Positions 1-63,249 are shown, counted from the whole stretch's first letter. The stretch: 63,249 bases of DNA, filler included, from Octopus bimaculoides (GCF_001194135.2; 4 parts of 4 records of this genome joined end to end with filler, not necessarily neighbours in it); one strand, 5' to 3'. Numbers and translations are program-made. The notes: generated by a model not told the origin, from the sequence alone.

Positions 1-109
1 TGTTTCAGTAAACTGATCATAATAGATTTGAGGAACTACAAGCCCGTAAGTCGTACTCAACAAAGACAAACTTTACATAACCTTAACTGATGCAGCCAGT
101 CATTGGGAT

Positions 110-790
110 GCATATCTAGACGCTTTTCAGTCACCCATCACTACTGGTCTCTTCTCTGTTATGCATAGCAGGGTCGCTATGTTGTGGCCGCTCCAATCCT
201 TGATGTTTTGACACCAAGATTATCCCTGTCTCGCTCCTTCTTTTGCTCTTCCTCAACTGCGACCTGAAGTATAGTTTTGGACAACAAATTGAGGTGAGAT
301 TCCTGATCGTACGAGGCAAGCTTTCATCTTCTTACCTTCATGAGGAATGGTTCCTGTGCGCCAGCGAATGTGATGAGTAAAGCTGTTTGTTTTGTGCTCT
401 GTATACGGGATGTATAACAGCCTACCGAAGCATTTGTGCAAAGATGCCTGGATTCTTCTTCCATGCCAACTGGAAGATTCCAGCTTTTATATTTATACAG
501 AAGAGTTGAAGTTGCTTTTTTGAGATGTGCTGTTCTTGATCAAAGTAAACCCAAGGTACTTAAATCTATCCACTTCATCAAATCTCTTCTCCGTGCAGCA
601 TGATGTTGGTTGCTGTATTCTGGTTGCTACTCTTAAGCAGGATCTTGTTCTTTTCTGAGTTGATCACCATCCTGTATGCCCCTGATACATTCTCCAGTCT
701 GGTGGTAAGCTCTTGTTTCCTTCACTGCTTCGTAACAGGTTAATATCATCAGCGAAGTGCATGTTCGAAATGTTCTGGTATGCGTTGAAT
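110..790 (-). mobile_element. RTE-clade LINE, decayed RT C-terminal fragment
   Basis: Minus-strand pieces ISNMHFADDINLL, KNKIL...VDRFKYLG and HKCFGRLLYIPYTEHKTN; frameshifted. Confidence 0.8.
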
Positions 791-883
791 TTCCCTGGAG
801 GACATTCTTTCCTTTTATGGTTTGACGGTCGATGGTCGCCTTCTAACGTAAAGGATGTCCACTTAGTGGTCATCCCTTCTCAA

Positions 884-929
<46 letters not shown>

Positions 930-978
930 NNNNNNNNNNNNNNNNNNNNNNNNNNNNNNNNNNNNNNNNNNNNNNNNN

Positions 979-1009
<31 letters not shown>

Positions 1010-2010
1010 GAGAGAGGGAGAGGATTGTCTGTTAAGAAAGGGCCTGGGGGATTTGATAAAATCATGGTGGGGATCGTCATAAAACTTGTCAAGATTAATT
1101 TGAAGTAGTATAAAGCAACTGTCTATAGTGAGGTTTGGTAAAGGAAGATCTTAAATCAAATTTTAGTTATCAGTTAAAGGGGCAAGACTCTAATAAAACC
1201 AATGATGATAATACAGGGGAAATTTTATCATGGGGTACTATAGTTGAATGATTTGAACAATATTGTTATATTTTATAAGGATAAAATTTAGGGTTACCAA
1301 GAAAAATATTAAGAAGAATATCATAACCAAAAGGATAAATTTTTGAATACTTTTGAATATATACCAAAATTTACAACAATAGGAGGAGAAAAGAAATCAT
1401 ATAGAATTAGTTTAATATTTATTCATATACTTAAATATTTACTTATTAGATGGTATTTATGAAAATTGATCACTAGCATTTAATAAAGGAGTACTGGGCG
1501 ATATATTTATTAATGCTAAATATTTATTAATCATAATCTAAGAGGTGTATTATAAGTTGTAAAGGTTCCGGTGCTGTTATATATAAGCTAATATAAATAT
1601 CTAGGGGTACAAAAATTAGGTTTAATTTCATAAAGGCTATTATAGAAATAATAATATGATCAGATAAGGTAGAACACCCTAGAAAGGAATAAATAGCTTA
1701 ATCACTAAAATCATGATGAAGCATATATACCTTATTATCATCAATAGAAAAGAGATTATATAGAAATTGTTTATTAATTCAATCATTTAAAACTAAATTA
1801 TTTATTTATTAGGTGGTATCTATAAAGACTGATGCATGTGTATACCGATATGTAACATGTTTTCTATAATGATTTTATAGATTTTGATCAGCCATTATTG
1901 AAGATTCTATGGTAACATAGTTCTTCCCTTCCTTTCCAAACTAACATAAATAAAATTTTTAATTGAAGAAACGGTAACATGCAATGTGATATACTTTTAT
2001 ATTTTGTCAG

Positions 2011-2213
2011 GTGAGAGTGGCGTATGGTTATTTGATTTGAGGGGTCGATATGAAAGAACTTCCAAACTAAGCTGTCTGAAGTGGTATGCCTTTGATCAGG
2101 TTGTCTCGAGATTTAATACTTGTCCGTGTTCGCTTCGGCAAGCTTGGATAGATTTTCGATTCTTCTATGAATGGCAGAGCAATTGCTTCTTTTCAATAAC
2201 TTCTCCACCAGTG
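2011..2213 (+). CDS. Mucin-like NIDO-AMOP-VWD-EGF gene, first exon in window (NIDO end / AMOP start)
   Basis: ttttgtcag|GT acceptor and GTG|gtaagt donor; GESGVWLFDL...CLKWY...CPCSLRQAWIDFRF matches the AMOP CPC-x-L-x-QA-x2-D-x-RF pattern; 203 nt, phase 1 to 0. Confidence 0.9.
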
Positions 2214-2412
2214 GTAAGTTATTCCTTAGACATTTTTAAACAAAGCAAACAGAGCAAAAATATTTTTACTATACATTATTGCATTGTAATTGTACTTTCT
2301 ATTTACCATATCCGTATTAGTCATATCCACTCCCTAGTTAATCGCGATCAGTTGTTCGTTGTATTTGTGTGTACACACACACGCACTCTCCTTCGACACA
2401 CGCACTCTCCTT

Positions 2413-2457
<45 letters not shown>

Positions 2458-2969
2458 CTGGGAGAGAGAGAGAGAGACCGATAGACAGACAGAGATCAAC
2501 GGCAGAAAATGAAATTTACGAGATTCTTTATTCAAATCCATTACAAATCTTTCAACTCAACCTGGACCTGCAGCTCACCGCTGGGATACTCTACAATTTA
2601 TTATTTTGCATCACAGGTGCAAATTGCCGCTCCTCAAGTGACTTCTTAAACAAGAAGCTCCATAACAATACATATCTCCGAACATGCTGTATTCTAGTAA
2701 TTCTCATAAGAACTGATTTTAGAGAACCTCATGTATAAGTTACAGGTGCAATATTTGAATGAAGTGGATTTGAATAAAGAATCTCAAAAATTCCATTCTC
2801 CGTCTCCGATCTATTTATATAAACTCTAAGGACACAAAGGAATTTCTAAAGGAAATCCAGCGGTATGGGCCTTTCTGCTGTTGCTGACATGGGGTAGCCA
2901 AAAACTGTGGACAATCTTTACACAGCATCTGACAGGCTTTCCACACGAATATAATTTAACTAGCAAAAA

Positions 2970-3330
2970 CATACGGGCGAGACTAGTGAAAATTAACGAA
3001 GCAAGACATACGGGCGAGACTAGTGAAAATTAACGAAGCAAAACATACGGGCGANNNNNNNNNNNNNNNNNNNNNNNNNNNNNNNNNNNNNNNNNNNNNN
3101 NNNNNNNNNNNNNNNNNNNNNNNNNNNNNNNNNNNCAATCTTTACACAGCATCTGACAGGCTTTCCACACGAATATAATTTAACTAGCAAAAACATACGG
3201 GCGAGACTAGTGAAAATTAACGAAGCAAGACATACGGGCGAGACTAGTGAAAATTAACGAAGCAAAACATACGGGCGAAACTAGTGAAAATTAACGAAGC
3301 AAAACATACGGGCGAGACTAGTGAAAATTA
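2970..3330. repeat. 37-bp minisatellite (catacgggcgagactagtgaaaattaacgaagcaaaa) spanning an N gap
   Basis: Units start at 2970, 3007 and 3044 before the gap and at 3194, 3231, 3268 and 3305 after it; 2912-3054 is repeated at 3136-3278. Confidence 0.9.
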
Positions 3331-3799
3331 CAGAAATAAATACAAAGTTTATCCGTAGACCAAGGTTTCGAAATTAACATTTTCTTACCGAAAATATCTG
3401 TTTCTCATCAGTACGAACTGCCAAAAAAATATAATTCACAGAATCATGTACTAGTTGTTCCCAACTAGTGAAGAACGTGCACATGGTTCTATTAATTATA
3501 TAGGGCAATATTCAAAAGTCTTTGTTTTGGAAATATCTCTGCAGACAATAATTTCCGCATCGAATTTACCAACTTTGAGAACGTGGTTATGGCTAATTAA
3601 AATAGTAGGGTAAAAAAAATTGGATATTAATTGATATCTGAAAAGTTTTCATGATGCAACGAAAATTTTAGAAAAAAAATGAGAAAATTTAATAACTGAG
3701 TGGAAATCGAAGCGGTGAGCGTGTTCAATGATGAGGCACTAAAATAAAGAGCATGACTCTCTCCAGACACAATAATATATTCTTTCATTCTTTCCCTTG

Positions 3800-4140
3800 T
3801 TTCAGTCATTTGACTATGCCCATCCTGGAGTACTGCCTTTTGTCGAACAAATCGACCCCACGACTTATTCTTTGTAAGCTTAGTACTTACTCTATCAAAC
3901 TTCAGCCGAACGGGGCCGTAAACACAGCATCATCGGTTGTCAAGCGATGGTGGGGTACAAACACACAAACATACACACACTCATACATATATGCATGCAT
4001 ATATATATATATATATATATATATACGACAGGATTCTTTCGGTTTCCGTCTACCAAATACACTCACACGCCCACGCAATGGCACTGAACCCGGAACTGTG
4101 TGGTTGGTAAGCAAGCTACTTACTACACAGCCACTCCTAT
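3800..4140 (-). mobile_element. tRNA-head SINE family A with internal (CA)/(TA) microsatellite
   Basis: ttcagtcatttgact...cttattct...tcggttgtcaagcgatg...(TA)n...gaacccggaac...cacacagcc; same family near 4322, 21978, 49150, 51308 and 61360. Confidence 0.8.
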
Positions 4141-4321
4141 AACTATATGTATAACTATATTTCAATTGCATATGCTGTTAATTGCTCGAAATGGGGAGTA
4201 GGTAGACAGCCGACAACTGATGAAGTGTCATTCTGTGTGCTACTTGTCCTTTTTTCTCTCGTCATTTGAGTATTTATCTCATTTGCTTCCGTATTTATGC
4301 TGTTCACTGGTNNNNNNNNNN

Positions 4322-4712
4322 TCAGTCATTTGACTGCGGCCATGCTGGAGCACCGCGTTTAGTCGAGCAAATCGACCCCAGGACTTATTCTTTGGAAGCC
4401 TAGTACTTATTCTATCGGTCTGTTTTGCCGAACCGCTAAGTTACGTGGAGGTGAACACGCCACCATCGGTTGTCAAGCGATGTTGGGGCGTGACAAACAC
4501 AGACACACAAACATATGCACACACACACATACATATATATATATACATATATACGACAAGCTTCTTTCAGTTTCCGTCTACGAAATCCACTCACAAGGCT
4601 TTGGCCGCCCCGAGCCTATAGTAGAAGACACTTGCCCAAGGTGCCACTCAGTGGGAATGAACCCGCAACCATGTGGTTGGTAAGCAAGGTACTTACCACA
4701 CAGACACTCCTG
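4322..4712 (-). mobile_element. SINE family A copy
   Basis: Near-identical to the 3800-4140 and 21978-22565 copies; reverse strand has A/B-box-like head. Confidence 0.8.
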
Positions 4713-4814
4713 CGAGTTCAGCAAAAATTTAAATTCAGGTGAATATGGTACTTAAGTTTAAGCACCAGAATTTAGTACGGTATTATCCATACAATTTCAA
4801 AGTAAGGTGATTAA

Positions 4815-5135
4815 AATCAAAATAAGCAACAAGGATATCCAGAGGCAATGCTGTACGATCGTTTCATGCAACTCCATTTAATTGAACAATGTAATCATTA
4901 CATCAATTTAAAAATTCAGAGCAATCCTCAGCTGCACAAAGACATAGAATTTTATTAAATTAGAACAGATGGACACATTAGTATAATAATACCTAAAATC
5001 TCTAAGAAGTTAGGGAGATAGACAGAGAACATCTTGCTTTAGCCACACCATGGAAGCTAATAAACAAAATGTCAAAGAAAACTCTGCCTGTCACTGATAT
5101 TATTTGTCTTTTTAGTTTAGATTTATAGACTACCA
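4815..5135. repeat. Unclassified ~300-bp interspersed repeat (second copy at about 20915-21230)
   Basis: Shared text tacgatcgtttcaYgcaactccatttaattgaacaatg...agatggacac...gagatagaca.agaacat in both places. Confidence 0.75.
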
Positions 5136-5149
5136 TAGCAAACCTTGTA

Positions 5150-5400
5150 TATCTAAAATCATGGCTGTCACTACAGAGCCTGCGTAGACGGAGGAATTGG
5201 GAATAGGATATGGAAAGCTTGGTGTGTTTAGGGTGGGAGGAGGAGAAGTTAAGAGTGTGAGTCTGTGTGTTTGTAGTGAATGGAGGTGCTAAGAGTGGAG
5301 TGATGGATGCTGACCGAAATGTCAAGTAAGGGGACAGAGGTGTCAGAGATAGTGCAGGAGAAGTGGAGGGCAGGATGGAAGGATTGAACAAAAGAGAGGA
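5150..5400 (-). mobile_element. Penelope-like element RT thumb fragment
   Basis: THTLNFSSSHPKHTKLSISYSQFLRLRRLCSDSHDF matches the PLE HP-x-H-x-K-x-SIPYSQFLR motif. Confidence 0.8.
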
Positions 5401-5785
5401 ACAAGTCAAGATGTTCGCAGGAGAGTGAGGTGGCACCGATACAGTCGTCAATATAACGACCGTTGAGAATATTTTGGCCTCAACATAGCCAACGAACAGG
5501 TTCGCGTGTGTGTGCATTTATGTGTGCGTTCCTTTGTGTCTATTTCCCCTTTTTCCCATCGCTTGTCAACCGATACTGGTACGTTTACATCCGCGTATCT
5601 TAAAAGATTCGGCAAAAGAAACCTATAGAATAAATATAGAATTAACTTACAAAGAATAAATTTTGGGGCGATTTCCTCAATTAAAACCCATTAAGGCGAT
5701 GCTCCTGCCGGGCCGCAGTCAAATAACAGAAACAAGTGATAAAAATCAAAAGTTAAACCCACACACACTCACACACGCACACACA

Positions 5786-5833
<48 letters not shown>

Positions 5834-6127
5834 TACACGCACACGTATGCATATATGTATGAATGTAAAGATCGATGTTGTCTATTTGTGTATCTTTGTA
5901 TCATGTATCAGTTATTCTAATTTATTATGGAACTATTCGTATGAAAACCTGTTAAATAGAGTGAAAGGAAATCTTATTGTTTACATTTCATATAGTGTTT
6001 TTCTTGCATTCTGTTATGTATAGATTGGTGATTATTGTCAATTTTTCATAGAATAAATTTATGTGAGCAAATGGATCTCATTCTCATTTAGCAAAAAAAT
6101 AAGGACTATCTTGCTTTCTCCTCTCAG

Positions 6128-6320
6128 AAATGTTGCTATTCGTCGTGGTGGCTTTCATATGGTGTTCATCAGAGGTACAACTACATCTTCAACTACAGAA
6201 AATGGTTTCAGCACGACGAACAACCATTTCAAGACTGTTGTGAGCAAAACAATATGTGTTACCTTTACAGGCAGAGAAGGCCTAGAAACTACTGTCGGGG
6301 TTACAGGATTCCCTTCAGAG
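6128..6320 (+). CDS. Mucin-like gene exon 2 (AMOP C-terminal half)
   Basis: ctctcag| acceptor and |gtaaga donor; KCCYSSWW...HDEQPFQDCCEQNNMCYLYRQRRPRNYCRGYRIP; 193 nt, phase 0 to 1. Confidence 0.92.
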
Positions 6321-6475
6321 GTAAGACGTTCTGTACTCTGATGCGCATAAAAAGATAATATTATCAACATTCTTCATTTCTATACAGCAAAATTAATTTT
6401 CTTACAATTATCTTGGAATACTCTAGGAATTCATTGCAGTTCAACTTTGTAATTTGTTGTATTATTTTTTCAGTT

Positions 6476-6650
6476 AGGAAGTGAGCTGACAAAATCGTTA
6501 GCACACCGGACGAACTGCTTAGCGGTAATTTGTCTGTCTTTACGTTCTGAGTTCAAATTCCGCCGAGGTCGACTTTACCTTTCGGGATCTATAAGTTAAG
6601 TACCAGTTACATACTGGGGTCGATCTAATCGACTGCCCCACTCCTTCAAA
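6476..6650 (+). mobile_element. tRNA-head SINE family B (Meta-like central domain gtcgactttgcctttcatcctttcggggtcgataaa)
   Basis: gagctg.cagaa.cgttagcac.ccgg...gagttcaaattccgccgaggtcgac; other copies at about 8183, 12280, 12440, 14270, 25143, 27660, 39040, 41696, 43200, 52870 and 54190. Confidence 0.75.
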
Positions 6651-7391
6651 ATTGAATGTTTGAAAGTAAAGCGGAGAATAATTTGCATTTTTTATTCTAA
6701 ATGTAGATGTAACGTATATATTTTTTTAATTTGTAAATATTGAACTAATGTTTTTTCATACGAAACCATGAAATAACAGGAAACGTGACTTTAGTTTTTC
6801 AGTGCAAACCATCGAAATTGCACAGTATAAACTTAAACATTTCCAAACGCATGAACTCACAGGCACACAAGCACACACACATATACATAGATATGTATTT
6901 AAATTTTCATAGAATCTTCCTTCTAGCATCTTAGTGAAGGAAAAAGGAAAAAAGAAAGGAAGAAGGGAAGAAAGATTTCCTGAAGAAGTCACAATCCTTA
7001 AACCTATTGCAAGACAATGGTAAATGACTAAATAAATAAATGAATAGGGAATAGGAAGGGGGATCCCCCTTCCCCCTCTATGTATGTATGTATGTATCTA
7101 TGTATCTATCTATCTATCTGTCAATCTATCTATCTTCACTGTCCTGGAACCTCACGAAAAAGTAAATGTTCTCCTCTTCTAAACAAAACTAAAAAAAAAC
7201 ATCTGTTTCATATCAATGAACAAGTTGTTTCTACATTCCCAAAATTCTATTTGACAAGTTCGAGAAACGAACGAAAGCGTTAATAATAATGAATAAATAA
7301 AAAGATTTTTTTCCAAAATTCTGGTGACACTTTCTCAGTATTCAATATCCGTACACCACACCTAACACTCTATATATAGACACATTGTACA

Positions 7392-7486
<95 letters not shown>

Positions 7487-7487
7487 A

Positions 7488-7650
7488 TAGTTGGAACTTA
7501 CAGAAAACAAAAAACGAAGACAGGTGTATAAGCAACAAACAGGTGTATTAGCTCGGAAAGGTGAGAAAGTCTTTTACGTTTCGAGCTCTTCAACAGAAAG
7601 GAACACGATGAAATAAACAAAGAGAATAAATAAAAAAAGCTTTTGGAGCT
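7488..7650 (-). mobile_element. Short element with hammerhead-like motif (pLTR-like, family H2)
   Basis: Follows (CA)n; same family at 48470-48640 and 58420-58580; minus strand reads cttt-CTGTTGA-A-GAGCTC-GAAA-CGTA-aaag. Confidence 0.65.
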
Positions 7651-7816
7651 GACAGTCAATTATATATATATTTATCTGCTCATTATTGCAATATTGTACA
7701 CTAATATCAATTAACTGTTTAGATCTTTCATCCGCATACAATATTTATAAATAGAACATATGAAATGATTAATTTCTTGGTTAATTTAATTGTCATTGAT
7801 TTCAATATATTGACAG

Positions 7817-8071
7817 CTTGGATGTTTGGAGATCCTCATATTCAAACTCTCGATGGCCTGAAATACTCCTTTAATGGTTTGGGTGAATATAGCTTACTAA
7901 GAGTAAGTAATAAAACCACAAACATAAATATGTTAGAGGTTCAAGCAAGGACCACTCAGGCGAAAAATGCAAATGGTACTCTGATTAACGCCACGATATT
8001 TTCGGCTTTTGCAATGAAAGACTTCATTACCAATACCTCTGCACAGGTTGAACTAGCTTCTGATGAAAAGA
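7817..8071 (+). CDS. Mucin-like gene exon 3 (VWD start, GDPH motif)
   Basis: tgacag| acceptor and |gtaagt donor; AWMFGDPHIQTLDGLKYSFNGLGEY is the canonical VWD start; 255 nt, phase 1 to 1. Confidence 0.95.
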
Positions 8072-8467
8072 GTAAGTTTTATTAATTTGTCAAACTTAAT
8101 TTCATTTTACATGTTATAATGATGAAGTGTTGTAGTGAATAAAACCTGACGCTTTTGTATCATGCAGGAATATTACAGAGCTTAAGGCGGTGATCTGACA
8201 GGATCATTAGCACTCCGGGCAAAAAAGTTTATCGGCATTTCATTCGTCTTTACGTTCTGAGTTCCAATTCTTTCAAGATCGACTTTGCTTTTCATCATTT
8301 CGGGACTGTGTTTAATGTAATCTGCTTATCCACACCTTCGAACTTGCTGGCTTTGTGCCAAAATTAAGAAAATAATATCTGTAGAGTTTATTTAGTTTAT
8401 TTCCAAATTGTTTAAAAGTGGCATTACTCTGATGTAACTTTTTTATTCTTTACTATTACTATTTCAG

Positions 8468-8611
8468 CTTTGGTCATCTACCACAATGGTATTGATAAAA
8501 CATCGGATTTTCAAGCACGTTCTAACTATAGTCTGACCGACCCCGACCTGTTTATTATCAGAAATAGTGACAACCAGACTAACCAGTCGGTGTCTCTAAC
8601 ATTCACATCTG
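8468..8611 (+). CDS. Mucin-like gene exon 4 (VWD)
   Basis: atttcag| acceptor and |gtaagc donor; open frame TLVIYHNGIDKTSDF...VSLTFTSG; 144 nt, phase compatible with both neighbours. Confidence 0.85.
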
Positions 8612-10222
8612 GTAAGCTCATTTAATGTAATCTTAAATAAAATTGTTTCAAACGCAATAGAAACTTGTTTGGAATATTGTGATATGAAATAAATATTTTG
8701 TATTTTGATGTCTTCCATGATCTGCTCCATAACGATAGTCGCCTGCTCCATAACGATAGTCATCCGTTATTTTTCATATATTGCAATGACCTTGCAAACT
8801 AGGATCATATGGTAGTTCGAATGAGTTAGATCAGCGGCACTGCAATAGATCTTAAACAAATAAGTAGTACTAAAGCCTATTTCCACGTGGCGAAACCAAC
8901 GGCAAAAACGTACATATAATTTATACGGTGACAAAAGAGATAACTAGAGTTTATTTTCATTAACTTGCTTCGCTTAAATCTCCCTGCCTGTGAGCAACAA
9001 ATGTATTCCTTTCACAAACTTTTCGATAAACCCTTCATAATATGGAAATGGTATCTTAGAGTAAAAGAAGACTTTTTTCCAGTCAGTATGCTTCTAGTCA
9101 AGAGAGCTGTCTTAGTGAATGCCTCTTCATGTGCTGTTCTTGATTTGTCCGGGAAATTTCGACAGCAAAATTCATATGCTGCATTTTGTAATTTGTTGTA
9201 TTCTACCCAAAGGTGGGATATATAGAACAGTGAACTGAAACTAAGCCCATTACCCTGATACAACATGAAAATATTGCAAAATATTTTGGTCACGAAATTA
9301 AATTATTTCATTTCTTTTATACTAATACATGACTATAACCCCAGCAAGTTCTAGCAATAAGTTATAATAGAAGCTACTTCATAATCTTCAGCCAAATATG
9401 CTGACAACCTTGACAACATTGTTACATTTACGTACGACCATTCAATAGAATTCAAAAGGATAATTCTGCATAATGTTGCTTAGAAAACTCTTTAATCTTC
9501 TGGGGCACAAAAACGCTCAGAATATAAAACGAGGCTGATAACATGAACAAAATTTGAAGTGCACTTCTAAATCAAGTATTAAGTGTCGATACCTAGTTGT
9601 TTGCACATCAGTTACTCAATTAGAAATGTTGTCCTTAATTTCCATTTTTGTGCAATGGAGGCCATCAACCATACTTGGGTTTTCTCTTCTCTTACACTGC
9701 AAAGTATAAGAAAAAACATAGGACTAATAAGAAGGTAAAAGTAGAATCTTAACTTGAAGAAATATTTCTGACCAGGTATTAAATGTCGACATTGCACAAA
9801 TTGTTTGAGAACAACTTTACTACTTTAAGAGTAAAACACTAATACAGAATTAAAGGGATATGTAGGGTCGCACTAAAATAAATTGTGACAAGGAAATTGA
9901 TGAAGGGCCAAGGCTACTGGAAAAGTCTAGTCTTGCCCTGGAGACAACAAATACTTTTAGGTGGCTATAATAATTAAAACACTTTTATTACATTTATCTT
10001 CTAATTAGTTTCTAATGCAATCTAAGAAAATGACATGACAACCATAGAACAGAAACAGAAAACTAATCAAATGTTTGAAAAATATTCTAAAACAATCGGT
10101 TAGAAAGAAAATCAGTTCTTTCAAAATTTACTTGGCATGGCTATGATACTTTCCGCTGTTAATTCTTTTCAGCATCATATTTCGAAGGTCCAAAAAGGTT
10201 ATAATTATTCTTATCTTTCTAG

Positions 10223-10426
10223 GTGTTGATGTATCAGTGACAGTTGGTATTCGCATGCTTGCAGTAACCGTGAGTTTACCAGAAGACTTCAAAAACACTA
10301 CAGTAACCAGCGGTCTGATGGGAGTGTATAATGATAACAAGACGGATGATCTCACAACACCAAATGGGACTGTTTTGCCTGAAAATTCAAGTGAAAGGGA
10401 TATTTTTTATAACTTTGGTCAACATT
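10223..10426 (+). CDS. Mucin-like gene exon 5 (VWD C-terminus)
   Basis: ctttctag| acceptor and |gtaagt donor; GVDVSVTVG...TSGLMGVYNDNKTDDLTTPNG...FYNFGQH matches the VWD GL-x-G-x-YN...DD motif; 204 nt. Confidence 0.93.
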
Positions 10427-10844
10427 GTAAGTAAAATAATTGTATTATATTTTTCACTATGTTTGCCACTAGGCAACTGATCAACTATAGAGACAGATGT
10501 TATTAGAACAAAAAAAATAAATGATTAATAACTGATTACCCTTCCGTCAGTCAAAGCTACAAGTGCAATAGTTGAAGCCCTGAATTATCAAGTAAGATTG
10601 ATCACATTCATGAAGGCCACAGACACATAGAAAACTAAATGGCTGGAATACTGAGAGAAATTAATGCGTGTCATTTCATTCAATCTTTGCTCGAGTACAA
10701 AACCATAAATACGACACGGTAATACATGTATGTCTGTATATGTATATAAGACCAAAGTACTATATATTTCTGCATATGTACATAAGACTAAAGTATATGT
10801 ACATAAGACTCTATATGTCTGTATATGTATAGAAGACCAAAGTA

Positions 10845-11010
10845 TTGGGCCAAAGCGCCAAGCACACCTCCCCACCATCACTATCAACAACAAGCTTGAG
10901 GTAATGCATGAATTTAACTACCTCGGCTCTACCATCGCCGACGTTCTCTTCCTAGACCCTGAGACGAACAGTTGAATTGGACAATCATCCTTCTCATTTG
11001 CTAGGCTTTA
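10845..11010 (+). mobile_element. RTE/BovB-like LINE fragment
   Basis: PTITINNKLEVMHEFNYLGSTIADVLFLDPETNS*IGQSS..FARL matches RTE EV-x2-F-x-YLGS...I-x2-RIG. Confidence 0.8.
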
Positions 11011-11058
11011 AACACCAAGATTACTGTCTTTAAAACTGGCTTAAAGTGATATAACCAA

Positions 11059-11504
11059 CAATTGCAGTGTGAAGCCATTTAAGAAACACACAAAAACCGT
11101 TAGGTTCACTTCAACATTTAAATTTAATTTGCCAAAATATTTTCGTCGTTTTCAGACCGTGACCTGTTCACTGACAAAATATTTGTACACTGGCTGGAAG
11201 TCATGAATGCATATCCCAAATGCCAAGACATACAGCACATTTAATGAACCTTTCTATTGCAGCATTATATTATGAGGCGCCTTTTGAGAAAGCCGCCTCA
11301 TAATATAATGCTGCAATAGAAAGGTCCAAATTTAAGTATAGTATATATTACATTAAAGATGCAGCACGAAATTTTGTCAGTGAACAGGTGGCAGTCTCAA
11401 AGCGACGAAAATATTTTGGTAAATTAAATATAAATATTGAAGTGAATCTAACGGTTTTTGTGTGTTTCTTAAATGGCTTATAAACACCTTCCACGCTGCA
11501 ATTG
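11059..11504. repeat. Nested inverted repeat (about 109-bp outer arms, 32-bp perfect inner arms)
   Basis: 11072-11180 pairs with 11371-11479 with about 9 mismatches; 11248-11279 pairs perfectly with 11294-11325. Confidence 0.9.
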
Positions 11505-13685
11505 TTTACTTAATTTATTTCTTAGCAATAAAAGTCTGCCTTATTAATAACGTCAATCAATAATTTCTTTCCATTTCATAAATTTCCAAACTGTACTGTA
11601 TGCGCCGCAATGAGATATATCCTTGTACATTAGGCGTGCAGATATCTCTGTAGGGCATCGTAGTTAATTGAAACTTGAAAGTTCCTTGTCTTACTGTACA
11701 CAATTATTATATATTTGTTACAAATACATATACACACACACTCACAAATGCGTACAAAGCACACATACACTCAAGCGCGCACACACAAACAGACATATAT
11801 ATATATATATATACATATGTTTCTAAGGGAAAGATTGACAGTGATTTAAAGTTTCGAATTGTTCGCCGTCATCAGACCGTGATAATGTTGAGCAAGCAGA
11901 GAGTTTCATGTCACTAGCCAAAATCAATCTTATTTGTGTAAAAGGTAACAAATATGTACCCTAAGAAAAACTATTGAGTAATCCATCTGGTTAATGTTAT
12001 ATCATTTATATTTATACTTTCATATAAAATCAAACACACACACGTATTCATACATGTATTTGTATATGTGTGTCTATGTAACTGGGTGAGTATAGAACCC
12101 GATAGCAAAAATGTGGAATACATTCGAAGTGAAATTCTTAAAAACAACAACAAACAAAACGAAATATGATTAAGCTTAACAAGTTTGAAAATTATTCCAT
12201 CAGTAATAATCCGTTCAATGATACACACAACGCCTATTAGAAAAGGAGGCGTGTCAAATATGTAATTCCCAGTGCTCAAGTAGCACTTATTTTATCGACT
12301 TTCGAAAGGGGCGAAAGCTAAAGTCGACCTCGTCTGAACTCGGAATGTAATGCCGGAAGAAATGCTGCTAAGCATTTTGTTTGGCGCATTAACGATTCTG
12401 TCAGTTCACTGTATTTATTTTACCAGTAATAATCCTTTCTACTTTAGACTCAAAGCCTGAAATTTTAGGGAGAGGGCTAGTCGGTTATATCGGAGCCAGT
12501 GCGCAACTGATACTTATTTTATCGACTCCGAAAGACTGAATGATAAAGTCGACATATGCGGAATTTAAACTCAGAACATAAGGACGGACGAGATTCCGCC
12601 AAGCATTTTGTTCGGCGTGCTAACGATACTGACAACTCGCCGCCTTATTTCGGCAATAATAATAACTACAGAATCGATCAGCTGCAGTAATGTTTGCCAG
12701 TTGGAAATATTCCTCAACGTCTGACAGATCCCCTCAAATTCTACACAATCTCCCAGTTAGAGTCAGGCTATAAATAAATGGGAATCATATAACTGAATGT
12801 TTATCGCTGTAATATTCAGAATACAATAGTAAATTATATCATTTTAATTTTTAGTTAGGAAGGAAGACTGTGTACCTTTACAGTCAATACAGAACGTATG
12901 AGACGAACGAAGGGAAGACAGTATCACAGAAGCGTTGAGCTGTCTCGAATGATTAAAAAATAGTTGGCTCTGCTAAAGGCACCACTCAAAATGCAAGGAC
13001 TAGGAACAAATACCGTGCCACAAGGCATTTAATCCGATATTCATACAATACCGCCAACCCCGAAGAGGAAAAAACTAAGTTGATCTTGACGGTTTTTGAA
13101 CTGAGTACAGAGAATCTAAGCATCTAAATTTAGGAGTCTCGATCTCAATTCAAAACGTATCATGACTGTGTGGTTCAGAAGCTCACTTAGTAACCACCAG
13201 CTTTTGAGTTCAGTCACACTGTACGACAACTTGGGCGTGTGTCTTCTATAAACCAATGACTAGTAAGCGAATTTAATACATAATAACTGTATATATATAT
13301 ATATATATNNNNNNNNNNNNNNNNNNNNNNNNNNNNNNNNNNNNNNNNNNNNNNNNNNNNNNNNNNNNNNNNNNNNNNNNNNNNNNNNNNNNNNNNNNNN
13401 NNNNNNNNNNNNNNNNNNNNNNNNNNNNNNNNNNNNNNNNNNNNNNNNNNNNNNNNNNNNNNNNNNNNNNNNNNNNNNNNNNNNNNNNNNNNNNNNNNNN
13501 NNNNNNNNNNNNNNNNNNNNNNNNNNNNNNNNNNNNNNNNNNNNNTTAGTTTATAAAACAAAGTCAAGGACTTTATTATTAATTTCTTTTGCTATAATGT
13601 AATTTATATTATTTCACCTCGTTATCTGTCTTGCATTTTAAACTTATGCCAGGATTGTTTTTTTTTTGTTTTTGTTTTTTCTCAG

Positions 13686-13925
13686 GGGCTATAAATACTT
13701 CTCTGTTTAAATATCCGAAGGGTTTTTCAAATGCCGACTATACCGACACTTCTTTCGTCCCCCTTTTTATTGATAAAAACTCGGAGATTTACAAGAAAGC
13801 TTTACAGATATGTAAAGCAGACGATAACGCTTGTATTTATGACTACATCGCAACTGGTGATGAAAGTATTGCTAAAGCAACTGAATCCCTTGATACGGAA
13901 GCCAGAGACGACTTCCAAGCTGCAA
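13686..13925 (+). CDS. Mucin-like gene exon 6 (post-VWD W..SLF.Y / C..CIYD region)
   Basis: ttctcag| acceptor and |gtaagc donor; WAINTSLFKYPKG...ICKADDNACIYDYIATGD; 240 nt, completes the split W codon from exon 5. Confidence 0.92.
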
Positions 13926-15245
13926 GTAAGCAATATTATTTTTCTACTCTTTTTCAGTTTCTATTTTCTGCCTTGTAACACACAACTAGGAAAATGTGTT
14001 TTGGCTGATCAATCTCAAAAGATCCACCCTAATAGCCGAAGATGATTAGTGGGGAAGGGGTCTTTGAATAATTTTATAACAGCATAAAAGTACCACAGAC
14101 AAGACAACTCTTCCGTTCTTGTTATGGTTCATATTCACCGTTATATTGGAGAATCTTGAGGTCTGTTTATGATGATGATGACGATAATCATGATGATGAA
14201 GATGTTACTGCTGCTGCTTCTGCTGATGATGATGGTGATGATGATAATAATAATAATGATCATAGTTTCCAATTTTGACACAAGTTAGGCGATCTAAGAG
14301 AAGGGAATAAGTCGATTCCATTGACTCGAGTACTTTACTGGTGCTCTAATTTGGCGACCCTGAAAGGATGAAGGCAAAATTGCCATTGAAAGGATTTGAA
14401 CGCAGAACGCAATGAGCCCTGAAACATTCTGTCTGACGCGCTAAATATTCTGCCAGCTCATCAGTTCCATAAAATAATACGCTATGAAGTAAGAGCGGTA
14501 CAACTTATAGTTATACTTTTATGACTCAGACCATTGCAGGATTCCTAGCAATGAAATGAAACGACCACGCATATGTATTCCATGATTATCACAGGTCAGG
14601 CCGTAAATAACATTTACAGCAACCACACTATGCGACTGTCCTTCGGTAATATGTGATGCGTACATACACTCATTATTACTATCTCTTGTATCTTCTATAG
14701 AATAAATATAATATCGTTTGAAATACGATTTCAGTGCAATTCTAGAATTGCTGAAGCGCCTGTACTAAGCAAATGAGCTCAGCCGAACAGGCATCAGTCA
14801 CTATCATGATTGATGGAAACAGAGGCTAATACTTCACCGCGTTCATTGTACAGGGTGTAATTCATGAACCAGATTGGCTTTGGCTATTGTCGGGATTATA
14901 CTATTTCAGAGGATATAAATTAAGATGGTAGCTCATTTAGCTTTCGCAAGTTATGTGAGCTAAAGTGGATATATTTAAACCTTCTCTGTTCCACTGATAT
15001 CTTTATTAAGATAACCAATATTACGTTATATGCCGACTAATAATTTCAGTAATTTCCCCATAAATTTCGGTAAGGTAGTATATACAGGGAAGATAAAATT
15101 TTAGATGTTTCGAGAAAAGTTGTTCATCAGAGAGAGAAAATATCTTTTCAAAAACGTTTCACCGACAGACAAATATTAGTTTCCTCGGCTTTTAAATTAC
15201 TTTTTTGACAGCAAGATTATTGATAACAATTCTGTTTTATCACAG

Positions 15246-15453
15246 GAAACACTGCTCCTGAAATTTCCGGTGAAGAAACTATCAAAATAATTATAAATCA
15301 AACAACAACTGCCATTCTCAATGTGACAGATGCTGAAAATGATACTTTCAGAATCCTGAAGCAACAAGGTAGCGAGTATTTTAATGTCAGTAAAAACGGA
15401 TCCGATATTACATTATCAATATATTTGATGCATTCAAATGCGGTTAATATCAG
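15246..15453 (+). CDS. Mucin-like gene exon 7 (beta-rich linker, N-x-x-P-x-I start)
   Basis: cacag| acceptor and |gtgagt donor; RNTAPEISGEETIKIIINQTTTAILNVTDAENDTF; 208 nt, phase 1 to 2. Confidence 0.85.
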
Positions 15454-16195
15454 GTGAGTTAAAGAGGAATTTCTATCCATATTATTTCTTTTTACCATTG
15501 ACACAAATTGAAACTTTGTAGAGCTCTTAGATTGTTAGAATACTGTTGTTCTTGTTCGATTTGGTGTGGCAGAAGACTTCATATCGAAATGACTTGAGCT
15601 TTGAAACTTCTGGAGAAATTAACCCTGAAACTTTTCGTTGTGCATGTTTGATAGAGCAATTTTCATTCTATATAGACTAAGGTTCTTCATCGAAAACTCA
15701 GCCCTAGTTTTTGACAGTTAAACAGTATTAACAGTGACTTTTATTGCAATTGAAACCATAAACGTTTAACTAATGCTAATACAGAAGCACTTAATATAGT
15801 TGAAACAGTAATAAAATAAAATCAGTTAGTCTAACCATTGCTATCATTAAATTACTTAATTTTATGCAGTGATAAAATTATATTGTTTGATTAACCAGTA
15901 ATAAAGACCAAATCAATTGAATTTAATGAAAGCTAAAATTAATCACTTAAGTGATAAAAATTAAATAACTTCAGTTTAATTAGTGGTAATATTAAATTGT
16001 TTAATTTTACCGAATGATGTACTTGAAATTTAATCAGCGATAAATTTTAACTACTCCAGAAATACATCCATATGGAAGTACATATATACATACATACATG
16101 CATACATACATACATACATACATATATGCATATTTACATACATACATGCATACATACATACATACTACATACGTACATACATATTTTACATACAT

Positions 16196-16262
<67 letters not shown>

Positions 16263-16518
16263 CGCTATCGTACGTCAAATTCAACTTGCGTTGAAAGTCA
16301 ACAAAGTTTGCTTTACAAGCGTTGATATGTATTGAAAGCTACAGATAAGGAAATAATTTATTCTCAAACACAGTAGAATGCTACAATAATAGCATGAACA
16401 GGATACAATATCGATATTTTGTAGAAAAATCTGTCAGTGGTTAGCCATGAGACTCGAACTCACGGTTCGTGTCTCATGGCTATTGTATTAGTATTCTTCT
16501 GCGTTTGAGAATAAAGTG

Positions 16519-16560
<42 letters not shown>

Positions 16561-17089
16561 NNNNNNNNNNNNNNNNNNNNNNNNNNNNNNNNNNNNNNNN
16601 NNNNNNNNNNNNNNNNNNNNNNNNNNNNNNNNNNNNNNNNNNNNNNNNNNNNNNNNNNNNNNNNNNNNNNNNNNNNNNNNNNNNNNNNNNNNNNNNNNNN
16701 NNNNNNNNNNNNNNNNNNNNNNNNNNNNNNNNNNNNNNNNNNNNNNNNNNNNNNNNNNNNNNNNNNNNNNNNNNNNNNNNNNNNNNNNNNNNNNNNNNNN
16801 NNNNNNNNNNNNNNNAAGTACAGAACATCACCATCGAGTGAAAAATACGTAAACACAGAGATAACTACGAGACAAAATGCCAAAAGATGTCTAACTCCTC
16901 CTCAGTTGTCGACTGTTTATTACAACTTGTTATGCGCATTCAATGACAACACAAGAAAGCTTCATATGACAGTAGCATCCAGAAATTAAGATAATATAAA
17001 ATTTGTGGAAAGTTAAGACTTCGAACGAACAAAGGACACCAGAGTGGATATGCAGAGCAAACAGTCGATGAATACAAACATTAACGGTC

Positions 17090-17978
17090 GTTAAGCCAAG
17101 ACGAATTGTAATGGGTAAGGCCTGGGAGACTTTTGAAAGGATATAGAATAAATAGAAGAGAAAAACACGGCTGTTGATGCTGTTGATAGTGTTGATGCTG
17201 ATGATTCTGAAGCCGGAGCTGTTGGTGGTGATGCTGCCACTGGAGTTGGTGGGTGCGTCGGCAGCGTTACTGCCCCCCCACCGCGTGTGTCGCTGGTGAT
17301 GCACCTGTTGATGTTATTCATGCTGTCGATGTTGTTGCCATTTTTGCTGCTGTTGTTGCTGTTGTTGTGGTTGCTGCTGCTGTCGTCGACGATTCTTCTG
17401 CTATTGTTGTTGTTGTTGTTGTTGGTGCTGTCGTCGACGATGTTGTTGCTGGAGTCGGGGCCGTTGGTGCTGGTGTTGGCGTAAGTGAGGGTGGTGGCGG
17501 TGCGGTGGCGTTGGTAATGTTATTGCCAGTTATGGATGTGGCTCTGTAGTTGTTAACACTGTAGCCAGAGGTGTTATTGTTATTGTTGTTATTGCTATCT
17601 TCTCCGGTCTTGGGGTTACCTTTACCCGTTGGTCAGGGTTACCCTGATTCGCTTCTATTCCGGTGCCTCCATTAGTGTCATTGCTGTTGCTGTTGTTGCT
17701 GATATAGTTGGTGTCGACACTGTGTATGTTTCTGATACTATAATCAGGGGTGCGAGGACTGTCAGTGGGTGCGTTATCATGTCTGATATTGGGGAATCTG
17801 TTGATAAGGCTGGTGTTGGGGGCGACGTCACTGTGGTTGATGCTAGTGATGGTGCTATCGGTGTAGTAGTCGGCACTGTTTTTGATGTTGCAGTTGTTGA
17901 CGTCACAGAGGCTTCTCGCTGCGGTGGTAGTTGTGACTTATATTGCCGGAATCTGTGTCTGGTTTTGGTAGAATACAC
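17090..17978 (-). pseudogene. Decayed Pro/Thr/Ser-rich (mucin PTS-type) ORF, antisense within intron 7 of the mucin-like gene
   Basis: N-C-N codon periodicity across about 290 codons, e.g. SVTSTTATSKTVPTTTPIAPS and PSLTPTPAPTAPTPATTSSTTAPT; several stops and frameshifts. Confidence 0.45.
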
Positions 17979-18956
17979 TTGTTTATTTATAATACTACTT
18001 TAACGAAAAACAGCGTGAAATTATTTGCTGACTTTGCAGATAGTAGCTTTTGGAAGAATTCTTTTCTAATGATCAGGGATTTGGATATATAAAATATTTC
18101 TGATATCTTCAAAGATATCTAATGTATGTCACCGATCTGAAAGACCCATTCTTATTCATAAACTGATTGCGTTGCTGATTATTCTAGGTCTCATGATGGT
18201 AATTGAATATCACTTTAATACTTAGATTCACAATCTTTGTTTATGATTCAAGCAACTTCCACATAAATAAACCAATAAAACACAACATTTATCTTAATGA
18301 TCACAAAATATTAAAATTCTTACTAACACTTGAAAACTTTTGGTCACCGGTGTACTGCTTCCCTTTCCTACCTATTTTATCGCTATTAGGACACTGTTTC
18401 ACTAATGTTCACGCTCTGTAAGCACAAAACTCTCAAATGTTTTCCTGAATATACTTTTTCTGGAAACCAAATGATATGGATAAAACTGTAAAATCACAGG
18501 TTTGTGCAATCATTGTAGACCTGCTAAGAAATAGCAGACACACCAGAGACAGCAGAAACATCATCCTAATCCTCCTCCTCCTTCCATCCTCCTCCTCCCC
18601 CTTCCATCCACCTCCCCCCTTCCTCCGCTTCCTCCTCCTCCGCTNNNNNNNNNNNNNNNNNNNNNNNNNNNNNNNNNNNNNNNNNNNNNNNNNNNNNNNN
18701 NNNNNNNNNNNNNNNNNNNNNNNNNNNNNNNNNNNNNNNNNNNNNNNNNNNNNNNNNNNNNNNNNNNNNNNNNNNNNNNNNNNNNNNNNNNNNNNNNNNN
18801 NNNNCCTCCTCCTCCTCCTCCTCCTCCTCCTCATCATCATCATCATCACCAACATCAACGACAAGGTTTCAAGATAAGTGTTGAAATAGAATAATGGAAA
18901 CCTTTGTTGTATGTTTTATCAATGTATCGATTGATATTGGTATACTTCTTTTTCAG

Positions 18957-19120
18957 CATTGTTGCTAATGATGACAAAAATGCATCCTCTGCCGAATTCA
19001 TTATGACTATTATGCTGTGCAGTGGATGCTCTGGACACGGAAACTGCATCGAAGATAACCCTGTAATCAGAACAGAAAACTTTGTTCTGCAATCATGTAA
19101 CTGCGAAGATGAATATGCGG
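18957..19120 (+). CDS. Mucin-like gene exon 8 (first EGF-like)
   Basis: ttttcag| acceptor and |gtgaga donor; LCSGCSGHGNC...SCNCEDEYAG; 164 nt, phase 2 to 1. Confidence 0.92.
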
Positions 19121-19519
19121 GTGAGAATTATAAACTGTTTGAATAAATTCATATGAAGATTTTATTTATAATACCCTAATGTTATTGTGATAAAACGATT
19201 GCTGACTAAAAATATGTAGATTTTTCTGAAGAAGAATTCCTAAATTTGGAATAGTTTAAATACCAGATAATAGAACTAAACATCGACCCAGTTATAAAAC
19301 ATGAATAATTATTCATGTTTTATAACTGGCATTGTTTTAGTTTTAAAAATATGATAATATACGTTATTTCATTATGAATACTATATCAAAGCAATATTAC
19401 ACTTTTGTTTAATAAATAAATCAACTTCAGTAAAGCATTGGATTGAAAACCAGTCCGAAATTATTATAAATTCTCTAAAAATTGTCGTTCTAATAATAAA
19501 ATTACGTTTTAATCAACAG

Positions 19520-19684
19520 GTGATAACTGTGAAAAAAACCTTGATGGATGCAGAGGTGATCCTTGCCCTGGAATAGGAACATGTTTAGACTTAAGTCCAG
19601 AAGAACACAGAGCCCGAAATACATCTTTCCGGTGTAATTGTCCACTGGGTTACGTTTTGAACAACGCAACATTCCGTTGTCTAG
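19520..19684 (+). CDS. Mucin-like gene exon 9 (EGF-like)
   Basis: caacag| acceptor and |gtaaca donor; GDNCEKNLDGCRGDPCPGIGTC...CNCPLGY...FRCL; 165 nt. Confidence 0.92.
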
Positions 19685-20597
19685 GTAACATTTGTCAACT
19701 CACAATATTCTGATCCTAACACCCCCCAAAAAAAAAAAAAAATTCAATTCACTTCATCTCAATACATTTTTAATTTATTGTATAGAAGATTTCTTTCTGA
19801 TCCAAAGAACAGTACCTGCAAGTGCTTAAACAGTAATTAATAAACTAAGCATAAACTGCAATTAATAATCAATAAACTAAATTTATGATAACTGACAAAT
19901 TTATTGTACTAACTCAGTTACAATACCTATACATTTATAATACAGTAAAGTAGAAATATGGATACAGTAGAAAAATTATTTTTAGCATTTCTGTTTTTCT
20001 CTTCTCTTACAAGTTTCAATAGCATTAAGCTCAAATATTATTTTCAACATTATGGAGGCAGTCAAATAATTACTATGTATATACTGGGTCGAAATTGTCA
20101 TCTAATCATAAAGAAACCCTATATAATAATACACAGAGTTTGTATATTTTTATACGGTGACTCTGATAATACTATCGACTATAACGAGCTGGGAGGGAAT
20201 TGTGAGGTTAAAAAATTAACCACATCTATGTGCTTTCCATCCAGTCTAGCTATGCTGTATTGATGGAACCATCATTTACAACAGCCTCGAATCAGCCAAA
20301 TCTGAGTGAGTGACATTCATAAGACATTGTATTGAAATCTGTGAGAACATATCTTTCTGTTTTCGTGTAATGATATTCATTCATTGCTATAAAAATTATC
20401 TCTGCATCAGCAGCTTTTAACTATGTTTTTTAAGCACAAAACAAGTTATGAAAAATTAAAATTTGGCAATAGCTCCTTTCTCCTCGCTTTAATGCTATTT
20501 TCGGAGGCTACGAAAGAGTTAAGTCCTGGGATCGAATTGTACAACTAAAGGTGGTGCTTCAGCATGGCCGTGGTCTAATAACTGAAAGAAGTAAAAG

Positions 20598-20653
<56 letters not shown>

Positions 20654-20829
20654 NNNNNNNNNNNNNNNNNNNNNNNNNNNNNNNNNNNNNNNNNNNNNNN
20701 NNNNNNNNNNNNNNNNNNNNNNNNNNNNNNNNNNNNNNNNNNNNNNNNNNNNNNNNNNNNNNNNNNNNNNNNNNNNNNNNNNNNNNNNNNNNNNNNNNNN
20801 NNNNNNNNNNNNNNNNNNNNNNNNNNNNN

Positions 20830-20866
<37 letters not shown>

Positions 20867-21977
20867 TACATAGATATAATAGATATATATATATGCATAC
20901 ACAGATATATCAAAATAAGCAACAAGAATATCCAGTAGTAATGCAGTACGATCGTTTCACGCAACTCCATTTAATTGAACAATGCAACCATTACATCAAT
21001 TTAAATGCAGAGTAATCCTTAGCAGCACAAAGACAAAGAATTTAATTAAACTAAAAGAGATGGACACGTTTGTATAATTTTATCTCAAATCTCCAAAAAG
21101 TTAAGGAGATAGACAAAGAACATGCTGCCTTCACTTCCATTTAGAAGCTACTCAGGTATCAGGAAGAACGACTTGTTACAGATTTTACTTATCACTGTTT
21201 TATGGGGTCAGATTTAATTTACAGACTAGTTTTTTTCAATCTTAAGAATATTATTTCTCTTGCTCATATTTTTCCATGTAATTCATATTTTTTCCAGATT
21301 ATGCTATTATGATAATTAATAATAATGTGTCAAATGTGTCAATTAGTGGTGTCGCTGATAATTTTTGCTTACCTCAATGACGCCGGTGACACATATTAAA
21401 AGTCCCTTTATAGAAGTATATTCATAAAAAGTATAGGTCTACATTATCATCCTCAAATTTGAGAAACGAACGCTCATAAATCAAGTGATTGATACCATGA
21501 AATTCTTGGTATTGAGCCCAATCATTTAAGCTTAATTTTTAAAATAAAACTGTTAATTTTACTTAAACCCAATTATTTGCCTTACTTATTTTTTCATGAT
21601 ATTTTACTTCACAATTGTTTTGATACAAAATGTTGTTGCATGGGACCAAAACTATGAAATTCTTCATAATTTTTCCTACCATTGAAGCTTAGATAAATAT
21701 ATTTTGCTTTTAAAATAATAAAGTTATTAAGATCTAAATTTGATTGTTGGCGTTATTTACTCTCCTATAACGTTGCTACAAATTTTGATCTAAATTTTTT
21801 CTATGGGATCAAATCTCAATTTTTAATGCCAAAATGTAGCTAGGGACCAGTCCTCTTCACAAATGTTAACGGTTTTCAGTTTGGATGAGAACTGAATTAG
21901 CGACAAGCTCTGAAAGGTGCTGCGTGTAAGTAAATTGCGGCCTTAAGAATATTATTTTCTTTGATTCTTTTACTTAT

Positions 21978-22367
21978 TTCAGTCATTTGACTGTGGCCAT
22001 ACTAGAGCATCGCCTTTAGTCGAATAAATTGACCCCAGGACTTATTCTTTGTAAGCCTAGTACTTATTCTATCGGTCTATTTTGCTGAACCGCTAAGTTA
22101 CGGGGACGTAAACACAACAGCATCGGTTGTCAAGCGATGTTGGGGGACAAACACAGGCACACACGCACACACACACGCACACACACACGCACACACACAC
22201 GCACACACATAAATATATANNNNNNNNNNNNNNNNNNNNNNNNNNNNNNNNNNNNNNNNNNNNNNNNNNNNNNNNNNNNNNNNNNNNNNNNNNNNNNNNN
22301 NNNNNNNNNNNNNNNNNNNNNNNNNNNNNNNNNNNNNNNNNNNNNNNNNNNNNNNNNNNNNNNNNNN

Positions 22368-22416
<49 letters not shown>

Positions 22417-22565
22417 TACGACAGGCTTCTTTCAGTTTCCGTCTACCAAATCCACTCACAAGGCTTTGATCGGCCCGAGGCTATAGTAGAAGACATTTTC
22501 CCAAGGTGCCACACAGTGGAACTGAACCCAGAACCGTGTGGTTGGTAAGCAGACTACTTACCACA
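21978..22565 (-). mobile_element. SINE family A copy with gapped internal microsatellite
   Basis: Same 5' and 3' halves as the 4322-4712 copy. Confidence 0.8.
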
Positions 22566-22882
22566 CACACACGTATATTTATATGTATTGTACCTTGTAA
22601 TTGAATATATATATATATATGCACACACACACACACACACACGCACGCACATACTAAGGGGAATCAGAAAGTATTGAAATCTTTATTCGCATCACTTGAC
22701 TCACCTCGTATATGCATGTGTGTTTCGTGTTTGTTAAGTTTATGTGAGTCTGTGTGTCTATCTGTTTGTGAGAGTGAGCTTGACTGATTTCATTAGAATT
22801 TTAATTAACACTATTTAACGACCATGCGGCTTTGGACGAACATTTATATTCAATGATAATTTTATTTTCTTCATTCGGTCAG

Positions 22883-22999
22883 ATATAAATGAATGCGATT
22901 CGAATTTAACCTGCGAACACAGTTGTATAAATACGGAGGGCAGTTTCAAATGTTCGTGCCGGTCTGGTTATCAACTTGTTAATGATACACAATGTGAAA
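22883..22999 (+). CDS. Mucin-like gene exon 10 (calcium-binding EGF)
   Basis: cggtcag| acceptor and |gtaggt donor; DINECDSNLTCEHSCINTEGSFKCSCRSGYQLVNDTQCE; 117 nt; too short to appear in the supplied ORF track. Confidence 0.93.
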
Positions 23000-23227
23000 G
23001 TAGGTATCACTCCAATATTTGGTCTTATTGCAAGTGAATTTTCTTTTGTAAACATGTTCCTAGAAAAGGTTTTCATCTATATTATGGTAAATATATGCAT
23101 ATTCACTCACACGCACACAAACATATATATAAGTGTGCGTGTGTGAGTGCGTGTGTAGTTTTATACATTTACGTACATATGTATGTATATATATACACAC
23201 ATATATATACACTTATATATATATATG

Positions 23228-23277
<50 letters not shown>

Positions 23278-24941
23278 TAAGTGTTTCTATATTGTAAATG
23301 GCTCATTGTTTCTGAACTTATTCTACTATGCATTCTACGATGGTTTCTGTTACTCAGAAAATAGTTTCCTGTCCAGCATTATTTCTGAGGCATACTCTTC
23401 TTTCTTTATCGGAATTACTTTGTTGCTACTCAAAGGGAGAGACACAACAATTTCGGCGTATTAAAAATACCGAGTATTCAAAAGCAAAAGGCACACAGGA
23501 CGCAAAGAAAAAGAGAAAATACGTTAAGCGTTAAAAATGAATGCAAGGTTCCCAAACCATCAAATTGTGATAAAATATTTATTTATTCATATTTTATTAA
23601 ACTTTTTTTGAAACAAATGACTTCAAGAATAATAATTTGCAGTTGAACCAATGTATTTTAAGATTTTAATCTAATATCAGGAAAACCGGGATATTATTTA
23701 TTGATTGAAGTATTATTACTGAGATATTGATTAAAAAAACCCATTAAAAACTATTGAAAACTGATCTACAGTAGAGTCTGATATAACTTTACCAATTATT
23801 TTAATATATGAAGAACTGAAATTGCATAACGCAACAGTTGTTTTATGCAGACTATTCACGGCAGAGATGATTTAAAAAAAAGTAAATATCAAAATAGTTC
23901 TTTTACTATATTGTATTTACTTAATGAAGATTTGTCGACAAAAGTGCATCGGTAATTCGGTATCACAGAGAAAGTGAACCGTCAATGCATAATGTTAAAT
24001 AATCCTTAAACGTTTAAATATGTTTATGAATGGCTCAAACATCTGTTGAAAGAATTTGACCATTATTAATAAACCAGCAGGACATACATGTATCGAAAGA
24101 AAAATTTTAAAAATTTTGAGACAACGTGAAATAATAATTTTTATGGAATATCCCGAAGCACACACATAAAGCTATCAATAATAGCATGTAAATATTAGTT
24201 TTAAAATCTCTTTTGGATAGAAACAGTCAAACAACTGCCATACATATAGATGTCTTTTCGTGTCCCACAAGCAGATTTCGTCTTTTTTCTTTTCAAATGA
24301 AATTTTTTCAACCCAATATTTATATATTGTTATTTATAGATCCATGTGTTTTCTTCGAGATTTTCGAGAAAAGCATTGATAAATGCTTTGATTAATTCAT
24401 TCTAAATGGAAATACAGTAAGTAGTAATGAATCAACAATTAACTGATATTCCGCCTGTTACGAAGAAAAGTATTCAAGTTGATCCGATCGACAGAATATT
24501 CTGATCGTGAAATTAACGTGCAAGTGGCAGAGCACAACACCGACACGCGCACACTTAGTGTAAATCGCAGACATATTAAACGTGACACAATAAGAGAAGG
24601 GTGTCTTTACCAGATGATTGAACTGGAGCAACATGAAATAAATTGTTTCACTCATGAACACAATGAGACATCGGTAATCGAACTGATGACTTTGTAATTG
24701 TGAACCAAATAATCTAATCACTAAACCTCGGGATTTTTCCAATGAGTCAACAATATTGTAATAAAGAATACAACAATCTTTGATCTAATACCAGAGCTAT
24801 GAATGATGAAAATATTATTCTTTCTTCTCTTTGGGCATCAATTTAATAGTTAATTAATAGTTAATTGCAAATAATTTTAAACGCCAAATAACAAAATTTA
24901 AAGCGAATGAATCTAATTTCGAGATTTTACCTAAATTTCAG

Positions 24942-25076
24942 ATATCGATGAATGCAGTCTCAGCACTTATAAATGCAAACAATTATGTAATGATACAGAG
25001 GGTAGTTACACCTGTGATTGCTACGAGGGATATTCATTAGAAAGCGATGGCAGCTGTACACAGAATAATATTTCAA
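24942..25076 (+). CDS. Mucin-like gene exon 11 (calcium-binding EGF)
   Basis: aatttcag| acceptor and |gtaaga donor; NIDECSLSTYKCKQLCNDTEGSYTCDCYEGYSLESDGSC; 135 nt. Confidence 0.93.
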
Positions 25077-25142
25077 GTAAGATATATTACTGCTATACAA
25101 AATATTTTCCTTACATTCAATTTAGTGATGTTGTTATCAAAT

Positions 25143-25410
25143 GAAGGCGGTGAGCTGGCAGAAACGTTAACACGCCGGGCGAAATGCTTAGCGGTATTTC
25201 GTCTGTCTTTACGTTCCGAGTTCAAATTCTGCCGATGTAGACTTTGCCTTTCATCCTTTCGGGGTCGATAAATTAAGTACGAGTACGCAACTCGTACTCA
25301 ATTCGTACTCGTACTGAGGTTGATCTAATCAACTCGTACTGAGGTTGATCTAATCGACTGGCCCCCTTCACCAAAATTTCGGGCCTTGTGCCTAGAGTAG
25401 AAAAGGATGT
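25143..25410 (+). mobile_element. SINE family B copy with internal tandem duplications
   Basis: gaaggcggtgagctggcagaaacgtt...tttcatcctttcggggtcgataaattaagtac; duplicated aactcgtactgaggttgatctaatc. Confidence 0.8.
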
Positions 25411-25486
25411 TATCAACGGATGCAGGAAATCTGACAGAAACTATTAGCAATGGCACACACACACACACACANNNNNNNNNNCAATG

Positions 25487-25571
<85 letters not shown>

Positions 25572-26424
25572 TACAAGCACACAACCGCGTGAACAAGCAC
25601 ACACGCACGCAACCATGTAAACCATAGAATTGCACTCAGCAACAATAAATCATGTTCCATCCACACTTTTACGAAACAATCTATTCAAAATGCTTTTCTC
25701 TTTTCAAGAGAAATATAAAATTTGGACCCAAATTTTCAATAAAGCAAACTATATATACATGGAAATGTTTGACATTTTCATGGGTAATAGACTAAATGTC
25801 TCAAATCATTTAAACTGGAAGTCATTAGAAAGTCATTAAACTGAAAGTCATTAAAAGGAGGTTACTAGAAATACAACACAAAATGAAACATTCCAATTAG
25901 AAGAGATCAGAAAGAGTACCTACACTGTAGAGATATCATAAACAGATTTTAAAGGTTTTTGGATATTTTCGGATCATCAGCTACGGAACTTATACAAAAT
26001 AAGGCCATTTTTCTAGAAAGATAGCATGCCATTTACTGTAGACGCCTTGAGGTTTTATGGAATACTAAATTAGCTGTCTGAAGGCCTCTGTTGGATACAT
26101 TCTATATATAAGCGAGATAAATTCTTTAGATCCACAACAATACACAGTGAAGCATCAACCATTGATAAAATGGACATAAACGTGTAAGATGTGATATCGG
26201 TCAGATAAAATGAGTTAAATTTAGCAAATGGCATTGACTAATTCTCGGTGTAGCTAATGATCGGAATCACCTATGATTAATTAAACAGTGGAGAGAGTTG
26301 TTAATTACTTTGGTGTTGTGGTTACTTAGGCCTTCAAACGAGGGCTTGTGTGTATGCACGTATGTGCATTTACATAGACTATATATGTAAACACAAGATT
26401 TTTATGGTTTATGTTCTATCGCAG

Positions 26425-26541
26425 GTAACTCTGTTTGTTTTAACAAATGCATTGGAACTGCTGGCTGTCGAGAAGAGAACGGACAACCTGTGTGTTTTTG
26501 TTATAGCGGTTACACTTTAAAAGATAATTCCTCTTGTGTTG
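26425..26541 (+). CDS. Mucin-like gene exon 12 (EGF-like)
   Basis: atcgcag| acceptor and |gtaagt donor; VCFNKCIGTAGCREENGQPVCFCYSGYTLKDNSSCV; 117 nt. Confidence 0.9.
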
Positions 26542-26804
26542 GTAAGTAATATTTACTATAGAAGACACTGCATTGTACATGTTATATTCCATTGTCTGTT
26601 GTGCAAATCATATTCATTAGCATAATTTCAAAATGTAGACATGCTATCATTAATTACAGCAGCATTCCACGACAGTATCAATAATTGCGACCATGAATAT
26701 TTCGTCGTATTTCGGTATCAGAAATCTATATATATATATATATGTACTGAATATTATGTTTTTTACAAATAACAGTTAAATGCACTATTTACTCTACATT
26801 TTAG

Positions 26805-26918
26805 ATACCAATGAATGTCTGGATAACCCTTGTGAAGGTGCATGTACTGACCTTAATGGCACATTTGAATGTAGCTGTCTGCCTGGGAAAAAGGTGTTCC
26901 AATCAACTAAATGTGTTG
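26805..26918 (+). CDS. Mucin-like gene exon 13 (cbEGF)
   Basis: cattttag| acceptor and |gtaagt donor; DTNECLDNPCEGACTDLNGTFECSCLPGKKVFQSTKCV; 114 nt. Confidence 0.92.
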
Positions 26919-27319
26919 GTAAGTGTATTTCTGCTTAAATGATTACTTAGTGCACATTGAGCTGTTATTATTTTCGTTTTTTCGTTATTTATGTGCCAAT
27001 ATGTTGCAATCTTTTGTTTCTTTCATTATATTCTCTCTACAATATTTCTGCTACATATTCCATGTTTTTATCATTACTACTCCTCATGCAATTTAACCTG
27101 TTGGGTGTCTACGCATATTTTCTTGATATTATGTTTGCTATAAAAAAAATTGTTTGCCTAAAAAAAGAATAAAATGAAATCGAACATTTGTTTTAATTTA
27201 ACTTTATTTAGTAGTCCAGAGTTATTCTGTAAATTATCAGTTAATTAGAGTAACATTTCATATGTAGCTTATGATACATTTATATATTTTATATACATTT
27301 GTTATACTTTTGTCGGTAG

Positions 27320-27574
27320 AGTGTGATGAAGAACATTTTGGTGAGAAATGCGAAGGAGATTGTAACATATGTAACGAGAAATCAACTGAAAGATGCGATA
27401 AAGTAAGTGGATGTATCTGCAATGAAGGTTGGAAAGGTAACAAATGTGAAACTGATATTGACGAATGTGAAAGTGCAAGTGTCTGCTCTGCAGATGAAAT
27501 TTGTGAAAACCAAAATGGAACTTACGAATGCAAATGCCAATCAGGGTACAAAAAGGAAGAAAATAAGTGCGTAG
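27320..27574 (+). CDS. Mucin-like gene exon 14 (laminin-type EGF plus cbEGF), last exon found
   Basis: cggtag| acceptor and |gttggt donor; ECDEEHFGEKCEGDC...CICNEGWKGNKCETDIDECESASVCSADEICENQNGTYECKCQSGY; 255 nt; no stop codon, so the gene continues beyond this exon. Confidence 0.92.
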
Positions 27575-27659
27575 GTTGGTATGAATTTTGGAATTTTATT
27601 GAAATTTGTATGTTCATTTGCTTATTATGGTGAAAAGATATTTATATTGAAGCTGTCAT

Positions 27660-27880
27660 AAGGGCGGCGAGCTGGCAGAATCATTAGTATGCCGGGTATA
27701 TGCTTAGTGGCATTCCACCTGTCTTTACGCTCACGTTGCAAATTCCGTCGAGGTCGACTTTACCTTTCGTCTTTTCGGAGTCGATGAAATAAATACTAGT
27801 TACATACTGGGTCGATGTAATCGACTAGCCCTCTAACCCTCTAACCCCCAATTTCAGGCTTTGTGCCTATAAAAGACAGA
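27660..27880 (+). mobile_element. SINE family B copy
   Basis: ggcggcgagctggcagaatcattag...gaggtcgactttacctttcgtcttttcggagtcgat. Confidence 0.75.
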
Positions 27881-27883
27881 ATT

Positions 27884-27992
27884 CTTCTTCTTCTTCTTCT
27901 TCTTCTTCTTCTTCTTCTTCTTCTTCTTCTTCTTCTTCTTCTTCTTCTTCTTCTTCTTCTTCTTCTTCTTCTTCTTCTTCTTCTTCTTCTTC
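27884..27992. repeat. (TTC)n microsatellite
   Basis: Uninterrupted TTC run adjoining the LINE 3' end. Confidence 0.95.
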
Positions 27993-27999
27993 TACACTC

Positions 28000-28690
28000 A
28001 ACAGATTAGACTGTTGGAAAAAATTCTAACATCGGGCTACAACAAGTAGCGTTAGATACCAAGAACTCCCCTATTGTGACATTAGATGCTAAGAACACTC
28101 CTAACTATCCTAGCTGTATCTAATAACACTGTTTTTAGCAGCTGTACTAAACTGGGTTTTATGCCTATTTCCTGTATCCATTTGTTCAGATTTTAGGGAT
28201 AATTCTCAATGCACCTATAACTACTGGGATACATTTTACCCGCACCTTCCATGGTCTCTGTAATTCAATAGCTATGTCCTGGTACTTCGCTTTTTCCTGT
28301 GTATTTCTCATCATTTGGGACTTCAATTATCTGCCACTTTCCATTTTCTGTATCTGCTACTACCAAATCAGGCCTATTACTCTATCAATCTTAAAGTCCC
28401 ATATCATCCTGTATTTCTTACTTACTAGTACTTTACTAGGTTCGTGTTCTTACCACTTACCAGTATGTTCAAGTCTTCGATTTCTACGAAGCTCCCAGTG
28501 CATTGCTCTCCCTAGATTGTCATGCCTTTCTTTTCTTGTAATCTTTCTGTGCCAGCATGCTACATTTATTCGCGATATGACGATTTCTTCCATTGATTTT
28601 CATAATTTACATTGGGAATCTACTTGGTTTTTGTTTAGTTTAGCTTTTATCCAATTAGTCCTTAATACTTGATCTTATGCATCTACTAAC
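28000..28690 (-). mobile_element. R4/Dong-like RLE non-LTR retrotransposon, 3' fragment
   Basis: Minus-strand pieces RHDNLGRAMHWEL, MIWDF..RPDLVV, KYQDIAIELQRPWKVRVKCIPVVIGAL and LLKTVLLDTARIVRSVL. Confidence 0.8.
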
Positions 28691-28734
28691 AAACTATAAT
28701 GATAATAATAACAACAGCAACAACGATAATAATA

Positions 28735-28794
<60 letters not shown>

Positions 28795-28939
28795 TTCCCA
28801 GAAAGCCATGAACTGCTAACAAAACTTTACAACGATGTTTTGAAAAATCCTAGTTTGATGCCCTCTTGGCTAGTTAATGGTTTAACATTCCTGCTTCCAA
28901 AAAATGAGGAAACAAACGAACCAAAAAATTATCACCCCA
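28795..28939 (+). mobile_element. R4/Dong-like RT N-terminal fragment following (ATA)n
   Basis: HELLTKLYNDVLKNPSLMPSWLVNGLTFLLPKNEETNEPKNYHP resembles P-x-WL-x2-G-x-T-x-L-x-PK...NYRP. Confidence 0.8.
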
Positions 28940-28983
28940 NNNNNNNNNNNNNNNNNNNNNNNNNNNNNNNNNNNNNNNNNNNN

Positions 28984-28995
28984 TTAATTAATTAA
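28984..28995. other. Assembly linker TTAATTAATTAA inside an N gap (also at 50920-50931 and 61533-61544)
   Basis: Identical 12-mer with stops in all six frames, each time flanked by N runs; an artefact marking scaffold joins. Confidence 0.9.
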
Positions 28996-29123
28996 NNNNN
29001 NNNNNNNNNNNNNNNNNNNNNNNNNNNNNNNNNNNNNNNTAATTCCCATAAAGTTTATATAGATAGGCGGTTTAATTTAACATGGTTATAAAATAGTCGA
29101 TGAGGGTTTCTTTACGTTTAGCA

Positions 29124-29165
<42 letters not shown>

Positions 29166-30504
29166 TTATTATATTTTTAGGTGTTTAATTTTATTAAATT
29201 TTCATAAATTTTTAAAATTTTATAATTTTTTTAATTTTTAAGAACTTTTAAATTTTATAAAAATATATTAGGAAGTTATATATATATAGATATTCTTATT
29301 TTTACTGAAGATATCTTAGAATTTGGATGATTAAGTAGAATCTGTTAATAATGATAATATAAAGAAAAATAGCCTGAGGACGCACTGGTGGATTTACGTA
29401 TTAGGTATAGGCTGGTAGAACAAACCACCAGCTTAGAAACACGTGTAGCGTTGACTAATATTATCTTCCTTCCCCACAGACTAATAACAAGTAAGGTATA
29501 TATATATTTTTTATAAAATGTGTTTATATAATTTTTAATTAATTCTAATGTACGTTATTTTATTGCACAATATAGTAGGATATAAAATGATAATGTTATT
29601 AGATTAGTAGTTTGGATATAACTTTCTATGTGTACTCAAGAAAATAAGGTTGTCCTGAAATTTATTAATGACTGTATATTTTTAAATCGACAGACTGCGC
29701 TGATAATCCTGCAGATATTTACTTACGTAAATTTTAACAGGTGAAACCATGGTACGTAGGTTAATCGTGTTTTTTTTTTTTTTTAGTATTTTTCATTTGT
29801 CTTGCCCTTTTACAGTCTGTTGTGTCGCTAATTTTTTACTGAGAACATATTTCTTCGTGGTTAGATGATTCGGCATCTATTTCTAGCATATAGGAGTCCA
29901 CTTTTGCTGGTCATTCATCTTATTTTTGTATGTAATATAATTTTAATCTTCGGATTTTTTAATATGCTAGACCACTGGTTTTAATTGATTAATATCAATT
30001 TCTACCCTTATTAATAAATTTAAATAATGATNNNNNNNNNNNNNNNNNNNNNNNNNNNNNNNNNNNNNNNNNNNNNNNNNNNNNNNNNNNNNNNNNNNNN
30101 NNNNNNNNNNNNNNNNNNNNNNNNNNNNNNNNNNNNNNNNNNNNNNNNNNNNNNNNNNNNNNNNNNNNNNNNNNNNNNNNNNNNNNNNNNNNNNNNNNNN
30201 NNNNNNNNNNNNNNNNNNNNNNNNNNNNNNNNNNNNNNNNNNNNNNNNNNNNNNNNNNNNNNNNNNNNNNNNNNNNNNNNNNNNNNNNNNNNNNNNNNNN
30301 NNNNNNNNNNNNNNNNNNNNNNNNNNNNNNNNNNNNNNNNNNNNNNNNNNNNNNNNNNNNNNNNNNNNNNNNNNNNNNNNNNNNNNNNNNNNNNNNNNNN
30401 NNNNNNNNNNNNNNNNNNNNNNNNNNNNNNNNNNNNNNNNNNNNNNNNNNNNNNNNNNNNNNNNNNNNNNNNNNNNNNNNNNNNNNTATATATATATATA
30501 TATA

Positions 30505-30690
30505 TATGGCATGTAAAAGCACCCACTACACTCTTGGAATGGTTGGTGTTAGGTAGGGCATCCAGCTGTAGAAACTCTGCCAGATCAGATTGGAGCTTGG
30601 TGCAGCCATCTGGCTCACCAGTCCCCAGTCAAACCGTCCAACCCATGTCAGCATGGAAAGCGGACATTCAACGACAATGATGATGATACA
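30505..30690. mobile_element. SINE family C (catcatcgtttaacgtccgctttccatgc...), reverse orientation
   Basis: Same family at 35680-35775, 39930-40160, 47040-47255 and 50643-50875. Confidence 0.75.
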
Positions 30691-30722
30691 TACACATACA
30701 TATGCACATAAGAAAGTGTACA

Positions 30723-30770
<48 letters not shown>

Positions 30771-30859
30771 TAGTACATAAAAGAGTGTATACTCATATGT
30801 AGTTCTCATTATTCAGGCAGTATTTGGTTGGTGTCTTCCTGTGGATTGTTGGGATGGTA

Positions 30860-33800
30860 GTTCCAGTGGTTTTGGTATTATTTTTTGTTTAGTTTCAGTT
30901 GGTATTTTCAAATAAAGTATTCTTCCTTGACCTTACGAAAATGTTCATTTTCTGTCTGTAGTTTGAAGAAAGAAAATATTTTGAATTTTCTTTGCCCACA
31001 TTTTTCGAAGTGTTCACTGCAAGTTGTGTTTCTAAAAGTGGTGTCATGGATTTTTTTGTTTACGTACCGTTACTCTCTCATATAATCCAATGCCTGTTTC
31101 ACCAATGCAGTATCCTTTGTATTCAGAGCATGTGGCACAGTAGATTAGTTTTCTAGATTTGCAATTCATATTTGCATTTATTTTAAAAGTGATATTATCT
31201 TTAAAAGTAATTTGTTCTCCTTCTTCAATGTCATCACAAGTTCCATGGTGAGGATCACCACATTTTTGAACTCTCTTTCTTGTTTCTATAGTAGTAAATC
31301 TTGCTTGGGTTAAGAACTTTTTAGGTTGGGTGCTTGATGTCTGCTATAAATTATTTTTGAATCTGTTATCAATTTGTTCATTCTTGATAATTGTAGAAGA
31401 ATTGGGAGGTATCTTTTTGCAGTATTGATGTTGTGATTTCTTGGGTTGTGGGTGATGACAAAAGAAATGCTTATGAGTTCATTTTTATTTTTGTGTGTAT
31501 ATTTTCCTCTGAAGTTTGGATGTTTTTTGCCCTGGTGATTGCTGTATCAATTAAACTAGTAGGATATGTTTTGCCCTGGTGATTGCTGTATCAATTAAAC
31601 TAGTAGGATATTTTTGTTCTTTTAGAAATATTTTTAATTCCTGTAATCTTTTATCCCTTAATTCTGCATCTATTACCATAGTGCAAGTTTGTTTTGCCAT
31701 ATTAAATGGTATGTTGTTTTTTTGTTTTTTTGGTATGTGAAGGATGGGGAAATGAAAGTTCAAATACTGGTGTGTGTATAGGTTGTAAAAGAGATCTGTT
31801 TTTATGGTGTTGTTTTCTTTTATAAGAAGTATGTCTAAAAATGGTAATTCCTTTGTGTGTTGTTCCATGGTGAATTTTATTGAGGTATGTAAATTATTTA
31901 AAAGTGAGTGAGAGCTTCCTAAGTTTTCTTGCTTTTGGTCCAAAATATAAAGCAGTCATTCAAATACCATTTCCAATTGGTTTTTTATATAAATGGAGAA
32001 TTGTTTGTTAAATATTTCTGTTAGTTGAGAATAGAGTTTGACCTTTGAGAAGCCCATTACGAATGTTGCATAGGTGGGGGTTGCGTTTGTCCCTATCATT
32101 GTTCCTTTTATTTGTAAGTAGGTGTTGTCGAAGAAGTTATTATTTTCTAGTATTAATTTTAATCCTTCTAAAATGAAGGTTTTTGAGAATATTTCCATGA
32201 TATGATTCGGGTGTTTTGTTAACCAAAAATTTATAGCTTCATTTCCTAGATCATATGGGATATTGGTGTATAGACTAGTTACATCAAAACTAACAAAAAT
32301 TGTCTCCTGGTGGACACTTTTAGTTATGTAGTTTAAAAAGTCCATATTGTCCTAGACAAAGCTTGGTATCATTTTGCATAAAGGTTTTAGAACTATATCT
32401 ATTAAGTTGCTTAAGCATTGTGTATTGGATTCTGGTCCTGCAATGATTGGGCATAGTTTCAGGTCTCTGTGTTTTGGAATTTCAACATGTTGAATTGTTT
32501 CCTTTTATGTTGTCTTGGATTTCTTTTGATTTGTGGCTCTTAAATAAACCATAGAAGTTACTGGTTTTACTTAGTTGGTTAAATAATTAACTTCATTCTC
32601 AGTTAGGTTATTATGATATTTTAAGACCAGTTTATGTATCTTGCATTGTATTTTTATCTTCATTTTGGTTTAGCTTCTTGTAGAAGTGATGGTTGCTGAA
32701 CTGTTCCATCACCATATCTGTGGAATGGTTCTTGTCCATGATAACTATTGCTCTACTTTTGTCAGCTTCTTTGAAAATTATCGAAGAGTCTTTTTGTAAT
32801 TTTTTTAATGCTTTCAATTGATCTTTGGATATGTTGGATTTACATTTCCTCTCTATCTGAGCTAATATATTTTTCAAAATTTTCGTCTCTATTTAAGAGA
32901 GGGCTGAATCCTGTTCTGTTTTTAACCAGTGATTCATCTGTGTGTCCAGTATTTAGAAAAAATTCTCTCAATCATAATTTTCAGCAAAATTCTTCTGTGT
33001 CTTTTATGAGTTCAGCTTTGGTTGGATTTTGGAGTGGGTGTAAATTTCAATTCATTTTCCAGGAGTTTAATTTCTTAGTAGAGAAATTTAGTATTTTCGG
33101 TTTGCTTATGTTTGCTTTCTAGTGTTTTGGGAAGAATGGTGTTATTTTCTTTTTTTTTGGTGTTAGATTTCCTGTCTTAAAAAATGGTTTCCATTGGCAT
33201 TGGGAGTGTTTATGTGAGAATTTTGTATTTTTTTATATGTAAATATTTTAGGTTGGTTATTCATGGGTAAGTATGTTCTTGGTTGTTGGATTGGGGGTCG
33301 ACTCATTATTCTATTGTTGTTCCATGTGGTTCATTTGTGTCTATGATTTGGTCTCTGTAGAGTTCTATTTGTTCTTTAGTTGGGGTTGTATGTTCCCTTG
33401 TTTCTTGTTACATCTGTGTATGATCGCAAATTTGTATTTCTTAGAGGACTGAAGTATCTTTGGCTATTTTGTGAGCAAACTTCCTTTCTTTTGGTGTTGT
33501 TTTGAAGTCTGATGGATTTCGTAGTAGGTCAGTGTTTAAGTTTTATCTGGGTTTTCCCATAGGTGTTTTCGTAATGCAGTAGCAAGAGGATTTTTGATTC
33601 TAAGATCTTAAACTTGATCTCCTCTCTATTGGTGTCAGTTTTCCACATATCTAGAAGATTTTTTTTTTTTGGATACTTCCACTGCTTCTTTTGTTAATTT
33701 CTTCATGTATACAGGTGTCATATTTTTCAAATTTCTTTTGGGAGTTTGTTACTCTAAGGCGAAGAAGTGTGATTACAGGCTCAAATCTCTGTAGTGCTAA

Positions 33801-34240
33801 ATTGAGGTGAATCTTTGTTTCTTCATTTGGCTCCAATGATACAAAATTTTCTTGGGAGTATTACTTCTTCTCTGCTCCTCCACTGTTGATATGTGTTAGC
33901 TAGGTTTTTATTTTTTAAGGCTCTCCTATATGCTTGTTTTCTTTAATTTAATATGTTATTCCAGATGTTTTTCATCTGGCTTTTCTTTGTGTATGCCTCT
34001 TTTTCCAAGTTGAGTTCATTCCATTCTTTTAATATGTTTTGTGTGGTTGAATTTAGGCTGTGGATATCTGTTTCTGGAGTTTTGCTTTGGTTTTCATTTT
34101 AATGATGGTCTGTAAGAAGGGAATGCAGTGTTTCTCTGTAGATCAGTGTTTCTTGTTCCATTTCATGGAAGGCATTAGTAAAGGATTCATATTTGTTTAT
34201 ACTGGTTGAAAGTTTTGGGGAAATTTCTTCTAATAATGTT
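30860..34240 (-). mobile_element. Near full-length decayed Penelope-like element (RT plus GIY-YIG)
   Basis: NISKDQLKALKKLQKDSSIIFKEADK; IFVSFDVTSLYTNIP; YLQIKGTMIGT; ELPFLDILL; GETGIGLYERV...HFEKC..KVKEEYFI; 45-bp internal tandem duplication near 31521-31610; microsatellites at both ends. Confidence 0.9.
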
Positions 34241-34542
34241 TCAAATTTCAGTGATTTGGCTGAATATATATATATGTGTGTGTACGTGTATATGTATGTA
34301 TGTGTGTGTGTACGTACGTGCACATGTGTATGTGTATATATATGTTCACCATACTACCTGGGAGAACTGATTAGGTGTCCTCAAGGCAATAGGCACCACA
34401 CGGGTCATCTTTTGACAAGAACACAACAATATTGACCACACCAAAATATTCCATTTCTTTATTCTTGATGGACTCAACTCTCCTCCCCACTGCTCTTAAT
34501 TACTATTAGTCTTCTTCTTCATCTTCTTCTTACATGCTTTTG

Positions 34543-34579
<37 letters not shown>

Positions 34580-35028
34580 AAAATATTTTTTCTCCTTTTT
34601 TGTGTATATCTTTTTGGGAGGAATACTTGTAAGAAAAATACCTTTGCTATTTAAGCAACCAGTAAAACATACATTTTTCAGTTTGAAAACAGCTACTTGA
34701 GGCTCAAAACTCATATCAGAGTAAATAACTGTAAACATTATTATTAAGATTAAAATAAAAATGATCCCCTCCAAAAAGCCATCTCTACTAATTTTTTCAA
34801 ATATATATAATACTTACCAAGAACTTTCTTTTTACTATTCTACTATAGATATATATTATTAAATATATATACTAATGTATATGTTTTGTGTATTTTCTAG
34901 TGACTGCAATGGTATAGCGGGGTATATAAACTGGAAAATACACATATACATTAGTATATATATTTAATGATATTAGAGCTGCTTTTACTTCTTGTGTGTG
35001 TGTGTGTGTGAAAATTATGAACTGTTAC

Positions 35029-35188
35029 CTGGGTTAATAAAGGAACATTGTTTTCCAACTTCTCCAAAGTTCCAGCTGGTAAATTGTAAAAAGCTTCATT
35101 TGTTGGTGCAAAGATGGTCAAGTTTTGTTTAGTTTCAGACAGAACTCGGACAAGTAAATAAGATTTCAATACAAGACGCCGCAAAATG
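35029..35188 (-). CDS. Fasciclin gene exon (second FAS1 H1), last exon found
   Basis: cttttgcag| acceptor and |gtaaca donor; SILRRLVLKSYLLVRVLSETKQNLTIFAPTNEAFYNLPAGTLEKLENNVPLLTQ; 160 nt, phase 2 to 0. Confidence 0.9.
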
Positions 35189-35275
35189 CTGCAAAAGAAA
35201 TTCAGTACCACCATTATCATCATCATCATAATCACTACCATCGCCACTCTATTACCAGTACCATTACCAAACCAA

Positions 35276-35307
<32 letters not shown>

Positions 35308-35603
35308 CTATCGTCTGCTCTATTGTGTCTGTCACCTTCCTTACCATTTCCATCACCATTGTCACCAATTCCACCATCATCATTCCTCACCCTCATAATC
35401 CCTTTATATTTAGTTAGGAACAATAAAGATTCCTCTTTATTAATCTGTTAACATTTCAAGACTTTCTTAGTTTCATAATGAAAATGAAATGATGGCAATA
35501 ATTGTCACAGAATGGTTGAATACATCATTAAAACCCAAGAAACAGAGCACCATATGCATCACACCTCATCACAAACTCATCAATAGAATTACATGATTAT
35601 TAT

Positions 35604-36598
35604 ATACAAGGTAGCATGAAAAAGTTTATGAACTAATTATGTTTAATAAAAAATAACTTGTTTACTTGAGTTTTAATATTATCATCGTCGTTTAACGTCC
35701 GCTTTCCATGCTAGCATGGGTTGGACGATTTGACTGAGGACTGGTGAAACCAGATGGCTACACCAGGCTCCACTCCTTCAAAATATTCACCTTGTGCAGC
35801 AATACACTGGTCTCAGTGTTCCTGCCACTTTTGGAATCTGGCCTGGAAGTTATTTGCTGTAAGCGAGTTGAGGACCTTCTGTGATTCCCTCTGGATCTTG
35901 ACAACAGTGTTAAAATGACAACCTTTGAGCTACCTTTTCATCTTGGGGAAGAAATGGAAGTTCACAGGTACTAAACCTGACAATTAGGGTGGGTGCAGAA
36001 GTGATACTGCATTGCTTTTGATGAGAAACTCACAAGTGAGGAGAGCTCGGTAACTGGGTACATAATTCTTTATGCTCCATAGATCCAGTTGCTTTCACTG
36101 AATGTTCTCCCTCGAATGCTTCAAAACGTTAATTGTCCCCCAATGATCCTCATACACAAGCTGATGAGCTTTCTCCACATTTCTGGGGGTGACACTCATG
36201 GTAGGTCTTCCAGATTGCTTATTGTCTTCCAGGGACGATCACTCATTGACTTCCATTTTTGAAGCACTCATGCCACTCGAAACATTGTGTGCAATCCATT
36301 GCCTCATTGCTGTAAGCTTGTCAAAATATGCTCAATGTCTCTATAAGAGACTTTCCAAGTTTAACGCAAAATGGCTCTTTGTTCCAACTTCCAGTCCATG
36401 ACAAACTTTGTAAACTACAGCATACATGTGATTACAAAAACACAAATTTCACAACTTGTGAAGTAAATACAATGATGTCACTTGGCATACTACCTCATGA
36501 AAGTCACTGTTAGCTCTCATTGTGCATGCAGCTGTGTGCTGCCATCTGTTGGTGTGCTACAGAACTAGTCCGGGGACTTTTTGATACCACCTCCTATG
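35604..36598 (-). mobile_element. Mariner-type DNA transposon, internally deleted and decayed, interrupted by SINE C
   Basis: Minus strand HPP...FHFFPKMKR.LKG...QKWQEH.DQCIAAQGEYFEG; diverged TIR-like ends tacaaggtagcatgaaaaagttt and its inverse ctttttgataccacctcctatgta. Confidence 0.8.
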
Positions 36599-37181
36599 TA
36601 ATATTATATATTTCTATTAATGAGCTGGCAGAATTGTTAGCACTATATCATAACACCTGAATGAAAAACTTTTCTTCAATATCATACTACAAACTAACAA
36701 GCCACAGAACATACAATAGACCAATGATTCCCAACCTTTTCAGAACCACAGACCAGTTTCCCATGAGACAGTTTTATCACAGACCAAATCACACACCAAA
36801 CGAAACACAATAAAGTGTATGATATATTATCTTTTTCTTGTTTCAATCATTGATATATAAATATGCATATATACAAGGGCTTCTTTCAATTTCTTTCTAC
36901 CAAATTTGCTCAGAAGGCTTTGATTGACCTGAGGCTATAGCAGAAGATACTTGCCCAAGGTGCCAAATGGCAGGACTGAACCCAGGAACATGCATTTGGG
37001 AAGCAAGCTTCTTACCACACAGCCATAATATTACATACATAATACATGTCAAAAGCAAAAACACCCTACAGACTACAATAATCAATAAAATACATACATA
37101 CGTACATACATATTGGCACACAGACAGATAGATAGATATGAGTGTGTGTGCTTGTCTGCTGTCTGTCTGTGTATATATGTC

Positions 37182-37223
<42 letters not shown>

Positions 37224-37533
37224 GTTAAGGAGGGTATTGGATTTAACCAAACCCAAAGATACAGGTAATACCAAGTAAGTGCTGTATACCGGCTAGTTAT
37301 GCCCCAATCGTTGTATGAACAGGATTGGGGATTATAAGTCGTGCATTAGCGTATGTATGTATAAATATATAAAAAGATAAAGAGAACAATGGTAAAGTTA
37401 GAAATATATTTTATCCATAAAATATATTTCTAACTTTACCATTGTTCTCTTTATCTTTTTATATATATATATATATATATATGCGAGTGCGTATGATGCA
37501 TGTATCATAAAGAGTGAATATTTAGTAACATAC

Positions 37534-37673
37534 CTGAATTTTGGTTGCCGTAATATCTCACCATAAGCATTTTCCATGGGGAGAGGAAACATTAAACCAT
37601 CAATTAAATGAACCACAGACAATCCATTTGTGTTATCTTTATTGAGAATTTTTGATCCTGATGCAGTAATGAT
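37534..37673 (-). CDS. Fasciclin gene exon (FAS1 H2 motif and start of next repeat)
   Basis: ttctttcag| acceptor and |gtatgt donor; IITASGSKILNKDNTNGLSVVHLIDGLMFP (H2 VVH-x-ID); 140 nt, phase 0 to 2. Confidence 0.9.
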
Positions 37674-38634
37674 CTGAAAGAACAAAAAAAGCAAACAACA
37701 AAAACAAATAAAATAAAACAAAAAAAATAGCAGTAAGTCAAAACACTGTCTAGTAGTAGTAGTAGTGGCGGTGGTGGTTGCAGTGGTGGTGGTAGTGGTT
37801 GGTGGTGGTGGTGATGGTGTAGTAGTAGTAGTAGTAGTAGTAACAATTATTGTTTACCTGCAGATCAGCTCTAATGAAATAGGCCTATGTTACGTTCTAG
37901 CCATGACTGCCCATATACCTTTCATGACCCACGCTATCTGTTTACAGTCATTGTGTACTTGAATTGTAAATTCTTTAATGTGGAGTTCCTGTTTTAGATG
38001 ATAATTTGAAGGAGAAGTGACTGTTATTTCTCTCGGAGAGAGCAACCACATAAACATTTTCTCATTGGCTTCAGACTAAACATGTTGTTTAGCCCAGAGA
38101 CTGTAGACTCATACTCAATGGCATGCTTGCCATAACCATCCCAGCCCTTTTTTAGGGATATGTTGGACTTCTTAAATTTAATGTATTGTTTTTTTCTTTT
38201 ATGATAATATATTATGATTTGATGCAGACTTGGCTGCCATTACTTGCAGATCAAATGTCAATGTAAGAGATGCTTCCATGGTGGTAGCAGTAGAGATATT
38301 ATTTAACTCCAGGTCAGCCTTGATCCAGATCTCCTCAAAGACACTTTTAGTATATCTAGCACTACATTACCCAATGTGTTCTTTTATAAAGAGGATGTGA
38401 TTAGATTTGGCTGTTGATTTGGTGATATCAAGGCTCCCTCATTGACTTAATACATGTATTTATGTATAAATGCTTATGTATAAATATGTTTTATGTATAA
38501 ATGACAATGTTATAATATATATCCTTCTGTACATTCCATATTTGGTAATAATGCTGTCTAATATAAACACAGCGACTCAAATTTCAGAAAAGTGCAGAGT
38601 CAATTATATAGATCCTATTACAAGACAGCTAGTG

Positions 38635-39012
38635 GAGGCGCAATGGCCCAGTAGTTAGGGCAGCGGACTCGCGGTCATAGGATCGTGGTTTCGATTCCCA
38701 GAAGGGCATTGTGAGTGTTTATTGAACGAAAACACCTAAAGCTCCATGAGGCTCCGGCAGGGGATGGTGGCAAACCCTGCTGTACTCTTCCACCACAACT
38801 TTCTCTCACTCTTTCTTCCTGTTTCTGTTGTGCCTGTATTTCAAAGGGTCAGCCTTGTCACACTGAATATCCCCGAGAACTACGTTAAGGGTACACGTGT
38901 CTGTGGAGTGCTCAGCCACTTGCACGTTAATTTCACAAGCAGGCTGTTCTGTTGATTGGATCAACTGGAACCCTCGACGTCGTAAGCGACGGAGTGCCAA
39001 CAACAACAACAA
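38635..39012 (+). mobile_element. Full-length tRNA-derived SINE family D with (CAA)n tail
   Basis: A-box-like tggcccagtagttagg, B-box-like ggtttcgattcc, tail gacggagtgccaacaacaac; reverse, older copy at about 24455-24730. Confidence 0.8.
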
Positions 39013-40499
39013 GACAGCTGCTTTATAATATTGACTTCAAATTTTAGCACAAGGCTGGCAATTGTTTTTTGGGGATAAGTCGATTACAATGAACCTAGTA
39101 CTCAACTGGTGCTTATTTTATTGACCTCGGAAGGATGAAAGGCAAAGTCAACCTTTGTGGAATTTGATCTTAGAATGTAAAGACAGACGAAATGCCACTA
39201 AGCATTCTACCCAGCACGCTAACAATTCTGTCAGCTTACCACCTTCAGCTGCTTTATAATATTAATTTCTTAAAACTGTTTCTCATATATCTACCATTTT
39301 ACTATTCTGATGCACTCTACTCTGCCTTTAAGTGCTGCCACTTATTATTACTTTCTGTTGGATCCACTCTTATTTTCCTTTACCTTTCCCCCAAAACTGA
39401 TATTTACCATTGACCACACTCCAAATTGTGTTCAGCCTTCATATATTTCTACACTGTCTCCACAGCATTGCAAACTATTGCTTTGTGTGTTGTTAAATAC
39501 TGGTACGTGTTGCTGAGATGTATTTATTTTGTTACTATATCTGCACGTAGTCACTAACTATTGCTACATGTATTGAGTAGTATTTTTATATTTTTCTACT
39601 TTTCTGTACAGGTTTGCTAATTATTGGTACATGTTCTGATTCACTGCATTTACCTCTATTCCCATCTCTGTCTGTCACTCTCTTTTCACAATCTCATGAA
39701 CCTACCCATCTACCCATCTTCAATTCACTGTTCCTATTCTCTCTTATATCTATCTTCTTGTATCTTGATGTTACACCCTGACATCTCACCTCCACCATTC
39801 TTTCTCCCTTTCCATCTTGGGTAGCCATGCATCTCCACAACACCACCACACCTGTGTCTTGTCTTTCTATTATACTTTAGTCTTTCAACACTTGGCACAT
39901 AACCACCTCCCTCAAATACTGCACTGCTACTCAGCCAAGGGATTTTGTCTTGTGAGTTACTTATTGATCTCACTAGAGCTGTTGCTACAGACAAAAGGCA
40001 TCCAGGATACACTGTAAAGTGGCTGGTGTTAGGAAGGGCATAAAGCCATAGAAACCATGCCAAAGTAGACACTGGAGCTTGGAGCAGTCCTCTGGCTTGG
40101 AGGCAAACCAGCCAGCTCATTCCAGCATATAGAAGTCAAATGTTAAATGATGATGATGATGAGAAGGACGAGGAGGAGGAGATGTATGACACAAGGCGAT
40201 TAATCAAAATGAAGTGTGGTCAGTGGATTAGACTGACCCCAGTACTTGGCTGCTAGGTTATCTTAGTGTCTCTTGCAAAGGCAAAGTTGATTTCAGTAAG
40301 ATTTGAACTCTGAATATTAAGAGCAATAGCTAAATACCACAATGGTCAAACTACTGCTCTCTGTCCCAATAATACTTATTTGTTAAATTGTTTCAGATCT
40401 ATGCTAGCAATTGTAGAATGTCACATGTTTACAGAGGCTAATTTCAAGCTACCTACAACAAGTTTTGTGATCAGATGATCATGAAACCAAAAAAATCTT

Positions 40500-42190
40500 A
40501 ACTATATTGTCAGTTACCCTTCAATGTGTGGTACCTGGATGATGCAATCCTAGATGGTTTGGCTGAGTTTGTAGTTGAAGACCTTCAGCAGGTCATCCCA
40601 CCTCCATGTTGGAGGTGATGAACATGAACTATACGGAGGCTGAATTTCAGGATCCTATACTGAGCATCCAGCCTGTCTTGATGGGTGGGGGTGGGGCTTG
40701 GCTGACACAAAGGAATACTGTCTGCATTCTTGACTCCCCAATCTTCCTGAAAGCCATACCGGAGTGTGTGGAGACCAAGCTTGAGGACTTGATTAGAGTG
40801 ACTGAGAGATTGTGCCTCATTGATGTGCACCCAGTGTTCTTCCTCTTGAGAAATTACTTTTCCCTACCTAAGCTCCTTTTCTCACTATGATGAGAAACCA
40901 TGTCACCCTCTCACAGTTTGCCATCCAGCACTGTCCTGAAATGATCTGCAATGTCAGTTTTAACAACACTGGCTGGCAACAGCCTAAACTACCTTTTAAA
41001 TTAGGTGGCCTTGGTCTCCATTCCACATTGGACTTAGCTTTCTGTTCTACTTTCCCTCAGTCTCCTCCAGCTGCACCCTCATCGGCAGGGTACTCCATGG
41101 GATGGCTGAACTTGATGTGGCCCAGGAACTGGAGTCAGTGCTATCTGATTGGATCGTTGAAGGCTTTGCTGTCTCCCAGAATATAGATGTCCAATGTAAC
41201 TGGAACATCAGATGCAAGTATGCCTTCGGGCAGATTGAGACATTCTTAGAACATCAGTGTCTCACCCACCTGCCTTCATTCTGCTTCACAGCCAAGCAGT
41301 GGTGCATGACTCATTTTGGTACTCTCCTCATCAACCAGTACCCTTCTTGGTAGTAAATGCACTTGTATTGGAGTGGCCCAGTGCCTTGGCTTCCATGTGT
41401 TTGAGCTGCACAAATGCTATTGTGGAGTGGTAGTTGATGAATTTGGCCAGCATTCATTATCCTGCAGTTATAACACAAGTTGATTCCTCAACATGACATG
41501 CTGAATGACATAATTAGTAACTGGCTTACCATCACAACTAGAGCCAGTAGGCCTTTACCATGGGAATGGTAAGCACCCCAATGGAAGGAATAACCCGCCT
41601 CTCATACGAAGGAGGCAGATTCCTAATCTGGGACATGATGTGCTGCAACATTCTCTGGCTTCAACTTTGCTGCATTAGCCACGAACCCAAGTATTCTTTT
41701 CTACTCTAGACACAAGGTTCGAAAGTTTTGGGGAGGGGGCCAGTTGATTAGATCAATCCCAGTACACAACTAGTACTTAATTTATCGACCCCGAAAGGAT
41801 GAAAGGCAAAGTCGACCTTGGAGGAATTTGAACTCAGAGCATAAAAATGGACGAAATACTGCTAAGCATTTTGCCCAGCATGCTAACGTTTCTGCCAGCT
41901 CACCACCTTTTCAAACCCAAGTATTGCTGCTCATAATGCAAAGGAGAGAAAAAGTAAACAAATACAAGAGCCTGACTGGTCACTATCAGTTTGTGTCGGT
42001 TGTTTTTGCGACCTCTGGTGTCCTTCAATCCCATGCTGCTGATTTCATCCACAAAACTGAGATAACTGCAGCCCATCTCAGAAATGAGCCCCATGAGGTG
42101 AGGTGGAAGCTGTAACAAATGTTGCTGGATATTCTCTATGGCAATGCCTTTGCGATCATGTCTATGAGGCATGGCTAAACACACCATTTG
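40500..42190 (+). mobile_element. CRE-like RLE non-LTR retrotransposon, decayed 3' half
   Basis: NVWYLDDA (RT); KCYCGVVVDEFGQHSLSC...HDMLNDII (Zn knuckle); GK.P.G...LIWD..C; KVNKYKSLTGHYQFVSVVFATSG (RLE); SINE B inserted at 41696-41913 with 12-bp TSD aacccaagtatt. Confidence 0.75.
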
Positions 42191-42632
42191 TTCTGGGATG
42201 TACAATCTATTACTTTCTCCTTCCATCTTCTGCTGCTTAACCCTGCCTTTTCCCCTTGTCTTTGTTTCCTTGGTTAGATAGTTATGGGTCTCTTTTACTT
42301 GATAATTTGATCTTTTATACTTTCAACATTTTTTCTTTATTTATAAAAACATAATTTTGAATATAACACCAATGTTATTTATAATTTAGTTTTTAAGTGT
42401 TTACACGATGAGTTTCCATTGTAATTTCTGACTACTAAATTTCGTTCACAAAGTTTTGGTTAGCCTGACACTATGGTAGAAGATACATGTCACAACTGCT
42501 ATGTACTGAGATTGAATGTGAAACTATATAATTTGAAATGAACTTCTAAACAACACAGCATGCACTATGTGTACTCACTGACTTGACTGCTGCAATAATA
42601 GTAAGAAAATAAATGAAGAATTTCCTACATAC

Positions 42633-42763
42633 TTTTGAAACTAATCTGTTGTAGATGTTGGTACGGATATATAGAGAGCGTCGCTTAGGATGAACACCAT
42701 ATTTGGCAATGGTCTTTATGAAGTTGTTGTTAAGGAAACTAGATGTCATTCGATAATCAGACA
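42633..42763 (-). CDS. Fasciclin gene exon (middle of FAS1 domain)
   Basis: tttacag| acceptor and |gtatgt donor; VSDYRMTSSFLNNNFIKTIAKYG...LYIRTNIYNRLVSK; 131 nt, phase 1 to 0, exactly bridging the flanking exons. Confidence 0.8.
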
Positions 42764-43199
42764 CTGTAAATATAATGAAAATATAAATTTGTTTATATCA
42801 ATATATAAATTATATCTACATAAATATTCATTTTGCTTGGAACTTTAGGTTTCACTTGATTACTTATTCAACCAGTGAATTTTGATTTTATATTAGTATT
42901 TAAATCGGAAGAAAGGTAAAATGTTTCCTTAGATAGTAAAGGGTGATTGGAGATGTTAAAATTCCCAAGAGCTTTCATTCTATCAAAATTTTAATAGGAT
43001 TCTGATAAATGAATTCAAAGATCAGAAATTAAATTCAGAGGGAAGATGAAGTTAAGAGGAGGACAAAAATGAGAAAGAACTAACTTTGTTTCAATCAATT
43101 TTTAAAATAATGAAGTGTTTGGTAAAATAACCTTGTTATTAAATTGGAGTTTGGAATAAATTAACACGAAATTTTGATGGAAGATTTTAATTTCTCTTG

Positions 43200-43690
43200 T
43201 CTGTTGGTGCAAAGCCTGAAATTTGGCAGTAGAGCAGGTTAGTTGATTACATCAACTTCAGTTCTCGATTGGTACTTAATTTTTATCAACACCAAAAGGA
43301 TGAAAGGCAAAGGTGACCTTGGTAGAATTTGAACACAAAATATAAAACTGGAAGAAATGCTTATTTCTTTACTGCCCACAAGGGGGCTAAACATAGAGGG
43401 GACAAACAAGGACAGACAAAGGGATTAAGTCGATTACATCGACTCCAGTGCGTAACTGGTACTTATTTAATCGACTCCAGTGCGTAACTGGTACTTATTT
43501 AATCGACCCCGAAAGGATGAAAGGCAAAGTCGACCTCGGCGGAATTTGAACACAGAACCGTAGCGGCAGACAAAATACTGCTAAGAATTTCGCCCGGCGT
43601 GCTAACGTTTCTGCCAGCTCACCGCCTTCTGGAAGAAATGCTGCTAAGCATTTTGCTTGACATGCTGACAAATCTGCCAGCTAGCGGCTT
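43200..43690 (-). mobile_element. Young SINE B nested inside an old SINE B
   Basis: 14-bp TSD ctggaagaaatgct at 43348-43361 and 43629-43642; 31-bp internal tandem duplication in the inner copy. Confidence 0.85.
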
Positions 43691-44099
43691 TAGGGAAAGT
43701 CCTAACTTAGATGACTTTAAAAACAGGAAGTTTGTATCAAACAATCAAGAATGGTCTCAGGCGGGTTGGTATCAAGAGGGTTAAGTTATTTATTTGTGAG
43801 GTACTTATTGAAGTAACTCTGTATTGTATCATTAAAAAAAAAATTGAATTTAAATGTTGGATAAATTGCAAGAAAATGAGTAAAATGACTTATAAAACAC
43901 TAATATTTAATTGCTGGTACTAAAAGTGCACAATAAGGAAAACAGTATTAAAATTATATTAATTTCCTATTATGGTATCTATCAGTGTTTGTTTCCAGCT
44001 CACTAAATAACTATGTCCAGGCTCTTTGTTGTTCAACTGACTAGAGAATTATAACATTTAAAAGCTGCTGTGGGATACAAACACTACTAAGTTTTGGAC

Positions 44100-44480
44100 T
44101 GAATGGCTGAAGGATCAACTTCTCAACGTCACACTGTGCGGCAAATTCTCCTCTAGTTGTCATGATAGAGATGCACCAAAGAAAAGGTACAATGACGTCC
44201 TTAAAAAGTCCTTTGGTGCCTTTCACATTCCTCATTACAAGTGGTTCATTTTTACCCCTGACCATAAAGCCTGAAATTTCATCGTCCACCAGGTAACAGT
44301 CTCCTTTGAAGATACCCACAAAACCATTCTTGCAGACAAGAAAAAAAAAAGGAGGTAATACAAGGACATTTCAACAAGCTGGGGTCAGTTACGTTCCACT
44401 GCAGTTTGCAGTTGTGCCTGTTTTCTTGAATTGAACTTGTTGGGCATCAACAAACTTGCAGCAGATGTGGACATCACCTT
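44100..44480 (+). mobile_element. RTE/BovB-like LINE 3' end
   Basis: ELSSSCHDRDAPKKRYNDVLKKSFGAFHI...SFEDTHKTILADK resembles RTE G-x-PKKRYKD-x-LK. Confidence 0.75.
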
Positions 44481-45629
44481 CTGTAAATCTTTGCTCATGA
44501 AGCCAAGCTAAGAAATATATATATATATTACAAGTAGGCAAATGAAAGAAAGAGGCACTTGACACATTTAGTAGGAGTTACATATATTAACTAAAACGGA
44601 TTGATTTGGCTCGATGCAACTTAAAAGTTTCATAGGCATCTTGCAGGAACCCAACTCATTCAACTGAATTGGTTATCTGAGCCTGAATGAGGTAGGTTTC
44701 TGTAAGAAGCCTATAAAACCTTAAGTTGCATGGAACCAAATCAAAATGTTTTAAATGACGACGACGACGATGATGATGATGGTGATGGTGATGGTGATGG
44801 TGATGGTGAAGATGAAGATGAAGATGAAGATGAAAATGAAGATGATGAAGAAGAAGAAGATGAAGATGAAGAAGAAGAAGAAGAAGAAGAAGAAGAAGAA
44901 TGCCCTGATGCAGTACCAGGCAGTGGCTGTCATGCCTTCTAAGTTCAGTCGCGTATTGTCTTTGCCTTCGAAACGTGGAGTAGATGGAACAGGGGCAACT
45001 GACGAAGGGGTATACGCTTTATGTTGCATGTCTCATTTCTCTGTTTGTTTTTTTTGTTGTTCGAAAATAGTTCGTTTTCTGTTTTCATTTTATGTTTTCG
45101 TTTCTCATTGTGTTTAACGTTTTTTTGATTTCCTGTACCCATATATGCATGTATGTTTACATATAAATGTCTTGTTCTGATTGGAAGTGTTATCATGTAC
45201 TTTGTTTTGTCTTGGTATAAAAGATGGGCTACAACAAATATTCTGCTCAATACCACAGATTTGCCTGTCAGTTGTTTGACTATAACCAGCTGAACATGTC
45301 CCTTAGTGGTTGATGATATGTGCATCTCTGATCACGAGCAGAAGTAGTTGGGGAGCATCACACCCATGTGTTGAGAGGAATTCTTTAGAGTTTGAATAAT
45401 TCACCTCAGGAAACATGGATGTTTCATTCAACATCCTTAAACAACTCTTATTCAAGGACCATTTGAACGGGATGAGCTACTTAACCTGAAGAAAATTCTA
45501 ACTGAGCCTCACCTGCAAGGTCATGCGCTGTTTACCTTGATATGAGATCACCATGTCGCGCACATATGGTTGTGATGCATGTGCCTGATGTACCCTTATC
45601 AGACGGGTAGTCATGATAGATATATTGGG

Positions 45630-46290
45630 CTTTGTATACTTCCCCTCAATGTCACTTTGATAGCATGCACTGCTCTGAAGCTATGCCAACACTATGGAAT
45701 AACACCTATATACACTGGAAGCTATGCCAACACTATGGAATAACAACAGAAAAAAGATGGTATAAACACATGCCAGNNNNNNNNNNNNNNNNNNNNNNNN
45801 NNNNNNNNNNNNNNNNNNNNNNNNNNNNNNNNNNNNNNNNNNNNNNNNNNNNNNNNNNNNNNNNNNNNNNNNNNNNNNNNNNNNNNNNNNNNNNNNNNNN
45901 NNNNNNNNNNNNNNNNNNNNNNNTATCAATACCAGCAGATGACAATGTTTCCCTAAAAGAAATGGAAAAACTTTCAAAATACAAAGACCTAGAAATAGAG
46001 GTAACTCGAATGTGGAATCTAAAAACAGAAACAATTCCTATCATAGTAGGTGCCTTAGGTATAATAAAAAAATATTCAGACAAATACATAACAAAAACAC
46101 CAGGACTTACAAATATATATAACATACAGAAAATTGCACTACTGGGCACTGCACACATCCTACGCAAAACACTTTCAATACAGTAACCATAAGAGCATCA
46201 CAGCAAACCACAGCACATACCCAAGGCACACAGAGCTGCGCTCGGTAGTGAAGTGAAAGTACGTTATAAAAATAAAACTACTGAACAATA
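45630..46290 (+). mobile_element. R4/Dong-like LINE 3' end (RLE), gapped
   Basis: KEMEKLSKYKDLEIEVTRMWNLKTETIPIIVGALG...QKIALLGTAHILRKTL*, followed by a (TAA)/(GAA) tail. Confidence 0.85.
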
Positions 46291-46324
46291 ATAATAAGAA
46301 GAAGAAGAAGAAGAAGAAGAACTG

Positions 46325-46730
46325 AAGCAGTGCATACCTCAAAAAAAGCAAAGCTAACTAGGTCTGATCAACGGATTAAGCAATACTGGCAAAACAAATT
46401 GTTTAGAACCAACCAAAAAAGATTTTATCAAGAGATTAATGATTATAAGATACGATTAGTCTCTGATACTGATGAAAGTCGACTTTTCTGGGGTAAGATA
46501 TGGAGTAAGTAAGGAGATAATACTACAGCTGAATGGCTAGGCAGCCTGATGCAAACAGCTTCTTATCTCCAGCAAGAGGCTATCCACTTCACATAAGACA
46601 GTACCAGAAATATGAGTAAAAAGATAAGCAATTGGAAAGCTGCAGGACCTGATGGTGTACAGCAGTTTCTTGCTAAACTTTTTTACCTTATGATACACTG
46701 GACCAAGAGAATTTATTTTGCAGCACACCA
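46325..46730 (+). mobile_element. R4/Dong-like LINE N-terminal fragment
   Basis: RIKQYWQNKLFRTNQKRFYQEI...FWGKIWS; NWKAAGPDGVQ. Confidence 0.7.
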
Positions 46731-47339
46731 AATAAAAATCTCAGCAAAACTGAATATACTTTATTAACATGAATAAAAAGAAATAAATTCTTATTACAGT
46801 AACAATAACTTTGTTTTATGAACATATAATACACACATATATACACACACATAATGTTCTTAGTGAGAAGGATGCAATTGATTTTGAGAAATAATTTTGT
46901 CAAAATGCAGCTCTAAATTAGATAAACAAATGCATAACTCATCTACCATTTGTAATCGGTCCCTTATTTTTCACTTCATTTCCCTAAATGCAGAGATACC
47001 TAAGACATCAAGCAAAGACTATAAGTAGTGATCCTGATACACATCATCATCGTTTAACGTCCGCCTTTCATGCTAGCATGGGTTGGACGATTTGACTGAG
47101 GACTGGTGAAACCGGATGGCAACACCAGGCTCCAATCTAATTTGGCAGAGTTTCTACAGCTGGATGCCCTTCCTAACACCAACCACTCAGAGAGTGTAGT
47201 GGGTGCTTTTACGTGTCACCTGCACGAAAACGGCCACGCTCGAAATGGTGTCTTTTCAGGAAGAAATGATCAGGCTAAGAAACAATCTGCTATGCAACAA
47301 CTACCTGAAGAATATACTATCTACTCCAGTTAGGAAGAG

Positions 47340-47830
47340 GAGAGGATGAAACCCATAAACTGAGCACACCCTATATCAAAGGCCTCTTGGAAAAGATACA
47401 AAAGATATGTGATCCATATGACATCAGGACAGTATTCAGAAGTAATTCAACACTTAGCAAATATCTTCTCTGAGTAAATCCATGCCTAGAAGAGAATATG
47501 ACCAAAAACTATGTACGCTCTATCCCATGCAGTTGTGGTAAGCTATACAAATGCGAAACAGGCTGCCCTTTTAAAGCAAAGGAAGAGGAACATTGTAAAG
47601 CTGTAATATGAGGGGATGTTGAAAAATTGGGTATAGCCAATCATGCATGGAAAAATGGAGACCACCTCCCGCTGTGGGATGAAGTTAAAATAGTCAACTG
47701 AGAACACCAATGGAAAATACAAAAATTAAAAGAGGCTGCACATATGCTAGGGTACAATAACCTCCTAAGCAGACCTAGTGCAGATATGAATGTAACATGG
47801 GAACCAGTATTAAGAAAAGATAAAATACTA
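47340..47830 (+). mobile_element. Penelope-like GIY-YIG endonuclease fragment
   Basis: PYIKG...IRTVFRSNSTL; SIPCSCGKLYKCETG; HLPLWDEVKIV..EHQWKIQKLKEAAHMLG; a mariner TIR fragment interrupts near 47605. Confidence 0.8.
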
Positions 47831-48038
47831 GGTTTATAAGCCCTAAAATTCACTCTATAATTGCCCACAGGCATATAGTGTAGTGGACAAGAGCACAAGC
47901 TACTAATACTCAGATTCTAAGTTCAGTCCCAGGCAGGGACTTGTAGAATATTATCAACAGGAAAATAACATCATATGTCAAGCAGTGATGGTGGGACAAA
48001 CATGAACACAAAGACACACATGTATAAATATACATATG

Positions 48039-48097
<59 letters not shown>

Positions 48098-48633
48098 ATC
48101 TTCTTTCAGTTTCCGTCTACCATATCTACTCACAAAGCTTTGGTTGGCCTGAAGACACTTTTGCCCANNNNNNNNNNNNNNNNNNNNNNNNNNNNNNNNN
48201 NNNNNNNNNNNNNNNNNNNNNNNNNNNNNNNNNNNNNNNNNNNNNNNNNNNNNNNNNNNNNNNNNNNNNNNNNNNNNNNNNNNNNNNNNNNNNNNNNNNN
48301 NNNNNNNNNNNNNNNNNNNNNNNNNNNNNNNNNNNNNNNNNNNNNNNNNNNNNNNNNNNNNNNNNNNNNNNNNNNNNNNNNNNNNNNNNNNNNNNNNNNN
48401 NNNNNNNNNNNNNNNNNNNNNNNNNNNNNNNNNNNNNNNNNNNNNNNNNNATACAGTCCCCCCACCATTTTTTTTCTCTTCTTGTTTCTCTCCTTGTTTC
48501 TTTCTGTGTTCCTTTCTGTGGAAGAGCGTAGGCTTGAAACGTTAAAGACTTTTTCAATTCCTGAGCGTTACACTAATACATCTGTTTGTTTTCTACACCA
48601 CCTGTCTTCATCTTTTGTTCATTTGTGAATTCT

Positions 48634-48673
<40 letters not shown>

Positions 48674-48678
48674 AGTTC

Positions 48679-49011
48679 AAATAAACAAACAATAAAATTA
48701 GCAATAACAGACAACAAGGAATGCATTAGTTTTGCGGTCAGTAAGAAGAGAGAGTTTTTGATGTTTCAAGCATAGCTCTTCATCAGAAAAGAGAAAGGAA
48801 AAAGTCTGGAGAAGAAAAAGAAATTGCCAACAGCACATGTGTAGTTATGTAACTATACACATACTGTTGGCAATTTCTTTTCCTTCTTTGGACTTTTCCC
48901 TTTCTCTTCTCTGACGAAGAGCTATGCTTGAAATGTCAAAAACTCTCCCTTTTTACTGAGCATCCGCATCCTCTTGCCTGTTATTGTTAATTTTATTGTT
49001 TGTTTATTTTA
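48679..49011. repeat. ~330-bp palindrome of hammerhead-motif element H1 (inverted pLTR-like pair)
   Basis: Arms 48679-48847 and 48850-49011 are reverse complements around a 2-nt centre; solo arm at about 51090-51270. Confidence 0.9.
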
Positions 49012-49149
49012 TTTTGACAATATACCACATGTTCACACAGGTCTTCTATGTTCTATCTGATCAAAAATACCTGATTCATGGATTTTCTTACTCTACCATT
49101 GGATTATGTTATCTTTAAATTCCTTTGGAGTATGTAATTTCTGCACCAA

Positions 49150-49440
49150 TTCCACTGCATGTCTTCTACTATAGCCTCAGGCCGACCAAAGCTTTGTGAG
49201 TGGATTTGGTAGACAGAAACTGAAAGAAGCCTATCGCATGTATGTGTGTGTGTGTGTGTGTGTGTATTTGTGTCTGTGTTTGTCCCCTCCCCCATTGCTT
49301 GACAACCGATGTTGGTGTGTTTATGTCCCCATAACTTAGCAGTTCGGCAAAAGAAGCCAATAGAATAAGTTCTAGGGTGGATTTGTTTGACTAAAGGCAG
49401 TGCTCCAGCATGGCCACAATCAAATGACTGAAACAAGTAA
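49150..49440 (+). mobile_element. SINE family A copy (CpG-decayed)
   Basis: gtcttctactatagcctcaggccgacc...caaatgactgaaacaagtaaaag. Confidence 0.75.
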
Positions 49441-49856
49441 AAGAATAAAAGAGTGTGTATATATAAATGTGTATATATATATAACATTTTGTGTTAATTT
49501 ATATCCCAAACACCAGCTTAATAATGAATAAAAGTTACTTTTTTAAATTCTCATTATATACATAGGTACATTATATACATGTGTGCAAAGAAGCTTGCTT
49601 ACCAACCACATGGTTCCAGGTTCAGTCCCACTATGTGGCAACTTGGACAAGTGTCTTCTACTATAGCCTCATGCTGACCAAAGCCTTGTGAATGAATTTG
49701 GTCAATGGAAACTGAAAGAAGCTTGTGTATATAAATATATATATATATATGTTTATATATATATATATATATGTATGTATATATATGTATATATATGTGT
49801 GTGTGTGTATATTTATATATATATATGTATGTATATATATGTGTGTGTATATTTAT

Positions 49857-49940
<84 letters not shown>

Positions 49941-50102
49941 GTGTGTGTGCGGGTATGTGTATGTTTGTATCTGTCTCCCAGCACCACTTTGATAACTGGT
50001 ATTATGTCCCTGTAATGTAATGATTCAACAAAAAAATGAATTGAAACAAAAGCAATGTATTTCGATGGAAATTTGGAGACAAAAGGATTAAGGATATCTT
50101 AC

Positions 50103-50262
50103 CTAAATGGAACCTGAGGATAGAATTCATAAGTGTGGAATTTCTTTTTATCTTGTCAGGTAGTTTCTCTAAGCTTTCATTAGTTGGAGCAAATATTGTG
50201 AATTTGGAATAAGGGTTCCTCAGTATGCTGTCAAGGTTTGCTTTCTTCAACAACTTCAAAAA
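50103..50262 (-). CDS. Fasciclin (FAS1-repeat, TGFBI/periostin-like) gene, first exon found (FAS1 H1)
   Basis: FLKLLKKANLDSILRNPYSKFTIFAPTNESLEKLP...ILRFHL; TIFAPTNE is the FAS1 H1 motif; donor |gtaaga; acceptor position is less certain. Confidence 0.85.
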
Positions 50263-50975
50263 CTTGAGGAAGAAAATAATAAGGCATAATTAGTAGGATA
50301 ATTTGAGCTACATTCAATGAGAACAACCATTTTTTTCTGCTAGATTATTAACAGACAAATGTGTGTGTGGGTGTGTGTGTGTGTATTTGTGTATGTGTCT
50401 GTGTTTGTCCCCTCCCCCATCGCTTGACAACTGATGTGGATGTGTTTATGTCCCTGTAACTTGGCAGTTCAGCAAAAGAGGCCAATAGAATAAGTACTAG
50501 GCATATGAAGAATAAGTCCTACGGTGTGTACATCTTTTTGTCTACAAAGTTGGTCAATATATTTCAATATATTAGGCATATTTTGTACAACTAGCAATTG
50601 CAGTTACTAATAGCTGAAATATTGTTACCATATATTTTCATATATCATCATCATCATCGTTTAACGTCCGCTTTCCATGCTAGCATGGGTTGGACGATTT
50701 GACTGAGGACTGGTGAAACCGGATGGCAACACCAGGCTCCAGTCTGATTTGGCAGAGTTTCTACAGCTGGATGCCCTTCCTAACGCCAACCACTCAGAGA
50801 GTGTAGTGGGTGCTTTTACGTGTCATCCGCATGAAAACGGCCACGCTCGAAATGGTGTCTTTTATGTGCCACCCGNNNNNNNNNNNNNNNNNNNNNNNNN
50901 NNNNNNNNNNNNNNNNNNNTTAATTAATTAANNNNNNNNNNNNNNNNNNNNNNNNNNNNNNNNNNNNNNNNNNNN

Positions 50976-51007
<32 letters not shown>

Positions 51008-51307
51008 ATATATATGTGTATGTGTGTGTGTGTGTGTGTGTGTACACACACACATATATATATGTGTATATATATATGTATATATATATAGTCAATTCAA
51101 ATAAACGAGTAAAAATTAACGAGCAGCAAGAGAACGTGCAAAAGAAATATATTAGCTTGATGGTCGGTGAAAAGAGAGGGTTTGACTTTTCGAGCATAGC
51201 TCTTTGTCAGAAAGAAGAAAGGGGATAATCCAAAGAAGGAAAAAAATCATCAACAGCACGTGTGAAAGTTACATATATACTTTTTTCTTATATTCTTTTA
51301 TTGGTTT

Positions 51308-51680
51308 CAGTCATTTTGACTGCGGCCATGCTGGAGCACTGCCTTTAGTCGAATAAACTGATCCCAAGACTTACTCTTTGTAAGCCTAGTACTTATTCTA
51401 TCGGTCTCTTTTGCCGAACCACTAGGTTACACCAACATCGGTTATCAAGCGATGGTGGAGGGACAAACACAGACACACATATATATTCTTTCAGATGCAT
51501 GTAAGCATCTTGAGAGTCTTTCAGAAATTTTCAGATTCTTTCCGTTTCCGTTTACCAAATCCACTCTCAATGCTTTGTTCGGCCCGAGGCTATAGTAGAA
51601 GACATTTGCCCAAGGTGCCACGCAGTGGGACTGAACCCAGAACCGTGCGGCTAGTAAGCAAGCTACTTACCACACAGAAT
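51308..51680 (-). mobile_element. SINE family A copy with a templated 48-nt insert
   Basis: Family A text interrupted at 51495 by sequence identical to 52538-52572. Confidence 0.75.
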
Positions 51681-53779
51681 TTTACCATTAAGCTGTAATT
51701 AGCAGAACCATATGCACGCCCACCAATGGCGGTGGGCAACTCTGTATACGATTCTGATGATTACGGTTCATTACAAATCAGGCTGATGAGGAATAGACAA
51801 ATGGTAAGAATTTGTTAAATCCGAAACTAGTTCCTGTTTAATAATGCTTGTTTAGGTGATTTTAAATGTCTTGCCCGCTCACGTTTTTGGTATGCTGCTA
51901 TATTTCATGTTGAGAACAATCTAGGTCTTAATAGACACAAGATGTTTAATGAGAGACGGAACATGTAAGATACAAGAATTTTTATTAATCACCGCAGCTG
52001 TTTCGTCCCATCTAACATCGATCTCTCACGGGTAAGACACTTAGCAACTGGTTCAGGAGCATCCGACGGTGCAAGTGGAGGAGAAATAGATATTACTCGT
52101 TTAAGTAACAGTTTTGCAATGTATCATCTCAGTTCGTGTAAAGAAAAGCAGCAAATTAAAAGATATATCTTAATTTACATAGAAGATCAATAATTAATAA
52201 CAGATGTAAAAAAGAAGCAAACGCGCAATACAACGATAAAAATATTAAATACAGCGAAAAAGTATTAAATATAACCGTTAACAGATATGGATGTATAAAC
52301 GTTCTCGCGTGGGTTGTATGGCGCAAGTACACTCACTCATACAAGTATCCACGAAGATGTAAGCATACCCACAAGTGTTGTTTGGCGCACATACGTTCAC
52401 ATAGCGAATTAAATAGCTCTTGATATTTATAAGAATGAGGAGGTTATAGCTAAATTTAATTCATCCATATCTGAAGGTGAATTATGTTAACAGTTACTCA
52501 AATTCATTCCCAATGCATTGTGCGAAAGTACATTTATATGCATGTAAGCATCTTGAGAGTCTTTCAGAAATTCTATTAATAATCTTCTCATTGGTCTGCA
52601 GAATAGACAGGGATTCCTCGGAGCAGAATCAGCATCTCCTGGAAATGATATTATATGGTTTTGCGTGCCTTACTATGGACCAAATTATGTTATACACAAT
52701 TTTATCTTCCTTAAGTCGCTACACAAAATCGGCCAAAGATATTGAATGTCTCTTATTGATTTTCTTGAAGCTGGCGACATGGTTGCGATAACGATTCTTG
52801 GATTAATTGGCCGTTGTATATATAGGTGCAGGCGTAGCTGGTTGCTAAGAAGCTTGCTTCCCAACCACATTTTTTATTTCTTTATTGCCAACAGGAGGCT
52901 AAACGTAGAGGGGGAAAACAAGGACAGACATAGGGATTAAGTCGATTATATCGACCCCAGTGCGTAACTGGTACTTATTTAATCGATCCCGAAAGGATGA
53001 AAAGCAAAGTCGACCTCGGCGGAATTTGAACTCAGAACGTAACGACAGACGAAATACTTTTTTGACTATAATGCTTGCTGGCCACTTTACTATCTATTAT
53101 TATTATTATTATTATTATTATCATTATTATTATTAATAATAATAATAATAATAATAATATAATAATAATAATAACAACAACAACAATAATAATAATAACA
53201 ATATCTTCATAAACACACACACACACACACACACAAACACACACAGACACACACACACACACACACACACACAACACACACACACACACACAAATAAACA
53301 AATAGGGAGTGCATTGCGTTACATAGATATTTCAAAGGATGAGCGGTCATGTCTGTCTGGGCTTCCCGCTCTGTCCCGTAGGACTTTTCCCTTTTCTCCT
53401 TTGCGTTACTTCACTACGTTCGTTTGATAGCCGAAAGGCTTTGTTCTGTTGTATAAGATATACATGTACAATTATTCTTTTTCTGTGTTTTATTTTTGTA
53501 TTATTATTTAATTATTCTTTTGTTATATACGTACAATTGTTATCTTTTTTTAGCTTGCTTTGTTTGTTTTTGTCCTTGTATACATTCGCTTGCTATTCCC
53601 AGAAGCTTCTTGTTCTGGTGCTGCCTAAAACGGAGTGGTATCAAGGTTAAAAGTGCAATACCACTAGGATCTTTTGGACATTGTTGAGGAAACAACTGCG
53701 AAATTTCTGTGTATTATGTTTTTGTCTATTTTTCCGTTTGCGTTTGTTAATTTTCCGTTGTTATGTTGTCAAATTTTTC

Positions 53780-53815
<36 letters not shown>

Positions 53816-54918
53816 ATATATATATNNNNNNNNNNNNNNNNNNNNNNNNNNNNNNNNNNNNNNNNNNNNNNNNNNNNNNNNNNNNNNNNNNNNNNNNNNN
53901 NNNNNNNNNNNNNNNNNNNNNNNNNNNNNNNNNNNNNNNNNNNNNNNNNNNNNNNNNNNNNNNNNNNNNNNNNNNNNNNNNNNNNNNNNNNNNNNNNNNN
54001 NNNNNNNNNNNNNNNNNNNNNNNNNNNNNNNNNNNNNNNNNNNNNNNNNNNNNNNNNNNNNNNNNNNNNNNNNNNNNNNNNNNNNNNNNNNNNNNNNNNN
54101 NNNNNNNNNNNNNNNNNNNNNNNNTATATATATATTTATATACATACACACACACACACATATATATATTGTATTATAAACCTCTCTACTATAGGCACAA
54201 GGGAAGAGGCAAGTCAAATTACATCGACCCCAGTGTTTCACTGGAGCTTATTTCATTAACCCCGAAAGAATGAAAGGCAAAGTCGACCTCGGTGGAATTT
54301 GAACATCAGAATGTAAGGACGGACGAAACGCCGCGAAGTATTTTGCTCGGCGTGCTAACGATTCTGCCAGCTCGGCACTTTTATACATAGTATTATAATA
54401 TAGACATATACACGCACACATATGTAATGTATATATATAAGAATAAAAAAGGATAAATAGGCATACAGTTGGTATCACATCAGATTATGACATTACACAT
54501 TTAAATATGAAGGTTGAGTTTTATAGGAGAGTATATCTCAAGAGGTCCATAAAAAAAAATCTGTTGAAAAATGGTCTTAATGGTTATGGTATACGTGCTA
54601 GTAATGCTCCGAAAAAGTTATACAGTAATTTCGAATTATTGATATTGGGTAAGTTAGTCGTCGTATGTAGAATCCGAAGCTGGGTGAGAAGAAAGAAGAA
54701 AGGAAGAAAGGAGGTACACAAATAGTTTGTCACAGTTATTTCAAGAATATATGCGTAGATGGAACATTTCCCTCCACAACTACATGTACTTCCCTGTACT
54801 TACATAATACATACATACAAACAATCATAAATACACACACAAACATACATACCGTATATATGATAGAGAAAGACATAAACATATGTATACGCACACATAT
54901 GTATGTGTATATGTATGC

Positions 54919-54968
<50 letters not shown>

Positions 54969-55070
54969 GCATACACATGTATACATATAGATATTCTTCC
55001 CATACAGATAGTTTTCCCAACTGTCTCTGACGAACAGGAAAGTTTAAATAGTAGTTTGTGAAATTTTTGC

Positions 55071-55107
<37 letters not shown>

Positions 55108-55118
55108 CATACATTCAA

Positions 55119-55155
<37 letters not shown>

Positions 55156-55434
55156 ATCACAACCGATTGAATATACCGCTACCCATCTGTTGTCAAATAT
55201 ATATGTATATATATATACATATATACAATAACATATACATACATTTAGATATATATACATAATAGCATATACATATATATACATATATATAATAATATTT
55301 ATATACATACGTACATACACATATATACATATATATATATACATACACACATGCATATATATATACACACAAATATAAATACATACATATATAAGTAAGT
55401 ATGCATAAATATATATATATATCTTTGTTATGTA

Positions 55435-55493
<59 letters not shown>

Positions 55494-55934
55494 GGTACCT
55501 GAAAGTGTAAAAAGATGGAGTATTTCCAATGCAGCATTCAACCCGAGATTGAGGCTACATTTTGAATTGTAATCTTAAATAAGATAAAGACTACAACAAT
55601 GCACATATCCAGTTATCAAATCGGAAAAAGAAATCAATATATTGGTCAGGCGAATAGTAAAATATAATTCAAATTAGAAGAGAAAGATTTTAGTGCACTT
55701 TTACCAGATACATATATTTTGTGTACCAAAATTTTAGCACCATTGCACGCAAAAGTTTCATGTGGAAAGTTACGTAATATTTGCGAATTGAAATACTAGA
55801 ATACCACTTCATCAGACTTGCATTAAAGGTACGCTCTTTTTTTACATGGAAATTTTGCGTGCAGTGGCATTAAAAACAGATTGGTATATAATTTTTCCCT
55901 GCATCATCCTGTTATGCATCGAGACATATCATTG

Positions 55935-56225
55935 GTGGCGTTTCCTGTGTCATTAGGTTTTTTGGTTCAGACACCCTCTCCAGGGGACCCAGCCATGGTT
56001 GATGATTCTCCAGCTTGTGTCCACTTGGCACTACCCCGTTCCAGGGCTTCCACCTCCTGATCCACAGCTATCTTGAGGCAACCTCTGCAGCCTCCACAGC
56101 CAACCTTATGGCCTTCCACCTACATGCTCTTGTGATGCCAAGCGTGTTGTAAGCTCTGCAGAAAGACTGGTCTGCAAACTCTCTGCATTCCACCTCGGTG
56201 GGATCACAATTTGCATGACACCCAA
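55935..56225 (-). mobile_element. HERO/NeSL-like RLE LINE 3' end
   Basis: CDPTEVECREFADQSFCRAYNTLGITRACRWKAIRLAVEAAEVASR*LWIRR resembles the EVGCRGF...EAAE-x-ASRWLW motif. Confidence 0.75.
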
Positions 56226-56344
56226 AGTTCTACCATCTCAATATATTTCGTTCTTTTATTCTTTTTTGTCTCTTCACTGCACTCTTTCCATGGAACGGTA
56301 AGTTGTCGGTCAATTTTTGGCTCCTAATCTTTTGCTGTGGCAAG

Positions 56345-56580
56345 TACGAGGAAGTGCTGAAAAGTTTCTGGCTTTGAGTAAAAGAAAATACAAGTGGGTC
56401 AGTTAATTATCATTTTATTCAACATATTTCTCTCTCAGATTCACACACTTGTTGCAGCGGTCCTTCAGTATTTCGCCCTGTAAAAGTTTTGCGCCCTGTA
56501 AAAGAACTCGGAAGATTGGGCCTCCAACCAAGCCTTTTGCGATACCCTTAAAGCCAGGAATTTTTCAGCACCCCCTCGTA
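56345..56580. mobile_element. Mariner-derived MITE with ~31-bp TIRs and TA ends
   Basis: TAcgaggaagtgctgaaaagtttctggcttt ... aaagccaggaatttttcagcaccccctcgTA. Confidence 0.85.
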
Positions 56581-56689
56581 GATCTCAAAAAAGCAGTCCT
56601 AGAACCTGGCGCCTCTTCTGACGAAGTTAATATAATTTCTTCGTTGGGTAGATGTGCTCGTAAATGGCTAATTCCACTTTAGATGGTGT

Positions 56690-57050
56690 CTACTGTGACC
56701 ATCAAAATTTGGTAAAACCTTCAGCGGTAGTATCCCTACCTCAAGGCTTTTGAAGAGCTACTGAAGATGTGTTCCGGGGCTCCTCTCCTTGGGTACAGAG
56801 GGGAAGCTGGCAATTCCAGTCTCCTGCAGTAAAACAAGTTGGATGCGCTTGTTATATATCGTAAATTGTTTGAATTAATGTTTATCTGGTGGGGCTTTGC
56901 TTGGTCAAATCTTAGCCAGGTTCCGTGATGTCTAGTTCCAATACACTTGCTGGTTTGTTCCCTATCAATCATTGCTGTATGGTTAAGAAGCTCGATTTGC
57001 GCCCAAATGGTTTGAGGTTTTGTTCTACTACACAGTACTTCGCGCAAATG
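56690..57050 (-). mobile_element. RTE-X-like LINE 3' fragment, heavily decayed
   Basis: Minus-strand similarity to R-x2-FAGHC-x-R...PAS...LW-x-P and DR-x2-W; weak. Confidence 0.5.
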
Positions 57051-57185
57051 TCTTCTACTACATAGCGTTGGGGCGATCAGTGTTTTGTGAGTAAATTCGG
57101 TAGACGGAAACTGTGTGGAAACCCATCGTACATATATGTGCGCGTGTGTGCGTGCGTGTGTGTGTGTGTATAGGTAGATAGATAT

Positions 57186-57213
57186 GTTGATTGATTGATG
57201 ATTGATTGGTCAC

Positions 57214-57283
<70 letters not shown>
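57186..57283. repeat. (GATT)n microsatellite
   Basis: Direct reading. Confidence 0.95.
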
Positions 57284-57285
<2 letters not shown>

Positions 57286-57636
57286 CAATATGATAATGCA
57301 TGTGCGTTATGAAACTGCCGGACTTGGTGAGCTTGTACCGCTGAGAAGCAGAAATGACCGCGAAATGTCGATATCCGTCACTCTCTTTCCCTTCGTGTCG
57401 CCGACCTTCGAGGTATACAATGTTTTTGAACATGATACGACTTTAAAGGGGTCTCCCTGGACGAAGTACCGCAGCTTCACAGTGTTTAACCATGTGCATA
57501 CATTAAGTATGTATATCGATAATGTTTACATCATTCAAGCTGCTTCAAGGGAAAATACCAGGTGGTGTCGCATTATGGCTGCAGTGCAATGAGTGAAACG
57601 AGTGATAGTACATATTCATAAATAAATGCATACATA

Positions 57637-57680
<44 letters not shown>

Positions 57681-57789
57681 CACGCACACACATACACACA
57701 CACTCACACACACATACACACACATAAATGCATACATATATACATATAAACATACACATCACTGTAGCGACTAGACTATCGGATGTCAC

Positions 57790-58260
57790 AATACGCTTCC
57801 ATTTTTTCTTGATTGCTCCACTCCTCCATCTAAGCCCAAATCTTTTTGTTAGATTTTCTTATCATCGTGAGCACCTTCCGAGTGACCTTTTCTGATATCT
57901 TAGGCACCACTCAATAACTGCATAGATCCATTTATTGTCTGTAAACCTTGTGACATGTCCAGCTCAGTGGAACCTGTGATCTCGGTACTCGATCAGGCCG
58001 TTCATCCCAGTCCGTTCGTTACTTCACTTCTGATATACTCTTGTAATGATGATATGAGCATGGATCTTTCCAGAACCTTCTGCGTCGTAGCCAATTGATG
58101 CTGTTCCTCTTCGTAGCAGCCCCACCCCACTTGTATATAAGAGAGCAAGTAGAACTGCGTTATTTAAAAGCCGGACATCTTTTATTGAGATAAACACCTT
58201 CCATCTTATCCTTATTCTCCTCGAACTTTCAGCATCCACGTCTCGGCGCCGTTACACTGT
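57790..58260 (-). mobile_element. RTE-clade LINE 3' fragment
   Basis: DAESSRRIRIRWKVFISIKD...LLNNAVLLALLY; WAGHVTRF.DNKW-like downstream text. Confidence 0.7.
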
Positions 58261-58587
58261 AAGTCGAAGAAGTCATTCCTTTACTTCCTCGGTTTCATCA
58301 CTTCCCATCTCTATTTGGCATACATACCTACATACCTACATACATACATACATGCACACACACACACATATATATGCATGTATATACGTATGTATGTACG
58401 TGTATATATATATATATATAGTTGAAATTTATAGAAAAACAAAAGATGAAGAGAGATGTATGAACAACAAGCAAGTATATTAGTTTGACGCTCGAGAAAA
58501 TGAAAATGTCTTTACGTTTCGAGCCTATGCTCTTCAACAGAAAGGAATAAGAGAAAATAAACAGAGAGAGAGAGAGTGAAAAAAGCC

Positions 58588-58619
<32 letters not shown>

Positions 58620-58996
58620 CAGTAGTGAGGATCTAAATGATCGTTGCAGTTGATAGCACTTCAATGTATATTTGGCTAACAAGGTTCTCAGGGTGAATAA
58701 GTATATACTCCGAGTCAATCAATTGGTCGGTATCGCAGGCAGTGAAATATTAAGACATTGTGTAATGATATTAAGCATCTTGTAAATCTATTTATGTAAG
58801 AACAAAACGCTGCAGATATTACGTGGTGTATAATAAAGTAAAGGAACATAAACAGATTGATTTGGCTTGTAAAATGTTCAATTTTACCTGATGAAATGGT
58901 GTAGTTACTTATTAATTTAATGTTATGTAATATTGTGCATTATTGAATAAAATGGCCACTTTATCGAAACACGTGTAGAGCTATCCATTAATGTTC

Positions 58997-59077
58997 TCTT
59001 CTTCTTCTTCTTCTTCTTCTTCTTCTTCTTCTTCTTCTTCTTCTTCTTCTTCTTCTTCTTCTTCTTCTTCTTCTTCT
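58997..59077. repeat. (CTT)n microsatellite
   Basis: Direct reading. Confidence 0.95.
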
Positions 59078-59240
59078 GCTTTTCCTCCTCTTCATTCTCT
59101 CTACATCTTCATTTATTTTTTCTTTTAAATCTTTTATTTCTTCCGCTTCATCTTCTTCGTATTCTTTTTCTTCTTCCTATCCTCCTAACCAGTTTTTTCC
59201 CAATAAGTTTAACGCAGCAATGTTGTCTGATCAAAGAAAA

Positions 59241-59849
59241 GAGTTAGCTGCTACTCCTAACAATTTCAAATACTACAAGTAAGTCCAACATGAAGGAATT
59301 TTTAGCTATTATTTCTAAAATAGTAAGGTAAACCTCGAAATAGACAGGATAATCCATACATTATCTCTCGAACTCCTCCTCTCCCTGATTTCTGGTGATC
59401 TCCCTATACTTATCTGCCACACATGGATATCACCAGCAAGACAATTTGTTAAAACATTGGCCACCTCTATGAACACAAAGAAGTATGATTTGGGGATACT
59501 TTAAGCTACTATTTCTAAAATTCACGAAAAATTTGAAAGAAATCTTTTCAAAATTGCTACCCCTCTATTTGCTAACCACCATATTTGGCCTCATTTCTAG
59601 AAACAGCAAAAGTGCGTAATCTGAGGAGAAACTTAACTGCTACTTCTAGTGATTTCGGCGACCACTAGGAAACGTAAATCGTGCAAAATTTTAGCAACTC
59701 CTTCAAAATATATGAGAAAAATTCGAAAAACGTCGCATAATACATATATTACCGCTCAAACTCTTCAACCCGATTTTTACTTACCTCCCTACGCCTATCT
59801 ACCACCCATGGATATCATTAGCGGGACAAACTTGTTAAAGACTTGATCA
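59241..59849. repeat. Diverged ~220-bp direct repeat pair
   Basis: 59241-59463 aligns colinearly with 59630-59849, e.g. ctccctatacttatctgccacacatggatatcacc versus ctccctacgcctatctaccacccatggatatcatt. Confidence 0.7.
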
Positions 59850-60236
59850 TGTTTATATAAGCTTATAGCCCATATTTTGTTAGAATACGCACCTAGGTAC
59901 ACGGGTGGATTTCTGCTGTGTAAACAAGATATTCTTACAGCGTAGTGTCTATAACATGTATATATATTATGTAACGATATATATAGGGAAGTTTGTCTTG
60001 TTTGGATTTTGCAGGTAGGATGTAAAGTGGAGGGTGTAGGAGTTTAATGCGTATGTTTCTGTATATGATACTTACATACGTATATGTCTGTGTGCGTATG
60101 GATGTACGTATATAGTTATATATTTATGCGTATATTTATGTGTGTGTGTATACACATACACACACGCACAAATATATATATATGTGCGTGTATGTGTATG
60201 TGTGTATATACATATATATATATACACATACATATG

Positions 60237-60277
<41 letters not shown>

Positions 60278-60363
60278 GTATGTGTGTGTGTGTTATATAC
60301 ATATATATATGTATATTTAAATATATATATATGATAATGTATATAATATATATATTATTTATT

Positions 60364-60416
<53 letters not shown>

Positions 60417-60885
60417 TTACACGTAAATACTCTTGTGTACACACGTATATAAATGGATAAACATACATATTCATATGTATTATATAGCGATAGATAGACA
60501 TGTGTTTATATACATACATACATCGTCCATACACACACACACATACCTACATACAAACATCCAGCCATCCCTACATACATACATACATACATACATACAT
60601 ACATAGAACACGTTTATATATACATGTATGTAGATAATTACAAGTATTTCAATGAATGGGATTTTCAAAATTGTATATAACACACACGCGCACACACACA
60701 CACACATGCACACACATGCACACACACACAGGCACACACATGTACACACACACACACATATGCATACACACATACGCACATGTGACAAGAGAAGCACATA
60801 CTTATATATGTATGCATAGACATACAAATATATATGGCTAAATTTACATAACTATATCTCAGAAAACGGAAGTATGTGTGTGTGC

Positions 60886-60938
<53 letters not shown>

Positions 60939-61588
60939 TGTGTTTGTGTGTCCACTACAATTGCTTGACTGGTGGGATTCCTTTCACGTCTCTGTAAGTA
61001 AGGAGTTCAGCACAAGTGACAGAGACAATAAAAATGTACAAGGTTCTCTTTTCCTTATTATAGCTTTTATGGCGGTACCCCAGCATGACCGTAGTCCGGC
61101 GACTGAAAAACACTAACACTTGTCGTCCATTGGTATTTGGATCAAATACAACTCAGACATAAACACAGACAAACACACACACAAACACATTGACACACAC
61201 AAACAAACAAATAAACAAACACATAAATATACACATACGCACAACCACACACAGAGCAAGTTTCTCAATGGCATAGCCACGCCTCCTGTAAATATTTCTA
61301 TCACATATATAAATATATGTATTATATACTGTATAGAATATATGTAATGTATGACATGCCTTTAGTCGAGCAAATCGACCCCAGGACTTATTATTTGTAA
61401 GCCTAGTAGTTATTCGATCGGTCTCTTTTGCCGAATCGCTAAGTTACAGGGACATAAATACACCAGCATCGGTTGTCAATCGATGTGGNNNNNNNNNNNN
61501 NNNNNNNNNNNNNNNNNNNNNNNNNNNNNNNNTTAATTAATTAANNNNNNNNNNNNNNNNNNNNNNNNNNNNNNNNNNNNNNNNNNNN

Positions 61589-61703
61589 TTGGTTGGTTGG
61601 TTGGTTGGTCAGTTGGTTGGTTGGTTGGCTGGTTGGTTGGTCGGTCGGTCGGTCGGTCGGTCGGTCAGTTGATCGGTTGGTTGGCTGGTCGGTCGGTCGG
61701 TCG
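61589..61703. repeat. (GGTT)/(GGTC)n compound microsatellite
   Basis: Direct reading. Confidence 0.9.
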
Positions 61704-61809
61704 GAATGGTGATTGGTGTGTTGTAATTTGGTGTTATTGTTGCTGTTGTTCTTTTTTCTAAAGTTCGTAATTGGCAGTTGTGGTGCCCACATAGCAAGCA
61801 GCAGCAGCG

Positions 61810-61854
<45 letters not shown>

Positions 61855-62667
61855 ACTAGACGATAAAATAAAAGAATAGAAAGAAATATGACTATTGCTG
61901 CTGTTGCTGCTGCTACAAATACTATTCTGGCTTATACCATCGCCGCTACCACCGTCACCGACTCTACGATTTCCTCTAGCACGGTTGCCACCTCCAATAC
62001 CACCACAATCATCTACTGCTACTGCCCCCCCCCCCTGCTGCTGCAGCTGCTGCGGCGGCGGTGGCAGTTGTAGTGATAATTCCGTTTGTTTCTCTATGTT
62101 AATGTAGTGCATGTTATTTATAGCTGTTATTCTTAAGAATATTGATATTTCTGGTTTTGGGGCTTGATGTTGATGTTGATGTTGTTGTTATTGTTTAGCC
62201 CTCGGTCAATATTGATCGAGCAAGGACTATGTAGGACATTCCAGCTGAGATCATCCTGTGGTTAATATTAGCGGTTTTGTTGCACCATGTTTATGTAACT
62301 TAACAGATTGAGCTTTTAGAATTTAACTGCCGTTTTCAGCAGTTCAGTCGACCACGTTGCCGTTGGTAGTGTTGCTAATGGTCAAAGTGGTTGCAGCTGG
62401 GATGTTAAGTTTGATACTGTAAATTGTGCAGGCCATATGAGTTGATTGAGTGAAGGGATTATTGTTGTTTAACTTCAGACAATGCTCATTGAGCAGAGCC
62501 ATGATCCCGTCATAGACATTCTGTCTTTCTAAGTGTATATAAGATTACGCTAAGGTGTTCTGTTGTTATATAAGACTGGACGGTGTGATTTTTAAAGGAG
62601 ATTTGACTGCTATTTCTGCCACGTCGCGCAACAGGCTGGAGAAATTCACTTCTGAGCTTATTGACGT

Positions 62668-62709
<42 letters not shown>

Positions 62710-62826
62710 CAGCAGCAGCAGCAGCAACAGCAGCAGTTAGCCCTCGAGGAGATAGCATGAAGTTTGGTAATATAAATAAGTACAAATGTTATTCGTTTTT
62801 GTGATATGGTGACAGTGGTGGTGGTG

Positions 62827-62892
<66 letters not shown>

Positions 62893-62989
62893 ATTGTTGT
62901 TGTTGTTGTTGCTATGGACTTGCATTTAAGGGCAGCATATATTTGTAAACTTGTATTTTTTATTGTTTTACATGCTTCAGTTATGGCAC

Positions 62990-63077
62990 TGGGGCAAAGT
63001 TGGGACAACATTGGGGCAATGCTGGAGCAAAGTTAGGGCAATGCTGGGGAAAAGCTGGGACTATATCGGGGCAATGC
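62990..63077. repeat. 8 x 11-bp degenerate G-rich minisatellite (tggggcaatgc)
   Basis: Units tggggcaaagt, tgggacaacat, tggggcaatgc, tggagcaaagt, tagggcaatgc, tggggaaaagc, tgggactatat, cggggcaatgc. Confidence 0.85.
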
Positions 63078-63192
63078 TGTGAATGTCTTATACCACTGCA
63101 GTTGTCTATATTATTCTCTGATATCTATTCCAACCGTTCTTGAGAAGTGAAAGAGAAATACACATGCGTACACACATACACGCACACACGCG

Positions 63193-63249
<57 letters not shown>

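What the first reader, a model, noticed from the sequence alone, without database searches (positions are those of the whole stretch)
7571..58545. Dispersed family of mostly (TA)n-anchored short elements carrying a minimal hammerhead-ribozyme-like fold
Seen in sequence: at least six copies of stemI-CUG(A/U)NGA-A-GAGC-loop-GCU(C/U)-GAAA-(C/U/A)(G/A)U(C/A/U)-stemI'. They lie at 7571-7600 (-), 48512-48547 (+), 48755-48790 (-), 48907-48941 (+), 51181-51213 (-) and 58510-58544 (-), with a degenerate copy at about 15104-15133 (-). Stem II (GAGC/GCUC) is kept while its loop varies (UAU, AUAG, GUAG, none). Stem I varies between subfamilies (uuu(u)/aaa(a) versus cuuu/aaag). Stem III is reduced to the ACGU palindrome, which could pair only as a dimer. 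The 48755-48790 copy has an intact CUGAUGA...GAAA core. Most host elements start at (TA)n and one at (CA)n. Established: Penelope-like elements carry minimal type I hammerheads in their pLTRs, non-autonomous retrozymes exist, and an extra A between A9 and G10.1 is tolerated in a natural viroid hammerhead. Inference: these are solo pLTRs or a retrozyme-like non-autonomous family mobilised by the Penelope elements also present here (30860-34240, 47340-47830, 5150-5400). Most copies have core substitutions (A6>U, G8>A) and may be dead.
Basis: partly seen in the sequence, partly recalled or inferred. Interest (0 to 1): 0.75.

Follow-up and report, generated by a model that had tools for sequence, protein, structure and literature searches.

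The report
Penelope retrotransposon tails, variant hammerhead core
The six short repeats carry a known kind of minimal hammerhead-ribozyme motif and are cut-off tail ends of Penelope-like jumping genes (shown for three, likely for the other three); the commonest version, with over 10,000 copies in this genome, has a fixed change in the catalytic core that is predicted to weaken self-cutting, which has not been tested.

Summary
The six motifs are real and far above chance; the seventh (15104) is not confirmed. They belong to related repeat families with an estimated 24,000-100,000 copies. Family B (7571, 48512, 58510) is the 3' end of a Neptune-type Penelope-like element: RT, CxxC linker, GIY-YIG, about 600-nt UTR, hammerhead, then (TA)n. 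Window 5155-5505 is a fragment of that parent. Family C (48755, 48907, 51181) is an older relative with no parent ORF found. The motif fits the published minimal PLE hammerhead (Cervera and de la Pena 2014). Corrections: (TA)n lies at the 3' end; the PLEs at 30.8-34.2 and 47.3-48.0 kb are not the parents; A6>U is not decay but the fixed state of family B (10,226 exact copies against 1,588 with A6). Among four B subfamilies 0 of 30 structural positions differ, while N7, loop II and H17 do. Family C masters probably had U4>C. Cleavage is untested. Published work shows it is not needed for PLE insertion in vitro. The scan noted PLE hammerhead ends before on other DNA of this genome.

The parts
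7486..7649 (-). Family B copy (3' end of a Neptune-type PLE); hammerhead 7571-7600 with U6 core and loop II deleted; predicted cut after 7575; ends in TATA then (GT)n
   Evidence: lies among exons of a VWD/MUC4-C8/EGF gene on the opposite strand
48476..48640 (+). Family B copy; hammerhead 48512-48547, CUGUGGA core, G10.1-U11.1; predicted cut after 48543; ends in (TA)17 at 48637-48670
   Evidence: 90% identical over 157 nt to the 3' end of PLE copy L072
48671..48847 (-). Family C copy; hammerhead 48755-48790 (CUGAUGA, ACAU in place of ACGU); ends in the same (TA)17 from the other side
48847..49024 (+). Family C copy, head-to-head with the previous one (inverted arrangement described for PLE insertions); hammerhead 48907-48941 (CUGACGA, AUGU, GUC triplet)
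   Evidence: arrangement in PMC8557442 Fig. 2 legend
51091..51274 (-). Family C copy; hammerhead 51181-51213 with G8>A (CpG-type) and AAGU; ends in the TA-rich tract 50976-51090
58421..58584 (-). Family B copy; hammerhead 58510-58544, CUGUUGA core, one A lost from stem I; ends in (TA)n
5155..5505 (-). Broken internal RT fragment of the Neptune-type PLE whose 3' end is family B
   Evidence: 81-82% identical over about 380 nt to L072 and L070; its relatives lead into UTR plus family B hammerhead
51677..51945 (+).
47257..47973 (+). Decayed PLE 3' part of another family; not a parent of the motif; cut off before that family's own hammerhead
30800..34240 (-). Decayed A-rich PLE (RT, linker, GIY-YIG); not a parent of the motif

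Best explanation
The repeats are 5'-truncated 3' ends (pseudo-LTR stumps) of related Neptune-type Penelope-like retrotransposons, shown for families B and A2 and likely for family C; they were likely copied by the element's own reverse transcriptase and endonuclease from uncleaved RNA into (TA)n microsatellites, and the hammerhead they carry is predicted to cut only weakly, as a dimer or with the element's protein. Shown: the order RT, CxxC linker, GIY-YIG, stop, long low-complexity UTR, hammerhead, about 100 nt, (TA)n; variable 5' ends; inverted head-to-head pairs; U6 fixed in family B. Inferred: priming at cut (TA)n; early stalling in the C- or CA-rich UTR, which leaves mostly 150-190-nt stumps; a template that was uncut or re-ligated, because every copy spans the cut site. 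Inferred for the core: the master elements keep the fold, G5, G8, A9, G12, A13, A14 and A15.1-U16.1 but tolerate attenuating changes (U6 in B, probably C4 in C, G17 in part of A2), because cleavage is not needed for insertion and must stay low in monomers. Odds on this sub-question: about 0.5 that the U6 form cuts detectably as a dimer or with protein, about 0.1 that it cuts as well as the A6 form. The genomic stumps are monomers that decay neutrally and probably do nothing.
For: L072 is a continuous copy from RT to hammerhead to TATA; its ORF part is 40% identical to P0001 and 30% to P0002, which has PF00078 plus PF01541. Of 20 RT-hit loci read over 10 kb, 5 have UTR joined directly to a family B hammerhead on the ORF strand and 2 more have an inverted copy; several of the others end in assembly gaps. 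L077 adds a tandem case, and L078 ends in the same UTR. A sister PLE leads into family A hammerhead elements in 9 of 25 loci, one of them with the hammerhead deleted (L159 is a further 44-nt partial hit). 5' homology to the parent ends 17-250 nt before C3 in 53 of 53 copies, 47 of them within 80 nt. The motif matches the published consensus U-rich, CUGANGAH, G...C, GAAAN-palindrome-NUH, and Table S1 there lists 5'-truncated PLEs with only a 3' hammerhead (PMC4209133 supplement). Position 6 counts: U 10,226, A 1,588, C or G 512. In 40 unselected B copies: U6 40; N7 U23 C9 G6 A2; position 17 U17 A14 C9 G0; genome-wide H17 7,777 against G17 52. Four B subfamily majority strings differ at 0 of 30 structural positions, 3 of 6 free positions and 19 of 80 downstream flank positions (Fisher p=0.0015). 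In an anole PLE, catalytic mutants did not affect insertion in vitro, cleavage needed the protein, and no RNA-seq reads began or ended at the cut (PMC11167929 passages). Natural A6C gives low but detectable activity (PMC3088659 section 8; PMC7151607 passages).
Against: No full-length copy with two pLTRs was found in 20 loci of this gappy assembly. No ORF or shared upstream sequence was found for family C in 30 loci; L267 shows upstream CA-rich sequence ending like the family A UTR, by eye only. Pfam gave no hit on four L072 ORF pieces and only a sub-threshold RVT_1 hit on the 31956-32351 piece. The Neptune label rests on the CxxC linker motif, not on a tree. The selection test rests on four subfamilies, in effect two or three branches; positions are not independent; 33 of 57 copies fell outside clusters of three or more; some copies were found by a core pattern. 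G17 avoidance reflects only about two master-level changes, and subfamily A2 has G17 in 11 of 26 unselected A copies. The double-hammerhead fold is 8-26 kcal/mol above the cofold minimum in 7 of 7 A/B copies tested. RNA-seq depth is flat across the predicted cut with no pile-up of ends in 3 of 3 raw-read runs.
Confidence: 0.8

Rival explanations
1. Same origin, but the family B hammerhead is catalytically dead. The fold is kept only as a binding or initiation signal for the PLE protein, or as part of a promoter.
For: Three related lineages each carry a different core defect: U6, C4 (907 exact CCGANGA copies; U4 is C in 14 of 30 and G5 is A in 5 of 30 family C copies, the CpG signature), G17. 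Cleavage is dispensable in vitro (PMC11167929). No read ends at the cut. U6 can pair with A15.1 in the predicted monomer fold.
Against: The positions that vary between B subfamilies are the ones free in an active hammerhead (N7, H17, loop II), while G8, G12 and the A15.1-U16.1 pair are kept. A natural change at position 6 retains activity, more so in Mn2+.
Confidence: 0.35
2. The short copies, family C above all, are a non-autonomous SINE- or retrozyme-like family with its own 170-190-nt unit, mobilised in trans by PLE proteins.
For: Most copies are short, and many 5' ends cluster 70-90 nt before the core. No ORF link for family C in 30 loci. A few tandem or close pairs exist (L007/L008, 156 nt apart). 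A 2026 preprint derives animal retrozymes from pLTRs (abstract and passages).
Against: B and A2 show a continuum from stumps through partial UTRs to ORF-bearing copies. Copies are collinear with a fixed 3' end, not circularly permuted as family D is. Tandem arrays are rare among the listed matches.
Confidence: 0.12
3. The motif is a chance hairpin in an unrelated microsatellite-associated repeat.
For: Monomer folding energies are unremarkable for most window copies (z from +1.0 to -2.3). Rfam lists no hammerhead.
Against: Exact fit to the published PLE minimal-hammerhead consensus, four pair types at the stem I outer pair, and position at the 3' end of PLE ORFs.
Confidence: 0.02

Closest known systems
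[quoted passage not shown]
   Same: U-rich 5' flank, 4-bp helix I, extra nucleotide between A9 and G10.1, G10.1-C11.1, palindromic ACGU, mostly single motifs from truncated PLEs, opposite-strand pairs 100-700 bp apart, thousands per genome.
   Different: Fixed U6 in the largest family; none of the rows of their Fig. S3 that I read has U6, but their descriptor required CUGANGA. Helix II is only 4 bp. No octopus entry in the supplement file that could be searched (file 1 not searched).
EN+ Penelope-like elements, Neptune clade (Craig et al. 2021, PMC8557442, passages)
   Same: RT, Zn-finger-like CxxC linker, C-terminal GIY-YIG, hammerhead near the 3' end, microsatellite targets, inverted 5'-truncated copies.
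   Different: Very long C-rich or CA-rich 3' UTR (about 600 nt in B, up to more than 1.4 kb in A2); no full-length copy recovered; clade not tested by phylogeny.
Poseidon element PAc of Anolis carolinensis (PMC11167929, passages)
   Same: pLTR hammerhead; insertions span the cut site; no RNA-seq ends at the cut.
   Different: Canonical core, and the ORF starts inside the hammerhead; tested biochemically, which these are not.
Natural position-6 variant A6C of phage Bcep176 (PMC3088659 section 8; PMC7151607 passages)
   Same: A natural change at core position 6.
   Different: C rather than U, a single phage sequence, a monomeric ribozyme; here more than 10,000 copies of a retroelement.
Metazoan non-LTR retrozymes (PMC7229834, passages; bioRxiv 10.64898/2026.07.22.740005, abstract, methods, passages)
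   Same: Non-coding, type I hammerhead, PLE-related. Fits family D at 51677-51945.
   Different: Families A, B and C are not tandem units, have minimal rather than canonical hammerheads, and A2 and B are attached to ORFs.

Membership tests
Minimal type I hammerhead of PLEs | CUGANGA core strand | tested here: not met
   Met in family A (A6 in 24 of 26 unselected copies). Not met in family B (U6 in 40 of 40) and probably not in the family C master (C4 in 14 of 30)
Minimal type I hammerhead of PLEs | GAAA, A15.1-U16.1, palindromic 15.2-16.2, NUH triplet | tested here: met
   Family B unselected: A15.1 40/40, U16.1 40/40, C15.2 36/40, G16.2 38/40, H17 40/40. Part of subfamily A2 has G17.
Minimal type I hammerhead of PLEs | Extra nucleotide after A9 and G10.1-C11.1 pair | tested here: met
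   Extra A in 40/40 B, 25/26 A, 30/30 C; G-C 19, G-U 8 of 27
Minimal type I hammerhead of PLEs | Helices I and II with covariation | tested here: met
   93% of cells paired, 0 of 500 shuffles as high; helix I outer pair has four Watson-Crick types; helix II invariant in that set. Rows were hand-picked and related.
Minimal type I hammerhead of PLEs | Self-cleavage as dimer or with protein | not testable with these tools
   No assay possible; RNA-seq shows no ends at the site, as for the active anole element
EN+ Penelope-like element | RT plus C-terminal GIY-YIG in one ORF upstream of the motif | tested here: met
   Families B and A2; not found for family C
EN+ Penelope-like element | Two direct pLTRs flanking a full ORF | tested here: inconclusive
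   Not seen in 20 loci with many gaps; L077 has two B ends around an internally deleted ORF piece
EN+ Penelope-like element | Inverted 5'-truncated copies and microsatellite targets | tested here: met
   Window 48671-49024; L290 and L297; (TA)n after 31 of 53 copies
Neptune clade | Cys linker between RT and EN | tested here: met
   CSRPRCRTC in L070; degenerate forms in L072 and L151
Neptune clade | Placement in an RT phylogeny | not tested
   No labelled reference set was on hand; Nematis also has a linker
Non-LTR retrozyme | Tandem or circularly permuted non-coding units | tested here: not met
   Not met for A, B, C (collinear, fixed 3' end). Met for family D: L180 and L179 are more than unit length with different terminal repeats, period 552 nt
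Non-LTR retrozyme | Abundant circular RNA | tested here: inconclusive
   Family D: 287-411 reads per about 12 million records, both orientations, no end at the cut

The most novel reading that the evidence does not exclude
A very abundant hammerhead in this genome is a natural CUGUNGA (U6) variant that standard CUGANGA descriptors cannot see. It stayed under selection through several rounds of amplification and still cuts, weakly or only with the element's protein or a different metal ion. Together with U4C and G17 sister lineages, this would mean Penelope elements gain from a detuned ribozyme and that published counts of PLE hammerheads miss whole families.
Probability: 0.3. Interest if true: 0.6.

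Novelty: new variant of a known kind. Interest (0 to 1): 0.33.

Why it matters
What the hammerhead does for Penelope-like elements is an open question: it may process tandem transcripts, make circles, or ride along. Here sister lineages of one genome differ by single core changes (canonical, U6, probably C4, G17) and in copy number by several fold, and the U6 lineage is the largest. That is a ready natural series for testing whether weaker cleavage goes with greater spread. The element type itself is ordinary.

Tried and rejected
Rfam scan: only microsatellite-driven miRNA matches among the 150 rows shown. Pfam on PLE pieces: nothing above threshold; identity came from the protein search (3 hits among 449 candidates). 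PLEs at 30.8-34.2 and 47.3-48.0 kb as parents: rejected. The 15104 copy: not supported. The thrice-repeated CTGAGGA-CTGGT-GAAA at 35734, 47096 and 50703 fails the stem descriptor. A long-range switch: a conserved GAGCG 20-30 nt downstream can pair with the 3' strand of stem II (mean probability 0.41 in 26 B and 0.28 in 29 A copies, against 0.26 and 0.36 for stem II), but no clear covariation was shown, so it stays a lead. Sequencing-run search listed no indexed holder on record as RNA; three raw RNA runs of the same species label were laid instead. Reads fall equally in both orientations, so strand and promoter cannot be read. Literature: searches for A6U, for CUGUNGA-type strings, for octopus plus Penelope plus hammerhead, and for PLE core terms listed no report of a U6 PLE hammerhead or of these families; only the top 20-25 rows were seen for the larger result sets (one search had 748 papers). 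Lunse et al. 2017 on PLE hammerhead variants and Arkhipova et al. 2017 on Terminons were not available, and the supplement of PMC7229834 could not be read; any of these may already list a U6 variant or octopus motifs. An O. vulgaris repeat paper mentions Penelope families but not ribozymes (passages). No structure or complex prediction was run; none bears on the question.


Full report
Setting. The window is a pack of four stretches (joints at 28940, 50876, 61489) from a 2.34-Gb genome. The first three lie on C6, C8 and C16. I take it for an octopus from recalled SINE sequences and genome size; earlier scan notes say the same. No call named the species.

Observation. The six main motifs are present as described and are the only matches to a relaxed pattern; 200 Markov controls gave none. 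Three profiles built from 30, 30 and 3 copies find these six and not the seventh. Read on the hammerhead strand each element is pyrimidine-rich, has 60-90 nt before the core and about 100 nt after the cut site, and ends in a microsatellite, mostly (TA)n. Copies 48512 and 48755 end in one (TA)17 from opposite sides; 48755 and 48907 are head-to-head. The 15104 motif has no stems, no profile hit and no dispersed copies.

Abundance. Exact pattern counts with the rest of the motif fixed: U6 10,226, A6 1,588, C6 or G6 512, and C4-A6 907; reversed controls 0. Forty 10-kb stretches at evenly spaced places on the 19 largest contigs held 9 elements (6 B, 2 A, 1 C; 10 profile hits, two from one deleted copy; reversed and complemented controls 0). 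That gives about 50,000 copies (Poisson range 24,000-100,000, my arithmetic). Families: A (core CUGANGA; stem I GUUU/AAAC in A1, AUUU/AAAU in A2), B (CUGUNGA; CUUU/AAAG; window 7571, 48512, 58510) and C (loop UAU; window 48755, 48907, 51181).

What they are the ends of. A search with the window ORF fragment 5002-5517 gave 152 scored matches. L072 is continuous: RT motifs, thumb, Cys linker, GIY-YIG, stop, about 600 nt of C-rich UTR, a family B hammerhead, TATA. Its closest proteins have RVT_1 and GIY-YIG annotations. Of 20 such loci read over 10 kb, 5 show the UTR-hammerhead junction and 2 an inverted copy; the rest are truncated or break at gaps. A second PLE family leads through a CA-rich UTR into family A elements in 9 of 25 loci. 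Family C is clearly related in its 5' flank and downstream GAGC, but no ORF was found in 30 loci.

Structure. In family C position 4 is C in 14 of 30 and G5 is A in 5 of 30, like the other CpG sites, so the master likely read CCGACGA, and the 'intact' CUGA of copies 48755 and 48907 is likely a decay product. The double-hammerhead fold is not the energy minimum in any of 7 copies, in line with the weak dimer activity reported for this motif class (PMC4209133).

The U6 core. Family B copies found by a flank pattern, by PLE linkage or in sampled DNA have U6 in 40 of 40 (of the 30 flank-pattern loci 3 were truncated below the hammerhead). Position 7 takes four states and position 17 three (U, A, C); G17 occurs in 52 against 7,777 exact copies. 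Four subfamily majority strings (9, 3, 6 and 6 copies; mean divergence from their majority 4.5-6.9%) differ at 0 of 30 structural, 3 of 6 free, 19 of 80 downstream and 40 of 55 upstream positions. The upstream tract aligns poorly. This points to selection on the fold after U6 was fixed, with the limits given in the Against line. Published data on position 6 concern A6C: under 0.1 per minute in one study, and much better in Mn2+ than Mg2+ in another. I found no report of natural U6, but two key papers were unavailable.

RNA. Three raw RNA-seq runs of the same species label give 1,206-1,833 family B reads per about 12 million records at 85% likeness, equal in both orientations, flat across the predicted cut, with no pile-up of ends there. 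This fits passive read-through of monomers. The same absence was reported for an anole PLE whose hammerhead does cut with its protein and whose insertion does not need the cut, so it neither shows nor excludes activity.

Mechanism. Most likely, the PLE protein nicks (TA)n, primes reverse transcription near the 3' end of an uncut transcript and usually stops within 200 nt, sometimes with an inverted second copy. The hammerhead would act only in tandem transcripts or when bound by the protein. Shown steps: anatomy, linkage, truncation, targets, fixed U6. Inferred steps: priming, template state, any cleavage.

A missed element. A stem-aware descriptor gave 4 hits in the window against a control mean of 0.08: two family B copies, one doubtful hit at 7251, and an intact hammerhead at 51783. 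The last belongs to a young repeat (20 fetched loci, 98-100% identical over the 161-nt query; 70 exact pattern matches) with a 552-nt period, variable ends and more-than-unit copies with different terminal repeats. This fits a non-LTR retrozyme. RNA reads are few and show no cut. Earlier scan notes describe 340-350-nt retrozyme families in this genome; whether they are related was not tested.

Comparison and verdict. It works like, and for A and B belongs to, the EN+ Penelope-like elements with minimal hammerheads described in 2014. Families B and C fail one defining feature, the CUGANGA strand, which makes them variants. The scan has already noted PLE hammerhead ends in this genome and a core-altered, high-copy case in another genome; a look-up by the family B sequence found nothing. 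Interest 0.33: ordinary element, one testable oddity.

Noticed in passing
window 51677-51945 (+); L166-L185: Young 552-nt non-coding repeat with an intact type I hammerhead, circularly permuted more-than-unit copies, often beside (TA)n; 70 exact pattern matches. A candidate non-LTR retrozyme and the best candidate here for an active ribozyme.
   Followed up: partly
window 3365-3530 (-): 68% match over 173 nt to family D, followed by CUGAUGA...GAAAC (about 3357-3411): an old relative of that repeat.
   Followed up: no
L237-L255, 200-300 nt after the ORF stop; also L110:2792: A further minimal hammerhead family (ACAC CUGAUGA A GGCUG...CAGCC GAAA CG UU GUG) at the 3' end of the PLE family seen at window 47257-47973.
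   Followed up: partly
families A, B, C, 20-30 nt after the cut site: A GAGC(G) motif is kept across families and can pair with the 3' strand of stem II, a possible off-switch for monomers.
   Followed up: partly
L091, L095: Stem II reads GATC/GATC in place of GAGC/GCTC, a compensatory change in a minor family A lineage.
   Followed up: no
L039 and L048, 50-400 nt upstream of the hammerhead: Two family B copies share an upstream sequence that is not the known UTR and had no match in 20 PLE loci; perhaps the 5' region of the element in internally deleted copies.
   Followed up: partly
L304:1152-1287: Another hammerhead-like end with core CCGACGA and stem II GGGC/GCCC.
   Followed up: no
window 7723-8085, 13598-13978, 27268-27633 (+): Exons with VWD, MUC4-type C8 and calcium-binding EGF domains; local paralogous sequence lies within 170 kb on C6.
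   Followed up: no
window 34951-35292 (-): Fasciclin-domain exon; similar text appears near 50175-50223.
   Followed up: no
window 28700-28940 and 45620-46186 (+): Fragments that read like the RT and C-terminal end of another non-LTR retrotransposon (label recalled, not tested).
   Followed up: no
window 2966-3330: 37-nt tandem repeat split by an assembly gap.
   Followed up: no
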